Assembly: GCA_024239055.1 (NCBI GenBank) | Contig: JANBVJ010000003.1 | Location: 504 to 64,503, forward strand | Reading direction: 5' to 3' | Source of the DNA: Patescibacteria group bacterium | GTDB lineage: Bacteria > Patescibacteriota > Minisyncoccia > Minisyncoccales > UBA10102 | DNA length: 64,000 bases | In this document: positions 1-64,000 of the stretch, one piece after another | Layout of the letters: each line of letters starts with the position of its first letter | How positions within the stretch are numbered: position 1 is the first letter of the stretch | Program-made: the position numbers and the translations under genes | Notes under the pieces: model-generated | Databases searched by the model: none | What the model was told of the DNA's origin: nothing | The model's input: the letters and a program-made list of their open reading frames with translations, nothing else

Positions 1-67
1 GGTGGATTAGAAGCAGATTCGAAAACAACTGACAGTAACAAAGCATTGATTCTAGAGGGAAGTTGCT

Positions 68-259
68 ATGGTCATGAGTCTTAAAACAGTTCCAAGATAC
101 CAGATTGAAGATTGTGACATGTCAGCATTATTAATGTTAATTGAAGTTCATATTGATGAATTAAACAATAAAAAGAAAAAATCAGAAGGAGAAAAATTCA
201 TGCTTGAACGATTTATTAAATTACATAAGAGGTTGTATGATGAGTTCTTCTACTACTGA
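68..259 (+). CDS. hypothetical protein
   Basis: 63 aa ORF in the co-directional array; overlaps the next ORF. Confidence 0.4.
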   Translation: MVMSLKTVPRYQIEDCDMSALLMLIEVHIDELNNKKKKSEGEKFMLERFIKLHKRLYDEFFYY

Positions 260-584
260 ATACGGAATAGAATATCCAGATTTTGATGAGATAATCAAAG
301 TTTGTAAAAAAAAGATAGAAGAAAAATTTCCAAATTATAAAAATTCATGGAAAGATGAATTTACACCAATAAGTTTTTGGGAAAAAAGACTAAAGGGAGA
401 AATTGAAGAGATTTTTTCAGCAAAATCACCAAAAGAATACGCTAAAGAAATACCAGATGCCATTAACATTCTTGCAATGATGTACACAAATGTAGTAAAG
501 AAATGTACAGTATGTGAAAAATCTATAATAGAATGGCATTCATTGGATGGAAATATTGTATGTTTGGAGTGTTATCTTGGATAA
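237..584 (+). CDS. hypothetical protein; possible all-alpha MazG-like NTP-pyrophosphohydrolase fold plus C-terminal zinc ribbon
   Basis: Start moved to ATGATG at 237 (AGAGG 8 nt upstream). Motif LKGEIEEIFS...EIPDAINILAMMY resembles MazG EExxE...D helices. C-terminus CTVCEK...CLEC. Confidence 0.45.
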   Translation: MMSSSTTEYGIEYPDFDEIIKVCKKKIEEKFPNYKNSWKDEFTPISFWEKRLKGEIEEIFSAKSPKEYAKEIPDAINILAMMYTNVVKKCTVCEKSIIEWHSLDGNIVCLECYLG

Positions 585-810
585 AAGATCATTTCAAATA
601 GCATTTGCAATATATTCATTTATTCTTATAACCTCAGTATTTTTTCTGATTTCATTCTTGGATGGGTATGAAAAGTCAGGGGATTTACTTTTTTTATTGT
701 TAGTAATTTTTAATTCATTAGTAATTGGATATTGTGGAATGAGACTTGGTAAGTGGTATAAAAAATGGATTATATATCAAAAATTTGGAGTTAAAGGTAC
801 TTGGGAATGA
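547..810 (+). CDS. small membrane protein
   Basis: 87 aa with two long hydrophobic segments (FAIYSFILITSVFFLISF, LLFLLLVIFNSLVIGY). Confidence 0.4.
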   Translation: MEILYVWSVILDKRSFQIAFAIYSFILITSVFFLISFLDGYEKSGDLLFLLLVIFNSLVIGYCGMRLGKWYKKWIIYQKFGVKGTWE

Positions 811-950
811 AATTAGATTTAGATGAAAAAAAAATAAAGGATCTTCATTTTGTATTAAGACATGATGTAATAGGTGGATTACTTCCGAGTGATTGCAGAA
901 AATCAATTGAGAAGATCCTAGAAGAACTAGAACTGGAGATAAACAAATGA
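807..950 (+). CDS. hypothetical small protein (47 aa)
   Basis: ATGA overlap with the upstream stop; below the 60 aa track cutoff; translated by hand (MKLDLDEKKIKDLHF...). Confidence 0.35.
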   Translation: MKLDLDEKKIKDLHFVLRHDVIGGLLPSDCRKSIEKILEELELEINK

Positions 951-984
951 GTAGTTTGTTCGTTCGTATTACTAAGGTGAGATA

Positions 985-1206
985 TTGACAACTCTTGAAA
1001 GAAAGTTCTATCCAATAGTTTACATTCTCTTAATTTTCTCATTTGGAACAATAATTACTGGATTAGTTTTTCAAAATATTTTATTTTCATCAATAGGGCT
1101 TTTTGTTTTAGGTATAGGATTTGGTCTAATGATGATGAAGATGAATACAAGGATAAACAAAATAATTAATGAATATGATACACAAAAAAAAGAGAGTATA
1201 GAATAA
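985..1206 (+). CDS. small membrane protein (2 TM)
   Basis: TTG start; hydrophobic YPIVYILLIFSFGTIITGLVF and IGLFVLGIGFGLMMM. Confidence 0.5.
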   Translation: MTTLERKFYPIVYILLIFSFGTIITGLVFQNILFSSIGLFVLGIGFGLMMMKMNTRINKIINEYDTQKKESIE

Positions 1207-1207
1207 A

Positions 1208-1342
1208 ATGATTAGATTTAATCGACCACACACTGAAATTGCAGAATGGTATTGGAATACAGAATACTTGGATTACTCTAATCTAACATTTCCAACAATA
1301 ACAAGTCAGTTAATATCTGAATGGATAAAGTATCATGAGTGA
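1208..1342 (+). CDS. hypothetical small protein (44 aa)
   Basis: ATG 2 nt after the upstream stop; hand translation MIRFNRPHTEIAEWYW...; fills an otherwise empty gap. Confidence 0.3.
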   Translation: MIRFNRPHTEIAEWYWNTEYLDYSNLTFPTITSQLISEWIKYHE

Positions 1343-1457
1343 ACCAAAAGATTCAGTTTGTGAGATATGCGGAAAAATGGCATTAAAATATTACAGGGGA
1401 CAAACGCTTTGTTTAGATCATCATAAGGAACAGGTAGAGATCAATAATGACTATTAA
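1335..1457 (+). CDS. small Cys/His protein (40 aa)
   Basis: Hand translation MSEPKDSVCEICGKMALKYYRGQTLCLDHHKEQ...; overlaps both neighbours. Confidence 0.35.
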   Translation: MSEPKDSVCEICGKMALKYYRGQTLCLDHHKEQVEINNDY

Positions 1458-1662
1458 CAAAGTTAGAAGAACAATTCTCATTGATGAAATTACTGATAAA
1501 AAAATTAGAGATTACCAAGCAGATGCCATAAAATTAACCAGTCATAGTGTAAGTTATTCAGAGATCATTAATCTTTTAGTTGGAATGACACTTACAGATA
1601 CTAAAAAAATGGATCTTGTTTTTGCCAAAATAATAGAAAAAAAAGAGATCAAATCAAAATGA
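1447..1662 (+). CDS. possible ribbon-helix-helix DNA-binding protein
   Basis: N-terminal beta-strand-like RTILIDE followed by two helices (DKKIRDYQADAIK, SYSEIINLLVG), an RHH-like pattern. Confidence 0.45.
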   Translation: MTINKVRRTILIDEITDKKIRDYQADAIKLTSHSVSYSEIINLLVGMTLTDTKKMDLVFAKIIEKKEIKSK

Positions 1663-2072
1663 ATGTTGCAATTGTAGGAACAAGTATTAACTTAACTGAA
1701 AATGAAGAAAGAGACATTAGACAATTCATATCACTAATTTTAAAAAGTCGATATTCAAGTGATGATACGACAGTAATTAGTGGTGGTGCTAAAGGAGTGG
1801 ATTCTTTAGCAATAGAAGTTGCTCAGGGTTTAGGATTCAAAACAAAAATATATCATCCAAAAAAGCAACAATGGGAATATTTCAAAAGAAGAAACTTACA
1901 AATCGCAAATGACTGTGACGAATTACATTGTATATCAGTACCAGTTCACAACAATGAATGTTATCATCATGAAGAACCTGAACCACATGAAAAAACTGCT
2001 GGATGTTGGACTTTGAATAAAGCAAAAGAACTGGATAAATCGACTCAACTAATAGTTACATTAGAAAGATAA
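1659..2072 (+). CDS. SLOG / DprA-like Rossmann-fold protein
   Basis: VAIVGTS...VISGGAKGVDSLAIEVAQGLG matches the GGAxGxD signature of the DprA/LOG/DUF2493-type SLOG fold; ATGA overlap at start. Confidence 0.55.
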   Translation: MNVAIVGTSINLTENEERDIRQFISLILKSRYSSDDTTVISGGAKGVDSLAIEVAQGLGFKTKIYHPKKQQWEYFKRRNLQIANDCDELHCISVPVHNNECYHHEEPEPHEKTAGCWTLNKAKELDKSTQLIVTLER

Positions 2073-2149
2073 TAGAAAAATTTTTACAGATATGGTCAAA
2101 ATTGATGAATGTAGAGTAGTTAAACAATACAACTTCAAACCGCAAGGCA

Positions 2150-2347
2150 ATGGGAGATTACGAGATGTATAAGGAGAACGCAGAACGATGGCAGATAAAG
2201 GAGGCTTTTGATAGTTTCTTTATAGAAAAAGCAAGTCCATATCTTCGTATGAGAAATGATAATAAATTTAACAATGAAATTCACTATATAATGGATCTAA
2301 TATGGAAAAAACAGTTAAAGAATCCATCACAATTTTTCAGTTGCTAA
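2150..2347 (+). CDS. hypothetical protein
   Basis: 65 aa ORF in the co-directional array. Confidence 0.4.
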   Translation: MGDYEMYKENAERWQIKEAFDSFFIEKASPYLRMRNDNKFNNEIHYIMDLIWKKQLKNPSQFFSC

Positions 2348-2399
2348 TCAATATTTTTCAATATTTCAATACAAAAATTAGTAAATATTTGAATGATCG

Positions 2400-2645
2400 T
2401 TGGCTTGTAGAGGAATATGCGATCAGTTCAGAGTAGAGAATGTAGATGTTCGATATTGGACTTACAAACCAGAGTTAATGAGATGTTCACTTTGCGATGT
2501 AATAATTCACAAAGATAATTGGATTAAAAGAGAATCTGGAAGAATTACTTGTCCTTGCTGTGGTATGCAATTAAAGAGAAATTCAACTGGTAAAAGAGCA
2601 AGGGAAAAACGACAGCGAGATTATCTTGAAAAAGTTAGTGCCTAA
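2400..2645 (+). CDS. zinc-ribbon protein (paralog of 8682..8927)
   Basis: TTG start; CRGIC...CSLC...CPCCG..L+R basic tail; same Cys pattern as 8682..8927. Confidence 0.55.
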   Translation: MACRGICDQFRVENVDVRYWTYKPELMRCSLCDVIIHKDNWIKRESGRITCPCCGMQLKRNSTGKRAREKRQRDYLEKVSA

Positions 2646-2913
2646 TAATGTTATCAGATTCAAAGTAAAGAAGGGTAGGCTATCTAAAGATAATATACCG
2701 ATCATACATCTTAGTTATCAAAAAGCAGGTAGAGTAATCAATCTAGTTAGAAAATACAAAGAGATTGGGTTCACAGACTATAACATGGTTGACTTGGCAG
2801 AGATGAGTCAGTCACAATGGAGGCGCAGAGAGTTTCCAATTCCAAAGGGTTACAGGCTTAATTGGGTTAAGATTCTAGTCAAATTAAAGCCAATAGATCT
2901 AATTCATTTGTGA
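2626..2913 (+). CDS. hypothetical protein
   Basis: 95 aa ORF; overlaps the upstream gene end. Confidence 0.45.
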   Translation: MKKLVPNNVIRFKVKKGRLSKDNIPIIHLSYQKAGRVINLVRKYKEIGFTDYNMVDLAEMSQSQWRRREFPIPKGYRLNWVKILVKLKPIDLIHL

Positions 2914-2938
2914 ATTTTTGTTATCCTTTCCAATTATG

Positions 2939-2958
2939 AAGGTGGACAAGTCCACCTT
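2939..2958. promoter_or_regulatory. 20 bp near-perfect palindrome AAGGTGGAC-aa-GTCCACCTT
   Basis: Intergenic, about 45 nt before ATG 3004; contains GGAC/GTCC half-sites. Confidence 0.45.
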
Positions 2959-3003
2959 ATTCGTGTTGAATGCCAATTCCCCTAATGGAAGGGATCTAGT
3001 TTT

Positions 3004-3681
3004 ATGGTAAAAGAAACAAAATATGCAGTTTTAACGACTGATGGATCAGCATTTGTTTGGGATTACAAAGAGAAAGAGATGGTTCAATTACAGAAAGATA
3101 GGATTCCAGCGATCTCAGCAATGAACGATCCAGAGTTAATTCAAAATTCAGATTCAGTAGTGTTTCCTGAAAATCTTGATGATATTAATCCAGAAACTGA
3201 GAAACAAGAGACAGATGAAAAAATATCTTTAGGTTCCAAAACTATTGAAGAAGAAAAAGTTACTGATGATGATGACGATGAACAGTCAATATTAATTCAA
3301 AAGTTACGAGAACATGTAATTAGATTTGAAAGATTACTTGGCAAATTTCTTGATCCAGACTTACCAACATCAAGAAAACTTAGAAAAAAATACATGGAAG
3401 AAAGAGATTTGTTTAGAAAGGAAGGTTACAAGGAATTCATTGATGCAATTGAACTAAAGATTGATGCCCTTTGTATCTATGAAAGTAAATACAACTTAGA
3501 TCAGTTCAATGGAATTGACAGTGAAGATAAAATTAGAGAAGGATACTTTAAGAAAAAAATTGAAGATGCAAAGAAGGGTGATTTCCATTCAGCACAAGAA
3601 GTTGTAAACTCTGTAATGCAAATTGTAATTGAAGAAGAATACGGAGTTCCAAGAAGAAGATTGGTAACTAAGATAAGATGA
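3004..3681 (+). CDS. acidic hypothetical protein
   Basis: 225 aa, D/E-rich (TDDDDDEQ); follows a 20 bp palindrome. Confidence 0.65.
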   Translation: MVKETKYAVLTTDGSAFVWDYKEKEMVQLQKDRIPAISAMNDPELIQNSDSVVFPENLDDINPETEKQETDEKISLGSKTIEEEKVTDDDDDEQSILIQKLREHVIRFERLLGKFLDPDLPTSRKLRKKYMEERDLFRKEGYKEFIDAIELKIDALCIYESKYNLDQFNGIDSEDKIREGYFKKKIEDAKKGDFHSAQEVVNSVMQIVIEEEYGVPRRRLVTKIR

Positions 3682-4196
3682 GTTCTAAAGAACAAGTAAC
3701 AGAAAAAGACTGGAAGTTTTTGAAAATTACTTTGTATGTAAATATAATTTTATTTACATTAGTATTTGCATTATCATTTTTTATTCCAGATGCAGAGGCA
3801 TCTTATCACGATGTTGCATTAGTAGGAGACTTTGAAGGAAAGTTTGATCACAAATCAATCTATGCAGAAGGAGATTATAGAATAAGTAGTGACAAACAGA
3901 CATTTACTTTACTTGGTGATTTTGAAAAAGATGGAAGAGATATGACTTACAACATTAACTGTATAACAATTGTTGGAAAATTAGTTTTAGATAGTAAAGA
4001 AACAAAAGTGTATCTTGACTTTGATGGAAAAAAATGTGAGTATGGCTACATGTCTTTTGTGTTTGGTACATTTGAAACCACAGACTCTACAGGAAAATTT
4101 GCTGGTGTTACAGGTGAAGGAAGAATAAATTTCTACACTAATCATTATGCAAACAATGTCTATGGCACACTACAAGGAACATTCAGATTATTATGA
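3678..4196 (+). CDS. membrane-anchored / exported protein
   Basis: ATGA overlap; N-terminal hydrophobic anchor ITLYVNIILFTLVFALSFFIP, then a beta-rich domain. Confidence 0.65.
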   Translation: MSSKEQVTEKDWKFLKITLYVNIILFTLVFALSFFIPDAEASYHDVALVGDFEGKFDHKSIYAEGDYRISSDKQTFTLLGDFEKDGRDMTYNINCITIVGKLVLDSKETKVYLDFDGKKCEYGYMSFVFGTFETTDSTGKFAGVTGEGRINFYTNHYANNVYGTLQGTFRLL

Positions 4197-4292
4197 TCTC
4201 AAAAAAGCATCCATGCATAGTAAAAGGTTGTCCTATACTTGCAGACGGTTATCAGGAATATTGTATGAAACATTTAGAAATGGTGATTAATA

Positions 4293-5096
4293 ATGAGCAT
4301 GGAAGATAATCCAGAAGGTCATCCTAAATCAGTTGTTTCTCATTCATTAGATCCTGTTGAAAGATTTCAAAGAACAATGGGATGGATAAATTTCATGAAT
4401 TTATCAGACAAGTTTTTCGTTGCTGGAAATGCATTCATGGATCTAATTGGTGAAATTGATGTCTGGTTAAACGACATTAAAGACTTGAATTTGGGAAGAG
4501 ATAATGTTACCAGATTCAAAATACCAGATAGGCTACCAGCAAAAACAATCAAAGAAATAAAACAAATTTGGTATGGCAATTGTTATCTTTATCAAAAAAG
4601 AAACAGGCATCAAGAGATTATTGAACAGAAAGTAATCTATAATCCATTCGTGAAATTTGAAGGTTATGAAACCGTTTTAGATGTTAATGGCAAAGGATCT
4701 TTACCAGCATTAATGCATTTGAATCCTAGATCAAAAACAAAAGACGATGAAGATCCTAGAGTGTTAATTCAAGAACCATTAAGATTTGATGTTGCATACG
4801 ATGGATTTGATGCTGATCAGTTATCACAAGTGTTTGGTTTCAAGTGGGTATTCGCAGATGGAGAGGTACAGATGTTCAATTCTGATGAACAAATTATGAC
4901 ATCAGATGCATTGGTAATGGAAATATCAAGAGAGGCTTACCATAAAATCATTCGATTATTAGTATTAGAGTTCAAGCCACGTAGATACTATATCTATAAT
5001 GTAATTACAAACATCTTAAAGACATACAGAAAGACAATGGATCTTAAATCCCTTCAAGGAATTACTCCATCAAGTGATTATGTTGCTAAGTATTAA
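4293..5096 (+). CDS. hypothetical protein
   Basis: 267 aa ORF; no motif recognised. Confidence 0.65.
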   Translation: MSMEDNPEGHPKSVVSHSLDPVERFQRTMGWINFMNLSDKFFVAGNAFMDLIGEIDVWLNDIKDLNLGRDNVTRFKIPDRLPAKTIKEIKQIWYGNCYLYQKRNRHQEIIEQKVIYNPFVKFEGYETVLDVNGKGSLPALMHLNPRSKTKDDEDPRVLIQEPLRFDVAYDGFDADQLSQVFGFKWVFADGEVQMFNSDEQIMTSDALVMEISREAYHKIIRLLVLEFKPRRYYIYNVITNILKTYRKTMDLKSLQGITPSSDYVAKY

Positions 5097-5325
5097 ACCA
5101 AAAGAAGTAGATGGGTTCGAAATGGTATGCGAAGAGTGTGGTGAAGAATTTGGTGTCACATATTTTGAATACACAGTAGATCAACCAATGTGTAAAATAT
5201 GCAATGATGGTGATGAACCATGTCCAGAGTGTGGAATTGCTCCTAGTCAAGATATTCGAGTTAAGCATATTTGTAAAAATTGTCAAATGAAAAAAGCAAT
5301 TGTTGTTAGTGGTAAGGCTACATAA
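5074..5325 (+). CDS. multi-CxxC zinc-ribbon protein
   Basis: CEECG, CKIC, CPECG and CKNC pairs; true start may be ATG near 5122. Confidence 0.5.
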   Translation: MIMLLSIKPKEVDGFEMVCEECGEEFGVTYFEYTVDQPMCKICNDGDEPCPECGIAPSQDIRVKHICKNCQMKKAIVVSGKAT

Positions 5326-6911
5326 TGGCACAAGAGTATCAACATCTAAGAAACATTAAACGAAAGTCAAAGAATCCAGATGCATTCATTGATCCATTCA
5401 TGGCAAGTATTACATTCTGTCAAGGAAATCGTGGGAGTGGGAAAAGTTCTGTTGATGAGTTAATTGCAGAAGAACATTTCAAAATGGGACATACAGTAAT
5501 CGATCTTCATAGCGCAGGAAACTATGAGTCATTATACTGGTGTATCAAACATGATTGCAGAAAGTTTTGGGATAAATGGAGAGCAGAGCAAGAAAAACTC
5601 CCCGATAACATGATCAAACAGGATGAACCATTACACTGTGATTGTGATACACGTTACAAGATAATCCTAGTTGTACCAGATTATGTTGAATTTGATGAAA
5701 GTGCTTTGGATGAATTCAATGGAAGATTCTACTCAAAGAGTGAATGGTCAGATTTGGGACACATAGATTACGGAAAATTAGTCACAAAATCAACAGGTGA
5801 GAAGGTAAGAGAACTACCAGTTAGATCAGATTATGTAGAATGGATTAAGGTAAGAAAATTAACTATCCCAAACAAAGGATACAAGAACAGAGATCAGTTT
5901 GTCTCAGAATTAACAAACATTATGTTAATGGGACAGAGAGAAAAAAGAATTGTAGTATTAAATCCAATTTTTTACAAAGACATTCCTCATAAATTAGTTA
6001 CATTAGAGAAGATATTAAGAGAAATTCCTGCAATAGTTCAAACTAATTTCAAAGCCATGACACCACGAACTGTAGCCGAACTGCGTGGCGTTGATGAACC
6101 TGTACCGTTCGGTAAATGGACTCCTCAAGAAGAAAATAGACATCGTGTAACAATTTTAATGAGGGAATTCGGATCACTGGTATCATCACAACTAACAGAA
6201 GAAAGAAACCAAGTAATTGTGAAGAAAGCAATCTTTGCATTGGTAAAGGTTCTTAGGCACTTCCATTTATCGCTTGTCGGAGATTTTCAAAGGGCTAACG
6301 ATATTTATTCTGGAGTGCGTGAACAAAGGGACTACTTCGTATGGAAGTGTTCTAACATAGACATCGTATCAGAAGATTATCAGTGGTTACGTACTGACAT
6401 CAAGTTGAGGCGTGATGAAATAATTGAAAAGGGATTACCAGCACAAGCATACGCATTGTTTCCTAACATTGAAGATCTAAAACCAAATCAAATGTATGTA
6501 TTGTATCCACAAAAAAATGAACTAGGAAACCGTTACAAGTTATTCACTGTAAAGATGCCATCATTCCATCATCACCAAGCAGACGATGACTTTGAAGTAG
6601 AGACTGGAATAATAAAAGAGACAGTGAATAGAAAGGGGACATGGAGACATATCATTAAGACAAAGGAAGGAGAGATGGTTGAGAGTGAACGTGACAGATT
6701 AAACGAAGATAAAAAAGTCAGGGAAGCAAACATGACTAAAGTATTTGATATTGCTAATGCACTAATGCATCCAAGTGATCCAACAAAGAAAAAAATGAAA
6801 GCGTTAGAAGTATTCAGTCATCTTGGAGACTTGGGTATTAGACCTGATGGATGGACAATGAGTGCATTTCGTAAGTGGTTGCAACGAGAAAGAAATAAGA
6901 GAGGATTATAG
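5325..6911 (+). CDS. P-loop NTPase (candidate genome-packaging or translocating ATPase)
   Basis: 528 aa; Walker A GNRGSGKSS near the N-terminus; candidate Walker B IILVVPD; family not assignable by eye. Confidence 0.6.
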   Translation: MAQEYQHLRNIKRKSKNPDAFIDPFMASITFCQGNRGSGKSSVDELIAEEHFKMGHTVIDLHSAGNYESLYWCIKHDCRKFWDKWRAEQEKLPDNMIKQDEPLHCDCDTRYKIILVVPDYVEFDESALDEFNGRFYSKSEWSDLGHIDYGKLVTKSTGEKVRELPVRSDYVEWIKVRKLTIPNKGYKNRDQFVSELTNIMLMGQREKRIVVLNPIFYKDIPHKLVTLEKILREIPAIVQTNFKAMTPRTVAELRGVDEPVPFGKWTPQEENRHRVTILMREFGSLVSSQLTEERNQVIVKKAIFALVKVLRHFHLSLVGDFQRANDIYSGVREQRDYFVWKCSNIDIVSEDYQWLRTDIKLRRDEIIEKGLPAQAYALFPNIEDLKPNQMYVLYPQKNELGNRYKLFTVKMPSFHHHQADDDFEVETGIIKETVNRKGTWRHIIKTKEGEMVESERDRLNEDKKVREANMTKVFDIANALMHPSDPTKKKMKALEVFSHLGDLGIRPDGWTMSAFRKWLQRERNKRGL

Positions 6912-7106
6912 TATCCCAATACCCCACCTATTTTGCTAAAACTTTTGCCAACAAACAATGTTTCAATGAAAACATAGAGTCTAACTAAGCAACAAAACAT
7001 TACAAAATAGTTGGTGATCTGATCATCAAATGATCTATGATGCAATTAACAGATTCAATTGCACTACGTAGCAAATTGAATTTTGAGACTGGTTCGGTCT
7101 AAAACA

Positions 7107-7226
7107 TGTCCCAATGCCTGTCCAAGTTGTCCAAAAATATAAAATTGCAGAACAGGATCTGCGACTTGGACATGCGACAGGATCACCATATCTTATCCCG
7201 AAACTTGTCCAATGTCCAAAGTCCAA
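7107..7226. repeat. GTCC(C)AA iteron array
   Basis: TGTCCCAA 7107-7114, TGTCCAA 7119-7125 and 7128-7134, inverted TTGGACA 7166-7172, tandem GTCCAAn x3 at 7207-7226. Confidence 0.6.
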
Positions 7227-7309
7227 AAGGGAAAAAAGAAAAAAAAGAGTTGCTAATAGTGAACCAGACTTATCTATCCGATCGCACCTGCGCAAGAAAA
7301 ATTTTTTTA

Positions 7310-7346
7310 ATTGTTCAGATCATTAGTTGATCTCTATTAGATCAGT
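7310..7346. repeat. Four GATC-centred repeats at exact 11 bp spacing
   Basis: GATC at 7310, 7321, 7332 and 7343 (cAGATCAttag / tTGATCTctat / tAGATCAgtag / tAGATCAaact). Confidence 0.6.
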
Positions 7347-7461
7347 AGTAGATCAAACTAACTAAAATGCAATTTGTCTGACCATTGATCCTCTCAAGAA
7401 AATTAAAATTTTCTAGTTAGTTAAATAAAGTTGTCATGCCACCTTTATCAGAACGAAGTTT

Positions 7462-8388
7462 ATGGATTGGCTAATGTCAGCAGAACAACAATCAGTAGAG
7501 AATCCACTGGAAGGAAAGTATGCAAGAATCACAGATCAAAAACTGATCGAAGAACTAGATAAGACAGAACTATGGATTGCACCAAACGAAACTGATGAAA
7601 CATTCGATATGAAAATCATTTCAGGTCAGTCACATAATTTAAAAAAATCAGCAGAGAATGTAGGACAGTTAAGACCAATTGAAGTAGCAGTTTGGAAAGA
7701 AGATCCTAATGCAAAGAGTGACAACTCACCAGAAAGAATTCACATGCGAATCATCAATGGTAGACATCGTTACAGACAGAATCCAAATTGGAGAAGAGAG
7801 TATTATGACTTTGGTGTTTACGAGAAAGATAAAGTAGATCCTGTATTGGAATACTATCTTGCAAGGGGACACTTCGATATGCAGAAGAAAGCATCAAGAG
7901 AAGAACGAAGAGTCCTTGTCATTGACATGGCAACAAGAATGATGAAACAAGGAAAACCTGCACCAGAATGTTGTGGTGAGATTGTAAAGGTGATGGAGAA
8001 TCAAGGAATATCAAATGAAAATTCCATCAGAGAAGTTTGTCCAAGAGAGTTCAAGGATCAAGAACATGCTGAAAGAAAAGCAGGTAAGACTTTTGAAAAA
8101 GCAGGAAGAGACACTAAAGAAGTTGTCAAACTCAAAAAGGTCGCAGGAGAAAAATACAAAGACATGGAGGACAAGAAAATTCTCTTAGAAACTGAGTACA
8201 CTAAAATCCAAAAAGAAAACATTGACTTGTATTCTGATCTAAAGAAACAACATGATACATTAGATGAAGTGGAATCAAAGTTGAGAGTTCTTGGTGAGAT
8301 GGGTACAAAGATAAAGTGTAAGTGCGGTAATGAAATTCCAGTGAAAGTAGATGTAACATCTTCAAAGATCATTGCAGAAAAGCAATGA
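7462..8388 (+). CDS. ParB-like nuclease-domain protein with coiled-coil C-terminal half
   Basis: LRPIEVAVW...RIINGRHRYRQN resembles the ParB/Srx core (xGxHR); K/E-rich coiled coil; lies just downstream of the iteron region. Confidence 0.55.
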   Translation: MDWLMSAEQQSVENPLEGKYARITDQKLIEELDKTELWIAPNETDETFDMKIISGQSHNLKKSAENVGQLRPIEVAVWKEDPNAKSDNSPERIHMRIINGRHRYRQNPNWRREYYDFGVYEKDKVDPVLEYYLARGHFDMQKKASREERRVLVIDMATRMMKQGKPAPECCGEIVKVMENQGISNENSIREVCPREFKDQEHAERKAGKTFEKAGRDTKEVVKLKKVAGEKYKDMEDKKILLETEYTKIQKENIDLYSDLKKQHDTLDEVESKLRVLGEMGTKIKCKCGNEIPVKVDVTSSKIIAEKQ

Positions 8389-8585
8389 CTCAAACCTTTT
8401 TTTCTGGTCAACGATTGATTATAATTTTAATTGGTTTAGCATTTCTTGGATTATTCTTAAATGGATTTTTAATAGAAAGTATGTTAGTCAAAGGATTCAT
8501 TACTGCATTAATTATTCCTGCGTTTCTTTTTTCATTATATCTTGTTATGAAGGAATACGAAAAAGACTATGCCGAGATCAAGTGA
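8385..8585 (+). CDS. small membrane protein (2 TM)
   Basis: ATGA overlap; LIIILIGLAFLGLFLNGFLI and FITALIIPAFLFSLYLV. Confidence 0.5.
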   Translation: MTQTFFSGQRLIIILIGLAFLGLFLNGFLIESMLVKGFITALIIPAFLFSLYLVMKEYEKDYAEIK

Positions 8586-8681
8586 TTGTGAAATTTGGTT
8601 GTGCAATAAATGTACAGATGAGAATTGTGATCATTACTGTCATCAGCAAAAAAGTCCAGATAAAAAATTAGTTGAAGTTTA

Positions 8682-8927
8682 ATGGCGAAAACAACTTCAC
8701 AGAATAAACATTGTCGAGGAATATGTGTAAGACACAAAGTAAGGAAAACAAAGTTAGCACAATCTTGGTACTCAATTGAAGGAGCAAAATATTGTTCAAG
8801 GTGTGGTGAGTTCATCAAGTGGGAAGGTTTTCACTGTCCTTGTTGTGGTGGTAGGTTACGATCAAGACCAAGAACAAATCTTGCAATTGATAAATATAGG
8901 CAAAGGAAAAAGGTCGTGTACCAATGA
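8682..8927 (+). CDS. zinc-ribbon protein (paralog of 2400..2645)
   Basis: CRGIC...CSRC...CPCCGGRLRSRPR; same architecture as 2400..2645. Confidence 0.6.
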   Translation: MAKTTSQNKHCRGICVRHKVRKTKLAQSWYSIEGAKYCSRCGEFIKWEGFHCPCCGGRLRSRPRTNLAIDKYRQRKKVVYQ

Positions 8928-9487
8928 AAGTGGATATTCATAAGACAAAGAAAAAATATCATGTGTTGATGGCAGATCCACCACACGAATACAAAAATCA
9001 AAAAACAGGTGGAGGAATGAAGTCAGGTGTTTCAAGTAAATATAAAACAATGTCATTAGATCAGATTTGTGGTTTACCAGTAAGAAAAATTGCTAACAAG
9101 AATTCAGTTTGCTTCTTATGGATTACAACTCCACTTATGGATAATGGATTTAGGATATTAGAAAGATGGGGATTCAAATACAAGACTCTAATTGTTTGGG
9201 ATAAGAGTGATAGTGGAGGATGGGGATTCTGGACAAGAACAGCAACAGAATTTCTACTAATAGGAGTTAAAGGAAAAGTAAAAGCATTCATGTCAAAGAG
9301 AACAAATGTAATCAGACACAAAAGAATTGGTCATTCTGTAAAGCCTGATGTGTTTAGGGAGATCGTAGAGGAATTAACAAAACAATTTGGTAAAAATAAA
9401 AGAATGATTGAACTTTTTGCTCGCAAACATCCATCTAAAAAACACTATGCGACAAAATGGGACTATTTCGGTAAAGAGTATTACTAA
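8924..9487 (+). CDS. MT-A70-family N6-adenine DNA methyltransferase
   Basis: ADPPHEY (DPPW-type motif IV variant), YKTMSLDQI, FLWITTP, WGFKYKTLIVWDK, HSVKPD and ELFAR match the MT-A70 pattern. Confidence 0.8.
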   Translation: MKVDIHKTKKKYHVLMADPPHEYKNQKTGGGMKSGVSSKYKTMSLDQICGLPVRKIANKNSVCFLWITTPLMDNGFRILERWGFKYKTLIVWDKSDSGGWGFWTRTATEFLLIGVKGKVKAFMSKRTNVIRHKRIGHSVKPDVFREIVEELTKQFGKNKRMIELFARKHPSKKHYATKWDYFGKEYY

Positions 9488-9547
9488 AATACTAAGATCA
9501 ATTTTTAATTTATTTTTCAAGCGATCTAATCAATCTTTAATTATCCC

Positions 9548-9570
9548 TAGTATCAAAAGATTTGATACTA
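9548..9570. promoter_or_regulatory. 23 bp palindrome upstream of the HNH gene
   Basis: TAGTATCAAA-aga-TTTGATACTA, a perfect 10 bp inverted repeat. Confidence 0.4.
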
Positions 9571-9675
9571 AAGGGGAAATAGAAAGAATTGAAAGAGGAA
9601 GGGATAACATGACTAAATATCTAAAAACCATGCCTGATGAATGTATAATTGACCTTTCAAATAGGTGGTATTGCA

Positions 9676-10272
9676 ATGCCTAAAAGAATAACTCAAAAGT
9701 ACAAGAGAATAGTAGATCCACTAATAACTAAAAGAGATGGAAATGTTTGTTTTTTTGATAAAATGCCTTTTGTTCCAGAGGTATTAAAATGGAGTAAAAC
9801 ATATCATCATTTGAATAAAAACACTGAGGATAATCATCCTGTAAATTTAGTTTTTGCTCATGAAGAATGCAATAGACTTTGTGAAACAAATCCAGAGTAT
9901 CAAACAATGTCAAGTCAAAAATTAAATGATAACCAAAAATATCATCAAGGTTTAGAGATTGAAGTTGTTGCGCATAATGATGAAGATAAAGAAACAAACG
10001 TAGAGATAGATACTAATGAATTATACAACAAGTTTGCTAATTCAGAACTTTTAGAAAAATTAACATCTCAAGGTGGAAAACCAGCACCGCATGAATCAAT
10101 TTCGTTTAAGGAAACATCTCTTGACATTGCGTATATGGTAAGGGAAGTTGTAGGACATGGATCGCCAATAACAGCAGGGAGAGCATTGGATACAGAATGT
10201 TCAAGTAAGGGAGAATTTGATAAATACAAAGAGCAGGGTGGAAAATGGAGAATAAGGAAGAAACAGACATAG
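9676..10272 (+). CDS. HNH endonuclease-domain protein
   Basis: Start set at ATG 9676 (MPKRITQ). HHLNKNTEDNHPVNLVFAHEECN fits H-N-H spacing. Confidence 0.6.
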   Translation: MPKRITQKYKRIVDPLITKRDGNVCFFDKMPFVPEVLKWSKTYHHLNKNTEDNHPVNLVFAHEECNRLCETNPEYQTMSSQKLNDNQKYHQGLEIEVVAHNDEDKETNVEIDTNELYNKFANSELLEKLTSQGGKPAPHESISFKETSLDIAYMVREVVGHGSPITAGRALDTECSSKGEFDKYKEQGGKWRIRKKQT

Positions 10273-10472
10273 AAGATGAAGAGATCGCATTAGAAGATAA
10301 AGAAATTACTCCAGAAGAAGATCCAGAAAAAGTAATAGAGATCACAGAAGATGATCCAGAATGTAAAGAGACATCAGAAGGCGATCAAATTATAGGAGAA
10401 GGAAAATCTATCCTCAAACCAAATCCTAAAGCCAAAGAAAGTGGTCAAAGGTCATGGTTTGATCTCTCATGA
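10245..10472 (+). CDS. acidic hypothetical protein
   Basis: 75 aa, E/D-rich. Confidence 0.45.
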   Translation: MENKEETDIEDEEIALEDKEITPEEDPEKVIEITEDDPECKETSEGDQIIGEGKSILKPNPKAKESGQRSWFDLS

Positions 10473-10711
10473 GTCTTTTTAGAAAAAGAGATTACATTAA
10501 TGACACAATTAGAACTACAGGCAAAAAAGATAATAGAATCATTCAAAAAAAAGCAAAGTTACCTACTCAAGATAAGACAAAATACTCAGTTTGTCCAAGA
10601 TGTAGCAAGAAGGGTTATGTTAGATCAAAAGGTTATTGTAAACTTTGTAAATTCAGGTTTACTCCGAAGAAAAGGTTTACCTACGAAAAGTTTACCTATA
10701 AAAAATGTTAA
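10469..10711 (+). CDS. basic zinc-ribbon protein
   Basis: ATGA overlap; CPRC...CKLC, K/R-rich; preferred over the alternative frame 10500..10742. Confidence 0.45.
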   Translation: MSLFRKRDYINDTIRTTGKKDNRIIQKKAKLPTQDKTKYSVCPRCSKKGYVRSKGYCKLCKFRFTPKKRFTYEKFTYKKC

Positions 10712-10720
10712 CACACATAG
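10700..10720. repeat. 21 nt direct repeat, copy 1 (AAAAAATGTTAACACACATAG)
   Basis: Identical to 11029-11049. Confidence 0.8.
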
Positions 10721-11028
10721 GATCGTTTTTGTGTTAGTATGACATAATCTAGATGCCTTTTCCTAGATACGCAATGTCGAGGATTCGGTACATTCGGGCA
10801 TGGGATCGTTATGAAAACATTCCGTTTCATTATAACCCCGATCTCATGCCTTTCCATTTTATATTAGGTTGGGATCGAAGTTACTTGCATAAGTGGAATT
10901 CATTCTTTGGGCATGTTTATCTTGACATTTTCATGTCCAGATCCCAACTCACACACCTTCATTTCGACTTCATAACTGGACTGGTAATTACTATGAGAAT
11001 TGTCTATGTCTATTGTCCAAAAAATGTT

Positions 11029-11049
11029 AACACACATAGCAAGCAACCA
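11029..11049. repeat. 21 nt direct repeat, copy 2
   Basis: Identical to 10700-10720. Confidence 0.8.
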
Positions 11050-11090
11050 AAATATCCTTATTTTTCTGATCGGGGAGGCTATGTGTGTGT

Positions 11091-11141
11091 ATGTGTGTGT
11101 ATAAAAAACGCAGAGAGAGAGACAGAGAGACGACCATTTGC
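11091..11141. repeat. Purine/pyrimidine microsatellites: (ATGTGTGTGT)x2 then a GA-rich tract
   Basis: atgtgtgtgtatgtgtgtgtat (11091-11112) and cagagagagagacagagagac (11121-11141). Confidence 0.85.
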
Positions 11142-11424
11142 ACCATAGTAGTTGACTCAATAATTCTAAATACGTTGAATGAATGATGAAATTAGTGGGA
11201 TCTGTCCGATTCAGACATGTACGCCTCGTACTCCCCTAAAAATTTCTAGGACAGACCTACTACTTTTTAATAAGTTTAAAACCTAGACTACCTGATCCAT
11301 ATTGGATTTGGCATAGCAGGGTTTTATTTTTGTTGTAATGTATGATTACCCCAAAATGTCCAATTGAATTCTGATGTGCCAAATTCTTTTTTCTAAATGA
11401 CTACGTAGGCATTTTAAATTGTGG

Positions 11425-11490
11425 GTTGACATCAAAAAGTGTATGTGTTTTCATCTCGTCTCACATTTGCTGTAACCAGCAGATGTCAAC
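11425..11490. other. 9 bp perfect inverted repeat GTTGACATC / GATGTCAAC
   Basis: Arms at 11425-11433 and 11482-11490; follows CTACGTAG at 11401-11408. Confidence 0.6.
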
Positions 11491-11677
11491 TCACTTTAAT
11501 TTGAATCAAAAAAACATTTACTACAAATACATTCAGTAGGATCGATCAAGAGAGTATTACATAGACTACAATGTTTTTCCAAGAATTGCTACGATTTTTT
11601 CTTACATATTAACCTAAAGCCGATCAAACGTTAATCAAAACAAACCTTATCAACGATTTCATCTATGTAGAATTGTG

Positions 11678-11734
11678 TCGGGAAAGTTTGGGATTCAGAC
11701 AGCAATGTTAGTTTCTCATTTGCTACTTTCCCGA
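11678..11734. other. 10 bp perfect inverted repeat TCGGGAAAGT / ACTTTCCCGA
   Basis: Arms at 11678-11687 and 11725-11734; about 120 nt upstream of the 11851 gene. Confidence 0.6.
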
Positions 11735-11850
11735 TCAATTAAGTCGGAGCAAAGCGAGTTACGATGAAGATTATCTCATTGTGAGGCATTTACTAGAGCA
11801 ATGATCTGAGTAACTAAATTTTTATCCCTATTTTAGAATAAGAAAGGAAT

Positions 11851-12903
11851 ATGGTATCAAAAGTCTTAATCTTAGCAGGAGTCATCGTAGTTGCTTTTGT
11901 TTTAGCAGGTGGTATGGGATTAATTAATTTTGGTGGCGCACCATCAGGTGGAGTTCCACAGCAAGTAGTTACTACTGTAGCAGGAACAGCGTTTTCAGGA
12001 GAATTAGATGTTCTATTACGACATGCTAATTCATTAGATAATTCCGATCAATTCCAAGAAGGAGCAAATAGTGACATTCACACAGTTTTCTACAAATCAC
12101 TTGACGGAGTACAATTTAGTTCAATAGGAGAAGGAGCATTAGGAACAGGTGGAGCATCGAGAGTAACAATTACACCAGACATGAATAGCATCCTATATGC
12201 AACAATAAATGTAGCAGGAATGTCACAACTTTATTCTGATCCAGAATTTACACAAGCAACCAATTCTAGAATAACAGAATTTACGTTTGAAGATGTCACA
12301 AATAACGGAGTTAAAGAATGGCTTTACAAAATAGGTTTACGTGGAATTTCAGTTCCTATTGCTGGACAAGATGCAAGTTCATTATCAATTATTGATCAAA
12401 CATGGGTTATGGCATTTCCAGTAACAATCAATTCACCAGCAAACATTCTAAATATTGGAAATCAAGCAGGAACTGTTAACTTCATCAGATGGGAACTAAC
12501 AACACCACAAGGTACAGCAACAGCACAAACTGAATATACAATTCAAATTGATAAGGTCGGTGGTCAAGCAGGAACAGAGTTTTGGGATGTAGGTCTAACC
12601 ACACTCGAAATTCCAAATATCGGTATAAAATCACTTACAGAATTTGATGAACAATTGCTTAGTGCCACAGAAACCCTCTATAAATTCAAAGTAGGTGATT
12701 CAGCAGATTTCGCAAATGCAAATTATGTAATAACTCCACAAAACGCAAACAATGTACATCCAATACCAGCAAAGATTGTTACAAGCCTATCAGATAACGG
12801 ACAAAACGATAATCTTGATGTGACATTGACTATAAAATGGCTAGATCAACGTGGTGGATCTCTTACACCAATAACAGATACAGTTCGATTAGACGAATCT
12901 TAG
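11851..12903 (+). CDS. putative major structural / surface protein with N-terminal membrane anchor
   Basis: 350 aa; N-terminus KVLILAGVIVVAFVLAGGMGLI; T/G/N/A-rich, Cys-free. Preceded by the longest noncoding region and followed by two strong stem-loops. The structural role is inference. Confidence 0.55.
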   Translation: MVSKVLILAGVIVVAFVLAGGMGLINFGGAPSGGVPQQVVTTVAGTAFSGELDVLLRHANSLDNSDQFQEGANSDIHTVFYKSLDGVQFSSIGEGALGTGGASRVTITPDMNSILYATINVAGMSQLYSDPEFTQATNSRITEFTFEDVTNNGVKEWLYKIGLRGISVPIAGQDASSLSIIDQTWVMAFPVTINSPANILNIGNQAGTVNFIRWELTTPQGTATAQTEYTIQIDKVGGQAGTEFWDVGLTTLEIPNIGIKSLTEFDEQLLSATETLYKFKVGDSADFANANYVITPQNANNVHPIPAKIVTSLSDNGQNDNLDVTLTIKWLDQRGGSLTPITDTVRLDES

Positions 12904-12938
12904 CATCAAATTTTTATAATTTTATAGTGATGGGTATG

Positions 12939-13011
12939 TGTTGATGATGAGAGAGGTTCTTGATGTAGTCATTAATATCAGGCTAATCCTCCTGCAAACT
13001 CATCATCAACA
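12939..13011 (+). other. 13 bp perfect stem (TGTTGATGATGAG / CTCATCATCAACA) with 47 nt loop
   Basis: Read directly; lies just after the 11851..12903 stop. Confidence 0.6.
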
Positions 13012-13013
13012 TT

Positions 13014-13067
13014 TTGTGTGACCAGTAAGCCCTAATGCCCAATTAGTGTAATCTCAAAGTCACACAA
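13014..13067 (+). other. 9 bp perfect stem (TTGTGTGAC / GTCACACAA)
   Basis: Read directly; second hairpin before the ATG at 13081. Confidence 0.55.
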
Positions 13068-13080
13068 CCCATTTTGTTAC

Positions 13081-13260
13081 ATGGTAAAGTACAACTGGTT
13101 CCAAATTACTACCATAATTATCGGACTTTATCTAATTTTCGAAGGTATTGGTTCATTTGTAATATTTGACGATCAAAACGACTTCTTCCAAGCAGGAAGA
13201 ATATTTAGGGTTATTGCTGGATTCTTCTTAGTGTTTGTAGTATCGAGGATGTTGAAGTAA
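13081..13260 (+). CDS. small hydrophobic 2-TM protein (59 aa)
   Basis: Just under the track cutoff. MVKYNWFQITTIIIGLYLIFEGIGSFVIF...RVIAGFFLVFVVSRMLK. Confidence 0.45.
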   Translation: MVKYNWFQITTIIIGLYLIFEGIGSFVIFDDQNDFFQAGRIFRVIAGFFLVFVVSRMLK

Positions 13261-13263
13261 CTA

Positions 13264-14721
13264 ATGGTTAGAGCAGGAGTAATAGCAGTAATTGTATTTT
13301 CTGTAGTTATAGTAGCAATGGTAGGAATATTCTCCCCATTCTTATTTCCACCAAACAACCTAATGGTTGATGACGATTCTACGATCAACTCTTTGTATGC
13401 ACAGTATGACAAAGCAATACGAGAGTTACTTGGTCAGGACTTTGAGAAACTAACAATTCCAGAAAAAGATGAGATAATGGAGATGGTAAAAGATCTTAAC
13501 GAAGAACTTGAGAAGGACATAATGGATAACAATCTAAACCAGACAGATCCTATTGACTTAGAAGATGATAACTCACTTGTTGAACCATGTGTTGGAGAAT
13601 GTCTGGATGCATTAGCAATAATAAATCCATGTGAAGAAGGTTTCATCTTTACTGACAATCTAGGTTGCATTCCTGAAACACTTGAAGGACTAGCAGACAT
13701 TCTAGACTTTGATCCATTAGATCCAGCAACAGAGTTCAAAGTAATATCAAGTATAGATTTAGTAGATTCAAACGGACAAAAATTCACTAACATAGTAGAA
13801 ACTGATCTTCCACTAACATCACTACTTACAAGGACAGGAGAAATTCTTGACTTGGGAAGAATTGACATTAGATTGATTGGAGAGTCAGACTCTAGAAATC
13901 CAATAGAGGCAGACGGATTGTTAGACATTGTATTGAACGGAGTTTCACAAAGACAGTTCAATCTAAAGCAAGTTGCAACACCAAACGAAATAACTAGCGC
14001 ATTTGAAATCAAGATTGCAGGAAAGTCACAGGAATCATTTAGTTTTGCAGGATTGCAGGACTTGGTAAGCGGTGACTTTGCAAACAACCTACAAGTTAAC
14101 TTGAGAGATTTCTCAGTAAAACAAGCAAATTCAACATTCTTCTCCCCACAAGATCTAACATTGTATGAATTAGACTTTGATTTTGATGCAGGACTAAGAA
14201 CAGTAACTGGTTCAACAGGAACAATAGGAGTAGTTGCAATTGCAGACGGAACAATAGAATTGTGTGCAGATGCAAGACAAACATTAGTAAACGGAGTTCA
14301 AGTAGATGTTCAACCAGATGTTCCAAGATCTGTTACAGTTCAGGTTCCAATGTTAGATGTAAATGGAAATCAAGTTCTAATGGATGGAGTTCCTCAGTTT
14401 AGTAATATAGTAACACCATTCTCAGTAGACATAAACTTACAAAGTATTGGTACAACGAGAATCAACTTACCAACATTTTGTGAGAAATCAGATGCAGTAA
14501 TACCAAGATCATCTATGGTTCAGATTGTAGTTTCAGGAATAAAATGTGGAACTGGTACAACTCCGACATGTGTAGACCTTCCACCACAAGTATTCCCACA
14601 AATAACTGCTGAAAATTCTGGAGTGCAATGGAAGATTGAATGTTTCATAGGAGGAATTGAAGTTATCAACCATTGGTGTACATCAAACTTTGTACCTGAT
14701 TATTCTTACAATAGGGGATAA
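13264..14721 (+). CDS. membrane-anchored large protein (putative virion/surface protein)
   Basis: 485 aa; N-terminal anchor VIAVIVFSVVIVAMVGIF; acidic linker; Cys-containing beta-rich region. Confidence 0.65.
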   Translation: MVRAGVIAVIVFSVVIVAMVGIFSPFLFPPNNLMVDDDSTINSLYAQYDKAIRELLGQDFEKLTIPEKDEIMEMVKDLNEELEKDIMDNNLNQTDPIDLEDDNSLVEPCVGECLDALAIINPCEEGFIFTDNLGCIPETLEGLADILDFDPLDPATEFKVISSIDLVDSNGQKFTNIVETDLPLTSLLTRTGEILDLGRIDIRLIGESDSRNPIEADGLLDIVLNGVSQRQFNLKQVATPNEITSAFEIKIAGKSQESFSFAGLQDLVSGDFANNLQVNLRDFSVKQANSTFFSPQDLTLYELDFDFDAGLRTVTGSTGTIGVVAIADGTIELCADARQTLVNGVQVDVQPDVPRSVTVQVPMLDVNGNQVLMDGVPQFSNIVTPFSVDINLQSIGTTRINLPTFCEKSDAVIPRSSMVQIVVSGIKCGTGTTPTCVDLPPQVFPQITAENSGVQWKIECFIGGIEVINHWCTSNFVPDYSYNRG

Positions 14722-14722
14722 G

Positions 14723-15469
14723 ATGGCTAAAGGATTCACTGACGACAAGGGAAGATTTAGACCAACAGGAAACAAAGGGGTTAGTTCCAGAACTAAATCA
14801 ATTTCTACAGAAGGACTTGAAATGTCAAAAATACAAAGTGACGTAGATATAACTACAGAAGAGATTGAATTTCAAGATAAACTAATTGAGATTGAGGCAG
14901 ACATAGAGGCAAACTTTGATGATATTTTATTCAAAACAGCATTAAACAAAAGATGTGATTTTAAAGAAGGAAAATTAATCAGAACTAAATTAACGAAGGA
15001 TGATCAAGGATTGCTACCAGAGGGAACTCAGATAGAAGAGTTTTGTGGAGCAGTTACTGATGAGTTAGGAAAATTCATTACCAAAAAATATGGAAAAGGA
15101 ATTGCATGTGAAGAAAGAGGAGTCTACACTGGTGATGACAAGGAAAATAGTGCTGGTTTCAATAGAATCGCAGGAGAAGTTCAACACGAATGGATAAGAT
15201 TACCAGATGGTACAATTATTGATGCATCAGCAGGACAATTCGTTGAGGATAAGGATTCTGTTACAAACGAAGATAGACTACGAATAATTTCTCCAGAAGA
15301 TCCAAGACAGGATTGGTATAATCCTAATTCAAAAATGTGCAATCTATGTGGTGCAAGATTAATTGCTGGTAAGTGTCCAAGTCCTGATGTTGATGCAATA
15401 ATGAAGTTAGTTAACACTGGATTAACCGTAGACGAAGCAAAAGAAAAAATTGCAAGTGAGGGATCGTAA
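14723..15469 (+). CDS. KGF-leader family member 1/15; C-terminal papain/transglutaminase-like Cys-His-Asp signature plus zinc ribbon
   Basis: Start set at ATG 14723: MAKGFTDDKGRFRPTGNKGVSSRTKSISTEGLEM. FCGAVTDELGKFI...QHEWIRLPDGTIIDAS resembles the transglutaminase-like core. CNLCG...CPSP follows. Confidence 0.7.
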   Translation: MAKGFTDDKGRFRPTGNKGVSSRTKSISTEGLEMSKIQSDVDITTEEIEFQDKLIEIEADIEANFDDILFKTALNKRCDFKEGKLIRTKLTKDDQGLLPEGTQIEEFCGAVTDELGKFITKKYGKGIACEERGVYTGDDKENSAGFNRIAGEVQHEWIRLPDGTIIDASAGQFVEDKDSVTNEDRLRIISPEDPRQDWYNPNSKMCNLCGARLIAGKCPSPDVDAIMKLVNTGLTVDEAKEKIASEGS

Positions 15470-16176
15470 TGGTAAAAGGTTTCAAAGATTCAAAAGGAAA
15501 GTTTAGACCTACTGGAAACAAAGGGGTTAGTTCCAAACAAAAAACAATTACATCAACTGGAATGAAATTAAAACCTAGAGTTGATCCTACTTACGGTTTA
15601 ATCGTAGCAAATGGTTATGATGATTTGAAACACAATCCAAACGATCCAGAAGTAAAAAAAGCCTATAACATATTCATTAAAGAAACTTTGGAACAAGCAA
15701 GAGAATTACAAAAGAACGGTGTAAAATTCCAGAGTGAACAATACAAAGATGCAAATGCGATGTTCAAAGATGTTGAAGAAAACAAACATTTGGTGTACAG
15801 ACCATCAGACAAAGATTACAAAGGTGTAGAGGATCATCCAATGTTCCAATTAACAGACATTCGAAACACAAACGGTGATAGGATGCGAGTAAATGATGTT
15901 TTTCGTGCAGTTCATGACATCAATGGTCATAAAAAGGCAAAGGCACAATTTACACCAAATGGAGAACTAGGTTCATACAACGAACATAAAAAATTGTATA
16001 GTAAGAATGCTACCAGAGCATTGTTCACTGAAACTCAAGGTCAAGGCATGTGGGTTAACTTTAACAAAAGATCAGGAACGAAAAATCGACACTTGCAGGA
16101 AATAGGAGATTTCAATGAATTAGACTTTGCTACACAAAAGGCAGATTTGTTTCCAGATTCTATAATTTTTAGATGA
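15469..16176 (+). CDS. KGF-leader family member 2/15; unknown C-terminal domain
   Basis: MVKGFKDSKGKFRPTGNKGVSSKQKTITSTGMKL; TAATG overlap; contains FRAVHDINGHKK. Confidence 0.75.
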   Translation: MVKGFKDSKGKFRPTGNKGVSSKQKTITSTGMKLKPRVDPTYGLIVANGYDDLKHNPNDPEVKKAYNIFIKETLEQARELQKNGVKFQSEQYKDANAMFKDVEENKHLVYRPSDKDYKGVEDHPMFQLTDIRNTNGDRMRVNDVFRAVHDINGHKKAKAQFTPNGELGSYNEHKKLYSKNATRALFTETQGQGMWVNFNKRSGTKNRHLQEIGDFNELDFATQKADLFPDSIIFR

Positions 16177-16182
16177 TAAGAA

Positions 16183-17049
16183 ATGGTTAAAGGATTTACT
16201 GACGAGAAAGGAAAGTTTCATCCAACTGGAAACAATGGAGGAAAGAATGCACCAGATGGCAAGTCAATAGAACCTACTGGAATGAAAATAGAAAAACAGG
16301 AAGAAGAGATTGATCTACGTCATGATAGAAGAAAGCATATTCTAACAACAGGAGAAATACTTCCTAGCAGATTATCATTGACGGTTGAAGAACAACAAGA
16401 GAACATGGAAAGGGGAGAGAAGATTATTGATCAATTTCAACAAGCAATAGATGAGAGAGACGATGATTTTTTTAATGGAAGATCAGTACGTAGTTTTATT
16501 GATACACATGGAGTAGATGTTTCAGATAAATGGATAGAAAATTTAGGAAGGGATGAAGATCAGTTCAGAGAGTTTCTTGATAACAGACTTGAAAAAAGAA
16601 AAGGAGAATGGAATCTTGCAGTACCAATACCTACAGATGGAGCATTTGAAGATCAATTAGCATCAAATTATACAACAAAGTCATACAAAGGAAGAATCTG
16701 GTGGGCAAAAATTAAACCAGAGGTTTTTCTTGAACTTGCATCACCAGTTGGTACATTTACAGAAGATGCAGTTAGTAAATACCAAAATAGTATTCAAACT
16801 GCACAACCAGTAAGCACACCACAATTAGATCTTAGTTGGGATGATGATTCAAAAAAATGGAAAGTTTCTTCACATGAAGGCAGACATCGTTCTCAGGCAT
16901 CAGTAAAAGAAGGTTTAAGTGAAATTCCAGTATGGCTTGAAACTAGAAGAGAGATATGGGAAATGACAGAAGAACAAGAAAACCAACTAAAAGACATAAT
17001 TGCAAATGGAATTACATCAGATTCATTCATTCCAGAACCAATTAATTAA
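16183..17049 (+). CDS. KGF-leader family member 3/15; C-terminal ParB-like domain
   Basis: MVKGFTDEKGKFHPTGNNGGKNAPDGKSIEPTGMKI. WKVSSHEGRHRSQASVKEGLSEIPVWLE resembles the ParB/Srx xGxHR core. Confidence 0.7.
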   Translation: MVKGFTDEKGKFHPTGNNGGKNAPDGKSIEPTGMKIEKQEEEIDLRHDRRKHILTTGEILPSRLSLTVEEQQENMERGEKIIDQFQQAIDERDDDFFNGRSVRSFIDTHGVDVSDKWIENLGRDEDQFREFLDNRLEKRKGEWNLAVPIPTDGAFEDQLASNYTTKSYKGRIWWAKIKPEVFLELASPVGTFTEDAVSKYQNSIQTAQPVSTPQLDLSWDDDSKKWKVSSHEGRHRSQASVKEGLSEIPVWLETRREIWEMTEEQENQLKDIIANGITSDSFIPEPIN

Positions 17050-17058
17050 CAATTCAGA

Positions 17059-17068
17059 GGACATGTCC
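17059..17068. promoter_or_regulatory. Perfect palindrome GGACATGTCC
   Basis: Intergenic, 10 nt after the 16183..17049 stop; shares the GGACATG half-site with 7168-7174 and 18830-18836. Confidence 0.4.
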
Positions 17069-17151
17069 ACTTTTAGAGATCTAATTTTTCACTAAATAGC
17101 ATACTTTTGTTACATAACTAATTTCAAATACACTAACCTAACGAAGAGATC

Positions 17152-18072
17152 TTGTTGTCAAGCCCTCAAATACAAGTACATCAGGAATTCCTTAATCAGT
17201 ATAGAGATAACTTTGATGAGACTGTCAAAAAAGCGATTAAACTAAGTGGAATTAATATTCAAAAAGAAGTTTCTCCACAAGAATTTCATCAGATGCAAAT
17301 GTATATGAACGGAGAAATGGATTGGAAAAAATTACAGAGTCTCATTTCTAGAATGGGAGATAAAACAGTTTGCAACATTTTTTGTAATGCTAATTTAGCA
17401 GAATATAATGACTGGAAAATTGCATTAAAGGCAATTGAAGAAGATATGGAAAAGGCAAAGTTAGAAGAAAGCCCAAAATATGTTTCAGAGGATATAGGAA
17501 AAGTAATGCAGGATCATAGCACAGGTGATCACGCACCAACTCACGCAACTCACTTGAATAACGGTCTAGGAGACAACGCTGGATTTGTTTCAAGATACAA
17601 CACTGGTTATGTATGGAGACTGTTTGCAGACGGTTACATAAGAAATATTGATGGAATAATGGTAAAGAAATTATTTTTTGAAAGATATGACATCATTCCA
17701 TCAGAGTTAGAGGCAAAATCAATTTCAGATTTAATGAATAAGGAAAGAAGAATATTTGAAGGACAGGTTCTACAGGGAGAAATTGGTGACAGTCCAATGG
17801 TCAAAGATGCAGTTAGCATTGTTACTAACGAAGGAAAGAAGAAAGGTTTGTCTTATCAAAGAACAGATGCAATGGGTAGAGAAGTAAGAAAGGCTTGTGA
17901 AAAAATTGAAAGAGATGCAGGTAAAATTATCGGTAAGGCTAAGGTTCAAGGCGCAACACCAGAATTAGAACAGAAATATGCAAAGATGGTTTCAAATGTC
18001 ATAGATGAAACTAACATGGGATGGGATAACTTCATTGCTTGTCTGTTCAAAGTCAAGAGGAAAAACAAGTAA
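17152..18072 (+). CDS. hypothetical protein
   Basis: 306 aa, TTG start; no motif recognised. Confidence 0.6.
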   Translation: MLSSPQIQVHQEFLNQYRDNFDETVKKAIKLSGINIQKEVSPQEFHQMQMYMNGEMDWKKLQSLISRMGDKTVCNIFCNANLAEYNDWKIALKAIEEDMEKAKLEESPKYVSEDIGKVMQDHSTGDHAPTHATHLNNGLGDNAGFVSRYNTGYVWRLFADGYIRNIDGIMVKKLFFERYDIIPSELEAKSISDLMNKERRIFEGQVLQGEIGDSPMVKDAVSIVTNEGKKKGLSYQRTDAMGREVRKACEKIERDAGKIIGKAKVQGATPELEQKYAKMVSNVIDETNMGWDNFIACLFKVKRKNK

Positions 18073-18090
18073 TTTTATGGTGTAAAGAAA

Positions 18091-18414
18091 ATGGTTCATC
18101 ATGGAGGAACAGGTTCTCAAACATTTTGGTTAGTTTTCGGTTTCTTTTTAGTGTTCTTAGGTTTTCTTAGCATCTTTACAGGTATTGCACAAATTGTAAC
18201 TGCACAAGATGTTACATTTCTAATTCAAATTGAGGACATGTTCTTTGTACAGGAAACCTTAACACAGTCAACTATGATTTTTAGCGGATTGATTAGGATA
18301 CTCTTGGGATTCTTCTTTGTAGTAATTGGTAATTCATTTTTCTTGAGAGGAGGAATGCATCACCATATATGCCATCCAAGAATGGGAGACTTTCATAATA
18401 GATTTGATCGATAA
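18091..18414 (+). CDS. membrane protein
   Basis: Hydrophobic FWLVFGFFLVFLGFLSIFTGI and LIRILLGFFFVVIGNSFF. Confidence 0.5.
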   Translation: MVHHGGTGSQTFWLVFGFFLVFLGFLSIFTGIAQIVTAQDVTFLIQIEDMFFVQETLTQSTMIFSGLIRILLGFFFVVIGNSFFLRGGMHHHICHPRMGDFHNRFDR

Positions 18415-18638
18415 TGTCAAAACTAATTGGTACAATAATTATTTTTGTAGGAATTCTGGTATTCTTTAGCGGAATAAATACCGCAATTCAGTTTGAAATT
18501 TTAGGACAAATTCCAATCATTGGAGGACTAATCACAATGATTGCATCAGATGATATTCAAACTGCAATGCTACATGTATTGCTTGGTTTGGTACTGATCT
18601 TTTTTGGTGTTCTATTAGTAAGGAGAAAGAAAAATTGA
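18414..18638 (+). CDS. small membrane protein
   Basis: 74 aa; three hydrophobic segments; TAATG overlap. Confidence 0.55.
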   Translation: MSKLIGTIIIFVGILVFFSGINTAIQFEILGQIPIIGGLITMIASDDIQTAMLHVLLGLVLIFFGVLLVRRKKN

Positions 18639-18754
18639 GTACAACTGAGAAAGAAGATGATCCAGTTCTAAAGAAGATCAATATTGTCTGTTTAGGAATA
18701 GTTTCCCCAATCATAATTTCTGTCTCAATTTTAATAGGATTAGGCGTACTTTAA
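18635..18754 (+). CDS. small C-terminally anchored membrane protein (39 aa)
   Basis: TTGA overlap; MSTTEKEDDPVLKKINIVCLGIVSPIIISVSILIGLGVL. Confidence 0.35.
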   Translation: MSTTEKEDDPVLKKINIVCLGIVSPIIISVSILIGLGVL

Positions 18755-18763
18755 TTCAAATCC

Positions 18764-18858
18764 CTACGTACTTAGTTTGAATCTGTTCACTGAATAGTCT
18801 ATTTTTCTATTTAGATATTGACTTACGGAGGACATGGCGACAGGTGGACAAGGCGACA
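18764..18858. promoter_or_regulatory. Operon-head regulatory region
   Basis: AATTCAAA-tcc-CTACGTAC-ttag-TTTGAAT palindrome, a TGTTCAC half-site, an AT-rich box, then tandem GGACATGGCGACA / GGACAAGGCGACA (18830-18842, 18846-18858). Confidence 0.5.
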
Positions 18859-19116
18859 TTAATGGATAGGGATTCGATTAAGGTATATCGAAAGTTTTGG
18901 GATCACTTTAAGTGGATTTTAGCGAGTCCTACTTCTCCGATCAAATCACTTAGTCAACTTGTTACTCTATGTTCAATGAAATGGATAAAAGAATACGAGT
19001 CAGCAAGTCCATCTCAAAAAAAGAGAATGATTGAGGAGATGAAAAATTTACAAAAGGAGGCAGAAAAAAAAGAATTTCTTCATAACTCAAGGGAGATTGT
19101 TGACAATGAAGAATGA
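18844..19116 (+). CDS. hypothetical protein
   Basis: GTG at 18844, or more likely ATG at 18862. Confidence 0.45.
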   Translation: MDKATLMDRDSIKVYRKFWDHFKWILASPTSPIKSLSQLVTLCSMKWIKEYESASPSQKKRMIEEMKNLQKEAEKKEFLHNSREIVDNEE

Positions 19117-20635
19117 GCAACTATCAGCAAAAGATCAACTGTATTATGTTTTTGTTGGTGTTGGAATAGGAGTTGTTTATGTAATATTTTTTATGCTCAT
19201 TACTGGAGTAAATTTAGATTTTATCATACCAATACCAATGGCTTTTGGACAAGTTCAACCATTCGAGTTACAGTTAGAACAGATTAGAAATCCAGAGGCT
19301 TGTACAAGAAAGGTACTTCAAAGTTCAGGAGCATACATACCTTTTACTCTAAAAGTTTTCTACGATACAACTCAGGATAGAAGTTGGGATGTAATTTCAA
19401 AGGCAGAAACATTTCCAGTTGCTCAACAAACTGCACAGGTAGCAACATTCTTCACTCAAGAAATAGATCAATATGAAGTCCATTTAGAAGTTAATTACGA
19501 TAGACCACAAAAAAGACAGGCATACATAGAAGTTCTATCAGAAGGAAGAACAGTTACAAGTTGGCAGGAAAAGTTTGATGATCAAAAGTTTTGTATGACA
19601 TTTTTCATTAATACAAACGAACCACCAACATTTCCAACTAGAGAAGAACTAATTGGTGATCTTCTCACAAATGTAGATAAAATTCCAGAAATGATAACAT
19701 CATTTAACATTAACACGATTACTTGGAATACAAGCATCTCATACATGTGGACTTTGATATTTGCATCAATAGTATTATCAGTTCTAACACTTCTTGGCAC
19801 ATCAATTGTTAACAGAAATGTAAAGTCAAAGATGAAGGATATGGATGATGCAGTAGACCTTGTTGATAAATCAGCAAGAAAAATTGATGAAATGAAGGAA
19901 CCATTCGATCAAATAATTAAAAATCAAAACAAAATTCTAAAGAATCAAGACCTAATACTTGCAAAATCACCAGTTCCAATAGTTGAACCAGAAAAGAAGT
20001 CAAAACTAAGTCAAATATTCAAGAAGAAAACAGAAGATAAGATCGAAGTAAGTGAACATGTAACTAAAGGTTTGAAACCAAAAGGGAAAAGCAGATGGAG
20101 TTTTCTAAAACGAAATAAAGATGAGGATGAGGAATACGAAGAAGAAAAAGACGATGAAGATAACGAAAATGTTTATGATAATGGCAAGATCGAAGTTCCT
20201 CCAAAGGAAGTAAAGGAAGAGAGTGCTAAATTAGTAGAGGTAATTGAAAAGTTAAAACCTGATGTAGAAAAAGATGTTGAAGAGGAATTAGAAGGTGGTT
20301 TTATACAAACATCTAAAGAAGAAAAGGTTCCCCCGACACCCCCTCCAAAAGAAGAAATGCTTCCACCAGTAGAACAAAAGCCATCAAGATTCAAAGAAAT
20401 TTTACGTGCAATTGATTTCAAAAATAATGCATTCAAGGAAGGAGAGTTTGATAAATTCACTTACAATGAACTAAACAACATGTACGGATGGATAGTTCAC
20501 TACAAAAAACGCAAACTAATGTTAAAGGAGTGGGAAATGCTACCAAAAGTGGTACGAGAAAAACAAGACGTTGCTGAGAGAGTAATCTATTATGCAATAT
20601 TTCAAAAAATGGATAAGAGGTTGAAAAATGATTAA
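19097..20635 (+). CDS. membrane protein with long K/E-rich C-terminal region
   Basis: 512 aa; TM segments YYVFVGVGIGVVYVIFFMLITGV and WTLIFASIVLSVLTLLG; charged low-complexity tail. Confidence 0.7.
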   Translation: MLTMKNEQLSAKDQLYYVFVGVGIGVVYVIFFMLITGVNLDFIIPIPMAFGQVQPFELQLEQIRNPEACTRKVLQSSGAYIPFTLKVFYDTTQDRSWDVISKAETFPVAQQTAQVATFFTQEIDQYEVHLEVNYDRPQKRQAYIEVLSEGRTVTSWQEKFDDQKFCMTFFINTNEPPTFPTREELIGDLLTNVDKIPEMITSFNINTITWNTSISYMWTLIFASIVLSVLTLLGTSIVNRNVKSKMKDMDDAVDLVDKSARKIDEMKEPFDQIIKNQNKILKNQDLILAKSPVPIVEPEKKSKLSQIFKKKTEDKIEVSEHVTKGLKPKGKSRWSFLKRNKDEDEEYEEEKDDEDNENVYDNGKIEVPPKEVKEESAKLVEVIEKLKPDVEKDVEEELEGGFIQTSKEEKVPPTPPPKEEMLPPVEQKPSRFKEILRAIDFKNNAFKEGEFDKFTYNELNNMYGWIVHYKKRKLMLKEWEMLPKVVREKQDVAERVIYYAIFQKMDKRLKND

Positions 20636-21854
20636 CATTTCACTCTTTCTACAAACGATCTTCCTTCAAACAGGAAATCCAATACTAGATACATTCAATG
20701 CATTCACCAATCCACAGACAACAGCACAAGGACTTGCAGTAACTCCAAACTATGTACCAGTGATAAGTTTCATACTTGTAGCATTTCTTTTGATTGTAGG
20801 ACTAAGATACATAGTAAATGCACGTAGATCTCCCAATGCAGAAGAACCAATTGGAATTATACAATTCGTTATCCAACGTCAAGGATTGCTAGAGGGATTT
20901 GTAAACAAATATGATGCGCCAGTAAGGGCATCAGTAATTCGTGCATTAAAGAACAACAAAAAATTTGCACCAGCAGTAAAAAAAATTATTGAGTTAAAAG
21001 AGGCAGGACATCTTCACTTTTATCAAATGTTTTACAGGGATACAAGAGATCTGCTCACTTCAACTGTCAGAAGAAGTAGAACACCATCATTAGTAATATC
21101 AACACTACCACTAGACGATCCAGACGTAGCATACTCACAGTCAGAGGCAAAGTTTTCTTGGGCTACACTTGGATGGGAACACATGAAAACTGTACTCTGT
21201 CATGTATCATCTGAAAAGTTTGAGGTAGATACCGTTGGCAATAAAGTAATGGATGTTTGGATAATTGCACCAATGCCTATTGTAGAGGAAAAAACTTCGT
21301 ATGATAGAAAACAAGGTGGGGATACAGAAACAACTTCTGAGGACTTTAAGATTTGGGGAGAAGATCTCAGTTTAGAACCAGCAGTAATGCAGGTAAACGT
21401 ACTTCCTTATGATGAGGATCTTGCAAAAACCTCATCATCATTTGTCATGGCATCAAAGCAGGTTGATTACATTGGTGACTTGGAGGATCACATGGAAACT
21501 CAGCAAGAAGAACTACAGCAACGAGACAAGGTGGTTAACAAGCAGAAACAGGTCATAAACATGCTAAAACTTGCACTAGGACAGAAGAAACTAATTGGTA
21601 CAGAACTTCCATTTGGATTTGGCAGACCGAAGGACTTTATCACTTGGATTGTGTTAGGTTCTCTTGGTGGTCTACTTGTTGGAGAATTGCCAAGATTTAT
21701 TCCACAACTTGCAGGAATTGACCGTTTGTTTATGGGAGCAATGGGTACAATGATCATAGTAGCAGTTTACATGATGACAAGGAAATCAACATCTAACACA
21801 CAAAGAGACTTGTTAGAAGAGGAAGGAATCAATCAGGATCAACTTAACATGTGA
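20628..21854 (+). CDS. membrane protein
   Basis: 408 aa; TM VISFILVAFLLIVGL and C-terminal TM pair (WIVLGSLGGLLVG, MGAMGTMIIVAVYMM). Confidence 0.7.
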   Translation: MINISLFLQTIFLQTGNPILDTFNAFTNPQTTAQGLAVTPNYVPVISFILVAFLLIVGLRYIVNARRSPNAEEPIGIIQFVIQRQGLLEGFVNKYDAPVRASVIRALKNNKKFAPAVKKIIELKEAGHLHFYQMFYRDTRDLLTSTVRRSRTPSLVISTLPLDDPDVAYSQSEAKFSWATLGWEHMKTVLCHVSSEKFEVDTVGNKVMDVWIIAPMPIVEEKTSYDRKQGGDTETTSEDFKIWGEDLSLEPAVMQVNVLPYDEDLAKTSSSFVMASKQVDYIGDLEDHMETQQEELQQRDKVVNKQKQVINMLKLALGQKKLIGTELPFGFGRPKDFITWIVLGSLGGLLVGELPRFIPQLAGIDRLFMGAMGTMIIVAVYMMTRKSTSNTQRDLLEEEGINQDQLNM

Positions 21855-22111
21855 TGATTATGAATGGAATAGAGGCAAAAAAAGTTGAAAGAAGGTATAA
21901 GAGAAGATTAACAGAGTTAGATTCACTTTGTTCCAAACAAATAGTTCTCCTTTGGAAAAAGCACGACAGTTTGAAAGGTACAAAGTCAAATCTTTTAAAA
22001 AAAGGAATTTTAGGTAAAATAGTTGGTATCGAATGGGTTATGAATACATTGAGTAATTTACAACATAAAGAAGATAGGGAAATGGATCAACATGAAGCAC
22101 GAAAATACTGA
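21851..22111 (+). CDS. hypothetical protein
   Basis: 86 aa; GTGA overlap. Confidence 0.45.
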   Translation: MMIMNGIEAKKVERRYKRRLTELDSLCSKQIVLLWKKHDSLKGTKSNLLKKGILGKIVGIEWVMNTLSNLQHKEDREMDQHEARKY

Positions 22112-22174
22112 AAAAAAATGTGAGTGTTACTATTGTATAAGATGTAGGATCAACAAAATGAAAGAGGTATTTGA

Positions 22175-22948
22175 TTGAGTAGTACAACTAAGGAAGAATT
22201 ATCTGACTTTTCTCAGATCTTCCAAGAAAATTTTGATAGAATAGACAAAGAGATTAACAGTATTCAAGAGAGTTTCAAAAATTTAAACGATTGGTTACGA
22301 AAACCAATGCCAAAAGAAATGCAAGATGCTAATGAAAAACTAAACAAACCACATCTAACCTATCAGTATTCACCTGAGACTCAATCAGAGTTCATGGAAT
22401 TACAGAGTAAGATCTCCCAAAAACTAGAGGCAGTTTTCCAAGTAGTTAAAGACGTAAACGAGATAAGCGCAGTTGGTACTTCTACATTCAAGAATTCTGC
22501 TAAAGTGTTAGCAGAGGGACAGGTTCCTACTGGACAACCAGTAAATATCACTCAACAACCAAAATCCATTCTTAGAAATCCATTCAAGTCACAAACCGAA
22601 ACTAATATTCCAAAGTCAGTTGAGGATTTCTGGATTAGGAGTGAGAATTGGAAGGAAGAGATAATGAATTATCCCAATATTTGGGGAAAATTAATCACAT
22701 ATCATCATTATGGAGTGATAAGACAGAAGGTTTTCGATGGTGAAGGAATGGAATACTACTTAGAAAACGAGGTTGTTTATCTCAATACAAGAGTTGAACC
22801 AAATCTCTCAAGGATAATGAAACGTGCATTAGAACTAACTAGGATTGATGCAATGTCTAATCTCCAAGCAATTTACACCACAACTCAACAGGCAGAAAAA
22901 GAGATTGAAACTGCAAAATTAATGGCAGGACAGACAGGTAATGAGTAA
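22175..22948 (+). CDS. hypothetical protein
   Basis: 257 aa; TTG start. Confidence 0.6.
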   Translation: MSSTTKEELSDFSQIFQENFDRIDKEINSIQESFKNLNDWLRKPMPKEMQDANEKLNKPHLTYQYSPETQSEFMELQSKISQKLEAVFQVVKDVNEISAVGTSTFKNSAKVLAEGQVPTGQPVNITQQPKSILRNPFKSQTETNIPKSVEDFWIRSENWKEEIMNYPNIWGKLITYHHYGVIRQKVFDGEGMEYYLENEVVYLNTRVEPNLSRIMKRALELTRIDAMSNLQAIYTTTQQAEKEIETAKLMAGQTGNE

Positions 22949-23006
22949 AGATCTTTGAGCAAGTTCACTTTAATACCGAAAAAAACCTATTTTTATACGT
23001 AGAGCA

Positions 23007-23936
23007 TTGGTTAGAGGATTTAAAGATGAAACTGGAAAGTTTCACCCCACTGAAAGGACATTAGGAAGAACTAGGGCTAATCCTCGACTTCATGACAAAA
23101 CTCTCCAAGTTGGTATTCAAGGTTCTCAAATTGCAATGACAATTGCAAAACAAGCAAAAGATTTTGCAAAGAGAAAAACAAATGAACAGATTGTAAGAAT
23201 CCAAACTACAAAGGAACGCCAAGCAAGGGAATTACAATTACGTAGAGACTTTGAAAAAAGACTGATTAGTTCTTTCAAACGTTCTAGATCATTACAGATT
23301 AAAGATCCAGTTTTATTAAAAAATCAAATTTTAATTGATGTACCTGAGATAAAGGACAATTCCGAAAATCTTAGATTCATTGAAAACATTCTAAATGACT
23401 TTCTCAAACGTGAAAAGAGGAAGGAAAAAGCAATTAAGAAAGCAAAAACTCCAGAAGAAAAAGATCGTATTGAGGCACAGTTTGATAGAGCAGAATTGTT
23501 AGAAGAGGCAGATGTTAAGAAACAATTAGGTAAATCAGAATCACAGTTAAAGAAAAAACAACAAGAAGAGTTAGCAGATTTAAAATCAGAAAAACAAGCA
23601 TTCAAGAAAAAAGAAGAGTTCATCAAAGAAGAGGCAATACAAGACTTTGTTGAAGAAGAAGTTGAGGCAACACTTGCAGAAGATGACCGAATAGTAGCAC
23701 AAGCAACTGTAGATAAAAAAGCAGAAGAACTATCAAAGGTGGCAGAAAAAACAAAAGACGAAAAGGAATTAAGAACTACTGAGGCTTTCATTGACTTTGT
23801 TGAGGCACAAAGCGATGCTCTTGATGCAATTAACACAGAGAGTGCAGAGAAAAAAGATGCAGAAGAGGCAAGGGAAGTCGCTGAAACTTTACTAGGTGAA
23901 CTTGACACAGGATTTCCACCAGAGATTGTAGGGTAG
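23007..23936 (+). CDS. KGF-leader family member 4/15; long K/E-rich coiled-coil C-terminus
   Basis: TTG start: MVRGFKDETGKFHPTERTLGRTR; remainder is E/K/A-rich and heptad-like. Confidence 0.7.
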   Translation: MVRGFKDETGKFHPTERTLGRTRANPRLHDKTLQVGIQGSQIAMTIAKQAKDFAKRKTNEQIVRIQTTKERQARELQLRRDFEKRLISSFKRSRSLQIKDPVLLKNQILIDVPEIKDNSENLRFIENILNDFLKREKRKEKAIKKAKTPEEKDRIEAQFDRAELLEEADVKKQLGKSESQLKKKQQEELADLKSEKQAFKKKEEFIKEEAIQDFVEEEVEATLAEDDRIVAQATVDKKAEELSKVAEKTKDEKELRTTEAFIDFVEAQSDALDAINTESAEKKDAEEAREVAETLLGELDTGFPPEIVG

Positions 23937-23945
23937 TGAAGAAGT

Positions 23946-24653
23946 TTGGGAGTCGCCTCATTCTTAATAAAAAGTTTTTTGGGGGTAATAATTCTCATAA
24001 TTATAATTGTAGCACTTGGAACAGTTGGAACATCATTGATAGGTGCATTAGCAGTTGATACTTCTGATGACTTTGAATCAATCATAGAACTACTAACAAA
24101 AGGTTCGCAACCGAAACCGAAACCTACAGCAAGTGAGTTGTTATGTGATCTAAAACTAATAGTACATGCAGAGTATGATCAAACTCTTCCATTAAGCGAT
24201 TTCTTTATTAGAATTATTTCATCAGGAAATGTAGATGCAATTCACGATTCAGCAAAAGAATACCAATGGAGAGACTGTCATCAATCAACTGAGGTTCCAA
24301 TTGCATCATTACTTGACTTTTCTATAGGGGATGGACAACCATTGTCATTGTTTCCAGTTTTCATAGGTGAAGGCGAAGCAGTAATTACAGAAATTGTTCT
24401 ATTAGATCCAAATACAGGACTTACAATTGATAAAAGTAACGATAGGACTTTACGTAGAAGTATAGATCTTCCAGCAGGAATAGCGATAAATCTTCCTCTG
24501 GATTTGACTCAGACCTATATAATAAAAAATATTCCTCACAGGGATTATGAATTACAGATTTTCTTTCCAGATCATGAGATAAACAGAATGGGTAAAGGAC
24601 AACCATTCATAGATGAGGTTTGTGAGTTCACAAAAATGACATGTTTCAATTGA
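23946..24653 (+). CDS. membrane-anchored protein, tandem paralog A
   Basis: N-terminal TM; shares ELLCDLKLIVHA..., PHRDYELQIFF and PFIDEVCEFTKMTC with 24675..25340. Confidence 0.65.
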   Translation: MGVASFLIKSFLGVIILIIIIVALGTVGTSLIGALAVDTSDDFESIIELLTKGSQPKPKPTASELLCDLKLIVHAEYDQTLPLSDFFIRIISSGNVDAIHDSAKEYQWRDCHQSTEVPIASLLDFSIGDGQPLSLFPVFIGEGEAVITEIVLLDPNTGLTIDKSNDRTLRRSIDLPAGIAINLPLDLTQTYIIKNIPHRDYELQIFFPDHEINRMGKGQPFIDEVCEFTKMTCFN

Positions 24654-24674
24654 CAGGAGTAAATAGGTGATATA

Positions 24675-25340
24675 ATGGGAGCAGGAGGAACAATAATCGG
24701 ACTTTTGATTCTGATTATTATAGTTGTAATAGCATGGGGATATATTCAAAATTTCATAGTAGAGATTCTTCTTACAGGGGATAGACTAGGTACTGCAATT
24801 TTTACTTCGGAGGAATTAGAGGCAACACCTACATCTGAGGAAATGGTTTGTGATCTAAGAGTTACAGTTTTTGCTACAGTTGATGAACGGTTTCCGTTTG
24901 ATGTCTTTGTAAGGGTTCCAGATAGTTCAGGAGAAGTAAAAAGATATTTCTGGACTGACTGTTCACCAGCAAAGGCAACATCATTGTTTTCATTGTTAGA
25001 TATTTCTGAAAACCTAAATGAAGCACTTGGGAATCTAGGTCAACTAGCATTTTTCAGTGAAGAAGATGTAATTACAGTGAACATTAGATTAACCGATCCA
25101 AAGACAGGTGACATCATTGATAAATTCAACAGGGGAAATCTTGAAAAACAAATCGGTGATTTACAAAACAAAAACACACCATTTGATATTCAACAGCAAT
25201 TTTTCATTCCTAATGTTCCTCATAGAGATTACGATCTTGAGATTTTCTATGGTAGAGCAATAAACGAACTACCTATAGGAACACCATTTGTTGATGAAGT
25301 ATGTCAGTTCACAAAGACAACATGCCTAGTTATTAGATAG
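24675..25340 (+). CDS. membrane-anchored protein, tandem paralog B
   Basis: N-terminal TM; EMVCDLRVTVFA..., PHRDYDLEIFY and PFVDEVCQFTKTTC. Confidence 0.65.
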   Translation: MGAGGTIIGLLILIIIVVIAWGYIQNFIVEILLTGDRLGTAIFTSEELEATPTSEEMVCDLRVTVFATVDERFPFDVFVRVPDSSGEVKRYFWTDCSPAKATSLFSLLDISENLNEALGNLGQLAFFSEEDVITVNIRLTDPKTGDIIDKFNRGNLEKQIGDLQNKNTPFDIQQQFFIPNVPHRDYDLEIFYGRAINELPIGTPFVDEVCQFTKTTCLVIR

Positions 25341-25385
25341 AGATCTGAAAAACGCTTTTATTCTCAGTGTTTTATTTCTAATTCT

Positions 25386-25577
25386 ATGACGATGCAAGAG
25401 AAAGACGACTACAAGTTCAAGGAATTACACTGTGATAACTGTGATAAATACATGGGATACATCAATGCAATACATCAATCGTTTCCTCATGATTTCTTTT
25501 GTACATTAAAGTGTCTAGAAGATTGGGCTACGAAGAACAAGATTAAAAATATTAAGATGGAAAAACTCAAAAAATGA
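25386..25577 (+). CDS. small zinc-finger protein (FCS/MYM-like)
   Basis: HCDNCDKYMG...FFCTLKCLEDW. Confidence 0.5.
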   Translation: MTMQEKDDYKFKELHCDNCDKYMGYINAIHQSFPHDFFCTLKCLEDWATKNKIKNIKMEKLKK

Positions 25578-25584
25578 ATGAATA

Positions 25585-26178
25585 ATGGATTCTTGTCAAT
25601 ATGTTAACGTATTCAAAGCAATAGATGATAAAGGAACTCAGAGTGAAAAGAGACAAAAATGTGGTCTTAGAATTAGTTTAAGAACTGTTGAGTTCAGACA
25701 TCCCGAATACAAAGATCTATCAAAAGAGTTTATTCTATGTGAAACTCATTACAGAGAGGTTTTTGGTGTAATTGAAGATGAAGAACGTCAGGCTTGGAGA
25801 TTTAAAGAAAATGCATTTTACAGATACAAGGGTGATTTTGCAAAGGCAAAAAACTTAATGGAAACAGGAGTTGGTTATTTTAACGCAGTTGAATACAAGG
25901 GAAATCATTATCGAAAAGTTGAAGATGCAATAAGAAATTGGATGAATATTAGAAAAAACAAATGCAGATTGGAATTATGTAATACAGATCTCAGATCAGT
26001 GAGAAAAGTATTCTCTGTTAGAGCATTTGCTCCAAGTGGAAGAGATTATAAAATGATGTATTTTTGCTGTGAAAATCACTGGAAAAGAAAAATGTACGCA
26101 GTTGAACCAAAAAAACAGGAGGATAATAAAGTAAAACCAATGACACTAGATGATTATCAGGAAGAAATCAAAGCATGA
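25585..26178 (+). CDS. Cys/His-rich hypothetical protein
   Basis: 197 aa; ILCETHY and MYFCCENHW motifs. Confidence 0.6.
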   Translation: MDSCQYVNVFKAIDDKGTQSEKRQKCGLRISLRTVEFRHPEYKDLSKEFILCETHYREVFGVIEDEERQAWRFKENAFYRYKGDFAKAKNLMETGVGYFNAVEYKGNHYRKVEDAIRNWMNIRKNKCRLELCNTDLRSVRKVFSVRAFAPSGRDYKMMYFCCENHWKRKMYAVEPKKQEDNKVKPMTLDDYQEEIKA

Positions 26179-26651
26179 CAAAAAAAGTACAGACCTATAG
26201 ATGTGTTATGGGAGACTTTCCTCCAAACAAAATAAAATACCTACAAGCAATTTCAAGCAGAAAACTCGGAACTTGGATAGGTCACTGTGAAGGAGATGAA
26301 TTACATGAAGAACATCTTGTAATGATTAAAAATCAACAGGATTGGTTCATAAAATATTCAAAAACAAACATCTTCGCTACCAGATGGGAAGAGATCAATA
26401 AATTGACTTCAAAAAGATTGTTCCCAAGACAAAAAAAATTGAGATGTCCAGTAGGGAAAGTACCAATGAATTTGCAAAAAAAACCCACAGATCTAATTAA
26501 TTTAAAAAATACAGAAATCTACAAATGTACAGGTAATTTTCAAGGAAAAGGTCACAAAGAACATCTAGTTAGAATACAACATGGCGCACTAGAAGTCAAG
26601 ATAAATAAAAAAGAGTTGGGTGTTCTGATCGTTACAATTCAATCAGAATAG
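26175..26651 (+). CDS. hypothetical protein
   Basis: 158 aa; ATGA overlap. Confidence 0.55.
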   Translation: MTKKVQTYRCVMGDFPPNKIKYLQAISSRKLGTWIGHCEGDELHEEHLVMIKNQQDWFIKYSKTNIFATRWEEINKLTSKRLFPRQKKLRCPVGKVPMNLQKKPTDLINLKNTEIYKCTGNFQGKGHKEHLVRIQHGALEVKINKKELGVLIVTIQSE

Positions 26652-26652
26652 A

Positions 26653-26775
26653 TTATCTTCGTCTTTTTCTAGCACTTTTTCGTGCAGATGCTTTTCGTTT
26701 AGCCTTTTTCGCTTTTCGAGTTCTAGCACCTTTTTTTCCTGCCTTTACTCTAGAGGCATGAGATTGTTTAGCCAT
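26653..26775 (-). CDS. 40 aa extremely basic protamine / histone-H1-tail-like peptide
   Basis: Hand translation of the reverse strand: MAKQSHASRVKAGKKGARTRKAKKAKRKASARKSARKRRR*. ATG is the complement of 26773-26775, stop the complement of 26653-26655. The only convincing minus-strand gene I found. Confidence 0.5.
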   Translation of the reverse strand: MAKQSHASRVKAGKKGARTRKAKKAKRKASARKSARKRRR

Positions 26776-26923
26776 TGATCTAAAATGGGTTAACATTCAG
26801 TACAAAACAGTAGTAAGTCGATCAAAACTGACCAAAACAAAAACATTTATCAATAAAATTAGTTTAAACTTTTTGATAATCGGACAAATCTCTTTAGGGG
26901 AAACTGAGGCGATGCGATTATTC

Positions 26924-26958
26924 CAACTTGAGAGATGGAGAAATCCACTCCCAAGTTG
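26924..26958 (+). other. Imperfect 14 bp hairpin capped by a GAAA tetraloop
   Basis: CAACTTGAGAGATGGA-GAAA-TCCACTCCCAAGTTG: 7 bp, an A-C mismatch, 3 bp, a 1 nt bulge, 4 bp. Lies in the divergent region between 26775(-) and 27016(+). Confidence 0.45.
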
Positions 26959-27015
26959 AAAAAAGTTCAGCGATCATCTTTAAAACGTTCCTAAATCATG
27001 CAATTTTAGAATATA

Positions 27016-27780
27016 ATGGTAAAGGGATTCAAAGACTCTAAAGGTAATTTTCATCCAACAGGTTCCTCTAAAGAGGAATTTGGAATTCCAAGAAGAAGAT
27101 CAACAAAAAGACGATCTGTAGAAACTGGAGTTGGAAGAACTCTAGAAATCCAGATGCGTAGAACCCAAAAAAAATTTCCAAATGACAACCCACAACCAGA
27201 TCCAATTGGAAATATTTCTTCAACAGAGAGATGGTTAGCAGAAAAAGAAGTTGATTCAATGATAGATGAAGTAGGCTTTGATGACAATCTGTTTGAATTT
27301 GAAAATAAACAAGAGTGGTGGATCTTTGACAAGTTTGAAGATGCAAAAGAAAAAGCAATTGATCAAGAAAGAAATCTTTTAGAAACTGAGGAATCAATTG
27401 TCAGTGACCTTGCACAAAGATTTCCCAATGAAGATTTTGTTTTCATTACTGAAACAGATAAGAGAATTATTGCTAATGAAGATGCAGATAGTATTGCAAG
27501 GAACGATGGCTTGTCAGATTCTCAACGAGACAAACTTACAGATGAGATTGCAGAAAAATTAGAATCAAATCCAGTAGATTATTTTGTTAATGAACGAGGA
27601 ACGCACACAACAGAAAATCTTCTAAATGAAAGTTTCATTAGAAAAGATATTGATAAGATGGCAGAATTTGTAGTGAAAACAGATGGTGTTGGTCATACAC
27701 TTGCTAGTTATGATGGTAATGAAAAGATTGTAAAGGACAAGAAGGGCGATGAACGACTGTATTTGTATAGAGCAAACTGA
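27016..27780 (+). CDS. KGF-leader family member 5/15
   Basis: MVKGFKDSKGNFHPTGSSKEEFGIPRRRSTKRRSVETGVG; acidic middle; C-terminal DGVGHTLASYDGNEKIV. Confidence 0.75.
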   Translation: MVKGFKDSKGNFHPTGSSKEEFGIPRRRSTKRRSVETGVGRTLEIQMRRTQKKFPNDNPQPDPIGNISSTERWLAEKEVDSMIDEVGFDDNLFEFENKQEWWIFDKFEDAKEKAIDQERNLLETEESIVSDLAQRFPNEDFVFITETDKRIIANEDADSIARNDGLSDSQRDKLTDEIAEKLESNPVDYFVNERGTHTTENLLNESFIRKDIDKMAEFVVKTDGVGHTLASYDGNEKIVKDKKGDERLYLYRAN

Positions 27781-27781
27781 C

Positions 27782-28099
27782 ATGGTTAAGGGTTTTAAAG
27801 ACCGTAAAGGTCGTTTCAGACTTTTAGGAAGAAAAAAAGGCAAGTCTGGAAAAGAAAAATCATTAGAGATTCAAAGAAGTGAATTTAGTCCAGTTGATGT
27901 AGCAACTGCAAGGGGAGTAGACTTTGCATTAATGAAAGGAAGGTTACGAGGAAGTAAGAAAGATGCTTTATCAAATGTAGAATTAACATTTGAAACACAG
28001 ATACAAGCAGGAGTTCCAACGGAACTTGCAAAAGTAGAAAGAAAGATTGCACTTAATGAAGTCAAAAGAGAATTTGGAGTTAGTGAAATAGATGGCTAA
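27782..28099 (+). CDS. KGF-leader family member 6/15
   Basis: Start set at ATG 27782: MVKGFKDRKGRFRLLGRKKGKSGKEKSLEIQ. Confidence 0.65.
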   Translation: MVKGFKDRKGRFRLLGRKKGKSGKEKSLEIQRSEFSPVDVATARGVDFALMKGRLRGSKKDALSNVELTFETQIQAGVPTELAKVERKIALNEVKREFGVSEIDG

Positions 28100-28691
28100 G
28101 GGATTCACTGACGACAAGGGAAAATTCAGACCGACAGGAAATAATGGTGGACAAAGTTCTAGAGAAAAATCTATTGAAACAGAAGGTGTTCCTCTAGAAG
28201 AACTTGGAAAAGGAACCGTTGCTCTAAACGTTGATGATCCATTAGCAGAATCTAAAACAAAAAGAAGAAAACAAGCAATGATTCTAAAATTGGATGATAC
28301 TGAGGCAATTATTACTAAACCAGAAATAGAGTGGATGAGAAAATGGTTGAACAATTCATTTGGAAGTGGAACTGATGTTACTGATCAAGAATTTATTGAT
28401 GTAGTAAGAGAAAAAGTTCCAGAAAATCCAGAGGGATTCAGAATTACTCCCGAACAAACAACTCAAGGAATAGAGTTTCTAAGAAAGGCTACAAGAAGAT
28501 CACCTAACAAAGATAGATTTGGAGAAAGGGAGAGAGACATTATTGAAAACTTTAAAGAATTTAGAATAATTGATTGGTTCGATGCAAATCCAAATGTAAC
28601 ATTTTTCGTACCATTGTGGCGAGTTGAATCAGATGACGGTGACACATTCGAATATTATTTCTCTGGTGGGGAAGTGAACATAACTGGCTAG
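28092..28691 (+). CDS. KGF-leader family member 7/15
   Basis: MAKGFTDDKGKFRPTGNNGGQSSREKSIETEGVPLE; ATGGCTAA junction overlaps the upstream stop. Confidence 0.75.
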   Translation: MAKGFTDDKGKFRPTGNNGGQSSREKSIETEGVPLEELGKGTVALNVDDPLAESKTKRRKQAMILKLDDTEAIITKPEIEWMRKWLNNSFGSGTDVTDQEFIDVVREKVPENPEGFRITPEQTTQGIEFLRKATRRSPNKDRFGERERDIIENFKEFRIIDWFDANPNVTFFVPLWRVESDDGDTFEYYFSGGEVNITG

Positions 28692-28698
28692 TGGATTT

Positions 28699-28962
28699 AT
28701 GAAAGATGGAAAGTTTATTCCAACAGGTAGAAGATTCAAGAAAGGATCCAAAGTTCAATCTGTAATAGTAAACAAGAATGACTTTACTGAAAGAAAAGCA
28801 AGAGACAAAGTAAAAGAACTAGGTTTCAAATCTTCAAAGGTTGATAGAACAGCAAATACATTTCGATTCAGACAAATTGATCCATCTAAATGTAAACAAG
28901 GACAGTTTGCTACAATACCAATTACAAACGGAGTACAAGCAGTAATCTGTGAACCGATATGA
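28699..28962 (+). CDS. KGF-leader family member 8/15 (degenerate leader)
   Basis: MKDGKFIPTGRRFKKGSK. In-frame upstream codons read L-A-S-G-F just after a stop, so the leader start is decayed or uses CTG at 28684. Confidence 0.5.
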   Translation: MKDGKFIPTGRRFKKGSKVQSVIVNKNDFTERKARDKVKELGFKSSKVDRTANTFRFRQIDPSKCKQGQFATIPITNGVQAVICEPI

Positions 28963-29345
28963 CTAGAGGTTTCAAAGATCAAAGTGGAAGTTTTCATCCA
29001 ACAAACAGAAACAATGCAGGACAAAGTTCTAGAGAAAAATCTGTTGAACCAGAAGGTATGAAAATGAAACATGGAGTATGCGAAGCATTTTTAGAAAATC
29101 CACCAAGTCATAGAGGAGACGATAAAGAACACACAAATCAAGTTATGTACTCACTTGGCGATGAGAATTGTGCAAGTGTATTAACCGATGAAGAATTTTC
29201 AATGTTGCTTACAGATGATCAAGTTGCAAATACTTTTTCACCGATTGGGGAAACTGCCAAAAAATGGGAGGAGGATGAAAAGTTTCGTGCAAAAATTATA
29301 GATCGTACACAGGAATTAATTAAGGAAAAAGAAAAAAATGGCTAA
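28959..29345 (+). CDS. KGF-leader family member 9/15
   Basis: MTRGFKDQSGSFHPTNRNNAGQSSREKSVEPEGMKM; ATGA overlap. Confidence 0.7.
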   Translation: MTRGFKDQSGSFHPTNRNNAGQSSREKSVEPEGMKMKHGVCEAFLENPPSHRGDDKEHTNQVMYSLGDENCASVLTDEEFSMLLTDDQVANTFSPIGETAKKWEEDEKFRAKIIDRTQELIKEKEKNG

Positions 29346-29790
29346 AGGTTTCAAAGACTCTAAAGGAAATTTTCGACCAACTAGAAGTAATGGTAGAAAA
29401 TCTTCAAGAAAGAAAACAACAACTACAGGAGGAATTGAACCTAGAGAACCATTTGCAATAAGAGAAAGAGTCAGACTGTTAAGTGAAGATGAGTTGTCAA
29501 GAGACTTTTCTTTTAATGAATTAGAACAAGCAAGATCTGAAATTGATGATCTTCTAAAAAATAGATATTTTGATTTGAATCCAGACAGTGATTTCTTTAG
29601 TGAGACAGTAGCATTTGATTATGCAGAAGAACAAGGTAGTAATTTAGATCCTGATTTTGATATTCTACTCACTGAGTTAAGAAAAGTAAACAGAGCAAGT
29701 ACAAACAAAGTATTACGAGGTTTAGGAGGCGCACAAATTACAGATCCTGAACCAACAGGATTTCCAGAAGTAGATGAGATGATGCGTTAA
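29338..29790 (+). CDS. KGF-leader family member 10/15
   Basis: MAKGFKDSKGNFRPTRSNGRKSSRKKTTTTGGIEP; ATGGCTAA junction. Confidence 0.7.
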   Translation: MAKGFKDSKGNFRPTRSNGRKSSRKKTTTTGGIEPREPFAIRERVRLLSEDELSRDFSFNELEQARSEIDDLLKNRYFDLNPDSDFFSETVAFDYAEEQGSNLDPDFDILLTELRKVNRASTNKVLRGLGGAQITDPEPTGFPEVDEMMR

Positions 29791-30173
29791 TGGCTAAAGG
29801 TTTTAAAAAAAAAGGAAAATTCATTCCTACAGGTAACAAGAAAAAGAAATCATCAAAGTCAAAATCAACAGGAACGTTTGGAATTAAATTATTTAAAGAA
29901 AAAGAACCAGTGAGTGCAAGTAAAGTTACATCTAGAATTAAAGCAGATCTTAATGCAAGGAAAAACTTGAGAGAGAAAAACACAATGTTAGTATCAGAGA
30001 TTGAGGATAATCCAGAATCAGAGTTTAACATTCCTAGACGACAGAAGATAAAAACAAATAATTCTGAAATCAAACGTTTAAACAAAGACATTAAGAATAA
30101 TTTCAAATCACTTAGTAAGGAACAGCAACAAAAACTTCCAGTTGAAGTACAGTCAAGATTGAGGACAGGATGA
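29790..30173 (+). CDS. KGF-leader family member 11/15 (K-rich)
   Basis: MAKGFKKKGKFIPTGNKKKKSSKSKSTGTFGIKL; TAATG overlap. Confidence 0.65.
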   Translation: MAKGFKKKGKFIPTGNKKKKSSKSKSTGTFGIKLFKEKEPVSASKVTSRIKADLNARKNLREKNTMLVSEIEDNPESEFNIPRRQKIKTNNSEIKRLNKDIKNNFKSLSKEQQQKLPVEVQSRLRTG

Positions 30174-30835
30174 TGGCAAAGGGATTCAAAGACAATAAAG
30201 GAAAATTCAGACCAACAGGACAACCAGCAGGAAGGTCAAAGAAAGAAAAAACAATTGACACCACAAGTGGTACACTGATAACAGAAGGAATTTTCGAGTT
30301 TATTCCTAGAGAAACAGGAGTTTCTTTTGATACTGCAAGTGAAAGATTTATTGAATTTAGAGAAATGAATGAAGATTTGGAAGGATTTAGTTTTGATCCA
30401 GTAATAAATCAGGGATTTGATTTCAACAATAATATTCAAGCAAAAGAGTTTCATGATCTGTTTGTAGAAGGAGGAGACGAAAATCCTGTATTTGTAATTG
30501 GTGTTCAAAATCAGTTAGGAAAAAATCCAACTAGAGCAACTCAATCAGCATACGAGGAAGTAAAAAATGATGGAAGAAATCCATTGATTGGAGGTTCGAT
30601 AGATGGATTGACAGGAGAACCACTTACAGATGTAGCATTTCCAGTTTCAGGAATTAACAGAGAGGAGGCATTTGAATTAGCAGATGAATATGCTCAAGAT
30701 TCTATTGCAACAATATTCAATAGTGGTCAATTCAGAGTTGAAAATGTAAATCCAGAAGAACCATTCGTGACCTCAACTATAGAATCAATTTCTGCATCAG
30801 AACTAATTGCAATGCAAAGGAAACCAAAACCATAG
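30170..30835 (+). CDS. KGF-leader family member 12/15
   Basis: (M)MAKGFKDNKGKFRPTGQPAGRSKKEKTIDTTSGTL; ATGA overlap. Confidence 0.75.
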   Translation: MMAKGFKDNKGKFRPTGQPAGRSKKEKTIDTTSGTLITEGIFEFIPRETGVSFDTASERFIEFREMNEDLEGFSFDPVINQGFDFNNNIQAKEFHDLFVEGGDENPVFVIGVQNQLGKNPTRATQSAYEEVKNDGRNPLIGGSIDGLTGEPLTDVAFPVSGINREEAFELADEYAQDSIATIFNSGQFRVENVNPEEPFVTSTIESISASELIAMQRKPKP

Positions 30836-31014
30836 AAAATTGTACGTTGAACAAAACTTACAACTACTTATATACAAATTATTAGAGAATTAGGAGGAAG
30901 AGTATTGAACCGAGCACGAATCTACATGTGTGGATTAGAGTATATTCCTATTTTTATCTGGACACGATACTGTGCTTACATGATACGAAACGAGTTGAGG
31001 TCAAATTATCAATA

Positions 31015-31209
31015 ATGTATGGCGATCCAGAAAAGAGCAATATTAAGAATACATTCGTGCCTAATTGTACGAATGAAACATTTTCAGTAAACAATCTTGT
31101 ATTTATGCTCAAGCAAGGATTTGTCAAATTGAGTATGATTCCAGAGGATGTTAAGTTCAGGGTAGAGGCAGAAATCATCAAAAGACATCCAGAAATTAAG
31201 ACCAAATAG
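31015..31209 (+). CDS. hypothetical protein (non-family insert in the array)
   Basis: Start set at ATG 31015 (MYGDPEKSNIKN...); the track start at 30928 lies in a promoter-like AT-rich region. Confidence 0.4.
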   Translation: MYGDPEKSNIKNTFVPNCTNETFSVNNLVFMLKQGFVKLSMIPEDVKFRVEAEIIKRHPEIKTK

Positions 31210-31265
31210 ATCGCAAAACCTCACACAATAACCTAATATCACTTGAATTGCCATTTTATTGCGTA

Positions 31266-31724
31266 TTGGCAAGAGGATTCAAAGATGAAACTGGTAAGTT
31301 TCATCCAACAGGGAACTCTGGTATCAAAAAAACTCCTACTCTCAAGTCTGTAAAAACAGAAGGAGTTAAGATGGAAAAATTAGAAACAGTAGAAAAAGAA
31401 GAACCAAAATTAGAAATTGATAGAATTAGAGCAAAATTATCTGAGAATCAAATTGAAGAATGGGAAGATGTAGCAAGGTCAGAAGTTATTGATGTAAAAC
31501 AAGAACATGTTGATGGAATGCCTGTTCTAACTGTTTTATTCCAGAATGGTGATGAATGGTTTGAGTTTGATCAGGTCAAACATCAGGAGAGGTTCATTGA
31601 CAATAATGAATTAACAAAAAGTGATGCAGTTGGCAAATTTATCAAAGTAGATCATCCAATGATTGAAGGTTACATTAACTTAATCACTGGAAAATCATTG
31701 TTTGAAACAAAGGAGAAAGTATAA
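31266..31724 (+). CDS. KGF-leader family member 13/15
   Basis: Start set at TTG 31266 by family alignment: (M)ARGFKDETGKFHPTGNSGIKKTPTLKSVKTEGVKME. Confidence 0.7.
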   Translation: MARGFKDETGKFHPTGNSGIKKTPTLKSVKTEGVKMEKLETVEKEEPKLEIDRIRAKLSENQIEEWEDVARSEVIDVKQEHVDGMPVLTVLFQNGDEWFEFDQVKHQERFIDNNELTKSDAVGKFIKVDHPMIEGYINLITGKSLFETKEKV

Positions 31725-32161
31725 TGGCAAAAGGTTTCAAAGACAGAACTGGTTCATTTCATCCAATGAATAAAAACAGTAGTGGAAAAAGTTCTAGAAA
31801 CAAATCAGTTGAACCAAAGGCAGTTTTACTAAAAGATTTCAAAGTTTTTGAAACATTTTCATTTCCAGATTCAGGAGCAGACTTTGAAAGAACTCATGTA
31901 GATACTATTGAAGCACTAGATTTCGAAGATGCAGAAAAGAAAGTTGCAGAACTATTCAAGATTGAGCAATCAGATTTAGAGGAACAAGGAGACTTTGGAG
32001 AAAACATAGTTAGTTATAGTTTTGAAACAATTCCTCACGATGGAAGAACTGGTGAAAAGATTACAGAACAACAAGCAGACAGACTAAGAGATCAAGATGA
32101 AGAATTAGTTTCTGATGTTATTCATGGTGTAGATGTAGAGTTAGAAGAGGAGTCAGAGTAA
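31724..32161 (+). CDS. KGF-leader family member 14/15 (acidic C-terminus)
   Basis: MAKGFKDRTGSFHPMNKNSSGKSSRNKSVEPKAV; TAATG overlap. Confidence 0.7.
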   Translation: MAKGFKDRTGSFHPMNKNSSGKSSRNKSVEPKAVLLKDFKVFETFSFPDSGADFERTHVDTIEALDFEDAEKKVAELFKIEQSDLEEQGDFGENIVSYSFETIPHDGRTGEKITEQQADRLRDQDEELVSDVIHGVDVELEEESE

Positions 32162-32162
32162 A

Positions 32163-32384
32163 ATGGTTAAAGGTTTCAGAGATGCAACAGGGAGATTTAG
32201 ACCTACTGGAAAGAACAAAGGTAAGTCAAAGAGACGTAAGAGTTTGGGAGTAGAGATAGTTTCAGTTACTCTTGAACCAAAAACTATCAACAAAGTAAAA
32301 CAAAGACAGGTAAAGAACATCAAGAAAGGAACACCAAATCCTTCATTCTCTCAGGCAATCAATCAATTAGTAGATCAGGCATAG
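32163..32384 (+). CDS. KGF-leader family member 15/15; C-terminal RHH-like module
   Basis: MVKGFRDATGRFRPTGKNKGKSKRRKSLGVEIVSVTLEPKTINKVKQRQV...SFSQAINQLVDQA (strand-helix-helix pattern). Confidence 0.65.
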   Translation: MVKGFRDATGRFRPTGKNKGKSKRRKSLGVEIVSVTLEPKTINKVKQRQVKNIKKGTPNPSFSQAINQLVDQA

Positions 32385-32403
32385 AAAGCCAACTGCGATC
32401 ACG

Positions 32404-32420
32404 TTTTTTTCAAACTTTTT
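32404..32420 (+). terminator. Oligo-T tract after the leader-family array
   Basis: T7 at 32404-32410 and T5 at 32416-32420, about 20 nt after the last array gene; archaeal terminators are oligo-T. Confidence 0.35.
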
Positions 32421-32527
32421 GCAGTAACTAGAGTAATTTAGTCTCAATGTCTTGAAAGTGTACGTGTCAGTGGGGAAAGATTAGATCAAAAGATAGTTTT
32501 TATACCTAAAATATTGCAAAATCGCTA

Positions 32528-33769
32528 ATGCTAGAAAATAACAGGCGCACAGAAAAACGTGCGCATCAAAAGAAGGGCGCAAAAGAAAGCCAAACAAAAG
32601 CGGTAACGTTAATGGAAAAATATGTCGAAACACCAAAAACTGCACAACCACCAAAACTATACCTCAAAGGTCTGAAAAAATGTCATGCCTTTATGACGTA
32701 TTATACAAGCAAACAACTCTATGAACTACACAAGAAAAAGAAACTAAAAATTCCACCAATCCAAAGACCAGAAGGACAATGGAAAAAGGATCAGGATCAA
32801 GCATTGATAAAATCAATGTTGAAGGGGTTTCCAATTATGCCAATGCTATTTCAATTAGCAGATGGAATACTTTGGGTACTTGATGGACAACAACGACTAT
32901 ACAGCGAGAGATTATTCAGAGAAAACAAACTGAAAATTTCTAAATCCATATCAGAAGAGTTGGAAGGAATGAAGTGGAATGAACTAACACCAGAAACTCA
33001 AAGGTCATACAACAACATGCCAATTCCTGCCTTCGTTATTCAAGGAAAAAATGGAGATGCAACATTGACGAAGAAGTTGGGTGTAGAAGCATACATCTTA
33101 GAACACAGTGGTTTACCATTGGTAGCACCACAAATCCGTAGAGCAAAATTCAACGACTCTGCATTTCACAAGTTGGTAATGAAGGTCAGAAACCAAATGC
33201 TCCAATTCTATGTGTCTAACGGAATTGTCTCAAAAACAAGTATGCTGAGATCTAGAGAAGAAGAAATAATCGCAGAAAACATTCTTCTTGTTACATCAGG
33301 AGTTTCTGATGGTAGAGACATCGATAAGAAATACACTGAACGAAAAACTACTGCAAAGTTGAATAGTTATCTTGATGGAAAAGATCCAATAAGATTACTA
33401 CAAGGATATTTTGGTACAATCAACAGTATGTTTAATGAATTTGACAAAAAAGGCAAATGCATTGGTGGTGGCTTGAAAGGAACTGGATTTGATAATCCAA
33501 ACAACTTCTATGGATTACTTGGTGCAGTAAAGAAAGCACTTGATGAAGGTATAATGCCTAGTAATCATAAAGACGTAGTACAAATAGGAAACAAGATGAA
33601 GAAACTCGTACTTGAAGTTAAAACAACCTTACAAGACATAAGGGACAACCCTTCGAAAGTACCTCCTCAAGTATTGAAGTATCATACGACAATAAGTAGA
33701 GGAACAAGAGATCTACAAAATAGAGAAGATAGAATCAACATTCTATTTGATATAATCAAACGGAACTAG
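32528..33769 (+). CDS. DUF262 (GmrSD N-terminal, ParB-superfamily) domain protein
   Basis: IPPIQRPEGQWKKDQDQALIKSMLKGFPIMPMLF...VLDGQQRL is the DUF262 hallmark (QR...DGQQR). TATA-like TTTTTATA sits about 27 nt before the ATG. Confidence 0.75.
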   Translation: MLENNRRTEKRAHQKKGAKESQTKAVTLMEKYVETPKTAQPPKLYLKGLKKCHAFMTYYTSKQLYELHKKKKLKIPPIQRPEGQWKKDQDQALIKSMLKGFPIMPMLFQLADGILWVLDGQQRLYSERLFRENKLKISKSISEELEGMKWNELTPETQRSYNNMPIPAFVIQGKNGDATLTKKLGVEAYILEHSGLPLVAPQIRRAKFNDSAFHKLVMKVRNQMLQFYVSNGIVSKTSMLRSREEEIIAENILLVTSGVSDGRDIDKKYTERKTTAKLNSYLDGKDPIRLLQGYFGTINSMFNEFDKKGKCIGGGLKGTGFDNPNNFYGLLGAVKKALDEGIMPSNHKDVVQIGNKMKKLVLEVKTTLQDIRDNPSKVPPQVLKYHTTISRGTRDLQNREDRINILFDIIKRN

Positions 33770-33812
33770 ATTCTACCCTCATGGTCATCTCGGCAAAGTT
33801 GACCAAATCCTC

Positions 33813-33861
33813 TTTTTTTCCACTATGATTTAACTCTTTTTTTGTACAATCCAATTTTTTT
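33813..33861 (+). terminator. Three T7 tracts after the DUF262 gene
   Basis: T7 at 33813-33819, 33837-33843 and 33855-33861; overlaps an 11 bp inverted repeat TTTTTTTGTAC / GTACAAAAAAA (33837-33847, 33869-33879). Confidence 0.35.
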
Positions 33862-34012
33862 CAGTATAGTACAAAAAAATATCTATATGGTAGAAACTAG
33901 GAATAATAATAGAAAAGGGAAAGGGATCTGAGAAAGCCGATCTCTTGTTGATTAAAAACGAAGGCAGATTACCTTCGGGCAAGAACTAGGCTACCACTTG
34001 TAATCTCAGCAA

Positions 34013-34450
34013 GTGCCTGAGTACCAAATGAATTTTTATTACACTTTTTTAAGATTACGATACTTGCCACCTTTTGCAGTAACTTGTTTGAAATGCTCAC
34101 CTAAAGATCTAGACTATCTAAACAAGCATCCAAAGTTATATCATCACAAATTATTCTTATGGGCATTAGCAGTAAAGATTAGAGATCATCACAAATGCAT
34201 AATATGTCAAGCATTAAACTGGCAGATGGAACCAAGAGAAAAAGGTGAGATACAAGCACATCACATTTTCCCATTAGATCTTTTTCCAGACTTGATGTTT
34301 GTTATTGAAAACGGAATGACTTTGTGTAACTTGCATCACAAGAACTTACATTACAAACAGTTTAACAAAATAAAAAATGTTATTTTAGAGTTTGGAGACG
34401 TACCAAATCCATTTGAAAAACAAAATGAAAAAGAAAGTTTCATACTTTGA
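34013..34450 (+). CDS. HNH endonuclease
   Basis: CIICQ...HHIFPLDLFPDLMFVIENGMTLCNLHHKNLH; start GTG 34013 or ATG 34028. Confidence 0.6.
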   Translation: MPEYQMNFYYTFLRLRYLPPFAVTCLKCSPKDLDYLNKHPKLYHHKLFLWALAVKIRDHHKCIICQALNWQMEPREKGEIQAHHIFPLDLFPDLMFVIENGMTLCNLHHKNLHYKQFNKIKNVILEFGDVPNPFEKQNEKESFIL

Positions 34451-34516
34451 TCACTGATTAAAGCAAATTTCAAACTTTATTTTTTTAGGTTTCGTGTGGC
34501 GTGGGCGAAATTTACA

Positions 34517-34568
34517 AAAAACTTTTGTGTGTAAAAACTTTTGTGGACTTTGACAAAAAACTTTGTCA
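34517..34568. promoter_or_regulatory. Repeat/operator cluster upstream of 34631
   Basis: AAAAACTTTTGTG x2 (34517-34529, 34533-34545), AAAAACTTTGTC (34556-34567), and inverted repeat TGACAAA-aaac-TTTGTCA (34551-34568). Confidence 0.45.
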
Positions 34569-34630
34569 GTCATAAAATGATTTTATACATCCGATTTTCA
34601 GATCATGTGATCACAAAGGAGGTGATGTAA

Positions 34631-35347
34631 ATGAGAATAGCAAGAAAACTTAGAACGGACAAACGTTCAAAGATGAGAGTCAAGGCAGACGTACTTGCAA
34701 CAAAAGTAATTCTGCAAATTGACAACCTATCTTTGAAACTGTCTCACGTAGAGGCAAGAAGAGTAGCGACAACGCTGGAGAAGGCAGTTAACATACAGTT
34801 AACTCACAGGGAGAAAACAATCTCTTCCTCTTCTTCTACTCAACAGGTTCTAGTAGAACCAGAACAGAAAGAAGAGTTACCAGTGTTGACAACACTGGAT
34901 AGAAGATTGGAGATATGCAGATACATCTATCAAGTAATCAAGGAGAAACATCAAGACATACCAAAATACAAAGTATCAAAGATAAATCCATTCAGAGCAG
35001 AAAAGACTTGTAACAGCACATCATTAGGACATGCATTCGCACACTGTCACAATCAGAGTAGAGGAAAATACAAGTACAGAATCTGTATCAAGCAGAAAAT
35101 GTTACTTAATCCATTATACAGACAACAACCAAGATACCCAATTCAAGGAACAAATCTCAATGATGTATTTGAAAACTTGGCAGATATGATGTCACATGAA
35201 ATGGCACACTTGAAAATAACTAGGTGTAGTCACTGTAAAAAGTGGAGAGCAAGGTATGAACAACTGCATAAGACGATCATCACATCAATTCGAAATGGAG
35301 AATTCTTCAAAAACATGCCTGATAACTTGAAAGAATCCAAGACGTAG
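34631..35347 (+). CDS. HExxH zinc metallopeptidase-like protein (SprT-like arrangement)
   Basis: ADMMSHEMAHLKITRCSHCKKW: HEMAH followed by a Cys/His cluster. Confidence 0.55.
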   Translation: MRIARKLRTDKRSKMRVKADVLATKVILQIDNLSLKLSHVEARRVATTLEKAVNIQLTHREKTISSSSSTQQVLVEPEQKEELPVLTTLDRRLEICRYIYQVIKEKHQDIPKYKVSKINPFRAEKTCNSTSLGHAFAHCHNQSRGKYKYRICIKQKMLLNPLYRQQPRYPIQGTNLNDVFENLADMMSHEMAHLKITRCSHCKKWRARYEQLHKTIITSIRNGEFFKNMPDNLKESKT

Positions 35348-35362
35348 AGGTAGAGGTAGAGG
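35345..35362 (+). repeat. (TAGAGG)x3 tandem repeat
   Basis: Read directly; starts at the stop codon of 34631..35347, about 57 nt before the MscS-like gene. Confidence 0.7.
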
Positions 35363-35418
35363 TAAAAGTGCGATCAACATAACTCTTTTATCCTCCTACT
35401 TTCAATTCACTACTACCA

Positions 35419-36429
35419 ATGGAATACAGGGGACTAGGCATAATCTTTATGGCAATAATGTTATTTGCACTCTCCCCTGTGGGGTTAGCATTCGGGCAAG
35501 ATTCAGTTGTTGTTCTTGAAAAAGAACCTGTATCCGAATATTCTGTCGAGGAAGTAATCGAACAGTACGGTATAAGAATTCTCTACGAACCAACGTTAGA
35601 AACTTTCACCGCACTAGGAACTGGTCTTGCTCAAAGTGCAACTCTTATCGCTGGATTCTTAATTACAATTTTCATTGGATGGTTAGCAGGAAGATTTGCA
35701 AGTGGTGTACTCAGACGAATTATTAAAAAATGGTTTGAACATGAAAAACTTCTCAAAGCAATTGGAATGAATAAAGAAGAATTTGCAGAATCAAGTTGGA
35801 GACAAGTACACAACTTAATTCCATTTACAGTAAAGTGGTTTATCTGGTTAGCATTCTTTATTGTTGCAATTGATCTGTTACAAATTCCACAAGCAACTGG
35901 TGCGCTTACAGAACTATGGGCTTGGATACCAAGAATAGTTGTTTTCATAATTCTAGTTTCTGTTGGATTCATCATTGCAAGAATTGCATTAAAGTGGATG
36001 AGTGATACAAAACCAGAATTATTTGGTAAGGAAGGAACAGTACAACTTGCAAAGGGACTTGTGCAAGGAATAATATTCGCAATAATTTTCGGCATAGGAA
36101 TAACAACATTAGGCGTTGGAGAGGATATAATTCCAATTCTGTTTTGGGTTATCTTAGCAGGATTCATGGGTATGGCAATTGCAATTGCAGTTGGATTAAG
36201 ACATACTGCAAGATACTGGAGTGCAGGAGAAGCAATCAAACGAGACATTGAGGGAGGCGAGATTGAAATTGGAACACACAAAGGAACTGTTGTTAAAGTT
36301 GGAATCACACATACAAAACTTAAAGAACAAAATAAAACTGTATTATTACCAAACGAATCATTCGAAGCAAATGCAATTACAATAACTAAAGATCCACCAG
36401 ATAAAGAAGAGAAGAAAAAAAATGCCTAA
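35419..36429 (+). CDS. MscS-family mechanosensitive channel-like protein
   Basis: Signal-like N-terminus and multiple TM helices. C-terminal GGEIEIGTHKGTVVKVGITHTKLKEQNKTVLLPNESFEANAITI matches the MscS beta-domain pattern (GxV..I..R.T.L...D...v.iPN). Confidence 0.65.
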   Translation: MEYRGLGIIFMAIMLFALSPVGLAFGQDSVVVLEKEPVSEYSVEEVIEQYGIRILYEPTLETFTALGTGLAQSATLIAGFLITIFIGWLAGRFASGVLRRIIKKWFEHEKLLKAIGMNKEEFAESSWRQVHNLIPFTVKWFIWLAFFIVAIDLLQIPQATGALTELWAWIPRIVVFIILVSVGFIIARIALKWMSDTKPELFGKEGTVQLAKGLVQGIIFAIIFGIGITTLGVGEDIIPILFWVILAGFMGMAIAIAVGLRHTARYWSAGEAIKRDIEGGEIEIGTHKGTVVKVGITHTKLKEQNKTVLLPNESFEANAITITKDPPDKEEKKKNA

Positions 36430-36583
36430 AGCAAAACCATTCGGTGGTTACAACATAAAATTTGAAAACTGTCCAGAAAGTATGGAAGATGTTTTCGGAA
36501 AAAAACCACTTAGTCCATCAGAGATGACAAAGGTTCTCTGGAAGTTTATAAAAAAACATAGACTGTCTGGATACAATGATTAA
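36422..36583 (+). CDS. SWIB/MDM2-like fragment (53 aa)
   Basis: Hand translation: MPKAKPFGGYNIKFENCPESMEDVFGKKPLSPSEMTKVLWKFIKKHRLSGYND. Resembles the first half of SWIB (G..P.sR.Ev.K.lW.YIK.h.Lqd) and then ends. Confidence 0.45.
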   Translation: MPKAKPFGGYNIKFENCPESMEDVFGKKPLSPSEMTKVLWKFIKKHRLSGYND

Positions 36584-36807
36584 GCACCAATAATCCACTC
36601 TGGTACTAATCTCAATTTAGAACCACATGTTTTACAGAAGATACGACCATCAATTTCATAGGCATCATTAACTCCATGTGATTCACAACAGAATTTTTTC
36701 AGAACTACCTTGTCATAATTACCAAACACGAAGTTGAGACGGAGAGGCTATTAACATATTAGGATAACAAGAAAAATTGACTTTGGAGTGGAAATAAAGG
36801 GGTAAAC

Positions 36808-36856
36808 GGTCAGGTTTTTTGAGTTTGGTCAGCAATACATGACCGCATCTGGTCAG
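36808..36856. repeat. GGTCAG x3 direct repeats plus one inverted copy
   Basis: GGTCAG at 36808, 36827 and 36851; CATGACC at 36838-36844; noncoding. Confidence 0.5.
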
Positions 36857-37020
36857 ATTTATCACTTTTTTTTTCTAGGCGATATATATACAAAAACTAC
36901 CAGAAAATCCTCAGAAAAAACTAAGATTTTACAAGGGTTGTTTGTGATGCCATTTTTCATTCACAAGTGATTTTGTTGTGATATAACTTTGAGATTTTTT
37001 ATTAATTTACGAATAAGAAA

Positions 37021-37112
37021 AATTTCAAATCACTACGTAGTATATTTGAATTGTTCGTTTATGTGAACAAACAATAAAACATATACTACTACTACTACTA
37101 ATTTACTTAATG
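37021..37112 (+). promoter_or_regulatory. Promoter/operator cassette A
   Basis: AATTTCAAAT-ca-CTACGTAG-ta-TATTTGAATT; TTGTTC-N8-GAACAA (37051-37070); ACATATA box (37079-37085); (ACT)x5 (37085-37099); ATG 37110, about 28 nt from the box centre. Confidence 0.65.
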
Positions 37113-37268
37113 GTAGCAAACAAAAATCGAGTTAGCAACTCACAAAAATCGGAAGAGAAAAAATTTAGTATGAATGAAACTGAATTATTAGAATCTAGTA
37201 GATTAAGAAAAATATTTTCTGAGCAAAATTTAGAATCAACCAAACTAGGAAAGAGGTTTTACGTTTGA
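37110..37268 (+). CDS. first-gene small protein of cassette A (52 aa)
   Basis: MVANKNRVSNSQKSEEKK...; N-terminus and its DNA are near-identical to those of 40140; TTGA junction to the next gene. Confidence 0.45.
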   Translation: MVANKNRVSNSQKSEEKKFSMNETELLESSRLRKIFSEQNLESTKLGKRFYV

Positions 37269-38029
37269 GTCAAAAAACAAAAAGAAAGAGAACAAGAAAT
37301 TGCGGTAAAAGAGCAAAATTAAATTCTCAAGGTTTTAAGACTTACAAAAATTTTAGAATATACATTGCTGAGACATCTAATGGAGGCTATAGTAGAAATC
37401 CTAAACCAGCACCTAGATCACAAATTGTAGATATAGTTAGAGATCTATGGAATAATGACAAGTCAGTAAAAGCAATGCGTAAACACATTAAAGAAATTAG
37501 TATTAGATATACACAAAACGGTATTGCTGGTACATGGTTTAAAGAAAAACAAAAAATAGTTGTTAACGATAACGGAAGAGATACAATTCCATTTTACAAA
37601 TCAGTTTTAATTCACGAAATAGTTGGTCACACATTTTGGGATTTTTCAAGAAAATATAGAAGATTAGAATTAATTGAATTTAACAAACTTGCAAATAAAT
37701 TATCTCCAGTTAGCACCTATGTAAAAAAACATACTGATGAGTGGAAAAAAATTAATGATGAATATGACGACTTAGAACAATTTGAAAAGAGTATTGAACA
37801 TATTCCAGACTATGATGCATCCGAAGAGTTAACTAAAGAATATCAAACAAAACAAGAATCATTTGATGAAAATAGAAAAACAAACGGTCATGATTTAATG
37901 ACACGTTATGCTAATGAACAACATAGCGCAATTACTGAAATTGTTTATGGATCAAACGGTCATGACACTATACTAGATCAAGAGAACATTGATAAATTAA
38001 TCAAACTGTGGGAAGGTTTACACTATTGA
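37265..38029 (+). CDS. HExxH metallopeptidase-like protein
   Basis: TTG start; KSVLIHEIVGHTFWDF. Confidence 0.55.
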   Translation: MSQKTKRKRTRNCGKRAKLNSQGFKTYKNFRIYIAETSNGGYSRNPKPAPRSQIVDIVRDLWNNDKSVKAMRKHIKEISIRYTQNGIAGTWFKEKQKIVVNDNGRDTIPFYKSVLIHEIVGHTFWDFSRKYRRLELIEFNKLANKLSPVSTYVKKHTDEWKKINDEYDDLEQFEKSIEHIPDYDASEELTKEYQTKQESFDENRKTNGHDLMTRYANEQHSAITEIVYGSNGHDTILDQENIDKLIKLWEGLHY

Positions 38030-38538
38030 AAATTAAGAGAGGATTATTTTCAAGGCATTCAATAACATCTCATACGTTTGGAGATGGCATTGAAGATAAA
38101 ATTGAAACTTACGAGTCTCCAACTATTGAAGGCGTTATTAAAATGGCAAAAAAAGGATTTATTGAACATTTTAAAAAACTAAAGTATGAAGAGAATTATA
38201 TTATAATTGATCTCGAAGGTTCAAACGATAAAGTTGAAATCTTTAAGGAAAAAGAATTTTCCGATGGCTTTGAAGATTCTAGTAAAACTGTCAAAACATG
38301 GTTAGTAACAAGAAGTAAAAAACAAAATAGAGAAATTATAAGTCAACTTAAAAATTTTAGAAATCCAAAATATGAAAATAATCCAGAATGTGAGTTTTGT
38401 TACAAAAAAGTTACTCAGGTATTCAAGGATCATTTACTCAATGATGCAAAAACAGAAAAAATGGTGTGTGCTAAATGCAAAAAAGATTTAGCAATAATGA
38501 GAACTTTAGTTGAAAAAAGTGAGGCAAAAACAAAATGA
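38026..38538 (+). CDS. hypothetical protein with C-terminal zinc ribbon
   Basis: Start set at the TTGA junction 38026; CEFC...CAKC. Confidence 0.55.
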   Translation: MKIKRGLFSRHSITSHTFGDGIEDKIETYESPTIEGVIKMAKKGFIEHFKKLKYEENYIIIDLEGSNDKVEIFKEKEFSDGFEDSSKTVKTWLVTRSKKQNREIISQLKNFRNPKYENNPECEFCYKKVTQVFKDHLLNDAKTEKMVCAKCKKDLAIMRTLVEKSEAKTK

Positions 38539-38759
38539 ATTTAAGTACACGAAGGAAAAAATTTATTTTAAATGCTAATCTTAGTGATTATAAATTAGCA
38601 AGATTTCATTTAAACAAATACTACGAATCAATAATAGCATGGGATAAAAGATACGGTAATAATCATACTTTAGATGAATTATTATCGTATGGTGATAAGT
38701 CATTTATCAAAATGTTTGAAATAGCAGAAAAGAAATTTTTAGAGGGATTAAAAAATTGA
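38535..38759 (+). CDS. hypothetical protein
   Basis: 74 aa; ATGA overlap. Confidence 0.5.
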   Translation: MNLSTRRKKFILNANLSDYKLARFHLNKYYESIIAWDKRYGNNHTLDELLSYGDKSFIKMFEIAEKKFLEGLKN

Positions 38760-39217
38760 GTTTTAAAAAGATTGTACCATGCACAGAAGAGATCAAACAA
38801 AAAGCAATTCACTTTGATAACATGATAAACGAAAAACCTTTGCGACTCTATACAATCAGACCAAATAATTTATTTGGATTAAAAGGAGGGTTAGTATTTA
38901 CTGGAAATTCATTAGATAAGGCAGTTGAAAAAGTAATTGATAACGCATTGCCTTTAGCATTCTTTAAAGTTGACGATCAAGAAGAGAGAATAAAAATTTT
39001 AAGAAAAATAAAAAATGTTGCTAAAGCATTAACCCTTGATAATGTTATAATTGGATTAAACGGAAAAAAGAGATCTGAGGCATGGATTGAAACTGCTTAT
39101 GATGTTGAAAAAGGAGATACATTAAGGTATGACGATCTAGATTTTGATAATAAATTAAATGAATGCTATTTCTATTGTCTAGAAAAAAACGAAGAAAAAT
39201 GGGTGAATGAAGATTGA
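38756..39217 (+). CDS. hypothetical protein
   Basis: 153 aa; TTGA overlap. Confidence 0.55.
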   Translation: MSFKKIVPCTEEIKQKAIHFDNMINEKPLRLYTIRPNNLFGLKGGLVFTGNSLDKAVEKVIDNALPLAFFKVDDQEERIKILRKIKNVAKALTLDNVIIGLNGKKRSEAWIETAYDVEKGDTLRYDDLDFDNKLNECYFYCLEKNEEKWVNED

Positions 39218-39402
39218 TCGTTAAATGTATGAATACTTCATGTAATAAGATCATTGATGTAAGAGAAAAAGAAATTCATCTCAAAGTTTTTCATCCTAAC
39301 TACATTAGTTTAGTTAGAACAACAAAAAATTATCCAGATCTAAATAGATTCATGACTCCAAAACAAATTATCCAAAGTGTTTTTGAGGTAGTAACAAACT
39401 GA
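39214..39402 (+). CDS. small Cys2-His2-like protein
   Basis: TTGA overlap; KCMNTSCNKIIDVREKEIHLKVFHP. Confidence 0.5.
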   Translation: MIVKCMNTSCNKIIDVREKEIHLKVFHPNYISLVRTTKNYPDLNRFMTPKQIIQSVFEVVTN

Positions 39403-39641
39403 CTTTATCAACAAGTACAATACAAAAAGCAAAAACTCTAGTTAAGAAGGGATTTGTTAAGGTAGATCAAGATTCAGACTTTGTATTTTATGTTAGATCG
39501 AGTAGTGGTGGACATTACAAAGTAGAATACTTAAAAAATAATAACAAGTTTGATCTTTATTGTGAGTGTGACGGATGGAAATATAATCAAGATTGTTCAC
39601 ACTGTCATGCAGTTAGGATATTCAAAGGAGGCAAAAAATAG
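39399..39641 (+). CDS. SWIM zinc-finger protein with no canonical start codon
   Basis: Hand translation: (L)TLSTSTIQKAKTLVKKGFVKVDQDSDFVFYVRSSSGGHYKVEYLKNNNKFDLYCECDGWKYNQDCSHCHAVRIFKGGKK*. CxC-x9-CxH = SWIM. The open frame begins at 39387 with no ATG/GTG/TTG; CTG at 39399 forms a CTGA junction. Confidence 0.55.
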   Translation: MTLSTSTIQKAKTLVKKGFVKVDQDSDFVFYVRSSSGGHYKVEYLKNNNKFDLYCECDGWKYNQDCSHCHAVRIFKGGKK

Positions 39642-39771
39642 ATTGAATCTCAATATTTTCAATACTTTATGTTGTACTTTGATCTCTATGATAGTTGGAG
39701 GATCAATTAGTGTCTCAATGTTAGGAGTTTTTCAATAATTCCTAAAATTTTCAATATTCTCTAAATTTATG

Positions 39772-39843
39772 AAAAAACTCAAAAAAAGTAAAAAAATCTA
39801 AAAAAAGTTAAAAAAACCAAAAAAACCAAAAAAACCAAAAAAA
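39772..39843. repeat. Eight phased A-tracts (A6-A7 every 9-10 bp)
   Basis: A-runs start at 39772, 39781, 39790, 39800, 39810, 39819, 39828 and 39837, including (AAAAAAACC)x3. Confidence 0.85.
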
Positions 39844-40051
39844 TCCAGATTTTCAAGTTTTTGCGCCAAAACCTCAAAACACTCAGATCGTGACTGTATA
39901 GAGGCTATTTTGGCTAAACCTTCAAAAATCCCTCAAATCTCAAAAAACTGGTTATTTTTTCTTTATTTTTAGAAAAAAAGTAAAATTTGGGTTATTTTCA
40001 TTTTTTTAAGGAAATTTGGGATTTTTCTTAGTATTTGGCAATTTAGGCAAA

Positions 40052-40142
40052 AATTCAAAAACCCTACGTATAGGAATTGAATTGTTGTTCAAATTGAACA
40101 AACAATGCTTAATAACTACCACTACTACCAATTATGTTAATG
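40052..40142 (+). promoter_or_regulatory. Promoter/operator cassette B
   Basis: AATTCAAAAacc-CTACGTAT-aggAATTGAATT; perfect 17 bp palindrome TTGTTCAAATTGAACAA (40085-40101); TTAATAA (40109-40115); ACTACC/ACTAC repeats; ATG 40140. Confidence 0.65.
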
Positions 40143-40484
40143 GTAGACAAACAAAATCGAGTTAGCAACTCACAACAAATCTTTCAAACGAAAGAAGATC
40201 GAACAGAGTCAATAACTTTGTTAAAGAATGCAACAAATATTGTTGAAAAACCTTTTTCAGAGCAATTAGACTTGGTTGAATCTCTTAGCATTCTAAACGA
40301 TGAAGAGAGAAAAATAGTTGATCTTAGTGCATGTTGGTTTATCCAGTATGATAATAACACATACTTGGTACAATCAAACAAACTAAAAGATCAGTTAATT
40401 CCTAAAGGATCAACTGCAATTCGATCAAATCAAAGTGGACAACTACTTAGAATCTCAGCAGTTTCAGGAGGTTCAGGACTGTAG
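40140..40484 (+). CDS. first-gene protein of cassette B
   Basis: Start set at ATG 40140: MVDKQNRVSNSQQIF... (paralogous N-terminus to 37110). Confidence 0.55.
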   Translation: MVDKQNRVSNSQQIFQTKEDRTESITLLKNATNIVEKPFSEQLDLVESLSILNDEERKIVDLSACWFIQYDNNTYLVQSNKLKDQLIPKGSTAIRSNQSGQLLRISAVSGGSGL

Positions 40485-40700
40485 ATGTCTCTACCAACTT
40501 TTTTTACTAATCAAATCTATTATTGTATAGAAAATCACGATAACGAAAATCCTTTGAATGAAGGTAAACACAATTTTATTTATGTAGAGAATTTTGGCTT
40601 ATCATGTGAATTTTGTTTTTTACCAACTGAAAAAGCAAATTATAAACCAATGAAAAGAAAATCTAACAATAAATTTTATTTTGTTGAGGTAGAAAATTAA
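40485..40700 (+). CDS. hypothetical protein
   Basis: 71 aa; ATG directly after the upstream stop. Confidence 0.5.
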   Translation: MSLPTFFTNQIYYCIENHDNENPLNEGKHNFIYVENFGLSCEFCFLPTEKANYKPMKRKSNNKFYFVEVEN

Positions 40701-43085
40701 ATGACTGTAGAAAAATATACTCCAACTATTAGGAAGGAAAAAGTTTTAGATATTCAAGGTACAAACTACGAATCTAAATTAGATTCAATTATGAATAAAG
40801 AGGGATTTATCAAAACAAGATTGAATGAAGAGGTAATTATTCAAGCGGTATCTCACAAATTGTATAAAGATCCAGAGTCAGGATTAAGAGAACTATACAA
40901 TAATGAGGCTTATCATGGTTGTTTAGTAGCAAAAACAAAACACAATGAAAAAAACGCATACATCAAAGTCTCATTAAACACAACAACTAGAAAATTAATC
41001 ATTCAAGGTTTTAACTCATTAGGAATTACGGAAGAGGTTTTTACAGAAATTTTAACTGAATTAGGTACATCAGGTAATAAAGACAGAACTAAAACTGGTA
41101 AATTCGGTATGGGTTTTGCATCATACACAAAGTTATCAGACATTATGATTTTAGAGACTGAATGTATTAATGGAGATTGTTATGCAGTATTGGCTAAAGG
41201 AGGATTAGGATTTCAAAAACTTCCTAAACCAAAATTAGAAAAGACTGGTACACGATTAACTTTAACACTACGAAAAGATGTTAACTTTGAAAAATTAGTT
41301 AGCATGTTATCTAATCTTGGAATGACATCTGGAATTACAACTTACTTTGAATTAGAATCTCCAAAATCAATTAATGAATTCAAATCTGGAATATACACAC
41401 TTGAACAATTTAGTTACAAACAAATTTTTGACAATATGAATAATGCAAGTTCAGATCATTATTCCTATTTAAAATCAAGTCTAGTAAATGACCAAGTTGA
41501 AGTTCATTTAAGTTTAGCAGTTGATAGTAACGGTTCATTAAAAAATGACAGAAATAAGAAATTTTATCTTTGTAATAGTCCTATTCAAGTTCTATTAGAT
41601 GAAGATTCAACAAGTGACAGAGCATACAATCTTGATGAGGATGAAGATTCAGACGAATACAAATTAGCAGAACAAGAAAGAGATAATTATAAAACAACTA
41701 GAATTGATGAAATTGAATTTGCAAATTTAGTTGTTAACATGAAGGATGAGGATCTTTTTGAACCTATGCAAGATCGAGAAAGAACAACTAAAGATGCGGA
41801 AAAAAGATTAAGAAAAATTATAGTTGATTTGTATAATGAGACTTTGAAAAAAATAAAACCATGTGAGAGTTTAGATTCATGGTTCAATCATGAACACAAA
41901 TATTTTATTTCATCTAGTGAGGCAGATATAGTTTCAATTCTAGATGACAAGTCAAAAACAATTCAAAAATTCCTTAACACTAAAGTTATGGAATATGATC
42001 TCGATGGTAGAATAAAATATGATACTAAAGAATTAAAAGACATTATTGAAAATTCTGAAAATTACTTTTACGTAAACAAAAAAGATAAGAGAGTAACAAC
42101 TCTACTTGAAGAAAACTTTGAAGATTTCTTTTTAGTTATGGTACATCCAGATAAGGAACCATATTTTGAAAACAAAACTCTATACAATGACACAATTAAG
42201 ACTTTGAAATATTTCAAATTCAATGAGGCAAAACAGTATTGTAAAGATCATGACTTTAAGGCAAAAAGAGTTCTTGGAGAAAAAGAAGATCGAACAAGTG
42301 AGGATATAGTTCTGCATTATTCTGATACAAATAATTCTTATTCTGGTTATGGACATTCAGACACATACGGAGAATACACAAAAACGGTTAGATTAGGATC
42401 AGATGACTTTGAAGATCATAAAAGTCTAATTATTCAAGTTGCTCCATTCTCTTGTTACAGAGATGTTTTAAAACAATTCAAAACTGATTATTATCTTGCA
42501 AGTGAAAAAAAGAATATAGATGCACAAACTTTAATTGAACTTCAAAAAAATCTAAAAGAAAAATTTGCAAAATGGGAGTCTAATCATGAATTTGTAACAC
42601 TTGAAAAAATTCTAAAGTACAAACAAGTTACATTAAACTTTGAGTGTTTTGAAAATAGCCATGAAGATTCAACTAAAGGATTAAGTGAAATTCCAAAAAA
42701 TAAATTGTATATTGTTGGAGGATCTAAAAGTCTGTTTGAGTTAGCATTAATTCTAATTTATAATGGTGTTGACTACGAAATAACCAATGAGTCTTTAGAT
42801 GGATATTACAAACCTAAAGTAAAGGCTTTAGAAAAAACTCTAAACTTAATTGGTGAGGATCTTTATGAAGGAAAATTTGACGATATATTTCTGTATGAAA
42901 AGTATCTACTAAAGGTTAGATCATTTGAAATTAAAGTTCAAGATCCAATTCTTAGGAAATTATTCAAGTTAAGTCATGATGAAAAGAATCTAAAAGAAAT
43001 TTCAAACGACATTATAACTCTAAACGAAAAATACAAAATTGAAAAACCAGTCCTTAACAGAAAAGAATCGGAGTATATATCATAG
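40701..43085 (+). CDS. GHKL (Hsp90/MORC-like) ATPase-domain protein
   Basis: 794 aa. LRELYNNEAYHG (N-box-like), KLIIQGFNSLGITEEVFTEILTELGTSGNKD (compare Hsp90 LxIxDxGIGMTxxEL..NLGTIAxSGT), GKFGMGFASYTKLSD (compare GQFGVGFYS). Confidence 0.6.
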   Translation: MTVEKYTPTIRKEKVLDIQGTNYESKLDSIMNKEGFIKTRLNEEVIIQAVSHKLYKDPESGLRELYNNEAYHGCLVAKTKHNEKNAYIKVSLNTTTRKLIIQGFNSLGITEEVFTEILTELGTSGNKDRTKTGKFGMGFASYTKLSDIMILETECINGDCYAVLAKGGLGFQKLPKPKLEKTGTRLTLTLRKDVNFEKLVSMLSNLGMTSGITTYFELESPKSINEFKSGIYTLEQFSYKQIFDNMNNASSDHYSYLKSSLVNDQVEVHLSLAVDSNGSLKNDRNKKFYLCNSPIQVLLDEDSTSDRAYNLDEDEDSDEYKLAEQERDNYKTTRIDEIEFANLVVNMKDEDLFEPMQDRERTTKDAEKRLRKIIVDLYNETLKKIKPCESLDSWFNHEHKYFISSSEADIVSILDDKSKTIQKFLNTKVMEYDLDGRIKYDTKELKDIIENSENYFYVNKKDKRVTTLLEENFEDFFLVMVHPDKEPYFENKTLYNDTIKTLKYFKFNEAKQYCKDHDFKAKRVLGEKEDRTSEDIVLHYSDTNNSYSGYGHSDTYGEYTKTVRLGSDDFEDHKSLIIQVAPFSCYRDVLKQFKTDYYLASEKKNIDAQTLIELQKNLKEKFAKWESNHEFVTLEKILKYKQVTLNFECFENSHEDSTKGLSEIPKNKLYIVGGSKSLFELALILIYNGVDYEITNESLDGYYKPKVKALEKTLNLIGEDLYEGKFDDIFLYEKYLLKVRSFEIKVQDPILRKLFKLSHDEKNLKEISNDIITLNEKYKIEKPVLNRKESEYIS

Positions 43086-43094
43086 GTTATTATC

Positions 43095-43760
43095 ATGTTA
43101 CTTGAAGATAGAGAAGATCAAATTATTGTTCTTGATTTAAACGGTAAGGTAGATACTTTTCCTAAAACTGATTACTTTATTCTAAAGTTCAAGGATTTTG
43201 ATGGTGACAGAATTTTTTATCAATTCGATAAAGACTCATACGTTCAAGAGACTTACAATGATGGGATCTTTAACTGCATTTACAAAAAAGAAAGAATGCA
43301 GATAAGACAGGCAAATAAAATTGCATTTAGTATTAATTGGCATAAAAATAATAAAAATCCAGTATTAGGATTAAAACCATTTGAAGAGTTATTCAAGAAA
43401 AACTTTGCACACAACATTCAGTTAGATGTTTTAAAATCAATTCTAAAACCATTTGAACATAGACTAAAGTTTGTTGACGATGGAATAGAGATTGATGAAA
43501 GATTTTTTGTAAACAAAAATGCTCAGGCGCATTTTAAAAATCAAGGAATCTATGAACCACTTTGTATTGTTGCTAAAGGTTATTTAGAAAATTTTGATGT
43601 CGATTCAAAAATAGGTGAAATTGAGATTAATGCAAAGTCATTAGAAATTGTTGCTAAAGTAATGTTTTTGATAAAACCAAACATGAAGGATAGTGTTTTT
43701 ACAGATCAGATTGAAAAAGGAAATCCAGAATTGTTTGAAGAGTTAAAGAGGGATTTTTAA
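43095..43760 (+). CDS. hypothetical protein
   Basis: 221 aa; same operon as the GHKL gene. Confidence 0.6.
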   Translation: MLLEDREDQIIVLDLNGKVDTFPKTDYFILKFKDFDGDRIFYQFDKDSYVQETYNDGIFNCIYKKERMQIRQANKIAFSINWHKNNKNPVLGLKPFEELFKKNFAHNIQLDVLKSILKPFEHRLKFVDDGIEIDERFFVNKNAQAHFKNQGIYEPLCIVAKGYLENFDVDSKIGEIEINAKSLEIVAKVMFLIKPNMKDSVFTDQIEKGNPELFEELKRDF

Positions 43761-44200
43761 TGAAAACTAAATTCAAAAATTATCATAATGTAAAAACAAT
43801 AGAACAAGCAATAAATCATAATGATATACAAACTAGAAAAATCAATAAAGATGAATCAAAAATTAAAATTAAATATCAAAAAATTGAAAATCTAAAAAAC
43901 GTAATTAAAAAAATTGAAAATGAAATTACAGATTTAGAACATCACCCAAATTTAAGAGAAAGTTATGTACTTGATGAAAATAATCATTATGGATATAATC
44001 AAGTTTTAGAATTATCCAAAGTTGAAAAAGTTGCTATTTGTACCGATCGAAGTGGCAGTATTCATTATGCAATGACAATTTTTAAATTAAATGGTAAATG
44101 GTTCAAAGTTGAAACTCGAATCATTGATCCTAATGATCACAATTCAAAATACACGAACAAGTTACTACAATTAACTAATGAGGAGTTGTATTGGTCATGA
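43760..44200 (+). CDS. hypothetical protein (coiled-coil N-terminus)
   Basis: 146 aa; TAATG overlap. Confidence 0.55.
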   Translation: MKTKFKNYHNVKTIEQAINHNDIQTRKINKDESKIKIKYQKIENLKNVIKKIENEITDLEHHPNLRESYVLDENNHYGYNQVLELSKVEKVAICTDRSGSIHYAMTIFKLNGKWFKVETRIIDPNDHNSKYTNKLLQLTNEELYWS

Positions 44201-44490
44201 AGGCAATACTCGAAGGGAATCAAATTTCACTTAGTTTTTTTCATAAAGTTAGTTTCCATAAGCATGTAAAATATAGTACAAAGTACAAAAATTTAGATAA
44301 AAATCCTCATTGGGATTCAGAAAATTTCTATATCAATCCATTTTATTATAACGGAAAATTACACTTAATTATTACTCCAAAATTCTTAATGAGTGCTAAA
44401 TCAAAATTTTATTTCATAAAGAAAAACCATTTCAGAGCAGTATCTAGTCATGGCATAACAGACTTTGAGATTTTGGAGGATTTATCTTGA
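44191..44490 (+). CDS. hypothetical protein
   Basis: 99 aa; TTG 44191 or ATG 44197. Confidence 0.5.
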   Translation: MVMKAILEGNQISLSFFHKVSFHKHVKYSTKYKNLDKNPHWDSENFYINPFYYNGKLHLIITPKFLMSAKSKFYFIKKNHFRAVSSHGITDFEILEDLS

Positions 44491-44520
44491 TTACTGTTAC
44501 TAACCTATTAACTCTCGACT

Positions 44521-44580
44521 GTTTGTTCACTTTGAACACACAACTCTTTAATACTACAACTACTACTACTACTACTAATG
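44521..44580 (+). promoter_or_regulatory. Promoter/operator cassette C
   Basis: TTGTTC-acttt-GAACA (44523-44538); CTTTAATA box (44546-44553); (ACT)x6 (44559-44576); ATG 44578. Confidence 0.6.
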
Positions 44581-45171
44581 GAAAACAACCAAACCATGAC
44601 CGTAGAATCGGAGGCAGAAAAATTGAATAGAAAAGAAAGGAAAAATCAAATCTCAGAAATTTGGAGAGAATTACCATTAAATTATAGAAAATATTTTGCT
44701 CTTTGTGATGACTGTGGTGTTATAGAAAGATACGGTTCAATGTTCTATGCGGAAAGAGCATCAAAAAAACATGAAGGATATAAAAAATACGCTGGTCATA
44801 TAGCACATGCAGAATGTAAACCACAATTCATTAAGACACATCAAATTCAAGGTTCAAAACCAAACATACAGAGAAATTGTGACTTAGAAAGATTACTAGA
44901 AGATCCAGAAAATCAAAAATTATTTACTTTACACACTTCGGATCTTATCTTAGCAAATTTTGTTGACGAAATATCATACCAGTTAAGAAAGAAAAAAGAT
45001 CCAAACTTTTTTGGTTCAAAATATTGGTATGACATTATAGAAAGAGGAGATTCAGTAGAAAGAGAACTACAGAGAAGGAAAAAAGAAGATGAGGTTGCAG
45101 TTTCATCTTTAGCATTCCCAATACAACTTTCAAAAACGATCAAGGCTTTACCAGAGGTAATTGTAAGATGA
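44578..45171 (+). CDS. first-gene protein of cassette C
   Basis: MENNQTMTVESEAEKL...; shares the 23 nt block GACCGTAGAATCGGAGGCAGAAA with 52973; CDDCG motif. Confidence 0.6.
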   Translation: MENNQTMTVESEAEKLNRKERKNQISEIWRELPLNYRKYFALCDDCGVIERYGSMFYAERASKKHEGYKKYAGHIAHAECKPQFIKTHQIQGSKPNIQRNCDLERLLEDPENQKLFTLHTSDLILANFVDEISYQLRKKKDPNFFGSKYWYDIIERGDSVERELQRRKKEDEVAVSSLAFPIQLSKTIKALPEVIVR

Positions 45172-45707
45172 AAGCACAATTAGCAAAGTCAGAATTAGTT
45201 TATGATAATGCAGATGAAAATCATTATAAAATTCGAGTTCAATCTTTACCAGATCCAACTAGAGTTCGTTTAATTATCAATCCAATTAAAGATCAACTTC
45301 AAGAAGAGCATCAAGATCAATATAGATATTGGATTAGTTTCAAAAAAGCATCATTAACAAGTTTAATTGATTCAGTTGATGACTTAACAAAAAAAGATGT
45401 TGTTAGAGATATTATGACCGTTAAGAATGCAATTTGTTTTACTAGAGACGGAGTTTTGTTTTGTAAACATTATGATACGATTATTTTTGCATACGAATTA
45501 CAAAGTAAAAAGGTTTTAGAGTTATATGCTAATTGTTCACAGACTACAAACAGACAATTAGATTATATCGTGTCTTGGTTAAAAAAACAAGGACATATTG
45601 ATCAGAATAGATGGGATTGGATAAGAGAAAATCATACAAAGTATGAACCAACAACCAGAGGCGTAAAAAACAAGTTTTGGGATTCTGAATATGGAGGCGG
45701 ATTTTAA
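45168..45707 (+). CDS. hypothetical protein (conserved phage/plasmid-type family, unnamed)
   Basis: ATGA overlap; motif HYDTIIFAYE...NCSQTTNRQLDYI. Confidence 0.6.
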   Translation: MKAQLAKSELVYDNADENHYKIRVQSLPDPTRVRLIINPIKDQLQEEHQDQYRYWISFKKASLTSLIDSVDDLTKKDVVRDIMTVKNAICFTRDGVLFCKHYDTIIFAYELQSKKVLELYANCSQTTNRQLDYIVSWLKKQGHIDQNRWDWIRENHTKYEPTTRGVKNKFWDSEYGGGF

Positions 45708-45709
45708 AA

Positions 45710-46039
45710 ATGAATCAAAAACAATTCCTAGAATCAGGAAATTATTTAATTGATGAAGTCAAAACAAGAGCAGAAAAAGGATCACCATACTTTTTCAGTC
45801 CTGCAACAATGAGAGGATTTTCAAGTCGTTTAAGTGAACTGTGCTGGCGTTCAGGCGAAAAAATTTACTTCATAACAAGTGAAGCCGATAAAGATTACAT
45901 AAAACATTCTGGATCGGTTCGTCAATGGACTGTAAGATATATTTCATTAGACGGAAATATTGAAACATTAGGAAAATTCCAAGAACATCAAAATCTTAAC
46001 GATGCAAGAAGAGCAGTAAAAGAGGCTTTAGTACATTGA
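45710..46039 (+). CDS. hypothetical protein
   Basis: 109 aa; motif GSPYFFSPATMRGFSSR. Confidence 0.55.
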   Translation: MNQKQFLESGNYLIDEVKTRAEKGSPYFFSPATMRGFSSRLSELCWRSGEKIYFITSEADKDYIKHSGSVRQWTVRYISLDGNIETLGKFQEHQNLNDARRAVKEALVH

Positions 46040-46608
46040 CAATTTACAAAACTTTCAAACACAAAAAAGATGCAAATAGATTACTTGAAATTCATTATGA
46101 TGAAAATCCAGAGTCACCTAGAGAATGGGATGCACATAACGGAATTATGGTTTGTTGTCATAATAGATATAATTTAGGCGATAAACAATTTGAGGATGCA
46201 CAAATTTTAGTTGAACATATCAACGAAATAAAACCTTTAGTAAAATTACCATTATATCTTCTTGATCATTCAGGTATTACAATTTCAACATCAGACTTTA
46301 ATGATAAATGGGATTCTGGACAAGTTGGTTTTATTTACACAACTAAAGAAAAATTAAAAAAATTAGGACATAAAAAAATTCCTACAAAGAAAAAACTTAT
46401 TGAATGGTTAAAGAGTGAGGTTTCAGTTTATGATGATTATCTTAGGGGAAACGTTTTTGGTTATATAGAATACAAAATTGATCAATGCAATTTAGATCAT
46501 GATCATAAAGAACAGATTGATAGTGTTTGGGGATTTTACGGATCAGACTTTGATGAAAATGGAATTTTTGATGGTGAGTTAGATAAAAAAGATTGGGAGG
46601 AAATTTAA
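46036..46608 (+). CDS. hypothetical protein
   Basis: TTGA overlap; motifs ENPESPREWDAHNGIMVCCHNRYNLGD, LLDHSGITIS, WDSGQVGFIY. Confidence 0.6.
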   Translation: MTIYKTFKHKKDANRLLEIHYDENPESPREWDAHNGIMVCCHNRYNLGDKQFEDAQILVEHINEIKPLVKLPLYLLDHSGITISTSDFNDKWDSGQVGFIYTTKEKLKKLGHKKIPTKKKLIEWLKSEVSVYDDYLRGNVFGYIEYKIDQCNLDHDHKEQIDSVWGFYGSDFDENGIFDGELDKKDWEEI

Positions 46609-46773
46609 TTGGCAATTGAGATTTATTCTACAAATCCAAAATATCTTAAAAAATTATTTGCAGAAAAAATTCTAGTCTTAATGAATGGAAATCCTATTGA
46701 TGACTATAACGAAGTTTTATCGTTTAGAAAGTTCTCAAAAATTACTAGACGACTAAAGGAGGAAGGATATTAA
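46609..46773 (+). CDS. hypothetical small protein (54 aa)
   Basis: TTG immediately after the upstream TAA; hand translation MAIEIYSTNPKYLKKLF... Confidence 0.4.
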   Translation: MAIEIYSTNPKYLKKLFAEKILVLMNGNPIDDYNEVLSFRKFSKITRRLKEEGY

Positions 46774-46774
46774 A

Positions 46775-46996
46775 TTGAGTTTACAGAGATTAAAAGAACA
46801 AGAAGATCAACTTTGTGATTCAAAATTTGATTTAGAGTTTGATATTTTTGAAAAACTTGGTTCTTTAATTCAAGCAAAGTGGGATTCAAATTCATTAAAG
46901 TTTGATCTTTCAAAAATGTTATCTGAACATGAAAAAATTTCTGTAGATCTCTATGATGTATGGGATGAAATAAAAGTTTTGGAGGATAAAAAATAA
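46775..46996 (+). CDS. hypothetical protein
   Basis: 73 aa; TTG start. Confidence 0.45.
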   Translation: MSLQRLKEQEDQLCDSKFDLEFDIFEKLGSLIQAKWDSNSLKFDLSKMLSEHEKISVDLYDVWDEIKVLEDKK

Positions 46997-47130
46997 TGTG
47001 TGACATCAGAAACTGTTTGAGATTAGGACATCATATAACCGTAAAATTTCCAAACCAAAAAGACACTATGGAGATCTGTGATTTCCATTGTGACGATTCC
47101 ATAAAGCAGTATGAGGTAGTTGAAAATTGA
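46996..47130 (+). CDS. small Cys/His protein (44 aa)
   Basis: TAATG overlap; MCDIRNCLRLGHH...EICDFHCDDS. Confidence 0.4.
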   Translation: MCDIRNCLRLGHHITVKFPNQKDTMEICDFHCDDSIKQYEVVEN

Positions 47131-47456
47131 CTCAAGGTTATTGGGATGGAGAATTAGATGACATTTTTGAAGAGTTTAATGAAAAAAATCTTACAAAATA
47201 TATCAAAGTAATTCTAAAAGATATAAAATTATTCAAAAAAGGAGATGAGATTCAAGTTAGAAATCTTGAATATAATCCAGAGCAAAAAGGAGATACAACT
47301 TCATACTTAGGATGTGATTTTCAAATACTTAACAAGTTAACAAATAACATAACACAAGGATTTTGTTCTGGTCATGGAACAACACTTGGAGATCCAGATT
47401 CAGATTCTTACTATGAAGAGATTCTAGACTTATCAGTTGAGGTAGATCAAAATTGA
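47127..47456 (+). CDS. hypothetical protein
   Basis: 109 aa; TTGA overlap. Confidence 0.5.
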   Translation: MTQGYWDGELDDIFEEFNEKNLTKYIKVILKDIKLFKKGDEIQVRNLEYNPEQKGDTTSYLGCDFQILNKLTNNITQGFCSGHGTTLGDPDSDSYYEEILDLSVEVDQN

Positions 47457-47695
47457 CATACAAAGGACAACAAATCAGACCAGCAAAAACTTTCATCTTT
47501 AGATTTGAACATACTGTTACAGAAAGTGATTTAGAAACCGCTAAAGACATACTTGATGAAAATCCAATTTTCTTACGTGCTGACGACTACAAATTAGTTG
47601 GTACAAGAAAACCAACATCAGAAGAGTTGTCTTACTATAACGAATTTGAAAAAGAAGTTATTGATGACATGGAGGCAAGTGGAGAATTAAAATGA
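47453..47695 (+). CDS. hypothetical protein
   Basis: 80 aa; TTGA overlap. Confidence 0.5.
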   Translation: MTYKGQQIRPAKTFIFRFEHTVTESDLETAKDILDENPIFLRADDYKLVGTRKPTSEELSYYNEFEKEVIDDMEASGELK

Positions 47696-47997
47696 ATCAA
47701 TTTGTAAAACACTGTGAACAATGCGCAGAGTTTAATGAATCAGTGGATAAAGCAATTAAGCAATGGGGTTATTGTAATGATGAAAAAATACAAGAATGGT
47801 ATAATTTCAAAGATGTAACATTTTTTCCTAAAGTAAATCAGATTGAAACTTTTGAAGATGGATCAACTATACATCAACAAGCACCAGACAGATACTATTG
47901 TAAAGACTGTATTGCATCATGGGATAATGATGCTTATGACGATTATTCCTACGAAGAGTTACCAGAACAACCAATTAAAGTGGAGGTTTTGAAATGA
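47692..47997 (+). CDS. zinc-ribbon protein
   Basis: ATGA overlap; CEQC...CKDC. Confidence 0.55.
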   Translation: MNQFVKHCEQCAEFNESVDKAIKQWGYCNDEKIQEWYNFKDVTFFPKVNQIETFEDGSTIHQQAPDRYYCKDCIASWDNDAYDDYSYEELPEQPIKVEVLK

Positions 47998-48401
47998 GTT
48001 TCAGTTGGAGAGAGAGATTAAAGAGAGCAAAAAAAAGAATACTTGAAGGTTTAGAGATCGAAGAGTCTCAAAAAGATGAGGTATGGAAATACATTTGGGA
48101 TAACATCGGATCATTTTGTAGAGAGTCAGACGAACAGGTAAAATTAGTTTATGGAGATAGATGCAACATTGACGAAGAGGTAGAAAAACTCTATCAAAGT
48201 GAATTCGATGAGATGACAATAGATATTGTTGAAAAAATCCTTGAACGACTTGGATATAAGTTAAAGAAAAAGAAAAAAGCAAAAAAGAAAAATAAAAATG
48301 CAGAGCAGACAGAAGAGCAAACTGATTCTGATTCTGATTCAGATTCCGATACTGATTCAGAAATTGCAGAGGAGCAACAAACAGAGGTAGTTACACATTG
48401 A
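47994..48401 (+). CDS. hypothetical protein with K-rich and (DS)n tail
   Basis: ATGA overlap; KKKKKAKKKNK then DSDSDSDSDTDS, encoded by a GATTCN hexamer repeat. Confidence 0.55.
   Translation: MSFSWRERLKRAKKRILEGLEIEESQKDEVWKYIWDNIGSFCRESDEQVKLVYGDRCNIDEEVEKLYQSEFDEMTIDIVEKILERLGYKLKKKKKAKKKNKNAEQTEEQTDSDSDSDSDTDSEIAEEQQTEVVTH
48324..48359 (+). repeat. Hexanucleotide coding repeat (GATTCT/GATTCA/GATTCC/GATACT)
   Basis: Six tandem hexamers encoding DS/DT dipeptides. Confidence 0.8.
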
Positions 48402-48637
48402 GAAATTACAGTAGTTGTTTGGCTAATTATGTACCAATGAGAAGAGATTCAGAATTAGTTAGGATTGAAAGTTCATTATCAGATATTAGAGATGTAAAAA
48501 AATCATTCCAATTCAGACTTCAATATGGTAAAGGAAAATTAAATGAAGGAATTATTCAAACTCAAATTTATGAACTAGAAAGAATTGAAAATGGAATTGT
48601 AAGAGTTCTACAAAAATTAGAGAGGGTACAAAGTTGA
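48398..48637 (+). CDS. hypothetical protein
   Basis: 79 aa; TTGA overlap. Confidence 0.5.
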   Translation: MRNYSSCLANYVPMRRDSELVRIESSLSDIRDVKKSFQFRLQYGKGKLNEGIIQTQIYELERIENGIVRVLQKLERVQS

Positions 48638-49089
48638 CTAGAAAAAATTATGATCAACCAATAATTGACGGATCTTTATTATCAGAAAATTATACTCCAA
48701 CTATGAAAGGAGCAATGGCAATAATAGAATACATTGGAAAAATTGTTCTTGGAGTTTCAGAACAAGATTCGATCGTAAAGATCCAGAAAAAAGAAGGTTT
48801 ACCAAATTTCCTTAAAGAGAGAGACAGAATTGAAAAACTTGAGAACAAAAAATTAACTCCCGATGAATTAGAGAACTTAGAAAATAAAATTCGTTATGAA
48901 ATATTTCCTTCAAAAATTGGCAATAAGACAGAGATAATGAGATTACTATTCATGACTGTATGTACTGAGGAAAATCCATTCTGGAAAAAGATTTCTGAAC
49001 AACTTAGAAAAGAATCAGCAGACATTGCTCAGAAAGTTTTCAGGATTGAACAAGCAACTAACGACAACGATGACAGGGATCACTTATGA
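48634..49089 (+). CDS. hypothetical protein
   Basis: 151 aa; TTGA overlap. Confidence 0.55.
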   Translation: MTRKNYDQPIIDGSLLSENYTPTMKGAMAIIEYIGKIVLGVSEQDSIVKIQKKEGLPNFLKERDRIEKLENKKLTPDELENLENKIRYEIFPSKIGNKTEIMRLLFMTVCTEENPFWKKISEQLRKESADIAQKVFRIEQATNDNDDRDHL

Positions 49090-49099
49090 GGTTAATAAC

Positions 49100-49810
49100 A
49101 TGGCTTTAGAAACAAATCTATTAAAAAAATTACTCGAAGATGATTGGGTTTTAGTTACCTACGACATTAAAGGTAGACACTACTCGGATGAAGATGCAAG
49201 ACAGGCAAGAATAAGAAAAGAAAGAAGGCAAGGAGCAACAGCAGAAGAGGCTTTAGAGACTGTTAGTTGTGAAAAGAGAAATCTCTTTAGAGAAAAACTT
49301 GAATATCGATTTGGTGCGGTTAAACAAAATGATTCTGTTTACTTTGTACCAGCAAAACTTGCAAGTAAGAGAGAAGAGTTAATTGAGACTTTGAAATATT
49401 GGGCAGGACAATATGGAGTTGACATTAAGGCAGTTGGAGTTAACATTGACGATCAAGAACAAGTAGAAAATTTATCAAATCAATATACTAGAAATCTAAA
49501 AAATTTGTTAAAGGAGATGAATGATAACTTGAAAGAGTCTTGGAAAAAGATAAAAGATCTTGAAGATGACGTTGCTAAAGATCCAAAAAAGAAACTTACA
49601 GGTGCATACAGAATAATTGAGGGAGTATCAACTGAGTTTACAGACGTACAAGCATTGATTAATCGTTGGGGAAATGAGGATGACCAATGGGATCTTGATT
49701 CTTTAAAGTACAAAGTCATTCAATTAATTCAAAGATGGAATAGTATTAGAAAAAGTAGAAAATTAGAAGAACAATCATTCGACTTGAAGGATAAGGGGAT
49801 TAGAAAATGA
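49100..49810 (+). CDS. hypothetical protein (weak Cas2/VapD-like beta-alpha-beta N-terminus)
   Basis: Start set at ATG 49100 (GAGGT 8 nt upstream). WVLVTYDI...LEYRFGAVKQNDSVYFV loosely recalls the Cas2 YDI...G..vQ.SVy pattern; not reliable by eye. Confidence 0.55.
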   Translation: MALETNLLKKLLEDDWVLVTYDIKGRHYSDEDARQARIRKERRQGATAEEALETVSCEKRNLFREKLEYRFGAVKQNDSVYFVPAKLASKREELIETLKYWAGQYGVDIKAVGVNIDDQEQVENLSNQYTRNLKNLLKEMNDNLKESWKKIKDLEDDVAKDPKKKLTGAYRIIEGVSTEFTDVQALINRWGNEDDQWDLDSLKYKVIQLIQRWNSIRKSRKLEEQSFDLKDKGIRK

Positions 49811-50145
49811 GTTCGTGGGAAGATAAAGTTAATGAGATTTCAAACAATCGTCATATAGATAATTCAAAGATAAGGATTAATGCAGTAATGGAAATTAGGA
49901 AAAACTTGAATATTCTTGTTAAATATTTGAGAAAAAAGAATTTGACAATGGATGAATTAAGACTTTATCTTGAAAACGAAGTTATCGAATACTTAGATCA
50001 GTATGAGGCATGTGATAAAAAAGGACATGATATAAGAAATTTTAATCTTGATAAAGATGAATTTCCATGTTTTCTTTGTGATGAAAAAGTTGGTCTTGAT
50101 TTCGTAAAAGGTAATGATGGCAATTACAGGAGAAGAAAAAATTGA
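49807..50145 (+). CDS. hypothetical protein
   Basis: 112 aa; ATGA overlap. Confidence 0.55.
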   Translation: MSSWEDKVNEISNNRHIDNSKIRINAVMEIRKNLNILVKYLRKKNLTMDELRLYLENEVIEYLDQYEACDKKGHDIRNFNLDKDEFPCFLCDEKVGLDFVKGNDGNYRRRKN

Positions 50146-50315
50146 AAATTACAATTAAAATTTGCTCTCAATGTGAGGATAATTTTAATATTGAAAATGC
50201 AAAATATAGAAATTTTTGGCAGTTACCACTTTGCGATAATTGTTATGATAAAGGTTTGAAACCTTTAGGATTTCCTAAACATTGGATTTGGAAAAAGGAG
50301 ATGTTAACAAATTGA
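50142..50315 (+). CDS. small zinc-ribbon protein (57 aa)
   Basis: TTGA at both ends; MKITIKICSQCEDNF...LPLCDNCYDKG. Confidence 0.4.
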   Translation: MKITIKICSQCEDNFNIENAKYRNFWQLPLCDNCYDKGLKPLGFPKHWIWKKEMLTN

Positions 50316-50578
50316 CTAGAAGTAAAAGACATGATTACATACTTGTAAATCTCGATTTAACTCCAAGAAATCTTTGGAGAATACATTGGGATGAACAGTT
50401 TGAATATACAGACAAAAAACATGATGGATATGCAGTAGAGACAGATGATGATCAAATACCAGACTCACAGTTAATCCGTTATGGCGCATCGGTTCATGAT
50501 TACTTAGAAGAACATGGAATGGAATGTGAAGAGGTAAATGGAGACGATATAATTTTCTGGAGGAAACAAAATGATTAA
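50312..50578 (+). CDS. hypothetical protein
   Basis: Start set at the TTGA junction 50312, in frame with track ORF 50282. Confidence 0.5.
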   Translation: MTRSKRHDYILVNLDLTPRNLWRIHWDEQFEYTDKKHDGYAVETDDDQIPDSQLIRYGASVHDYLEEHGMECEEVNGDDIIFWRKQND

Positions 50579-50825
50579 GAAAGTAAAATTAGAACAAGGT
50601 GAATCTTCTGGAAAATGCGGAAACTGTGAAGTAAGATACATTTGGAAATACAAACCAAGAGTAAGTGAAGCATATTGCCCAAAATGCAAAGCAAAACTAT
50701 TTCCTACAACATGGCAGTTAAGATACAAAGTAAGTAGAAGAAAGATTCTCACAGGTAAAAGACTTCCAAACAACGAGTTTTGGGAAGGAAAGAAATGGGA
50801 GAAGTTAGAGGAGATTCAACTATGA
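50571..50825 (+). CDS. zinc-ribbon protein
   Basis: CGNCEVRY...CPKCKAKL. Confidence 0.5.
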   Translation: MIKKVKLEQGESSGKCGNCEVRYIWKYKPRVSEAYCPKCKAKLFPTTWQLRYKVSRRKILTGKRLPNNEFWEGKKWEKLEEIQL

Positions 50826-50923
50826 TAGACAAACAAGTTATTCTAACAATGTTAGATGAGATATTAGAAAGAATGGAAAAGACAGCGATTAAAATCGAAA
50901 TACTAAAGGAGAAATTAAAATGA
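50822..50923 (+). CDS. hypothetical small protein (33 aa)
   Basis: ATGA at both ends; helical MIDKQVILTMLDEILERMEK... Confidence 0.3.
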   Translation: MIDKQVILTMLDEILERMEKTAIKIEILKEKLK

Positions 50924-51117
50924 GTAAGACTCCAGAAATTCCAAAAGAATTTGAACTTGCTATTGCCAATGCTATTCGTCAATTAGTGGAAGAGGGTAAA
51001 GTCAAAATGTGTTTGGATAAAAAAACCAGAGAGACATCATATTATCTTACTGAACGTGAACATGAGGTTGATCTCGAAAACGTTGATCTATTGGATGGAG
51101 AGGAGAAATTAAAATGA
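50920..51117 (+). CDS. hypothetical protein
   Basis: 65 aa; ATGA overlap. Confidence 0.45.
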   Translation: MSKTPEIPKEFELAIANAIRQLVEEGKVKMCLDKKTRETSYYLTEREHEVDLENVDLLDGEEKLK

Positions 51118-51215
51118 TTACTTTTGATTATAAAAAACATTTACTGAATTGCCATTGGTCAAATTGTTCAACGTGCAAAAAAGCGTATGAAAAAATGATG
51201 GAGAGAAAAAATTGA
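51114..51215 (+). CDS. small Cys/His protein (33 aa)
   Basis: ATGA start, TTGA end; NCHWSNCSTCKKAY. Confidence 0.35.
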   Translation: MITFDYKKHLLNCHWSNCSTCKKAYEKMMERKN

Positions 51216-51400
51216 TTAAATGTTCTCTATGTGAACAAGAATTTAATGAGAATGATCCGTTAATTGAACAAAGAAAAAAACGACACGAATTAGGCAGACA
51301 TACACATCATACAGTAATTAGTCAAAGAGACGGATCAATTTGTTCAAAACCAATGGGAAATTTGGTTTATGGAAAAGTAGAATGGAGAAATGAAAATTGA
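51212..51400 (+). CDS. small zinc-binding protein
   Basis: TTGA overlap; KCSLCEQEF...RHELGRHTHH. Confidence 0.45.
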   Translation: MIKCSLCEQEFNENDPLIEQRKKRHELGRHTHHTVISQRDGSICSKPMGNLVYGKVEWRNEN

Positions 51401-51597
51401 CATTCATTCAAAAATTTAGTGAGGCAAAAATTGTATATAGAAAAATTGCTAAAGAATTCAACATCAAAAATCCTAATGACTGGAATAAATTTGTAAAGAC
51501 AAAAGACTTTAAACAATACAAAAATCTTCTACCAAAAAATCCAGAAGTTTACTATTCAAAAAAGAATGTAATTAAGAGAATGGGGATTAAAAATTGA
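51397..51597 (+). CDS. hypothetical protein
   Basis: 66 aa; TTGA overlap. Confidence 0.45.
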   Translation: MTFIQKFSEAKIVYRKIAKEFNIKNPNDWNKFVKTKDFKQYKNLLPKNPEVYYSKKNVIKRMGIKN

Positions 51598-51643
51598 GTA
51601 AAGATAACAAGTTAATAACCATACAGTTAGAGGTAGAGAACTA

Positions 51644-51754
51644 ATGAGTTGTAATACTTGTAGAAGAAGTGATCCTCACTGTCATCATTTCTTTGATAAA
51701 TCTAAATGTGTTTTTTGTGGATATGAACCATTTAAAGATGAGGTAGAGAACTAA
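51644..51754 (+). CDS. mini-gene b: 36 aa Cys/His peptide
   Basis: MSCNTCRRSDPHCHHFFDKSKCVFCGYEPFKDEVEN*; flanked by GAGGTAGAGAACTAATGA junctions. Confidence 0.35.
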   Translation: MSCNTCRRSDPHCHHFFDKSKCVFCGYEPFKDEVEN

Positions 51755-51918
51755 TGACAGATAGAAACAAGACAGGAGATGCAAGACAAAGACCACGAAA
51801 GAATCTAAAAAGCAGAAAATTAACGAAGGAAGAATTTGAAAAGACAATAAAGAACAATCACATGGTTTTAGGAAAGGATAATGTTTGGAGATTTCCAAGT
51901 GAGGTAGAGAAAAAATGA
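51754..51918 (+). CDS. mini-gene c: 54 aa basic peptide
   Basis: MTDRNKTGDARQRPRKNLKSRKL...FPSEVEKK*; same junction motif. Confidence 0.35.
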   Translation: MTDRNKTGDARQRPRKNLKSRKLTKEEFEKTIKNNHMVLGKDNVWRFPSEVEKK

Positions 51919-52046
51919 GTTTTCAAGCACCATTATGCAAAAGTTGTTTTCACACTGATCCAGATTACTCTTCACTTGGAGTCAACGAAAAAGGAATAAT
52001 CAAGTTAAAGTGTGTACACTGTGGAGCAGTTTCGGAGAAAGATTAG
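51915..52046 (+). CDS. mini-gene d: 43 aa zinc-ribbon peptide
   Basis: MSFQAPLCKSCFHTD...KCVHCGAVSEKD*. Confidence 0.35.
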   Translation: MSFQAPLCKSCFHTDPDYSSLGVNEKGIIKLKCVHCGAVSEKD

Positions 52047-52080
52047 ATTGAAACAAACTTCATCCGATGGGAACAGAAAA

Positions 52081-52314
52081 ATGAAATTTTACGATTACGA
52101 TATTGTTCAATGCAGATGGTGTTACAAAAATATTCCAAGACAAGATGCCAAATTAAGTCAATCAGATGAAGATAAACCAGAACATTATGAGTTGAATCCA
52201 CGAAATGAAAAAGATGTTTATTTTGACGAAAACGGTAAAAGATTATGGGTTTATTGTAGTGACTGTGATAAAGAGATAATTGAAGCAAATAGGGATGATT
52301 TTTCAATTGAGTGA
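52081..52314 (+). CDS. zinc-ribbon protein
   Basis: Start set at ATG 52081 (MKFYDYDIVQCRWCYKN...CSDCDKE); the track GTG start overlaps mini-gene d. Confidence 0.45.
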   Translation: MKFYDYDIVQCRWCYKNIPRQDAKLSQSDEDKPEHYELNPRNEKDVYFDENGKRLWVYCSDCDKEIIEANRDDFSIE

Positions 52315-52513
52315 AAAGAAAACTAAAACAGAGATTTTGGAGGATATAGATCAATACATGGAGGAATGTTGCATTAACATCTTTGAAAACCTTCAAGCAA
52401 ACGAAGTCACCCTAAATGGAGAGGAGATCCTCCGATCAGCAGATGAGTTCTATAAGAAATTAGATCATCAAAACAACAAAGTCATCGTTACAGGAGACGG
52501 TAAATTTGCCTAG
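52307..52513 (+). CDS. hypothetical protein
   Basis: Start set at in-frame TTG 52307 (MSEKKTKTEILEDID...). Confidence 0.45.
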   Translation: MSEKKTKTEILEDIDQYMEECCINIFENLQANEVTLNGEEILRSADEFYKKLDHQNNKVIVTGDGKFA

Positions 52514-52582
52514 TTTGTTCATAAGTTATAGAGAAAACAATATAAGATATACTACTACTACCAAAGGTGTAGAATTACTATG
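52511..52582 (+). promoter_or_regulatory. Promoter cassette D (degenerate)
   Basis: GTTTGTTC half-site, TATAAGATAT box, (ACT)x3, AGGTG SD-like, ATG 52580. Confidence 0.45.
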
Positions 52583-52711
52583 AGTCAGGTACATGAAAGA
52601 AAGGTGCATTGTGATAACTGTGGCTACTCTTGGGTATCAAAGTCAGATATGATTATGATTACATGTCCAAGTTGTATGCGCAAAGTCAATACTGAGAAGA
52701 AACGTAAGTAA
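52580..52711 (+). CDS. 43 aa zinc-ribbon protein (paralog of 57799..57918)
   Basis: MSQVHERKVHCDNCGYSWVSKSDMIMITCPSCMRKVNTEKKRK*. Confidence 0.45.
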   Translation: MSQVHERKVHCDNCGYSWVSKSDMIMITCPSCMRKVNTEKKRK

Positions 52712-52800
52712 ATTCGGTCAACTAACTGTTTAGGTGGAACAGGGGAAATGCTTCTTTCGGATAACGAAATTTTTTGTTAATTTACGCCCAATATTTTTTC

Positions 52801-52975
52801 TAAACCGCTACGTAGCATAATTGAAATTCAATCAGGCATCAAAACAGGAAAAAACTAAAGTCGATTTTTGTCGTTACCTGCACCTGCTGGATAACGCTGA
52901 GTCACGAACAGAAGGTGTTCAGCAAAAAGCACATACAATACTTTATAACTACTACTATAACTACTACTACCAATG
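52801..52975 (+). promoter_or_regulatory. Promoter/operator cassette E
   Basis: CTACGTAG (52808-52815) + TTGAAATTC; GAACA-gaagg-TGTTC (52906-52920); CTTTATAA box (52941-52948); ACT repeats; ATG 52973, about 28 nt from the box centre. Confidence 0.6.
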
Positions 52976-53068
52976 GCTAAGAACAACCATAAGACCGTAG
53001 AATCGGAGGCAGAAATCAGCATAGTGATTCTTGACGAATCACAGACCATAAGAGGTCAGAAAAATTGA
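52973..53068 (+). CDS. first-gene small protein of cassette E (31 aa)
   Basis: MAKNNHKTVESEAEISIVILDESQTIRGQKN*; N-terminus paralogous to 44578; TTGA junction. Confidence 0.35.
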   Translation: MAKNNHKTVESEAEISIVILDESQTIRGQKN

Positions 53069-53505
53069 GTGATATGAAATTAGCATTCAAGGTAGTAAAC
53101 CAAATTGGTATTGACAGACTTTGTGCTGAAACAAAGGATGGAGATGATTTGTTTACTATTGAACCATACTTGAATTGCAGAGAAAAAGGTTTTGCAATTA
53201 CTCAGAATGTATTACCAAACGGAAAGTTCGTTCATCCATTTGAAGAATGTAAAACAGTAGTGTTTTCACAACATAGGAGAACAGATGAACTTGTAGTTTT
53301 TGTAGGAACAAGAAAATGGTTTGATGACGGTAAACAATTCTTACCTTGTGGAGACAAACACTTCGTTCCTAGTAATGAGACTTGGGAAAGACAAGATCCA
53401 ACAAATAGATTTTCACCAACAAAATTACAAGATGCAGTAAAATTCATTGAGAATGAATTAGGATTGCCTCAAGTGTTAGAAGTATTGGAGGTTAAACAGA
53501 ATTGA
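53065..53505 (+). CDS. hypothetical protein
   Basis: 146 aa; TTGA overlap. Confidence 0.55.
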   Translation: MSDMKLAFKVVNQIGIDRLCAETKDGDDLFTIEPYLNCREKGFAITQNVLPNGKFVHPFEECKTVVFSQHRRTDELVVFVGTRKWFDDGKQFLPCGDKHFVPSNETWERQDPTNRFSPTKLQDAVKFIENELGLPQVLEVLEVKQN

Positions 53506-54011
53506 CTTTAGATTATCTTCATTGTAAGAGACACTTCAACAGTTCAGTAAAGTTAGATCCAGTAGTAGCAGAAATGTTTGAAGATAACGAAAAAGAAGGT
53601 CGTATAGAATACATTCCAAAGGGTAAAGGATGCGATATTGTTATTGGTGGAAAAAACGGAAAGGAATGTGGTAAACAACCATTTGCTATAATCAAGTACA
53701 AAATAGATTATGAGGCAAGTGAACAAGGAGAAATGTATCCTATTGATTCATTAAGATGGTATGATGGTAAACCAATAAAACTAACAAAGAAAGAGGCAAA
53801 AAATATTGATTATGATGTATTTTGTGATTTATGTAAAAAGGTAATACCATTCAAAAAGGAAAAAGAAAATAAAATTGACGAAGGAAAACTAATTTTCCAT
53901 TTAGTAACGGTTCATCATGATGACATACCAAAGAAAAAACATATTCATTTGAGTCCACTGGTAAGAAAGCATTTCCAATTCTATGAAAAAGGCTTGGAGG
54001 TTTTATGTTAA
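53502..54011 (+). CDS. Cys/His-rich hypothetical protein
   Basis: 169 aa; TTGA overlap; FCDLCKK...HLVTVHHDD. Confidence 0.55.
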   Translation: MTLDYLHCKRHFNSSVKLDPVVAEMFEDNEKEGRIEYIPKGKGCDIVIGGKNGKECGKQPFAIIKYKIDYEASEQGEMYPIDSLRWYDGKPIKLTKKEAKNIDYDVFCDLCKKVIPFKKEKENKIDEGKLIFHLVTVHHDDIPKKKHIHLSPLVRKHFQFYEKGLEVLC

Positions 54012-54167
54012 ATGTTTGGTTTTGGTAAAATATTACTTGGAATATTGATTGGAGTTTTTGTTCTTCCATTCATATTTGCTGATCCACTTGGTACATTTGA
54101 AACAATTCAAGGTGTAATAGAAAAATTAAGTGAACTTGGTGGCGCAATAGGAGGTTCTACAGATTGA
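54012..54167 (+). CDS. small membrane protein (51 aa), paralog of 54709
   Basis: MFGFGKILLGILIGVFVLPFIFADPLGTFETIQGVIEKLSELGGAIGGSTD*. Confidence 0.4.
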   Translation: MFGFGKILLGILIGVFVLPFIFADPLGTFETIQGVIEKLSELGGAIGGSTD

Positions 54168-54280
54168 TTAACGAAATAATTGGAACAATTTGTTACTTTA
54201 TCATGAAGAGAACAGATCCAGAATGGACAAAACAGGAAGAAGAGAAGTACAAGTTCAAGGAGGAAAAACAATATGACTAA
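54164..54280 (+). CDS. hypothetical small protein (38 aa)
   Basis: TTGA overlap; hand translation MINEIIGTICYFIMKRTDPEW... Confidence 0.3.
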   Translation: MINEIIGTICYFIMKRTDPEWTKQEEEKYKFKEEKQYD

Positions 54281-54551
54281 ACAATTAACTCATCTTGAAT
54301 ATGTAATTAATAACATAAAAGACAAAGACGATGCTTTTCATATTAAACAATTGATTAGTCTAGCAGATAGAGTAAAACTACATACAGGAACATTGAACAA
54401 TGGAAAAAAGTTTTATGAAGATAAACAAGCACTTGAAACTTTACAATATGCGGTTGATGAAATAGATCGATATTGTGTTGCGTTAGTTAAGTTAGGTAAA
54501 TTCATCGATTACATACCAAATAGACAACATTATGGGGAGGAATACGATTGA
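54273..54551 (+). CDS. hypothetical protein
   Basis: 92 aa; AGGAGG upstream. Confidence 0.5.
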   Translation: MTKQLTHLEYVINNIKDKDDAFHIKQLISLADRVKLHTGTLNNGKKFYEDKQALETLQYAVDEIDRYCVALVKLGKFIDYIPNRQHYGEEYD

Positions 54552-54712
54552 CTGTAATAAAAATAGAAGAAGGAGATAAATTAATTGCTGATGAAGGTAT
54601 ATCTGAATGGATTGTAAAAAGAGATTATGATTTCAATCCAGTCTTAGAACTGTTACCGTTTGATGAGAAAGCACATCAAAAGAGATTGAAGAATGGAGAT
54701 TATGAAAATTGA
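54548..54712 (+). CDS. hypothetical small protein (54 aa)
   Basis: TTGA at both ends. Confidence 0.4.
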   Translation: MTVIKIEEGDKLIADEGISEWIVKRDYDFNPVLELLPFDEKAHQKRLKNGDYEN

Positions 54713-54867
54713 GTTTCTTAGGATTTTTCAGTCCATTTAGAATTCTAACTGGAATGATCTTAACAGCATTCATAATTACACCAGTAATTGCTGATCCAGC
54801 AGAAACATTCACGACAGTTTCAGAATTTATTGCGAAACTGTCACCAATTTTTGAGGGTGGTGTTTAG
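54709..54867 (+). CDS. small membrane protein (52 aa), paralog of 54012
   Basis: MSFLGFFSPFRILTGMILTAFIITPVIADPAETFTTVSEFIAKLSPIFEGGV*. Confidence 0.4.
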   Translation: MSFLGFFSPFRILTGMILTAFIITPVIADPAETFTTVSEFIAKLSPIFEGGV

Positions 54868-55035
54868 ATGGGATTAAGAAGTGCTTGGAAAGAAGATGGA
54901 ATTCGCAGACTTGAAGATGAACTGGAATTCAATCAAGACATGTTTGATACATACGGAGATCAAGAGTACAAAGACATGATTATAAGAATTAAACAAGAAC
55001 TTGACGAAGAAAGAGCAGACTTGGAGGAATTATAA
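54868..55035 (+). CDS. hypothetical small acidic protein (55 aa)
   Basis: ATG directly after the upstream TAG. Confidence 0.4.
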   Translation: MGLRSAWKEDGIRRLEDELEFNQDMFDTYGDQEYKDMIIRIKQELDEERADLEEL

Positions 55036-55037
55036 AG

Positions 55038-55196
55038 TTGAGTATTTGTGATTTCTGTAAAAACGAGAATGCTACTTGGTTGTCAGCAAGTGTACATGCA
55101 GACTGTTTGAATTGGGGAGATGGAGAACACATCAATCCAATAGATCAAAGAGAGTGCGATTGTAATTGTTGTTATCCACAGGAGATAAGAAATTGA
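55038..55196 (+). CDS. small Cys-rich protein (52 aa)
   Basis: TTG start; MSICDFCKNENATW...ECDCNCCYPQ. Confidence 0.4.
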   Translation: MSICDFCKNENATWLSASVHADCLNWGDGEHINPIDQRECDCNCCYPQEIRN

Positions 55197-55345
55197 ATTT
55201 AGAAATAAGAATCAGTTTATCAGAAAAGGAACAAAAGAAAGTATTCAGTTTCTTGAGAGGACTTGATGCAGAATTTATGGTTTATAATGCAGTAGGAGAT
55301 CGAATTTACTCTACTTATGAGGGAGATAAAATTGATCATAGGTAG
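55193..55345 (+). CDS. hypothetical small protein (50 aa)
   Basis: TTGA overlap. Confidence 0.35.
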   Translation: MNLEIRISLSEKEQKKVFSFLRGLDAEFMVYNAVGDRIYSTYEGDKIDHR

Positions 55346-56420
55346 AGACATTACAAAGGAAGATCAGAGTGTTAGAGAAGGATACTTAAAGAAAGTAGAC
55401 TTTGAATTAGATGTTCCAACATTCTTGAAAACCCATTCATTCCTACAATCAATAACAGGACATGGAAAAACAAATCTAATCTTAAATATTGTAGACGGTT
55501 TAATTCAAGAAAGACCAGACATTCAATTAGTATTCCTAGATGATCAAGAAGAGTTTACATTCATTCCAAGAAAATACAAGAACGTAATTCTAATTTCAAA
55601 GGACAGAACTCCGAATATATTTACAACAAAACATGCATTTGAGTTAGGAAAACAATCAAGAAAGAACGGACAGTCATTAGTTCTCAAACTTTCAGACTTT
55701 GCAAAAAGTGAAGATAAAGAATTGTTTGTAGCGAATTTTCTTGACGGATTCAAGTCAGAAGGAAAGAAGATTGGTACACCATGTTTATTGATAATTGATG
55801 AGGCAGATCTATTTGTTCCAACAAGATCAAAACGAAAGAACGTTGTTTCAAGGGATCCTATTATTTGGTATTGTAAGAGGGCTAGAAAATTAAATATTTC
55901 AGTCTTACTTGCAACACAATACTCATCGGCAGTTGATATTGATGCAAGAAGAGAGATGGAAAATTACTTCATTGGTAAAACAAAACAAAGAACAGATAGA
56001 AATGCAGTTTGTGAGATGTTAGGAGATAATTCAATCTTTGACAACTTAGGATGGGGATTAAAGAAAGGTCAGTTCTATGTTAGAGGAGATGCATTATCAA
56101 AGGATCTGACATTATTACTAACTAAAGAAACTAAAATAGAAAAAAGACTTGCAGGAGTTGACGAAGAGAAATCTTATTCAGACTTGTCAAAGATCTATGA
56201 AGAATCTATCACAGGACATCAAAATCTATCTCTAATTGAAATGTTACAAAAGAAAATTAACGACTTGGAAAAAGAATTGACTGTAACAAAGTCAAAGGAA
56301 TTGACAGACGAAATACGTAAACACTTGATTGACATGGGATTCAATGATGGACTAAGGAAAGCAAAGGAACAGTACGAGACAGACAAAGGAAAGTTCACTA
56401 GATTTGTGGAGAAGTTGTAA
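55317..56420 (+). CDS. HerA/FtsK/VirB4-type P-loop ATPase
   Basis: Walker A SITGHGKTN; Walker B CLLIIDEADLFVP; LLATQYSS. The true start may be TTG 55332 (GAGGGA upstream). Confidence 0.65.
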   Translation: MREIKLIIGRDITKEDQSVREGYLKKVDFELDVPTFLKTHSFLQSITGHGKTNLILNIVDGLIQERPDIQLVFLDDQEEFTFIPRKYKNVILISKDRTPNIFTTKHAFELGKQSRKNGQSLVLKLSDFAKSEDKELFVANFLDGFKSEGKKIGTPCLLIIDEADLFVPTRSKRKNVVSRDPIIWYCKRARKLNISVLLATQYSSAVDIDARREMENYFIGKTKQRTDRNAVCEMLGDNSIFDNLGWGLKKGQFYVRGDALSKDLTLLLTKETKIEKRLAGVDEEKSYSDLSKIYEESITGHQNLSLIEMLQKKINDLEKELTVTKSKELTDEIRKHLIDMGFNDGLRKAKEQYETDKGKFTRFVEKL

Positions 56421-56613
56421 ATTGGTTCTTTATTACCAAAATTTCAACTGTGCTGAATGTAAACAAGATTTTGGTTCATGTAAGGCATCAACTTGTAGAC
56501 TTAATCGTTATGGAAAAGTCATTTGTAGTTGTTGCACTTGGAATATTGAAAACATGGATGATTACAAATCATTCAAAGAACGAGAAAAGATAGGAGTTGC
56601 TAATAGGTTATGA
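56404..56613 (+). CDS. Cys-rich small protein
   Basis: NCAECKQDFGSCKASTC...CSCCTWN. Confidence 0.45.
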   Translation: MWRSCKLVLYYQNFNCAECKQDFGSCKASTCRLNRYGKVICSCCTWNIENMDDYKSFKEREKIGVANRL

Positions 56614-56741
56614 ACATTAAGCCAATAACAAAACCAGTTGATCAAAAGAAACTTTTGGATGATGATTTCAAAGAACTAGACGAATCAATTGACAATCTAA
56701 GAAAAAAAATGCAAAAATGGAAGGAGACTAGATCACAATGA
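56610..56741 (+). CDS. hypothetical small protein (43 aa)
   Basis: ATGA at both ends. Confidence 0.35.
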   Translation: MNIKPITKPVDQKKLLDDDFKELDESIDNLRKKMQKWKETRSQ

Positions 56742-56935
56742 AAGTAAAACGAAAGATAATTCCAGAAGATCAAACCAGATTGATTGACGACAATACAGCA
56801 ATTGTAAAGTTTAGTGACTTGACTAATCCAAAACTAAATCCAACTTTAAGATTAGATGCAGACTTTGCAATTAAACTTGCAAAGAAAATAGAAAAACAAA
56901 ACAAAAAAGACATTGTAGGAGAGGAAGGATATTGA
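56738..56935 (+). CDS. hypothetical protein
   Basis: 65 aa; ATGA overlap. Confidence 0.45.
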   Translation: MKVKRKIIPEDQTRLIDDNTAIVKFSDLTNPKLNPTLRLDADFAIKLAKKIEKQNKKDIVGEEGY

Positions 56936-57039
56936 CAGGAAAGTATCCACAACAAATTGTTGAAGAATACAAAGAAGAAATTGCATCTAGACTTACTGCA
57001 CAGAGACTTCGAAATTTAATTTGGGAGGAAATAAAGTGA
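56932..57039 (+). CDS. hypothetical small protein (35 aa)
   Basis: TTGA start; GTGA end. Confidence 0.3.
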   Translation: MTGKYPQQIVEEYKEEIASRLTAQRLRNLIWEEIK

Positions 57040-57575
57040 CTAGAAAGATTGCAAGAAAAAGCAGAATACTCCAAATGGAAGAGATGAAACTAAAGTTATT
57101 TGAAAAGAATGGTAAGAACAAGGAGAATAGACATTATCTATACCAAAAGTGGTTTCTTGATAAAGCAAAGTTATACACAGTAGTAAATGAAGAATTATCA
57201 AAAAAGGTTTCAGATAACATTAATGCAAAAATAAAACAATGCTATCATAACTGTTGGAATGCAGTTAATTCATTTCCAGACTTGGAGTATTGTGAAGGTT
57301 ATTCATTCAGTGAAGATATTCCGATTCCAATAGAACATAGTTGGTTACTAAATTCAGGAGGAAATGTAATTGATCCTACTTTGGTCATTAATGGAAAATC
57401 ATTAGAAAAACAATTAAAAAAATACGGTGTTAATAATTCAACAGAAAGAGAAAGAAGAATTGGTTCAGAGTATTTGGGAATAAAGTACACACTAAAACAG
57501 TTAAACAAATTTGCATTAGAGACAAAGAAAACAGGATCTTTTCTCTATCTATTATACAGGGAGGAAAACAAATGA
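57036..57575 (+). CDS. papain/transglutaminase-like Cys-His-Asp signature protein
   Basis: Start set at the GTGA junction 57036. QCYHNCWNAV...CEGYSF...IPIEHSWLLNSGGNVIDPT resembles the C...H-x-W...D core of transglutaminase-like peptidases. Confidence 0.5.
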   Translation: MTRKIARKSRILQMEEMKLKLFEKNGKNKENRHYLYQKWFLDKAKLYTVVNEELSKKVSDNINAKIKQCYHNCWNAVNSFPDLEYCEGYSFSEDIPIPIEHSWLLNSGGNVIDPTLVINGKSLEKQLKKYGVNNSTERERRIGSEYLGIKYTLKQLNKFALETKKTGSFLYLLYREENK

Positions 57576-57802
57576 CAGGAATAATTATCTGTGATGGTTG
57601 TGGAGTTCCATTCTTTGCGCATGGTAGTGAAAAAAACTTACCAGATTATCTCAAAGGACTTCCATTGTTTATGGGAATAAGAAAACTAAAAGCAACTGAG
57701 GTTCAACGTAAAGGTCAAAGCGGTTACAGTAGAACAGCATACACAAGATTCCTTGATCTTTGTCAAGAGTGTGAAAGAAAAGAGAGGTTAGAAAAAAGAT
57801 GA
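57572..57802 (+). CDS. zinc-ribbon protein
   Basis: ATGA overlap; CDGCG...CQECERK. Confidence 0.5.
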   Translation: MTGIIICDGCGVPFFAHGSEKNLPDYLKGLPLFMGIRKLKATEVQRKGQSGYSRTAYTRFLDLCQECERKERLEKR

Positions 57803-57918
57803 GAGTACACTGTAAACATTGTAATTATGAATGGGATACTAAAGTTACCAAAGTCTTTGTGACTTGCCCAAGTTGTTTGAGAAAAATTAAACTCGAAGAG
57901 TCGGAGGTTACAGTATAA
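57799..57918 (+). CDS. 39 aa zinc-ribbon protein (paralog of 52580..52711)
   Basis: MRVHCKHCNYEWDTKVTKVFVTCPSCLRKIKLEESEVTV*. Confidence 0.4.
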   Translation: MRVHCKHCNYEWDTKVTKVFVTCPSCLRKIKLEESEVTV

Positions 57919-57919
57919 A

Positions 57920-58201
57920 ATGTTAGAATGTGCATTTTGTGGCAATGCAAATGTAGAAAAGATTACAGACGAACATTACAACTGTTCTATCTGTGGATTT
58001 GGATGGAACGGTAAACAACCAGCAAATATGACTAAGCATTTACAGAGAATTATAAATTTAACAAAGTATTTGATAGTTCAAAACCCTACAAAGTCTAGAG
58101 ACGAGATAACAAATATTGTAATGGAAAAATTACATGCAATAGAAAATCATCCAGTAGATAAATTTGGATATTGCGAGTATTGCAATACGAGGTTCGAGTA
58201 A
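57920..58201 (+). CDS. zinc-ribbon protein
   Basis: CAFCGN...CSICG...CEYC. Confidence 0.5.
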   Translation: MLECAFCGNANVEKITDEHYNCSICGFGWNGKQPANMTKHLQRIINLTKYLIVQNPTKSRDEITNIVMEKLHAIENHPVDKFGYCEYCNTRFE

Positions 58202-58240
58202 AATGCTTAATAACTACCACTACTACCAATACTTAATGAT
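58202..58240 (+). promoter_or_regulatory. Promoter cassette F
   Basis: The 29 nt AATGCTTAATAACTACCACTACTACCAAT (58202-58230) is identical to 40104-40132. ATGATG at 58236 lies about 28 nt from the TTAATAA centre. Confidence 0.55.
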
Positions 58241-58287
58241 GATACAAAGTCACCCAAAGATTTTATCTATTTCAGATACTCTACCGT

Positions 58288-61200
58288 ATGGGTTGTGCTT
58301 GTCAAGATTGTTGGAGGGCGAAAAAATTGTCTAAAAAGAATGATAAAAATGAAATCAAAGTAAATGTAAGTAATGACTCACTGAGAAACGCCACAACCAA
58401 ACTAAGAGCAGGTCAAGGAAATAACTTTGGACAAGGAATTTCAGATAGGAGAAATGACAAGGTATCTGTAAATAGAGGAATGAAAGGCACAAAAAAATTC
58501 AGGATTTCTAAAGGAGAATTTATTGAAGATGGTTTTGGAGTTTGTGATGGATGTAACAAAAAATTTGAATCGTTAGTTAGAGTTGAAGGAAATAAAAATG
58601 ACACAGTTTGTTTTGATTGTTTTGGATCTAGATTTGGTGCTTTTGAATTAACTGATCTAATGAAAAAATTGTCACCTGATACATTAAAAAGATGGCAAGA
58701 TCCAATTATGCAAGTTCATGATTTTGTTGACTTTGATGAATTATCAGTTCCTCAATTGATTGAAGAAAGAGAAAGGATCAAGTTAGAATTAGATAAAGAT
58801 AGTTCAAGACTTTATGATAAAATTAGTAAAGAAGAATTAGATAAATTAAAACACATTGATCAAAAAAAGAAACAACAATATTTAGATCACGATTCTACCA
58901 TTGGTCAAGTCTACACTGATACACATGGACATCTTCAACACTTAATGAGAGAACGACCTTATTCAATTGCAATTGACAATGCACAAGAAGAGTTCAACGA
59001 ATATCTCGATACAATTACAGATGAAAACGGTTATCTCGATAGAGATGATGCACTTGCTTATGCAAAAAAGACACTAAATGCAATAGATAGATCAGACTTT
59101 GGTGTTGGTGAGGCAGAAGGCTTAGACCAATTCACTGATAAAATTGAACAAACAATTTTCAATGACAAAGGAACAAGAAAAAGATTCTGTCCTAGATGTG
59201 AAAAGAACGAATTAAAATATCCATTACCTCTTAACGCAAAATCCAGATATGACAAAGATACTTGGGTTTGTTCTGAATGTGGAAACGATGAGGCACTAGA
59301 AGGATATGATAAGGCATTAAAAATGAATAAAAAAACATTTCAGATATTTCTTGATGATGTTCTTCCAAAAGATATTCCACATGAGAATATTGATTTAATT
59401 ACAGATTGGTTAATGGTTCAATACCTAAGTAAAAAACCAGATCCTACATTTATGAAATACTTTAAAGAATGTGGAGGAAACTTAGACCAATTCAATAAAT
59501 TAACAGAAGAATTACAAAAAGGTGATGAAGAATACGTTAATGCGTTCAGAAAAGCAATATTTAATGAAAATATTAAAGCACTAACAGCAGTTGGAATTGA
59601 ACCAATATCAGATGGTAATGTTGTTTATGAAAAAATAGTTGATGAGAGACATATACCAAAATCAGGAATAAAACAATACGATTCAAGAATTAAAAAAGAA
59701 AAGAAACTTGATCCAAAATACATTTCATTCGAAGAGGCAAGAGTATGGGCATTAGATCAAAAATGTCATAGCAGACAAGACTGGATCAACATAACAAAGA
59801 CGGATGACTTTCCAGAAAACATTCCAATTCATCCAGAAACAAAGTATTCAGAGTTTCAAGAACTTGGAGGATTTCCAAATTTCTGTGGTTACACACAAAA
59901 AGTAAGACGAGCATCATTAACAAAAGAAAGAGTAAAAGAGATTCTCAAAGAATTTGAAAGAAGGTGGGAGTTTTACGCAGAATATTCAACTGGAATGGTA
60001 ACAAACTGGTTTGACACTCAAGGTTTGTTCAGTGTAAAAGATCCGTATGTACAAACATTACTTACAAAATTAACTTCTTGGCAGTTAGATCCAGACAGCA
60101 TTGAGGCATTGCGTTACTGGTGTAGAACTGGTGACTTTGAGAAAAAAATTGGAAAGTATTCACTTCAATCAAAAACAGAAGAAACTACAATAGATTACCT
60201 AGACAGACAACCAACACAGGTTTCAGAAATGTCAATCACAGGACTCTTAGAAGATTCTGTAACAATAGGAGTTGAAAGGATAATGATTAATGCAAGAATG
60301 GTTGTACCAGATGAAACTGACAAGGCTTGGTATGATCAACAAGTAGTTTTTTGTGTCAGAAATATTATGCTTAGATTCTGTGATCCAGATAGAGAAGAGG
60401 TAGAATACAAGAGTCTTAAAGCAGAACCCATGAACGGAAACAAATTTCATGATGAGATTCTCAAGACAGCATTAAAGGAATATGAATATGTTAAAAATAT
60501 CAATTACGATAAACAATTTTATACATTCCCTCATCCTCCAACATTTTTACAAAAATATCATGCATACAAAACTAGAGAAAAGAATTCATTTTTCAATATG
60601 AGTGGTACAGGTCAAAAGAAAACAGGCGCATCAGTAATTGGCGCAATTGCTAACAAATGTACACACATCCTAGTCGTTGTTCCAAACAATATAGTTCCTC
60701 AATGGGTTACTAATATTCGAAGATTCTACAGTAATGCATTTGTTTTCTCTGGAAAGGATCTTCACAATAACTATTTTATTAACAGTGGTAAACACATTCC
60801 AAAGTTCCATGTAATTAATTATGACAAGTTTGGAAGGAGTGACTTAGCAAAGAGATTCATTGATCAAATTGGTAGTAACAAAATTGACATGGTTATTTTC
60901 GATGAAGGTCAGTTAGTAAAGACAAGAGATGGAGATCCAAACTTTTATTCAAACAGAAGAAAGAACATAGAAACTCTTGTTGATCATCTTAGAAATGTAA
61001 ACAGAAAACTAAAGGTAAACATACTCTCTGCAACTCCTGTAATTAATAACATTAGAGAAGGTAAATCATTATTAGAATTATTAACTGGAACAAAATACGG
61101 ATTCTCAACTAGAAATACTTTAAGAAATGCAAACAAATTACACACTGAATTTATTCCATTTTCAGTTGTGTATTCCAAAAGACCAGATCTAAAAGAAGTT

Positions 61201-62010
61201 GGTAGAGATAAACCAATTTCAGTTGATGCTTTCTTACCAGAACATCTTACTGACGAAGAGATCATGAAATTAAACTGGAATGAACTTGAACAAATTGCTA
61301 CACGTTACAGAATTCCAAAGATACTTGAAATTTTAAGCAAGAGTGAAGGCAAGACAGTTATCTATACAGACTATGTAACTGGAATTGTAAGTCAATTAAG
61401 AAAAGCATGTATTGATGCTGGTTATCGAGTAGGGGAATTTACAGGTGATGACAAATCAGGAATGATTGAAAAGACTGGATTTCAAGACCAAGAAGGCAAT
61501 AACGAAGTTGTAAACAAATTTGTTCATGGAGACATTGACGTTTTAATTGCATCAAGACCATTCCAACTTGGAATTGACGAGGTTCAGTTTGCTTGTCCAA
61601 ATTTAATTTTTAATGGTTTGGTATGGACTTATGCAGAGTTTGAACAAATTATTGGAAGAGTTTCAAGAGAAGGTTCACACTTTGATCAAGTAAATATCCA
61701 TGTAATTATGGCAAACATCAACGGTTATGAATATGACAGAAACATAAAGTACAATAGAATTCTAAAGAAAAGAGCAATAGGTGACTGTGTAAGATACGGT
61801 ACACTACCAGATGAACTTGATATTCCAGATACAAAAGGAGAAAGACTTAGAGCATTAAAGGCAATGATTTCAAACAAAGAATCAGGATTTCCAGAAAAAG
61901 AACTCATTGAACAACGTCATCAACTTGAGGCAGATCAAGAGATTGAAGTAAAAATTGATGAATTGAATGAAAAGTTCTCAGAGATTGAAGGAGAGAAGAA
62001 ACTTGGTTAA
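58288..62010 (+). CDS. SNF2-like superfamily-2 helicase with N-terminal zinc ribbons
   Basis: 1240 aa. SGTGQKKTGAS (I), LVVVPNNIVPQW (Ia), MVIFDEGQLVK (II), ILSATPVINNIREGKSLLELL (III), QIIGRVSREG (VI). N-terminal CxxC pairs. Confidence 0.8.
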   Translation: MGCACQDCWRAKKLSKKNDKNEIKVNVSNDSLRNATTKLRAGQGNNFGQGISDRRNDKVSVNRGMKGTKKFRISKGEFIEDGFGVCDGCNKKFESLVRVEGNKNDTVCFDCFGSRFGAFELTDLMKKLSPDTLKRWQDPIMQVHDFVDFDELSVPQLIEERERIKLELDKDSSRLYDKISKEELDKLKHIDQKKKQQYLDHDSTIGQVYTDTHGHLQHLMRERPYSIAIDNAQEEFNEYLDTITDENGYLDRDDALAYAKKTLNAIDRSDFGVGEAEGLDQFTDKIEQTIFNDKGTRKRFCPRCEKNELKYPLPLNAKSRYDKDTWVCSECGNDEALEGYDKALKMNKKTFQIFLDDVLPKDIPHENIDLITDWLMVQYLSKKPDPTFMKYFKECGGNLDQFNKLTEELQKGDEEYVNAFRKAIFNENIKALTAVGIEPISDGNVVYEKIVDERHIPKSGIKQYDSRIKKEKKLDPKYISFEEARVWALDQKCHSRQDWINITKTDDFPENIPIHPETKYSEFQELGGFPNFCGYTQKVRRASLTKERVKEILKEFERRWEFYAEYSTGMVTNWFDTQGLFSVKDPYVQTLLTKLTSWQLDPDSIEALRYWCRTGDFEKKIGKYSLQSKTEETTIDYLDRQPTQVSEMSITGLLEDSVTIGVERIMINARMVVPDETDKAWYDQQVVFCVRNIMLRFCDPDREEVEYKSLKAEPMNGNKFHDEILKTALKEYEYVKNINYDKQFYTFPHPPTFLQKYHAYKTREKNSFFNMSGTGQKKTGASVIGAIANKCTHILVVVPNNIVPQWVTNIRRFYSNAFVFSGKDLHNNYFINSGKHIPKFHVINYDKFGRSDLAKRFIDQIGSNKIDMVIFDEGQLVKTRDGDPNFYSNRRKNIETLVDHLRNVNRKLKVNILSATPVINNIREGKSLLELLTGTKYGFSTRNTLRNANKLHTEFIPFSVVYSKRPDLKEVGRDKPISVDAFLPEHLTDEEIMKLNWNELEQIATRYRIPKILEILSKSEGKTVIYTDYVTGIVSQLRKACIDAGYRVGEFTGDDKSGMIEKTGFQDQEGNNEVVNKFVHGDIDVLIASRPFQLGIDEVQFACPNLIFNGLVWTYAEFEQIIGRVSREGSHFDQVNIHVIMANINGYEYDRNIKYNRILKKRAIGDCVRYGTLPDELDIPDTKGERLRALKAMISNKESGFPEKELIEQRHQLEADQEIEVKIDELNEKFSEIEGEKKLG

Positions 62011-62032
62011 CAAATCTTATTACAAGAAAAAA

Positions 62033-62236
62033 ATGTTGAAACTTAAAAAGATTGAAAGGGATCTAAACTCTGCTAAGAGAAAGATCTTAGGAAATGGAAA
62101 TTTCTCAAACGGAACAAAACTAAAAGCATTGGATGCCACAATAGGATATTTGGTTAGAAACGGAAAAGATTCTGGTATTCAAATGGATGTTCTAATTGAC
62201 ATTGCTAATGAATATCAAAAGAAGGTGAACACTTGA
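62033..62236 (+). CDS. hypothetical protein
   Basis: Start set at ATG 62033, in frame with track ORF 61967, which would overlap the helicase. Confidence 0.45.
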   Translation: MLKLKKIERDLNSAKRKILGNGNFSNGTKLKALDATIGYLVRNGKDSGIQMDVLIDIANEYQKKVNT

Positions 62237-63105
62237 TGCAAACAGAAGAACTAACAATGCACATGATAATAACAGGCGATGCAATTCAAACATTTGCTAG
62301 AAATGCATTACATAGAGGAAAACTTACAGAAATTGGTGTAAAGTATTCACCATCAAAAAGACTTGGTAAAGCAAGATATGTTCTCAATTCATTGAAACCA
62401 AAATTAACAGAGGAACAACAAGATAAAATTCTGTCTGGTGATGCATATCTAAAAGGAGAATCAATTTGTGATAAACCAGAATGTGATCAATGCAAAGGAA
62501 AAGAACCGATAACTTTTGTTGATGAAGAAGATTTCAATTTCAAACTTGAATTAAAAGACATTGAAATTGAAAAGAAAGACGATGAAATCAAAGAAATTCA
62601 AGATGAGTTCTATATTGATGAAGATTGGAAAGAACGAAAACAAAAACGTGAAGAACAAATCAAAGAAGAAAGAAAGGAAAAAAAGATATTCAAAGATGCA
62701 ACTACATCAAAAGCATCAGGCAAAATAAAAATTGGAAACTATATGGTTTCTAAGAAACTTATCGAAGAATACGTAAAATTAATCGAATGGCAAAAACATG
62801 CATCTGTAATATCATTCAGTAGAACTGATCCTGCTATTAGTGCAAATGCACTTGCATTAAGAATTACAAAACATAAAGAACTCTTCAAAGATGCAGGGCT
62901 TTCATATCATGGTGATGACGAACTAAGAAAACGTGACTTTACAGATCCAGAATACACAAAATCAAGAGAGTTCTATGACGAAATTGAAAAATATATTGAG
63001 AAAAACCATCCAAAGTTATCTCAAGAAAACAGAGCAAAGAGATCAGGAGAAACATCTGATATGATTAGGATGATGAGGAGTCTTGAAGGTGAAAAAAGTG
63101 AGTAA
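62233..63105 (+). CDS. hypothetical protein (K/E-rich middle)
   Basis: 290 aa; TTGA overlap. Confidence 0.6.
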   Translation: MMQTEELTMHMIITGDAIQTFARNALHRGKLTEIGVKYSPSKRLGKARYVLNSLKPKLTEEQQDKILSGDAYLKGESICDKPECDQCKGKEPITFVDEEDFNFKLELKDIEIEKKDDEIKEIQDEFYIDEDWKERKQKREEQIKEERKEKKIFKDATTSKASGKIKIGNYMVSKKLIEEYVKLIEWQKHASVISFSRTDPAISANALALRITKHKELFKDAGLSYHGDDELRKRDFTDPEYTKSREFYDEIEKYIEKNHPKLSQENRAKRSGETSDMIRMMRSLEGEKSE

Positions 63106-63241
63106 AAAATTGTTAGAAGAGAGAACTAAGCAGTTAGATGAACAGATGAAAAATTGCAATCATCCTCCTAAACAAAGGATGAATTTATCATCAGGAAAAA
63201 ACAATCAAGTCTGTGGACTTTGTGGAATGGTATTTCACTGA
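63098..63241 (+). CDS. small zinc-binding protein (47 aa)
   Basis: GTG start; MSKKLLEERTKQLDEQMKNCNHPP...VCGLCGMVFH*. Confidence 0.35.
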   Translation: MSKKLLEERTKQLDEQMKNCNHPPKQRMNLSSGKNNQVCGLCGMVFH

Positions 63242-63597
63242 TGCCAAACTTTATGGATGAAGATCTTGATTCAACAAAAGATCTTGCAAAGATTTACGAA
63301 AATACTCACAGCATAGAGGAAACCTTACTAGAATATGTTGAAGATGAACTGTTAAATCCAGAAAAACCTAACCTAGATCAGTTTGAAACAGCAGTTGAAA
63401 GCATAAAGAAATTTGCAATAGGTTGTTTTGATAATCATCCCAAGTGTAAAAGATCTAAAAATGATATTGAAATGGCAGTTATTATTTGGGTTTCAGAAGA
63501 GAAACAAAATAATCTAACCAAGAGTGATTTGTTAAAGAGGCTAGACATTCTTGGTGACTTTGTGATTGAAGAGGCAAAGAAGAGGTTGAGACAATGA
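63241..63597 (+). CDS. hypothetical protein
   Basis: Start set at ATG 63241 (TGATG overlap), in frame with track ORF 63220. Confidence 0.5.
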   Translation: MPNFMDEDLDSTKDLAKIYENTHSIEETLLEYVEDELLNPEKPNLDQFETAVESIKKFAIGCFDNHPKCKRSKNDIEMAVIIWVSEEKQNNLTKSDLLKRLDILGDFVIEEAKKRLRQ

Positions 63598-63995
63598 AAG
63601 ATGCAATTCTAAATGCACATTCTTACGACAAGGTTGAAACTAAAAATCTAAGAATACCAATGATAAATACAAATATTATAGATCCACCAAAACCCACAAA
63701 CGCAACAAAATTACTAATAATAGTTCAAGCAAAAAAGGGAAAGCCAAGTGACAATCTAATAAGAGGAACAAATGATTTTATCAAAACAAAAAGACCTATC
63801 TATGTTCTACAATTTAATGACGACTTTGTAAAATATTTTAATGATTTTAAACCAAGAAGATTAGATTACTTTGAACCAAACGAAGTGACTGAACCAAACG
63901 GTGAAATATCCTATAAACCTGATCAATATTTTCTTGAATCATACTTTAAAACTGTAAATGATGATTGCTTAAAATTTTACATGGAAAAAAAATGA
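63594..63995 (+). CDS. hypothetical protein
   Basis: 133 aa; ATGA overlap. Another ATGA-coupled gene starts at 63992 and runs off the window. Confidence 0.55.
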   Translation: MKDAILNAHSYDKVETKNLRIPMINTNIIDPPKPTNATKLLIIVQAKKGKPSDNLIRGTNDFIKTKRPIYVLQFNDDFVKYFNDFKPRRLDYFEPNEVTEPNGEISYKPDQYFLESYFKTVNDDCLKFYMEKK

Positions 63996-64000
63996 GTAAG

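Follow-up and report, generated by a model that had tools for sequence, protein, structure and literature searches.

A conserved polybasic micro-protein of 40 residues encoded by a lone minus-strand gene in an undescribed element family from marine sediments

A short gene on the minus strand at 26653..26775 is almost certainly a real coding gene, and its product, a 40-residue polybasic micro-protein, is by pairwise alignments the best-conserved protein of a family of mobile elements found in marine sediments. The gene lies in the window, the stretch of 64,000 nucleotides that we analysed, which is AT-rich (GC 0.27-0.37) and in which all coding is otherwise on the plus strand, apart from shadow ORFs. 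Read on the minus strand, the micro-gene opens with ATG GCT AAA CAA, closes with AGA TAA and translates as MAKQSHASRVKAGKKGARTRKAKKAKRKASARKSARKRRR. The product is composed of 11 K, 9 R, 9 A, 4 S, 2 G and 1 H among its 40 residues, with no D or E at all, which gives a net charge of about +20 at a mass of ~4.5 kDa. An earlier note on this DNA had described a minus-strand ORF of the same coordinates and length, likewise free of acidic residues; the 22 K/R residues that it counted come to 20 on recounting. The layout that it described is also the one we find. The micro-gene converges on the plus-strand gene at 26175-26651 (158 aa), with the two stop codons 1 nt apart, and diverges from an array of plus-strand genes, the ATG of which, at 27016, is separated from the start of the micro-gene by a spacer of 240 nt.

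The presence of such an ORF is in itself within chance, as the plus-strand coding gaps of the window contain 17 minus-strand ORFs that are 30 aa or longer (30-50 aa). The earlier note had named as its own null an accidental frame in a T/C-rich terminator or spacer of the plus strand, and that explanation can draw on the frequency of such ORFs, on the four runs of at least five T that the plus strand of the ORF carries right after the end of the upstream operon, on the lack of a Shine-Dalgarno sequence upstream of the ATG by inspection of the sequence, and on the fact that the ORF was left uncalled on some relatives. Unlike its mere presence, however, the conservation of the micro-gene far exceeds chance. 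From 39 fetched loci we obtained 15 distinct nucleotide alleles, from related metagenome contigs, and found the frame open in all 15, with lengths of 111, 120 or 123 nt only and with indels that are all multiples of 3; the frame is open in distant elements as well. Over codons 1-21, which align without gaps, pooled pairwise comparison of the 15 alleles yields a pS of 0.376 and a pN of 0.059 (pN/pS 0.16), but in the five remaining frames these columns yield pN/pS values of 0.41-1.92 and contain 9-40 stop codons. The synonymous exchanges seen (TCT/TCA/TCC, GTA/GTG/GTT and AGA/CGA/CGT/AGG) involve both Arg and Ser codons and include changes of more than one base, such as AGA/CGT. When the window is compared to a single related locus (L006), 3 of the 123 nt of the micro-gene differ, all three synonymously, and the adjoining gene differs at ~10% of its nucleotides.

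Similar results are obtained from gene callers, which reported the micro-protein independently on further contigs, and from a search with a 47-aa form of the protein, which returned 12 clusters, all consisting of MAKQSHASRVKAGKKGARTRK followed by a K/R tail. Given also that the micro-protein outranks every neighbouring protein in conservation and that a terminator role of the plus strand is compatible with coding on the minus strand, we consider an accidental frame extremely improbable, and there is practically no room left for a non-coding by-product of an oligo-T terminator. The substitution pattern points instead to strong purifying selection on the micro-gene, and the open frame and low pN/pS in relatives bear out the earlier claim of a genuine minus-strand gene.

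Delimited mechanically, the ORF has 47 aa and begins further upstream with an ATG at 26796, the start that gene callers chose on the source contig. The sequence that precedes the MAKQ Met varies among relatives, from MLTHFRS to VFIILHGF... or MFCNSS..., or is interrupted by a stop or frameshift. We rejected the 47-, 56-, 59- and 62-aa forms proposed by gene finders, the extensions of which differ, are closed by stops or are frame-shifted between lineages. Because the upstream extension is absent, stop-closed or frame-shifted in relatives, the MAKQ Met, as the sole conserved start codon, is by this comparison the true start and the 40-aa form the real one.

Conservation of the micro-protein falls into two parts. 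Among residues 1-21, 16 positions are invariant, whereas the tail is constrained in composition rather than in sequence; the whole peptide ranges from 30 to 41 aa across lineages, and the K/R richness and charge of the tail are always kept. The core is retained at 86-100% where the homologue of the adjoining 158-aa protein drops to 52-58% identity. Indeed, in five of five pairwise comparisons between elements, the micro-protein has the highest identity of all element proteins (75-88% versus 22-80%). AlphaFold2, given the family alignment, predicts a single helix spanning residues 6-39 with a mean pLDDT of 90. The positions of these two parts, of the adjoining genes and of the conserved elements around them are collected in Table 1.

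Table 1. Positions of the micro-gene, its neighbours and candidate control elements
Feature	Position	Strand	Basis
Polybasic micro-protein CDS	26653..26775	-	ATG 26775-26773, TAA 26655-26653; 40 aa; sequence and ORF list
Near-invariant N-terminal motif MAKQSHASRVKAGKKGARTRK, codons 1-21	26713..26775	-	16/21 positions invariant, 13 homologues
K/R/A/S-rich tail, codons 22-40	26656..26712	-	alignments; length and sequence vary between lineages
Convergent 158-aa protein with two Cys/His-rich half-repeats; syntenic anchor of the micro-gene	26175..26651	+	ORF list and relatives
First gene of divergent leader array; leader M(A/V)KGF(K/T)DxKGxF(R/H)PTG	27016..27780	+	ORF list and relatives
CATTTT(AGA), 4-11 nt before micro-gene ATG; T-rich TTT(T/A)GTAC centred ~28 nt before	26779..26807	-	13 loci, motif positions
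A/T-rich box, then AAATGTTTT(T)G, ~65-80 nt upstream of ATG; alternative candidate promoter element	26838..26858	-	AAATGTTTT invariant, 13 loci
Intergenic hairpin or dyad CAACTTGAGAG..CTCCCAAGTTG	26924..26958	.	folds in 10/10 sequence variants, -10 to -22 kcal/mol
Invariant TTTAAAA / TTTTAAA box, 31-37 nt before 27016 ATG	26979..26985	.	13 loci; same order in L039
Plus-strand face of ORF: four T>=5 runs right after the 26175-26651 stop	26652..26745	+	4 tracts versus 0.25 expected
Convergent-junction hairpin TTCTGAT / ATCAGAA, in last codons of 158-aa gene	26623..26648	.	folds in most lineages
T6 run ~40 nt past micro-gene stop; candidate terminator (inferred)	26607..26612	-	T>=5 kept, all lineages examined

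No related element that we found lacks the micro-gene or has it out of synteny, even where core proteins are down to 41-55% identity, and in each element it is the lone opposite-strand gene. Relative to the stop of the homologues (153-181 aa) of the 26175-26651 product, its own stop lies between +5 and -4 nt, and its start faces a gene beginning M(A/V)KGF... across roughly 220-320 nt in most of the contigs that are long enough. On three contigs (L035, L036 and L037), in which a 512-aa core protein is 41-43% identical, the micro-gene is uncalled yet present, with a product of the form MARQSHASRVKAGKKGA(K/R)TRARKKA(K/S)R(K/R)ASARKSARRRKR. The most distant syntenic orthologue, that of L039, reads MGKRTKAQRSASARKGARTRKAKASKKKRKRR and retains only the KGARTRK half of the core; the homologue of the 158-aa protein beside it is 42% identical.

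We found no match to the micro-protein in Pfam, PHROGs or NCBIfam (E <= 1-10), among PDB sequences with either a single sequence or a profile as query, by tblastn in 50,697 phage records, or in the species genomes of GTDB or in IMG/VR. When 1.84 billion representative proteins were searched exhaustively with a profile, there were eight matches only, which comprise family members, the proteins P0061, P0064 and P0063, and two eukaryotic IQ-repeat proteins. P0061 and P0064 are 46-aa peptides that carry the core motif twice in tandem, P0064 being encoded behind a cellular DUF11 surface protein, and P0063 is a 159-aa protein with four copies of the core motif. The E values of the two IQ-repeat proteins (1e-10 and 1e-8) are sums over 17 and 13 repeats, and the likeness of AATKIQAGFRGAQTRK to HASRVKAGKKGARTRK extends to 9 of 19 positions; where the IQ consensus is [ILV]-Q-x3-R-G-x3-R, the micro-protein has V-K-x3-K-G-x3-R, with K in place of both the defining Q and the first R. 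We therefore rejected a calmodulin-binding IQ motif, as the peptide departs from the consensus and has neither a hydrophobic face nor a calmodulin context, and the matches arise from the summation over repeats. We attribute this match to convergence and take it as a caution against matches between short basic motifs.

The earlier note had placed the peptide with histone H1 tails, Hc1 and viral core proteins, but comparison to Pfam, PHROGs, NCBIfam, PDB and phage records relates its sequence to none of H1, Hc1, protamines and viral core proteins. In its overall make-up the micro-protein does resemble protamines, adenovirus Mu and VII, baculovirus P6.9 and VP2 of SSV1, in that it is very short, about half K/R and without acidic residues. 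Proteins of the protamine and viral core class are expected to be unstructured alone and ordered on DNA; the tail of the micro-protein is variable with its charge kept. It differs from all of these proteins in sequence, with no similarity to any of them, in its near-invariant 21-residue N-terminus and in its top conservation rank within the element. In condensing peptides of the protamine type, evolution is fast and selection acts mainly on composition; the near-invariant 21-mer sets the micro-protein apart from peptides of that kind. VP2 of the fusellovirus SSV1 is, moreover, patchily distributed and dispensable (PMC9608457). With the C-terminal tails of H1 and the A/K repeats of Hc1 and HU tails the micro-protein shares a richness in A, K, S and R and the presence of AKKA- and ARKS-like units. 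Unlike H1 and Hc1, it has no winged-helix domain and no proline-containing S/TPKK units, its Arg is about as frequent as its Lys, and no linker-histone or Hc1 family of Pfam matches it at E <= 1.

Half of the residues are K or R and none is acidic, and the charge of the tail is constant despite its variable sequence and length, all of which speaks for polyanion binding. A predicted helix with neither an acidic residue nor a hydrophobic face would, by physical chemistry, need a polyanion as its partner, and we consider it very probable that the micro-protein binds nucleic acid. The reading that we favour, although tentatively, is that of a polycationic nucleic-acid binder with a specific N-terminal docking motif, which most likely coats the DNA of the element itself. 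A promoter of its own within the conserved 240-nt divergent region would set expression of the micro-gene apart from that of the long plus-strand operons, the product being a 40-residue polycation of two parts. The K/R/A-rich C-terminal half, probably helical once bound, would provide an electrostatic, sequence-independent grip on the phosphate backbone, and the N-terminal 21-mer, of which KGARTRK is the minimal core kept, would dock on a single specific partner, constant across lineages. The most likely target would be the element's own dsDNA, coated and neutralised for compaction, packaging or protection. DNA as the target, any association with a virion and the assignment of promoters and terminators are what we infer from these features, and a genome-condensing peptide of the virion core or protamine kind is one live hypothesis rather than a demonstrated role; for a virion role, neither the recognised genes of the element, with no capsid or packaging gene among them, nor the virus collections, from which the family is absent, offer support. 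The chief weakness of the coating reading is that condensing peptides are as a rule constrained in composition alone, whereas the micro-protein is the best-conserved protein of its element. RNA in place of DNA is a possible ligand as well.

The spacer between the divergent genes, which the earlier note had called a control region, does contain conserved blocks in an alignment of 13 diverged loci (Table 1), a further one being TCCCC. On the side of the micro-gene, the TTT(T/A)GTAC region would serve as the TATA-like box of an mRNA with a short leader or none. An upstream ORF beginning at AAATGTTTT was rejected, as this block is conserved as DNA and not as a frame, which is shifted between lineages. 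On the side of the array, the box at 26979..26985 is likely to be a TATA-type promoter element, and ATTTTAGA, shared with the CATTTT(AGA) box, sits 6 nt before the ATG at 27016. Many internal genes of the window have GAGGT or GGAGG 6-10 nt upstream, whereas a Shine-Dalgarno sequence is lacking at the heads of blocks, where a TATA-like box is found 25-31 nt ahead of the ATG. In our reading, the layout of the block heads is typical of archaea with leaderless first genes, and the promoter layout in the window looks archaeal. A scan for sigma-70 promoters and intrinsic terminators found no terminator and only weak promoter matches.

At the convergent end, the number of oligo-T tracts on the plus strand compares to an expectation (0.25) that was calculated by applying the density of T>=5 runs in the window to the 124 nt from 26652 to 26775, and the Lys-rich coding sequence may thus double as an oligo-T terminator of archaeal type for the upstream operon. 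The changes in the stem of the junction hairpin are compensatory (TTCTAAT/ATTAGAA and TCCTAAT/ATTAGGA). Past the stop of the micro-gene, conservation of the T run at 26607..26612 is ambiguous, since the run overlaps the coding sequence of the 158-aa gene. Because boxes upstream and a T run downstream of it are conserved, the micro-gene would appear to be its own expression unit.

The ribosome is a rival partner that merits attention, because the pattern of a best-conserved protein fits a ligand that does not evolve; invariance at 16 of the 21 N-terminal positions would be no less natural for the ligand of a conserved host machine, the ribosome being one, than for a DNA binder. In this explanation, which we judge unlikely, the peptide inserts into the small subunit of the host ribosome in the way of eS30, eL41/eS32 and bS22, and would mimic or compete with the N-tail of eS30 near the A site and the mRNA entry channel, thereby biasing translation to the mRNAs of the element, many of which are apparently leaderless. 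The micro-protein does share general traits with these proteins, which are polybasic, 25-60 residues long, single helices at least in part and extremely conserved, and extreme conservation is expected of an rRNA ligand. Its core SHASRVKAGKKGARTRK is identical at 9 of 17 positions to the N-terminus of archaeal eS30, SHGSLTKAGKVRSQTPK (PDB 9fhl_e, 9e71_Ba), a match reached by 5 of 20000 composition-preserving shuffles, and hhalign of the family against an eS30 alignment aligns the same residues with P = 8.5e-4, but the resemblance is post hoc, about ten families having been considered, and the P values need that correction. Moreover, an equally good match, at 9 of 19 positions, is seen to eukaryotic IQ motifs, which argues that such matches arise by convergence.

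Set against the eS30 signature (S)HGSL(T/A)(K/R)AGKVRxQTPK, the micro-protein has the same 9 of 17 identical positions; the G, L, V, R, Q and P of this signature are, however, replaced in it. Most of the residues invariant in an alignment of four eS30 sequences (G5, L7, V13, R14, Q16, P18 and the C-terminal Tyr/Arg) are absent, and the L039 orthologue (MGKRTKAQRSASARKGARTRK...) has neither the S-H nor the A-G-K matches. Ribosomal_S30 of Pfam (PF04758) gives no match at E <= 1, a home-made eS30 HMM gives 2.4 bits, equalled by 236 of 20000 shuffles, the hhalign probability is 24%, and no eS30 was retrieved by the exhaustive profile search of 1.8 billion proteins. We therefore rejected membership in the eS30 family, for which the Pfam and HMM tests failed, and keep the resemblance as a lead only. 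The gene also differs from that of eS30 in lying on a mobile element and not in a ribosomal operon.

The identity of the host bears on the ribosome in both directions. TACK and Asgard archaea are expected in such sediments. Apart from eukaryotes, these archaea are the sole lineages to possess eS30, the N-tail of which is located at h44 and the A site (PMC11698992). This restriction, together with the expected archaea and the TATA-like boxes of block-first genes that have no Shine-Dalgarno sequence, favours a ribosomal partner, as does the existence of virus-encoded ribosomal proteins under purifying selection (PMC6375957). However, the sole taxonomic label is Patescibacteria, the name of a bacterial bin, which labels the bin and does not assign a host, and bacteria have no eS30. 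The fullest version of this explanation, in which an eS30-like N-tail fused to a polybasic helix enters the small subunit of TACK or Asgard archaea where the A site and the mRNA entry channel lie, and reprograms translation for the leaderless mRNAs of the element, we consider very unlikely; if it is true, we know of no earlier description of a mobile element of archaea that encodes a mimic of a ribosomal protein.

A second rival partner, quite unlikely in our estimation, is the hairpin of the control region, which the N-terminal motif would bind as RNA in the manner of lambda N-boxB or Tat-TAR, so as to control the leader array or the micro-gene itself by antitermination, stabilisation or autoregulation. 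Like lambda and P22 N, HIV Tat and Rev, the micro-protein is short, arginine-rich and predicted to be helical, and a conserved hairpin adjoins its gene in a promoter-proximal position. The hairpin, which we assessed by folding each sequence individually, is located in every case between the micro-gene and the array, ~20-27 nt from the invariant TTTTAAA box. In L039 the same slot holds a different hairpin, GGTGTC-GAAAA-GACACC, with a wholly different stem and with the GAAAA loop on the sense strand of the micro-gene. The core GARTRK also resembles the A-x-T-R-R of lambdoid N peptides, which is a lead only, over 5 residues, and a unidirectional genome of ~79 kb that is full of T runs would presumably profit from antitermination.

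If peptide and hairpin were a co-evolving pair, we would expect them to change together, but the core is near-invariant while both the stem and the loop of the hairpin change. The hairpin has no consistent strand preference and may be a dyad in DNA, and a search of the spacer against Rfam gave sub-threshold chance matches only. Unlike lambda and P22 N, Tat and Rev, the micro-protein has no effector region: all of its 30-41 residues form the basic helix, which leaves none for contact with polymerase, NusA or a factor of the Nus type. We also know of no antitermination of the lambda-N type in archaea.

Compared to the micro-gene, little of the remainder of the element can be named. The proteins of the array all begin with the common N-terminal leader M(A/V)KGF..., and a profile of this leader finds close relatives only and no named proteins. 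Searches of ~30 proteins against Pfam and PHROGs identified only an SNF2 helicase, GmrSD_N, a HerA/Zot-like ATPase, an MscS-like channel, MT-A70 and DUF7447; the HerA/Zot-like ATPase weakly resembles ATP-binding proteins of plasmids or proteins of the T4SS type, and relatives additionally encode a winged-helix protein of the TrmB/ArsR type. No capsid, portal or terminase was recognised among the element proteins with Pfam, PHROGs and a model of the 512-aa protein. This core protein was considered as a terminase and rejected, as its AlphaFold2 model (pLDDT 67) combines a helix with a beta-sandwich and a long coiled coil and matches no fold in the PDB significantly. Several core proteins have transmembrane or signal segments, and a particle, for example that of an enveloped archaeal virus, is possible. 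The 158-aa protein beside the micro-gene locates the window on ENA contig ZHAO22-1_SAMN11268109 scaffold_156 (79,121 bp), in reverse orientation, and a protein of this contig is listed at NCBI as a hypothetical protein of a MAG labelled 'Patescibacteria group bacterium'. Close and distant relatives of the element occur in other marine-sediment assemblies (Loki's Castle WGS SDBS/SDBT/SDBU/SDBV, SMUX, JGI Ga0209980, Ga0114947 and Ga0392323, and several Logan assemblies), and none was found in IMG/VR, GTDB species genomes or GenBank phage records. By these searches, both the micro-protein family and the family of elements that carry it, which reach at least 79 kb, are undescribed and unclassified.

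Genes of fewer than 50 codons are routinely missed. The micro-gene is uncalled on several related contigs, yet it encodes the most conserved protein of its unclassified element family, and with almost nothing else annotatable in these deep-sea-sediment elements, the micro-protein is the best handle on their biology. A tiny polybasic nucleic-acid binder is a familiar type of molecule, although the family itself is an orphan; what is unusual is the conservation in two parts, the top conservation rank and the setting of the gene, alone on the antisense strand beside a divergent control region that is itself conserved. Should DNA be the partner, as in the coating that we favour, the micro-protein would add a sequence-constrained type to condensing peptides that are constrained in composition only; should it be the ribosome or the hairpin of a transcript, the micro-protein would represent a new route by which elements of archaea or candidate-phyla bacteria seize host gene expression. 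Possible uses include a marker for finding such elements, a cheap synthetic reagent with which to probe the binding of DNA or RNA, and a bait for the conserved partner, be it genome, ribosome or RNA.

The earlier note had also held that this is the only minus-strand gene. For called genes this holds over three stretches of the source contig, but it does not extend to uncalled ORFs: an uncalled minus-strand ORF, of 49 aa and with a CxxC motif, lies in the coding gap at 36580-36729.

The core motif of the micro-protein, the 40-aa polybasic peptide encoded on the minus strand at 26653-26775, is also found outside the element family. Two 46-aa peptides matched by the micro-protein family profile, P0061 and P0064 (the latter encoded at 4559-4699 of the metagenome locus L034), each carry the motif [ST]HAS[YF]VxAGKK[GA]A[RK]T[RK] twice, in tandem, and one of the two is encoded just behind the gene for a DUF11 surface protein of 1471 aa. 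A third matched protein, P0063 (159 aa, SP-rich), contains four copies of a looser form of the motif, RVxAGKKAA[RL]T[RK]. These tandem and repeated copies outside the element family suggest that the core motif is an autonomous module.

At least 13 paralogous genes in the window encode a common N-terminal leader of ~40 residues, with the consensus M(A/V)KGF(K/T)DxKGxF(R/H/I)P(T/I)G followed by a basic linker and G(V/M/I)x(L/I), and the C-terminal domains behind this leader are mutually unrelated. The array that diverges from the micro-gene is likewise filled in diverged relatives with genes of this architecture, a leader joined to an unrelated C-terminal domain. The leader is covered by no Pfam or PHROG family, and a search with the leader profile matched close relatives only. 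The coordinates of these genes and of the other features are collected in the table.

Features of the window and of related metagenome loci (L-numbers)
Feature	Location	Strand	Remark
(ACT/ACC)n tracts	37085-37099; 40115-40129; 44553-44576; 52551-52562; 52960-52971; 58213-58227		
Leader-family genes	14723-17049; 23007-23936; 27016-30835; 32163-32384		TTG start at 23007-23936
Shortened leader form	28699-28962		inside the 27016-30835 group
Leader-family genes, relative	L007 536-9743		
63-aa Cys/His-rich protein	within 25386-26651		HCDNCDK...FFCTLKC
197-aa Cys/His-rich protein	within 25386-26651		...YFCCENHW
158-aa Cys/His-rich protein	within 25386-26651		two half-repeats
Hairpin or dyad, divergent spacer	26924-26958; L039 ~97-113		position kept across lineages
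Adjacent paralogues, 235 and 221 aa	23946-24653; 24675-25340		
Second minus-strand ORF, 49 aa	36580-36729	-	MFGNYDKVVLKKFCCESHG...CKTCGSK..., zinc-ribbon-like
56-61-aa opposite-strand gene	L035 623-793; L036 1385-1555; L037 4741-4926	-	

The 5' ends of the genes appear to fall into separate classes. (ACT/ACC)n tracts of 12-24 nt precede candidate start codons by no more than 10 nt. The three block-first genes inspected (37110, 40134 and 44578) lack a Shine-Dalgarno sequence and have a TATA-like box a short distance upstream. Such starts appear to form a second class of promoter or 5' end, separate from the ATTTTAGA type found at 11851, 16183, 27016 and the micro-gene. Window-wide, the ATG of block-first genes is preceded at 25-31 nt by a TATA-like box and has no Shine-Dalgarno sequence, while GAGGT or GGAGG is present at the internal genes, a layout that looks archaeal. 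The proteins of this contig are deposited under a Patescibacteria MAG; the clues to the host are thus in conflict, with a bacterial label on the one hand and archaeal-looking gene starts on the other. No relatives of the element were found among 185,579 GTDB species genomes.

The hairpin or dyad in the divergent spacer always keeps a distance of ~20-27 nt to an invariant TTTTAAA box, and a C-run comes after it: TCCCC in most lineages and CCCC in the distant relative L039. Its slot is unchanged, although the stem is wholly different in distant lineages (CTTGAG.../...CTCAAG versus GGTGTC-GAAAA-GACACC). The hairpin has no Rfam match, and no strand preference was established for it. In one lineage (L025, L028 and L035), the region upstream of the micro-gene contains a ~53-nt tandem duplication that spans the AAAATGTTTTGTAATTCGTCAATTAAAGGAGACAT block and gives two copies of the conserved A/T box and the AAATGTTTT element.

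The earlier note regarded the micro-gene as the only convincing minus-strand gene, a claim that may need revision given a candidate 49-aa ORF, which lies within 526 nt that contain no plus-strand coding sequence and is uncalled by gene finders. The distant relatives L035, L036 and L037 have a further lone opposite-strand small gene (VFNGKNRFCIPIPNVKIEDVDVK...), for which a tblastn search of the window found no counterpart.

Just upstream of the micro-gene are three consecutive genes for Cys/His-rich proteins with the patterns CxxC...(F/Y)(F)CxxxC and HxxH, which by eye resemble FCS/TRASH-type zinc fingers; none has a significant Pfam match. The 512-aa protein (19097-20635) is kept in all relatives. 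Its predicted model (pLDDT 67) shows a helix at the N-terminus, a beta-sandwich of nine strands (residues 70-172) and two coiled-coil helices, each ~50 residues long, as well as a disordered linker and a small domain at the C-terminus. No significantly similar structure was found in the PDB. In both the 235-aa and the 221-aa paralogue a transmembrane segment lies at the N-terminus, and the two share the C-terminal motif (F/P)(I/V)DEVC(E/Q)FTK(M/T)TC.

Follow-up and report, generated by a model that had tools for sequence, protein, structure and literature searches.

What are the cassettes with runs of ACT trinucleotides that precede genes in this stretch of DNA (64 kb, hereafter the window), and what could the repeat do in them? 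An earlier note had listed six of them (A-F), and all six were found where it had placed them. Its total of six did not stand, as a seventh cassette (G) heads an MscS-like gene. The cassettes are given below with the E-values obtained with a sequence profile (R1), which was trained on 28 cassettes with D left out of the training set.

35343..35421, + strand: cassette G (E = 6e-6), absent from the earlier list; (GTAGAG)n at 35343-35364, TATA-like TTTTATC at 35386-35392, tract ACTACTACC at 35409-35417, ATG at 35419 (MscS-like gene).
37024..37145, + strand: cassette A (E = 1e-11); first palindrome TTCAAAT-CA-CTACGTAG-TAT-ATTTGAA at 37024-37050, second palindrome TTGTTC-N8-GAACA at 37051-37069, then GAACAAACAA at 37065-37074; AT-box ACATATA at 37079-37085, (ACT)5 at 37085-37099, ATG at 37110 (52-aa ORF with a TTGA overlap with 37265-38029); conserved type-1 transcribed element at about 37122-37145.
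40054..40175, + strand: cassette B (E = 6e-15); first palindrome (CTACGTAT) at 40054-40081, TTGTTCAAATTGAACAA at 40085-40101, GAACAAACAA at 40096-40105; TATA box TTAATAA at 40109-40115, tract ACTACCACTACTACC at 40115-40129, ATG at 40140 (alternative 40134) of a 114-aa ORF followed by an Hsp90-like 794-aa gene; type-1 element at about 40152-40175.
44523..44622, + strand: cassette C (E = 3e-16); second palindrome TTGTTCACTTTGAACA at 44523-44538, GAACACACAA at 44534-44543, TATA box TTTAATA at 44547-44553, tract ACTACAACT(ACT)5 at 44553-44576, ATG at 44578 (197-aa ORF); type-2 element ACCGTAGAATCGGAGGCAGAAAAA at 44599-44622.
52514..52582, + strand: cassette D, a leadered variant (E = 0.008); TTTGTTC at 52514-52520, AT-box TATAAGATAT at 52541-52550, tract ACTACTACTACC at 52551-52562, SD-like AAGGTG at 52564-52569, ATG at 52580 (43-aa zinc-ribbon ORF).
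52796..53017, + strand: cassette E (E = 6.5e-16); oligo-T at 52794-52799, first-palindrome core CTACGTAG at 52808-52815 (about 135 nt upstream of the box), GAACAGAAGGTGTTC at 52906-52920, GCACATACAA at 52929-52938; TATA box TTTATAA at 52942-52948, tract (ACT)3-ATA-(ACT)3-ACC at 52948-52970 (a 12-nt unit present 2.2 times), ATG at 52973 (31-aa ORF with a TTGA overlap with 53065-53505); type-2 element at 52994-53017.
58202..58238, + strand: cassette F (E = 3e-7); TATA box TTAATAA at 58207-58213, tract at 58213-58227, ATG at 58236.

The profile recovered A, B, C, E, F and G (overall range summarised as E = 1e-11 to 6e-6; some of the individual values listed are lower) and also D. No further + strand site with E < 0.1 was found in the window, and there was no match in 12 thaumarchaeal chromosomal loci. 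ACT/TAC runs occur in the 64 kb at the six listed sites and at 35409 only, all on the coding strand. Exact (ACT/CTA/TAC)n runs with n of at least 3 are confined to the + strand at 37084, 44559, 52550, 52948 and 52960, the degenerate tract ACTACCACTACTACC to the + strand at 40115 and 58213, and period-3 arrays (Tandem Repeats Finder) to 37084, 44552 and 52948. B and F do share an identical 29-mer, as had been claimed (58202-58230 in F). Oligo-T runs upstream of A, B and E point to operon boundaries, and no oligo-T terminator precedes C, D, F or G. Orthologous copies of G were found at L057:878 and L072:3167 (L-numbers denote related loci).

For comparison, 31 non-redundant cassettes from 9 related metagenomic genomes were used. 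Their TATA box has its centre at -28, the BRE position is taken by an A-rich ACAnACAA motif, a pyrimidine is at -2 in 30 of the 31 cassettes, A is at -1 in 28, and ATG follows in all 31. Of 18 cassettes, 13 show an ACAnACAA-to-ATG distance of 34 nt, two of 33 nt and three of 35 nt. The claim of a constant distance despite differing repeat number was thus borne out (34±1 nt with about 3 to 8 units), and the spacing, whose lack of conservation in relatives had been named as a refutation, is kept in at least 8 other genomes. In the window, A, B, C and E have 28 nt between box centre and ATG; the same figure had been given for F, in which the distance is 26 nt and the ATG lies at 58236 rather than 58235. 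The ATG of F opens only a 32-aa ORF, which overlaps the start of an SNF2 gene at 58288; its equivalents in L012 and L004 carry the type-2 element. D deviates, with its ATG 29 nt after the start of the tract and an SD-like GGTG between them, and in the D-type copies of L004, L012, L058 and L074 the distance from tract to ATG is variable. With this variable, SD-containing gap the D-type copies stand outside the leaderless scheme.

The geometry agrees with published positions (TATA about -27, BRE about -33, pyrimidine at -1; PMC5316973), and all 11 Thaumarchaeota analysed elsewhere belong to the leaderless 'group D', in which some 26 nt separate the promoter box and the start codon (PMC6028130). 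The archaeal leaderless geometry proposed before is therefore upheld by the TATA centre at -28, the Y-R initiator at -2/-1 and the leaderless habit of the putative host phylum. The same geometry is seen in the non-ACT promoters of the window and in Nitrosopumilaceae spindle-shaped viruses. In L016 and L017 the GAACAAACAA skeleton precedes a tRNA-Phe gene, the first base of which is the 34th nt after the motif and coincides with the position of the conserved -1 A; this placement lends independent support to the predicted transcription start. The term leaderless is used here on the grounds of geometry and comparison. Judged by sequence, the reading as archaeal leaderless promoter/operators was supported in every test run.

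If instead the promoter were bacterial, the AT-box would act as the -10 element, and the tract would form a 5' UTR some 20 nt long. TAATAA, TATAAC and TATACT do resemble -10 hexamers, and TGC before TTAATA in B and F resembles an extended -10. However, sigma-70-like sites were not enriched (46 against 48.3 expected) and none is at a cassette, neither a -35 element at fixed spacing nor intrinsic terminators were found, A, B, C, E, F and G have no SD before the ATG, and the gene content points to thaumarchaea and their viruses, which leaves a bacterial promoter extremely improbable. Transcription could also start upstream of or within the tract, in which case (ACU)n would be an unstructured, G-free 5' leader for SD-independent translation; the same reading could cover read-through transcripts from upstream operons. 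The G-free composition, devoid of start codons, would suit such a leader, the D-type copies are clearly leadered and have the SD-like motif, and, since C, D, F and G lack an upstream oligo-T terminator, read-through transcripts there would carry the tract before the AUG. This reading is nevertheless unlikely: the second palindrome, and not a TATA-like box, sits about 27 nt upstream of the start of the tract; the one good TATA box adjoins the tract, at 28 nt from the ATG; the Y-R initiator is at -2/-1; the tRNA of L016 starts where the leaderless model predicts; and A, B and E keep the tract despite their upstream terminators.

In the 31 cassettes G is depleted 8-fold between -23 and -1 (16 observed, 133 expected), C occurs at every third position and the repeat keeps a fixed phase relative to the ATG. 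A TATA-like box is correctly placed for 115 ATGs; 17 of these score high for period-3 C, and 16 of the 17 are cassettes. Tract positions reach 1-1.8 bits of information, whereas the loop of the second palindrome and the BRE-TATA linker are near 0, and positions -9, -6, -3 and -2 are conserved as strongly as the TATA box. The tract tolerates change from ACT to ACC and 3-nt interruptions (AAA, ATA, GCA, ATT), and it lies next to either the TATA box or the ATG. In L007 and L014 the spacer is (ACC)n, and at least 8 cassettes of L073 have the same skeleton with 33-34 nt spacing but TTATATTAGACAC in the spacer.

This tolerance fits a compositional filler as well as a recognition site, and the tract may be the former. 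Such a filler would keep the length, selection would act on its composition (no G, no start codons, TA steps that melt easily), replication slippage would regenerate the repeat, and ACT would not be read as such. That the unit may be ACT or ACC, that interruptions and degenerate ACT/AAT versions are tolerated, that the tract may adjoin the box (with AT-rich filler before the ATG) or the ATG at constant total length, and that other leaderless promoters of the same genome would, by their geometry, work without a tract are all in its favour. On the other side, orthologous tracts differ by substitutions and never by length; the window and L006, which are 96% identical, have the same tracts in three cassettes, so slippage is not visibly active; the four positions named above are conserved like the TATA box; and the non-repetitive TTATATTAGACAC, which at least 8 copies in L073 keep in the same position, indicates that the spacer carries sequence information. 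Since the (ACT)n genomes are about 70% identical over whole orthologous intergenic regions, conservation of the tract is only modest evidence for selection. Taken together, a filler is possible but somewhat doubtful. Slippage that alters the TATA-to-start spacing and switches operons on and off would make the tract a contingency locus; short tandem repeats in promoter spacers act in this way in some bacteria, and repeat number does vary between paralogous cassettes. This phase-variation reading is already contradicted by the data and has next to no probability, as total spacing is invariant (34±1 nt) and substitutions, without length differences, separate the window from L006 and the orthologous cassettes of L058 from those of L074.

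Upstream of the core, both palindromes are over-represented in the window: four exact copies of CTACGTAG (0.10 expected) and nine matches to TTGTTC-N3-10-GAACA (0.87 expected). The perfect 17-mer palindrome reported in B is indeed a perfect 8+1+8 (TTGTTCAAATTGAACAA). The inverted GAACA-N5-TGTTC of E, proposed as part of the module, is not kept in relatives. Of 11 full cassettes, 9 have a TACGTA core at -75 to -70. The CTACGTA palindrome is a cassette part in some copies, as claimed, but C, D and F lack it, and it is not confined to ACT cassettes, since intergenic copies also lie at 7064, 11401 and 18765. The CTACGTAG palindrome is a putative operator more general than a part of the ACT cassette. 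The sites outside the cassettes, with no strand assigned, are:

7053..7080: copy of the first palindrome, TTCAATTGCA-CTACGTAG-CAAATTGAA, in a long ORF-free region.
11391..11420: copy of the first palindrome, CTACGTAG at 11401-11408, in a 700-nt ORF-free region (11149-11850).
18754..18786: copy resembling the first palindrome, TTCAAATCCC-TACGTA-CTTAGTTTGAA, then CTGTTCACTGAA, upstream of the ORF at 18844.
32458..32475: second palindrome type GTGTACGTGTCAC, upstream of a GmrSD-like gene at 32528.

By its geometry, the promoter that GTGTACGTGTCAC precedes at the GmrSD-like gene is a non-ACT leaderless one; the motif also occurs in L007 (3 copies) and L014. In full cassettes the two palindromes hold rigid positions, TACGTA at -75 to -70 and, directly against the BRE, TTGTTC-N-GAACA with its centre near -47, and both would most likely be sites for a regulator. 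A Pfam search of 101 ORFs detected no DNA-binding domain and no TBP/TFB homologue, and no regulator was found.

The conserved module runs about 40-45 nt past the ATG, and similarity stops at +45. BLASTN between paralogous cassettes gave bounds of -90 to +40 (type 1) and -57 to +44 (type 2). In codons 8-15 the third positions, including four-fold degenerate sites, are invariant and positions 1 and 2 vary; conservation to about +45 is at the nucleotide and not the protein level. The ORFs that follow are unrelated (15-201 aa). Bicistronic translational-coupling leaders are short ORFs that carry the SD of the following gene and whose stop codon overlaps its start codon. Similarly, L012:13231, L072:12586 and L074:13172 have a 15-17-codon leader ORF with GGAGG 9-10 nt before the next start, which the stop codon overlaps in L012 and L072 and precedes by one base in L074. 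Unlike in those leaders, this arrangement is limited to 3-5 of 17 type-2 cassettes; the remaining ones have the conserved segment joined in frame to longer ORFs. Overlaps of the TTGA and ATGA kind abound throughout the window.

Sharp similarity boundaries, which look like duplication junctions, and copies that include the first 13-15 codons of the downstream gene (families D5 and D9) would be expected if the cassettes were passive remnants of segmental duplication or recombination joints without promoter function. Against this, five elements keep a rigid spacing that recurs at orthologous positions and in 8 or more other genomes. All copies are intergenic and lie on the coding strand with an ATG directly after them, conservation is position-specific and matches known promoter elements, and lineage variants keep the skeleton. 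Passive remnants are thus very unlikely.

The window is an unclassified virus-like element, probably from an uncultivated virus of ammonia-oxidising archaea; its conserved genes suggest an affiliation to Nitrososphaerota (Thaumarchaeota). For the Hsp90-like 794-aa family, 11 genomes out of 12 with matches are Nitrososphaerota, and the best matches of a DUF7447 protein are in Nitrosopumilaceae spindle-shaped viruses (52% and 47% identity); the host assignment drawn from such matches is indirect. An ATPase search of GTDB genomes and IMG/VR found no relative. Its viral nature is putative, as a capsid, portal or terminase hallmark was looked for and not found in the element.

It had been said that no described promoter family with this arrangement was known. 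This holds for the repeat-filled spacer, which is without precedent in the literature searched, and not for multi-copy virus-specific BRE/TATA cassettes, which were already known. In the crenarchaeal viruses SIRV2, SMV2 and the SSVs, virus-specific consensus regulatory sequences head early and anti-defence genes (Bhoobalan-Chitty et al. 2024, PMC11065993). Those, like the present cassettes, occur in many copies per viral genome, share a near-identical strong BRE/TATA core, have up- and downstream flanks conserved within a virus and different between viruses, and contain inverted repeats overlapping the BRE, proposed as repressor sites. Here, in contrast, the host lineage is, by indirect assignment, the mesophilic Nitrososphaerota, the cassettes precede single genes and multi-gene operons alike, a trinucleotide repeat in fixed phase makes up the downstream flank and fills the entire spacer from TATA box to start, the module extends 45 nt into the transcribed region, and no Aca8-like regulator was found. 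A 2004 study, as reported in PMC5569661, describes the SIRV GTC motif directly 3' of the TATA box in most promoters of a virus that depends on host TBP, TFB and RNA polymerase. As far as that account goes, both are virus-specific cis elements that directly follow the TATA box on its 3' side; GTC consists of one trinucleotide, whereas here 3-8 ACT/ACC units reach to the start site in a G-free spacer, and sister lineages use other spacer motifs. Published leaderless promoters likewise have their TATA box and BRE about 27 and 33 nt upstream of the start, respectively, with a pyrimidine ahead of the initiating purine and the ATG at the 5' end, but at the position of the promoter-proximal element the cassettes have ACTACTACY (33% C) and not a plain A/T-rich sequence, and the whole spacer is repetitive and conserved.

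In our view the cassettes are probably copies of one virus-specific regulatory module of a virus-like element, most likely infecting Nitrososphaerota. Each copy would be a host-type TBP/TFB promoter, with ACAnACAA at the BRE position (-42 to -35), the TATA box TTTAAWW at -28 and a pyrimidine-A initiator at -2/-1, at which RNA polymerase would start at the ATG or one base before; this layout would therefore yield leaderless mRNA from the predicted start. The function of the tract we infer as follows. The 23-bp spacer, G-free, C-rich and of one phase and one length, may be a lineage-specific core-promoter element lying across the TFB/TFE contact and the region melted by the polymerase; it may be read by a co-evolving factor (a repressor at the polymerase site or a particular TFB paralogue) and so mark one operon class (DNA-metabolism genes, the MscS-like gene) against the other leaderless promoters of the genome. 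The main alternative to such recognition is a purely compositional spacer. With its 5' segment to about +45 fused to unrelated genes, the whole module would thus be a portable promoter and translation-start cassette, and in a minority of copies its GGAGG may serve as Shine-Dalgarno sequence for the next gene. What is new here is the G-free ACT repeat that fills the TATA-to-start gap, as a variant of the cassettes known in crenarchaeal viruses.

When read from the window, the six ACT promoter modules designated cassettes A-F, all on the + strand, had exactly the sequences described in the earlier note. In a search of both strands of the 64-kb window, exact ACT/CTA/TAC runs of at least three units occurred only at 37084, 44559, 52550, 52948 and 52960, and the degenerate form ACTACCACTACTACC at 40115 and 58213. 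All ACT-type runs, exact and degenerate, were on the + strand, with none at other window sites, and the three period-3 arrays reported by Tandem Repeats Finder, the only ones in the window, were all at ACT-run sites. The window contained four copies of CTACGTAG, the centre of the palindrome pal1 (CTACGTA/TACGTA core), against 0.10 expected, and nine matches to TTGTTC-N3-10-GAACA, the pattern of the palindrome pal2, against 0.87 expected. The 29-mer common to B and F was found to be identical, and it was recovered, along with other inter-cassette similarities, by an unguided repeat search. A further copy was added to the inventory:

35409, + strand: cassette G, ACTACTACC, with its ATG at 35419; seventh copy, heading the MscS-like gene

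A sequence-only profile built from 28 cassettes was run against 528 kb. In the window it matched A, B, C, E, F and G as well as D (E = 0.008), a leadered variant that was outside the training set. There were no further + strand window sites at E < 0.1, and no matches in 12 thaumarchaeal chromosomal loci. The copy number is seven in the window and 4-8 per relative. All plausible genes of the window are on the + strand; its GC content is about 32%, its cumulative GC skew climbs steadily, and it contains no tRNA. Two repeats were noted near cassettes: a (GTAGAG)3-4 hexamer repeat at 35343-35364, between an ACGTAG half-site and cassette G, which is conserved in the related locus L072 (about 3060-3080), and an A-rich tandem array of 7.7 units of AAAAAACCA at 39772-39843, some 300 nt before cassette B. 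Over its entire length the cassette B intergenic region is about 70% identical to four relatives, which is unusually conserved for non-coding DNA.

To describe the promoter geometry, 31 non-redundant cassettes from nine genomes were aligned with the ATG as anchor. The conserved positions, counted relative to the ATG, were the following:

-42 to -35: ACAnACAA; A occupies -36 in 25/31 and -35 in 21/31 cassettes
-31 to -25: TATA box TTTAAWW in the 31 cassettes, centred 28 nt before the A of the ATG (-28) and 27 nt before the -1 A
-2: pyrimidine, 30/31
-1: A, 28/31
ATG: start codon, 31/31
+4: G, 23/31

By its position and A-richness ACAnACAA is a candidate BRE. In archaeal 'group D' genomes, to which all 11 of the 11 analysed Thaumarchaeota belong, the promoter box of leaderless genes is about 26 nt from the start codon (PMC6028130). 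Archaeal TATA and BRE centres are about 27 and 33 nt before the start, with an A/T-rich element near -10 and a pyrimidine at -1, and ATG is the start codon in 95% of leaderless mRNAs (PMC5316973). Taking into account the positions of the TATA box, the pyrimidine, the -1 A and the ATG in the aligned cassettes, the predicted transcription start is one of two adjacent bases, the -1 A or the first base of the ATG. The archaeal leaderless promoter reading put forward in the earlier note is thus supported in silico, by these four features (TATA at -28, Y at -2, A at -1, ATG in 31/31) and by the probable Nitrososphaerota host of the element. In a bacterial sigma-70 promoter the -10 hexamer would precede the start by about 7 nt, with the -35 element 16-18 nt farther upstream. 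In contrast, the cassette box is 28 nt from the ATG, and sigma-70-like sites, 46 in the window against 48.3 expected, were absent from all cassettes. No bacterial-type terminators were found in the window. Oligo-T, an archaeal termination signal, occurs in runs upstream of A, B and E.

The distance from the end of ACAnACAA to the ATG was 34 nt in 13 of 18 cassettes, 33 nt in two and 35 nt in three. The claim that spacing stays constant while the repeat number varies therefore held, at 34±1 nt with about 3 to 8 ACT/ACC units in these 18 cassettes. Farther upstream, the TACGTA core of pal1 occupied -75 to -70 in 9 of 11 full cassettes and was one base farther out in the other two. A distant relative (loci L016 and L017) offered an independent check: there the same GAACAAACAA skeleton precedes a virus-encoded tRNA-Phe (profile E about 0.05), whose first base is exactly the 34th nucleotide past the motif, the site of the cassettes' conserved -1 A. 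In this tRNA-Phe (GAA; L016:2978-3064 and L017:6488-6574, both on the - strand) the anticodon stem is followed by 14 inserted nucleotides, possibly a long variable arm or else a non-canonical intron; because the predicted transcription start falls on the 5' end of the tRNA, the transcript may skip 5' processing. The tRNA was rejected as a host-revealing integration site, its flanks being equally uncharacterised viral genes.

The same TATA-to-ATG distance, with the ACT tract absent, was found at the operon heads at 11851, 25386 and 32528 and at the first genes of spindle-shaped Nitrosopumilaceae viruses. By this comparison the leaderless geometry is ordinary here, and the ACT cassette is one promoter class within the system. 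One promoter of a Nitrosopumilaceae spindle-shaped virus (BK067785.1, L076:13850-13900), CTTAATAC-CTACTAC-AATAATTACTAATC-ATGGAAAAC, bears a faint likeness to the cassette and to the type-2 ORF start described below, and falls below the profile threshold.

What sets the class apart is the tract between TATA box and ATG. In the 31 cassettes, positions -23 to -1 contain 16 G against 133 expected and 229 C against 93 expected, and C peaks at -3, -6, -9 (25/31), -12, -18 and -24. Since the peaks are at 3-nt steps, the repeat keeps a single phase from the TATA box to the ATG. The period-3 C score was bimodal over the 115 ATGs in these genomes that follow a correctly spaced TATA-like box, and 16 of the 17 high scorers were cassettes. 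The tract positions carry 1-1.8 bits of information, and none is left in the pal2 loop or the BRE-TATA linker of the same modules. Between orthologous tracts the differences are substitutions and exact 3-nt replacements (AAA, ATA, GCA, ATT), never a change of length: the tracts of D, E and F are identical between the window's genome and L006 (96% identical), and those of L058 and L074 show substitutions only. Because of this constancy of length, slippage is not visible and phase variation (a contingency locus) was ruled out, close relatives showing no repeat-number polymorphism and the spacing being 34±1 nt.

Related genomes carry other spacers on the same skeleton. In L073 at least eight cassettes have the shared TGTTTG-N-GAACAAACAA skeleton 33-34 nt from the ATG and a non-repetitive TTATATTAGACAC in the spacer, and in L007 and L014 the spacer is (ACC)n-ACT. 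The clade of the window thus uses (ACT)n, L007/L014 use (ACC)n and L073 uses TTATATTAGACAC; the spindle-shaped viruses have no such motif. The skeleton is common across lineages, and the spacer motif is lineage-specific and conserved among the copies within a genome. In BLASTN HSPs spanning complete orthologous intergenic regions, the (ACT)n-bearing genomes show about 70% nucleotide identity, which makes the agreement of their tracts weaker evidence for selection. The argument that these genomes are too diverged for neutral conservation was withdrawn for the same reason, the 33-36% protein identity being that of a paralogue. A global-alignment identity profile of the orthologous intergenic regions was uninformative, as gap-friendly scoring in AT-rich DNA gave 0.6-0.9 everywhere. 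We favour, tentatively and as somewhat short of an even chance, the reading that the ACT tract is a lineage-specific recognition element; that it is a compositional filler which keeps the length seems somewhat less likely.

The conserved module extends into the transcribed region, where the sequence 3' of the ATG defines two cassette types. Type 2 (C, E and the F-equivalents in L004 and L012) starts with MAKNNHKTVESEAEK, continues into unrelated sequence and has ORFs of 15-201 aa. In its codons 8-15 (+22 to +45; ACC GTA GAA TCG GAG GCA GAA AAA) the third positions are essentially invariant, four-fold degenerate sites included, and changes are at positions 1 and 2; the similarity ends at +45. 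These observations show a constraint that, on the alignment, is at the nucleotide level and not at the protein level. The same pattern was seen for AAAATCGAGTTAGCAACTCACAA in type 1 (A and B), where L057 has the nucleotides preserved in a shifted reading frame. In BLASTN, paralogous cassettes were similar from about -90 to +40 (type 1) and from -57 to +44 (type 2). A GGAGG at +34 precedes the start codon of a long out-of-frame gene by 9-10 nt in only 3 of 17 copies and comes before an in-frame TTG in two more. It therefore suits the role of a general Shine-Dalgarno sequence for downstream starts in only 3-5 of 17 cassettes, and such a role explains just part of the conservation. A CCG/CGG mini-hairpin in the type-2 element, judged by eye on the alignment, was uninformative (3 bp without variation). 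Many of the leader ORFs end in a TTGA stop/start overlap, and the window + strand has 19 ATGA and 15 TTGA four-nucleotide overlaps. Such overlaps are pervasive, and the TTGA ones make TTG a common coupled start codon in the window, often in the context AAATTGAGT.

The palindromes differ in how closely they are tied to the cassettes. As a cassette part, pal1 (TTCAAAT-N-CTACGTA-N-ATTTGAA, in full TTCAAAT-N2-CTACGTAG-N3-ATTTGAA) was confirmed in A, B and E, far upstream in E, but three more intergenic regions contain it too (7064, 11401 and 18765), which by position makes it a more general operator-like site. Two long ORF-free regions, 6912-7461 and 11149-11850, combine pal1 with short tandem repeats (GTCCAAA x3 at 7207, AGATCACTAGT x3.5 at 7317, (TG)9 and (AG)9 at 11082-11130); they are candidates for a replication origin or a non-coding RNA, and Rfam finds nothing there. 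A second conserved type of palindrome precedes a promoter that lacks the ACT tract:

32458-32475: palindrome GTGTACGTGTCAC (GTGTACGTG(T/G)CA(C/G)), upstream of the non-ACT leaderless promoter at 32528

It recurs in L007 (three copies) and at L014:3670, upstream of leaderless promoters without an ACT tract, and may act as operator for promoters of another class.

No covariation was seen between the arms of pal2: on the right, GAACA is replaced by GCACA or GAACG, and the left arm stays TTGTTC/T. An interpretation of pal1 and pal2 as a structured RNA hairpin was rejected, as pal2 lacks compensatory changes and Rfam gave no match in the window; for the same two reasons the palindromes look like protein-binding sites. 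Archaeal activators typically bind upstream of the BRE or next to it, as do repressors that keep TBP/TFB off the promoter, and the placement of pal1 and pal2 would fit either. No regulator was identified: among the 101 ORFs Pfam found no wHTH, RHH, TBP, TFB or classical DNA-binding domain. Of the small RHH or zinc-ribbon proteins to which the earlier note had pointed, the former were not found by Pfam, and the latter only as sub-threshold matches. Small candidate zinc-ribbon ORFs include 52580-52711 and 57920-58201.

Most proteins of the window matched no family. The recognisable ones are an SNF2 helicase, a HerA/Zot-like ATPase, GmrSD_N, an MscS-like channel, an MT-A70 methylase, an HNH nuclease and DUF7447, and a 794-aa protein has an Hsp90-like GHKL ATPase domain. 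Twenty-seven viral families of PHROGs were matched, most without known function. Capsid, portal, tail and terminase hallmarks were not detected with Pfam and PHROGs, either in the large ORFs or in all 101. Deposited phage and archaeal-virus genomes gave no match in 10-kb megablast or in tblastn with the ATPase and the 794-aa protein, and no relatives were found by scanning IMG/VR with SNF2 and the ATPase or the GTDB genomes with the ATPase. Relatives were found in metagenomes only; they have the one-strand small-gene layout, a GC content of 29-36% and a conserved gene order. Two independent lines link the group to ammonia-oxidising archaea. The 794-aa family is present at 12 loci in named genomes, 11 of them Nitrososphaerota, mainly Nitrosopumilaceae, and the best matches of the DUF7447 protein (45710-46039) are two Nitrosopumilaceae spindle-shaped virus genomes (52% and 47% identity). 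We infer that the window belongs to an unclassified virus-like element of Nitrososphaerota, both as to its viral nature and as to its host. A survey of thaumarchaeal mobile elements mentions neither the window's genes nor any promoter motif (PMC6563490).

Several further observations concern gene content. The DUF7447 protein is also 36% identical to a group of Streptomyces phages of about 130 kb. The 794-aa family (40701-43085 in the window) is widespread in thaumarchaeal chromosomes (L059, a 1.13-Mb contig, and L060-L071); in L059 the gene lies beside paralogues and an MmeI-type restriction-modification gene, in what looks like a defence island, and L058 and L074 have two copies each. Cassette-headed operons of L001, L004, L058 and L073 carry a Ku homologue and an ATP-dependent DNA ligase, a possible end-joining module; neither was detected in the window. 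Between 14723 and 32384 at least 12 paralogous window genes share only the N-terminal ~27 aa, MAKGFKDxKGKF(R/H)PTGN, and are unrelated thereafter; this stretch could be a sorting, processing or packaging signal.

Archaeal viruses depend on the TBP, TFB and RNA polymerase of the host, and in SIRV1/2 a virus-specific GTC motif is located just downstream of the TATA box (PMC5569661). Many crenarchaeal viruses have consensus regulatory sequences, in multiple copies, before their early and anti-defence genes; around a strong BRE/TATA core the flanks vary from virus to virus, and in some cases inverted repeats overlie the BRE (PMC11065993). The cassettes, with seven copies in the window, shared sequence around a TATA box with a putative BRE, and lineage-specific flanks, fit this type. 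In contrast to the crenarchaeal sequences, their host phylum is a different one, the spacer is filled from TATA to start by a phase-locked, G-free trinucleotide repeat, sister lineages exchange the spacer motif and keep the skeleton, and a 5' transcribed segment conserved at the nucleotide level is fused to unrelated genes. The earlier note knew of no described family with such an arrangement. For a trinucleotide-repeat core promoter in archaea this stands, no description having been found in the open-access literature, but multi-copy virus-specific cassettes as such are known (PMC11065993).

Judged from sequence, the cassette is probably a leaderless promoter module of host type, specific to one promoter class and controlled by a regulator, in a thaumarchaeal virus-like element. 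A more specific proposal, which we regard as doubtful, is that of a 'spacer code', in which (ACT)n, (ACC)n or TTATATTAGACAC would be read by a dedicated trans-acting factor, the cassette being a portable promoter plus leaderless translation start. The reader could be, for example, a thaumarchaeal TFB paralogue, of which Thaumarchaeota have many, or a viral tandem zinc-finger/zinc-ribbon protein with 3 bp per module. The spacer sequence of the core promoter would then define promoter classes of an archaeal virus in the manner of sigma factors, and the cassette, including the conserved +1 to +45 segment, would be pasted before arbitrary genes.

The region between TATA box and start is usually regarded as poor in sequence information. 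It is contacted by the TFB B-reader, the B-linker and TFE (PMC13502027), and if a factor does read the spacer motif, archaeal promoter classes could be defined by this region. Gene control by viruses of ammonia-oxidising archaea is so far very poorly understood, and these archaea, their hosts, are key in the global nitrogen cycle. The cassette provides a promoter model with exact predicted starts, which could predict operon heads and gene classes across a clade of uncharacterised elements. If strong, such a compact leaderless promoter with its own 5' module may also become a tool for thaumarchaeal genetics, a field now short of tools.

Follow-up and report, generated by a model that had tools for sequence, protein, structure and literature searches.

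What the six-gene unit between positions 40140 and 44490 does, and whether the ATPase at its centre can still bind ATP when the usual Asp of its G1 box is replaced, are the questions raised by this locus. The unit lies in a window of 64,000 nucleotides, which is the whole stretch of DNA that was analysed. The initial annotation had described it as a six-gene operon of unknowns built around a GHKL/Hsp90-like ATPase. ORF calling over the 64,000-nt window located six same-strand ORFs at 40134/40140..44490, separated by gaps of at most 9 nt or else contiguous or overlapping, and the six-gene layout was borne out as a tightly packed unit between two promoter-like cassettes. The features of the unit are the following:

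40086..40142, plus strand: upstream cassette, with palindrome TGTTCAAATTGAACA (40086-40100), TATA-like CTTAATA (40108-40114), (ACT)n (40115-40128) and ATGs at 40134 and 40140
40140..40484, plus strand: g1, 114 aa (116 aa from 40134), first gene of the unit
40485..40700, plus strand: g2, 71 aa, sequence not conserved
40701..43085, plus strand: g3, 794 aa, Hsp90-like GHKL ATPase
43095..43760, plus strand: g4, 221 aa, conserved partner of the ATPase
43760..44200, plus strand: g5, 146 aa, N-terminal half coiled-coil-like
44191..44490, plus strand: g6, 99 aa as listed, TTG start, start uncertain
44524..44580, plus strand: downstream cassette, with palindrome TGTTCACTTTGAACA, TTTAATA, (ACT)n and ATG at 44578

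The two cassette copies that flank the unit (40086-40142 and 44524-44580) have the same order of elements, a perfect palindrome TGTTCAnnTTGAACA followed by CTTAATA, (ACT)n and ATG. The exact palindrome was found at two sites only, 40086 and 44524, and the (ACT)n pattern gave 22 matches against 1.8 expected, a number that was reached in none of 100 shuffles. Six cassettes were taken into the cassette alignment. Judging from its sequence, the cassette could be an archaeal promoter that gives rise to a leaderless mRNA. At the downstream copy the unit ends and the following one begins. The N-terminal peptide of g1, MVDKQNRVSNSQ, is part of the repeated cassette, and the conserved cassette ATG is located at 40140, the coordinate from which the initial annotation had started the unit.

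The co-occurrence of the six genes in other contigs was analysed. In 15 of the 15 informative loci the primary ATPase gene was directly followed by a g4 homologue, whereas the other four genes did not follow this pattern, and therefore the earlier description stands for the layout but not for a functional unit of six genes, since only g3 and g4 co-occur widely. Among close relatives, g1 is conserved in three, g6 in one, and g2 and g5 in none. For g1, homologues just upstream of the ATPase gene were limited to L001, L015 and L016, which are close relatives (43-73% identity), and the protein had no match in Pfam, PHROG, PADLOC or NCBIfam. No tblastn match to g2 was obtained in any related locus; the equivalent position in L001 and L015 is occupied by small ORFs of 53-58 aa. 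No match to g5 was present in the related loci, and Pfam gave only sub-threshold coiled-coil matches, while g6 had a single relative, in L015 (37% identity). Transmembrane-like or hydrophobic segments were found in none of the six proteins.

Searches with g3 were informative only when family profiles were used. The single sequence gave a sub-threshold match to Pfam HATPase_c_3 (E=0.01) and nothing from phmmer against the PDB, tblastn against phages or PHROGs. The family includes at least 295 representatives at 50% identity (E<=1e-30). A profile of 43 members matched the N-domains of Hsp90, HtpG, TRAP1 and GRP94 in the PDB (E=2e-10, residues 52-196), and all 60 matches listed were Hsp90-family proteins; hhalign of the g3 family against E. 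coli HtpG gave a probability of 97.3% (E=2e-11). The AlphaFold2 model of g3 (pLDDT 84.6) was compared to the PDB with Foldseek, and the top 48 matches were all Hsp90, GRP94, TRAP1 or HtpG (E about 5e-17, probability 1.00). The matches to Hsp90-family proteins covered 520-800 aligned columns, extending into the middle and C-terminal domains, with low global TM-scores (0.32-0.42). The best NCBIfam model for g3 was NF010683 'HSP90 family protein', with 26.8 bits against a cut-off of 455, and the relative P0044 matched this model over residues 54-394, up to model position 347. The curated NCBIfam models HtpG PRK05218 and HSP90 family PRK14083 gave no match above cut-off, and Pfam HSP90 (PF00183) was matched by none of the 43 family members. 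The N-terminal signature of Hsp90 is Y-x-[NQHD]-[KHR]-[DE]-[IVA]-F-[LM]-R-[ED]; in its strict form, this pattern was found in E. coli HtpG, used as control, and in 0 of the 43 members, the only signature positions kept in the family being Y55, L62, R63 and E64.

The strings that the initial annotation had aligned by eye to the Bergerat fold (ELYNNEAYHG, IIQGFNSLGITEEVF..LTELGTSGNKD and GKFGMGFAS) are all present in ORF 40701..43085 and are genuine GHKL motifs. The GHKL/Hsp90-like fold that it had proposed was recovered by both profile and structure searches (family profile, Foldseek, and hhalign against HtpG), and the choice that it had left between TopoVI-B, MORC and HtpG was decided by AlphaFold and Foldseek in favour of HtpG/Hsp90, in agreement with the best NCBIfam model. 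Thus, g3 belongs with the Hsp90/HtpG chaperone ATPase as a very divergent relative, and we assign it with high confidence as a GHKL ATPase of the Hsp90-like type that has a conserved partner.

The linkage of this partner, g4, to the ATPase gene holds even at ATPase identities of 25-33%. A set of 24 g4 homologues was aligned (A2), and the AlphaFold model of g4 was confident (pLDDT 86.6). No match to g4 was found in Pfam, PHROGs, NCBIfam, PADLOC or the PDB, by profile or by Foldseek; the structural search against the PDB, known Hsp90 co-chaperones included, gave no match (best E=0.56).

A viral copy of such an ATPase had been proposed to be a DNA-manipulating or counter-defence machine, and g3 could in that case be a DNA-acting GHKL subunit (TopoVI-B/Topo VIII-like, MutL-like or MORC-like) with g4 as its DNA-handling partner. 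GyrB, MutL, MORC and TopoVI-B are GHKL ATPases with a transducer-like second domain, GyrB appeared in the Foldseek PDB ranking, although only from rank 49 (E=6.5e-14), phage topoisomerases were present in the viral list, and the relative P0026 had a weak NCBIfam match to TopoVI-B (E=1.3e-4). In addition, a MmeI-type methyltransferase gene adjoins the most distant relatives (L030). However, the 48 structures ranked above GyrB and the 60 profile matches listed are Hsp90-family proteins, MORC and TopoVI-B were absent from the 50 Foldseek PDB matches listed, and the g4 model revealed no Toprim, Spo11, winged-helix or nuclease fold in the PDB. Pfam DNA-binding, Toprim, S5 and MutL_C domains were detected in 0 of the 43 members. 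With no Toprim-, Spo11- or MutL-type partner and no DNA-binding or nuclease domain found, the DNA-manipulating role was not supported, and it is considered very improbable; TopoVI-B, MORC and MutL were rejected as identities of g3 because of how the Foldseek matches ranked and because partner domains are missing. Membership of a known conflict system, also suggested earlier, found no backing either, since PADLOC identified no system, its models giving only noise-level matches to TmtA (E=0.002, 13.9 bits) and SduA (E=0.003, 14.6 bits).

The elements of g3 that bear on its activity as an Hsp90-like ATPase are the following:

40818..41345, plus strand: Bergerat-fold ATPase domain, residues about 40-215
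40890-40904, plus strand: motif I, E64 and N68
40998-41030, plus strand: G1 box IIQGFNSLGIT, residues 100-110, in which G103/N105 replace the canonical Asp
41097-41114, plus strand: G2 box GKFGMG
residues 125-136: ATP lid, short, low model confidence
residues G183-T184: motif IV
41748..41777, plus strand: middle-domain loop E350..R359 (DEDLFEPMQDR), between strand 342-347 and helix 364-382

E64 and N68 in motif I, G108 in G1, G133, G136 and G138 in G2, and G183 in motif IV do not vary within the family. The catalytic Glu (E64) and the Mg-binding Asn (N68), which align to ELISN of Hsp90, were invariant in 220 of 220 aligned members, and T184 was invariant in the 43-member alignment (A1) and present in about 90% of the wider set. 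The replacement of the Asp of DxGxG reported earlier is real, as g3 has QGFNSLG, without Asp at position 103 or 105. The majority G1 box in the family is GxDSxG, and a canonical D-NGIG box is found in P0026 and P0028. Among 221 relatives, the G1 Asp was located at position 105 in 150 (Asp-only), at position 103 in 25 and at neither in 35. These 35 relatives, with G103/N105, constitute the Asp-less class.

In Hsp90 and GyrB, replacing the canonical G1 Asp by Asn is generally considered to eliminate ATP binding. The Asp-less g3 might be a dead pseudo-ATPase without ATP binding, acting as a scaffold or decoy, for instance by sequestering a host factor together with g4. This proposal is favoured by G103 and N105 filling both positions at which relatives carry Asp, and by the lid, about 10 residues shorter than that of Hsp90 and of low model confidence. 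A second ATPase paralogue, present in genomes such as L001 and L016, could also allow a division of labour. However, in the 32 full-length members of the Asp-less class, with a median pairwise identity of 24%, the residues E64, N68, G108, G122, G133/136/138, G183, E350 and R359 are conserved at 100%, which is unexpected after loss of catalysis, and the alternation of Asp (150, Asp-only) and Asn (35, G103/N105) at position 105 argues that both residues are tolerated. Furthermore, P0019 (871 aa), the closest aligned relative of the unaligned L001 paralogue P0022 (871 aa), is also Asp-less. A dead ATPase is therefore judged improbable. The doubt cast on ATP binding was legitimate, the Asp being gone, and it is tempered by this conservation: because the catalytic residues are kept at 100% even in the Asp-less class, the ATPase activity of g3 is probably retained despite the missing G1 Asp. 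The adenine-contacting Asp would be Asn105 here, which may alter nucleotide affinity or specificity while binding is probably not lost, and the Asp-to-Asn variant of the G1 box might represent a switch in nucleotide specificity.

Beyond the N-domain, E350 and R359 are invariant across the family, and their loop aligns to HDE...P..DRDR of HSTV-2 gp93. From this alignment and the secondary structure of the g3 model, the R359 loop is a candidate equivalent of the Hsp90 catalytic loop (R336 in E. coli HtpG). A pairing by eye of VVNMKDEDL..DRER with HtpG LIDSSDLPLNVSRE is retained as a suggestion only, with the same alignment and secondary structure behind it; it has no statistical support, since E. 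coli HtpG was not matched significantly by hmmsearch with the middle and C-terminal regions of g3. The C-terminal 230 residues of g3 had no sequence similarity to HtpG. The comparison with the cellular family (HtpG, Hsp90, GRP94 and TRAP1) thus has two sides. The N-domain motifs I-IV, the Y...LRE skeleton and the predicted overall fold are common to both, and the conserved Arg that follows the N-domain, on a strand-loop-helix element, is a candidate further common feature. By contrast, the G1 box of the g3 family (GxD/NSxG) has a one-residue insertion and a shifted or absent Asp, g3 (794 aa) is about 170 aa longer than HtpG (624 aa) with its C-terminal half unmatched, and its gene has an obligate neighbour whose product is related to no solved structure.

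The closest named relatives of g3 are the 'HSP90 chaperone' genes of haloarchaeal tailed viruses, namely HSTV-2 gene 93 (also in HRTV-2/-7/-11 and HCTV-6/-15; Hafunaviridae) and HGTV-1 genes 172 and 203. A 'Hsp90 chaperone protein' has been listed for HSTV-2 and HGTV-1 (PMC8651126), and no functional characterisation of these genes was found in the literature searched. The HSTV-2 and HGTV-1 proteins were the best Foldseek matches to g3 in BFVD (E=4e-20 and 1e-19). Using hhalign, the g3 family matched HSTV-2 gp93 'HtpG domain' at E=1.8e-9 over 308 columns, the E350/R359 loop included, HGTV-1 gp172 'HSP90 chaperone' at E=1e-15 and gp203 at 7e-11, and the middle-domain motif ...DE...P..DRDR is common to the g3 family and the halovirus proteins. 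Like g3, these are archaeal-virus genes, with products of about 530-930 aa. Unlike g3, they keep a canonical D-NGIG G1 box and hold large insertions, and their identity to g3 is too low for BLAST; their hosts belong to another archaeal phylum, and those viruses are tailed. A possible counterpart of g4 is HSTV-2 gene 91 (229 aa), two genes downstream of gene 93, whose product is weakly g4-like and above shuffle controls (it scored 30.2, whereas 30 shuffles reached 19.8 at most). A relative of gp91 is encoded by HGTV-1 gene 207 (E=2e-6), while neither HGTV-1 gp171 (224 aa), which comes straight after gp172, nor gp201 was similar to g4. The homology between the halovirus partner and g4 is only suggestive, with hhalign probabilities of 19-20%.

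Phage rIIA is a more distant relative of g3 than the halovirus proteins. Like g3, T4-type rIIA is encoded by a virus, measures about 700-800 aa, carries an Hsp90-like GHKL domain at its N-terminus and has a partner gene directly after its own, and it has been described as a GHKL domain with a variable C-terminus within a poorly understood counter-defence system (PMC7824862). The g3-g4 pair could be the archaeal-virus counterpart of rIIA-rIIB, directed against abortive infection or exclusion, or providing membrane or energetic protection, and no general chaperone. Among viral models, Foldseek gave many RIIA proteins with full-length structural similarity (E=1e-15 to 1e-13, 840-930 columns), and the g3 family weakly matched an rIIA profile from 8 phages over the N-domain only (probability 80.7%, E=1.3e-5). 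PHROG rIIA was not matched by g3 itself, but two of the 43 relatives matched phrog_38678 'RIIA lysis inhibitor' (E=7.5e-4). The N-domain of rIIA itself matches HtpG (E=2.7e-10), and the best NCBIfam model for T4 rIIA is 'HSP90 family protein', as it is for g3. In 8 of 8 phages rIIA was directly followed by rIIB on the same strand, the order of g3 and g4. On the other hand, hhalign found no match when the family was compared with the single sequences of T4 rIIA and rIIB, no sequence similarity was found in the C-terminal two thirds, beyond the N-domain, and g4 resembled neither the PHROG RIIB families nor an rIIB profile of 9 members, even profile against profile. The N-domain of g3 is nearer to HtpG (E=2e-11) and to the halovirus 'HSP90' (1e-15) than to rIIA (1e-5). 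The T4 record annotates the rII proteins as membrane integrity protectors, whereas g1-g6 have no hydrophobic segment, and the rII genes belong to bacterial viruses while g3-g4 belong to archaeal ones. The molecular function of rIIA/rIIB is itself not settled, so this equivalence predicts little, and as a replacement for a chaperone-type role it is considered rather unlikely.

The origin of the window is consistent with the viral copy proposed initially, since relatives were found on IMG/VR contigs and on contigs of Nitrososphaerota MAGs with MCM and RadA-like genes (both present in the L029 contig). Four of the five genome matches were Nitrososphaerota/Thaumarchaeota MAGs, and the viral carriers were 8 IMG/VR contigs. 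Names given by the sources to the family matches were 'hypothetical protein' and one mislabel. Twenty of the larger ORFs of the window were searched for the virion type, and only GmrSD_N, MscS-like, HerA/FtsK-like and SNF2 were matched; no tRNAs were found in the window. In terms of sequence, the source looks like a virus of ammonia-oxidising archaea, a label given because of the related IMG/VR contigs and gene content, and not of a capsid gene. HtpG has been reported to be absent from Archaea (PMC1525184). The literature searched on rIIA with Hsp90, and on Hsp90 with Nitrososphaeria viruses, described neither the family nor the pairing.

From the fold of g3, we infer that its most likely function is that of a chaperone-type clamp, encoded by the virus together with a dedicated partner. 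In this mechanism, g3 would be an ATP-driven clamp similar to Hsp90, in which the N and middle domains would dock and R359 of the middle domain would complete the active site. The g4 protein would act as a co-chaperone-like adaptor, a regulator or an obligate client, although it resembles no known Hsp90 co-chaperone in the Foldseek PDB search, and both together would act on viral or host proteins, remodelling or folding them while the virus infects Nitrososphaerota, whose domain has been reported to be without HtpG. The explanation as a whole, a two-gene module of archaeal viruses formed by g3 and g4 with the chaperone-type clamp role included, is given an even chance, and chaperone-type protein remodelling as the job of g3 falls slightly short of that. 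Since rIIA, associated with counter-defence, is a structural neighbour of comparable rank, a non-chaperone role is quite possible, and a counter-defence role of g3 is possible through the distant relationship to rIIA only.

A broader proposal, unlikely at present, is that g3-g4, the halovirus 'HSP90' with its downstream partner, and rIIA-rIIB all belong, as branches, to a single ancient two-component machine that is Hsp90-like, specific to viruses and present in those of Archaea as well as of Bacteria. The clearer Hsp90 features (catalytic Glu and Asn, middle-domain Arg and, in haloviruses, also the canonical G1 box) are kept by the archaeal versions, and, if this proposal were true, these would be a tractable route to the molecular function of the rII locus. 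The bridge between Hsp90, halovirus 'HSP90' and rIIA provides a concrete hypothesis for rII, which is among the oldest unsolved phage loci, and these ideas are open to experiment because HSTV-2 and HGTV-1, two haloviruses that can be cultivated, carry relatives. The family would also constitute a natural experiment in the drift of the Hsp90 ATP site, given its shifted or replaced Asp and its shorter lid. Hsp90 has been reported to be absent from Archaea (PMC1525184), yet a large Hsp90-like family is present in viruses whose hosts, the ammonia-oxidising archaea, have a major part in the nitrogen cycle. If these viruses bring an Hsp90-type machine with its private partner, this would be a new case of a virus supplying a proteostasis function that its host lacks.

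Six co-directional ORFs (g1-g6), abutting or overlapping, fill positions 40134-44490 of the window, and both this layout and the g3 strings quoted in the initial annotation were found in the sequence. The ORFs and the six promoter-like cassettes recognised by alignment are the following:

40140-40484, + strand, ORF g1
40485-40700, + strand, ORF g2
40701-43085, + strand, ORF g3 (794 aa)
43095-43760, + strand, ORF g4 (221 aa)
43760-44200, + strand, ORF g5
44191-44490, + strand, ORF g6
37060-37112, + strand, promoter-like cassette
40086-40142, + strand, promoter-like cassette
44524-44580, + strand, promoter-like cassette
about 52520-52565, + strand, promoter-like cassette
about 52930-52975, + strand, promoter-like cassette
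about 58190-58240, + strand, promoter-like cassette

The aligned cassettes share the core ACAAT-CTTAATA-(ACT)n-TAATGG directly 5' of ORF starts, and the (ACT)n pattern was observed 22 times in the window against 1.8 expected, a number equalled in none of 100 shuffles. A TATA-like box about 30 nt 5' of the conserved ATG (40140 in g1) suggests an archaeal promoter with leaderless mRNA. The perfect palindrome TGTTCAnnTTGAACA is present only at 40086 and 44524, in the two cassettes flanking g1-g6, and may therefore serve a common regulator as its operator. Near-identical N-terminal peptides, MVANKNRVSNSQ and MVDKQNRVSNSQ, open the first genes after two cassettes (37110-37150 and 40140-40180), so the repeated cassette covers about the first 12 codons of proteins that are otherwise unrelated. 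At 39772-39843, within a non-coding stretch of about 490 nt 5' of the unit's promoter cassette, AAAAAACCA is repeated in tandem about eight times (period 19 also scored). A SWIM-type zinc-finger motif, YCECDGWKYNQDCSHCH, is encoded in an 85-codon stop-free frame (39387-39641) that lacks an ATG, GTG or TTG start and overlaps, in another frame, the 3' end of the ORF 39214-39402; the frame may represent a frameshift-joined product, a gene that starts in a non-standard way or one in decay.

The g3 product is a GHKL ATPase. Alone, it gave a sub-threshold match to Pfam HATPase_c_3 (E=0.01), and neither the PDB nor the phage collection yielded a match. Its homologues number at least 78, are 750-870 aa long and are named by their sources only as 'hypothetical protein'. 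The profile of a 43-member family alignment matched the N-domains of Hsp90, HtpG, TRAP1 and GRP94 over residues 52-196 (best E 2e-10), hhalign of the family with E. coli HtpG gave 97.3% probability and E=2e-11, and the columns without variation are those of the Bergerat motifs, namely E64 and N68 in motif I, G108 in G1, G133/G136/G138 in G2 and G183-T184 in motif IV. An exhaustive search of representatives returned 1354 cluster representatives at E<=1e-3, 295 of them at E<=1e-30, with mostly full-length matches. One JGI member of the cluster of the relative P0022 is named 'uncharacterized protein YeaO (DUF488 family)', which looks like an annotation error because no search gave a DUF488 signal. 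When the AlphaFold2 model built from the 43-member alignment (mean pLDDT 84.6) was compared with the PDB by Foldseek, the top 48 matches were Hsp90-alpha/beta, GRP94, Hsc82, TRAP1 and HtpG (E about 5e-17, probability 1.00, 520-800 aligned columns). GyrB first appeared at rank 49, and neither MORC nor TopoVI-B was among the 50 matches listed. Profile, hhalign and Foldseek comparisons all bear out the Hsp90-like assignment of the initial annotation, and the structural comparison of TopoVI-B, MORC and HtpG proposed there placed the Hsp90/HtpG family on top. The suggestion of a DNA-manipulating protein found no support, since Foldseek lists the Hsp90 family and g4 has no PDB match, and a DNA-acting GHKL protein is a less likely reading.

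Among NCBIfam models g3 matched NF010683 'HSP90 family protein' best (E=1.7e-6), and in the relative P0044 the match to this model covers residues 54-394 and so reaches far into the middle domain; the g3 score, 26.8 bits, is below the cut-off of 455. None of the 43 family members matched Pfam HSP90 or the strict Hsp90 signature, of which Y55, L62, R63 and E64 are kept, and sequence comparison of the middle and C-terminal regions of g3 with HtpG gave nothing significant. As these curated tests failed, g3 is considered an 'Hsp90-like' member of the Hsp90 branch of GHKL proteins and not an HtpG orthologue.

The absence of the usual Asp from the G1 box, already remarked in the initial annotation, is real, with G103/N105 in the alignment. 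Among 221 members, 150 carry only D105, corresponding to the majority box G-x-D-S-x-G, with a one-residue insertion and the Asp two positions later; 35 belong to the Asp-less G103/N105 class of the window, 25 carry only D103 and 11 show other states. D-NGIG, the canonical box, occurs in two relatives, P0026 and P0028. E64 and N68 are kept in 220/220 members aligned at those positions, and in the 32 full-length Asp-less members E64, N68, G108, G122, G133/136/138, G183, E350 and R359 are all 100% conserved at a median pairwise identity of 24%. This conservation argues that the Asp-less class keeps catalysis and that position 105 tolerates Asp or Asn, and a dead-enzyme scaffold is less likely. 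In the profile alignment the G1-G2 lid is about 10 residues shorter than that of Hsp90, and it corresponds to the low-confidence segment 125-136 of the model. The invariant E350 and R359 sit on a predicted loop between the strand 342-347 and the helix 364-382, and their motif aligns with HDE...P..DRDR of gp93 from the haloarchaeal tailed virus HSTV-2. This arrangement resembles the catalytic loop of Hsp90, in which a strand is followed by an Arg-bearing loop and a long helix (in HtpG, ...LIDSSDLPLNVSRE...). The one direct HMM alignment of the g3 middle region with HtpG was marginal (E=0.047, single target), with the following helices in register, and R359 is a candidate equivalent of HtpG R336.

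The six-gene operon of the initial annotation stands as one transcription unit, but the conserved module shrinks to g3 and g4. Among neighbouring window proteins only g4 accompanies g3 (tblastn against the fetched loci), g1 being common only to the three closest relatives, g6 found in one related locus, and g2 and g5 without a match in any. A g4 homologue lies directly downstream (-40 to +622 nt) in 15/15 loci in which the primary family ATPase has downstream sequence (window, L001-L008, L010, L014-L016, L029 and L031; HMM search, L002 by tblastn; L010 and L014 near-identical). In some of these loci the ATPase is only 25-33% identical to g3, and P0026, with its canonical G1 box, is also among the partnered members. 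The 24 g4 homologues carry no informative name, and no family was found in Pfam, PHROG, NCBIfam or PADLOC. The confident g4 model (pLDDT 86.6) starts with a beta-rich part, continues through a helical segment and another sheet and ends in helices at the C-terminus, and neither the model (Foldseek, best E=0.56) nor the profile matched the PDB.

Some genomes carry a second, partner-less ATPase paralogue (871 aa in L001, 854 aa in L016). The paired paralogues are located at L001:4281-7389 and 10001-12616 and at L016:10001-13110 and 17739-20303, one with a g4-type partner and the longer one without; the window carries the partnered type only, and another copy may be present beyond these 64 kb. In a 1.13 Mb ENA contig (L030), four tandem partner-less paralogues (3494-14170; 812, 463, 837 and 825 aa) are followed by an MmeI-type methyltransferase/restriction gene, a setting unlike that of the viral contigs and resembling a defence island. 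At L005:5977-8859 the ATPase is split into two overlapping ORFs, by frameshift or as a pseudogene, with a weak g4-like ORF downstream; this contig is binned as Gammaproteobacteria, perhaps wrongly, since the distribution is archaeal elsewhere.

The window is AT-rich (27-37% GC), with nearly all long ORFs on the + strand and a steadily positive GC skew. Besides the studied unit, the only recognisable genes are the following:

32528-33769, GmrSD_N/DUF262 (ParB-like) protein
35419-36429, MscS-like mechanosensitive-channel protein
55317-56420, HerA/FtsK-type ATPase, possible packaging ATPase
58288-62010, SNF2-family helicase (1240 aa)

Four of the five family matches in species-representative genomes are Thaumarchaeota/Nitrososphaerota MAG contigs, and eight matches are IMG/VR viral contigs. 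Related contigs encode MCM and RadA-like proteins (L029), Ku and DNA ligase (L016) and Tet_JBP (L031); another (L015) carries MscS-like and Band_7 genes. No tRNA was found in the window and no capsid gene was recognised, so that a viral source is likely and not proven.

Against viral models, the top Foldseek matches were the 'Chaperone protein HTPG domain' of HSTV-2 (E=4e-20) and a protein of HGTV-1, another haloarchaeal tailed virus (1e-19); next came an Hsp83 from a giant virus and then many RIIA proteins of phages. The g3-family profile matched HGTV-1 gp172 (E=1e-15) and gp203 (E=7e-11) and HSTV-2 gp93 (E=1.8e-9 over 308 columns), which has near-identical copies in HRTV-2/-7/-11 and HCTV-6/-15; an 'Hsp90 chaperone protein' is listed for HSTV-2 and HGTV-1 (PMC8651126). 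HSTV-2 gene 91 (229 aa), two genes downstream of gene 93, gave a weak match to the broadened profile of g4 (score 30.2, E=0.0013, probability 19%; shuffle maximum 19.8, n=30) and matched HGTV-1 gp207 (E=2e-6), similarities which suggest a partner common to both archaeal virus groups. In HGTV-1 a LAGLIDADG homing endonuclease gene (205, L033:5302-5928) separates the 870 aa Hsp90-like gene (203/204) from gene 207, which corresponds to gene 91 of HSTV-2, and interrupts a group that is compact in HSTV-2.

The main rival explanation, a counter-defence, rII-like module, was examined by comparison with phage rIIA. This protein is described as having a GHKL ATPase at its N-terminus and a C-terminal region that varies, and as belonging to a counter-defence system of which little is understood (PMC7824862). 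The rIIB gene directly follows rIIA in 8/8 phages examined, T4 having the same layout, and g3 matched RIIA models by Foldseek (E=1e-15 to 1e-13, 840-930 columns). The rIIA N-domain is itself specifically Hsp90-like (rIIA profile built from L021-L028 against E. coli HtpG, 96.8% probability, E=2.7e-10); the best NCBIfam model for T4 rIIA (L018:12-2189) is also 'HSP90 family protein'. Because the rIIA profile matched the g3 family weakly and over the N-domain only (80.7% probability, E=1.3e-5) and g4 showed no match to rIIB, the likeness is one of architecture and distant common ATPase ancestry, not of membership.

The best-supported reading, drawn from fold, conservation and gene linkage, is an Hsp90-like ATP-driven clamp with a dedicated partner. 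During infection the g3 clamp of the probable virus, together with g4, would act on proteins, in hosts whose domain, Archaea, is reported to have no HtpG (PMC1525184). No experimental study of any g3-family member was found in the literature searched. Viral Hsp90-like GHKL proteins are already known, and what is new here is the altered G1 box, the shortened lid and the undescribed obligate partner; a link to rII or a switch of nucleotide specificity would, if true, give g3-g4 greater interest.
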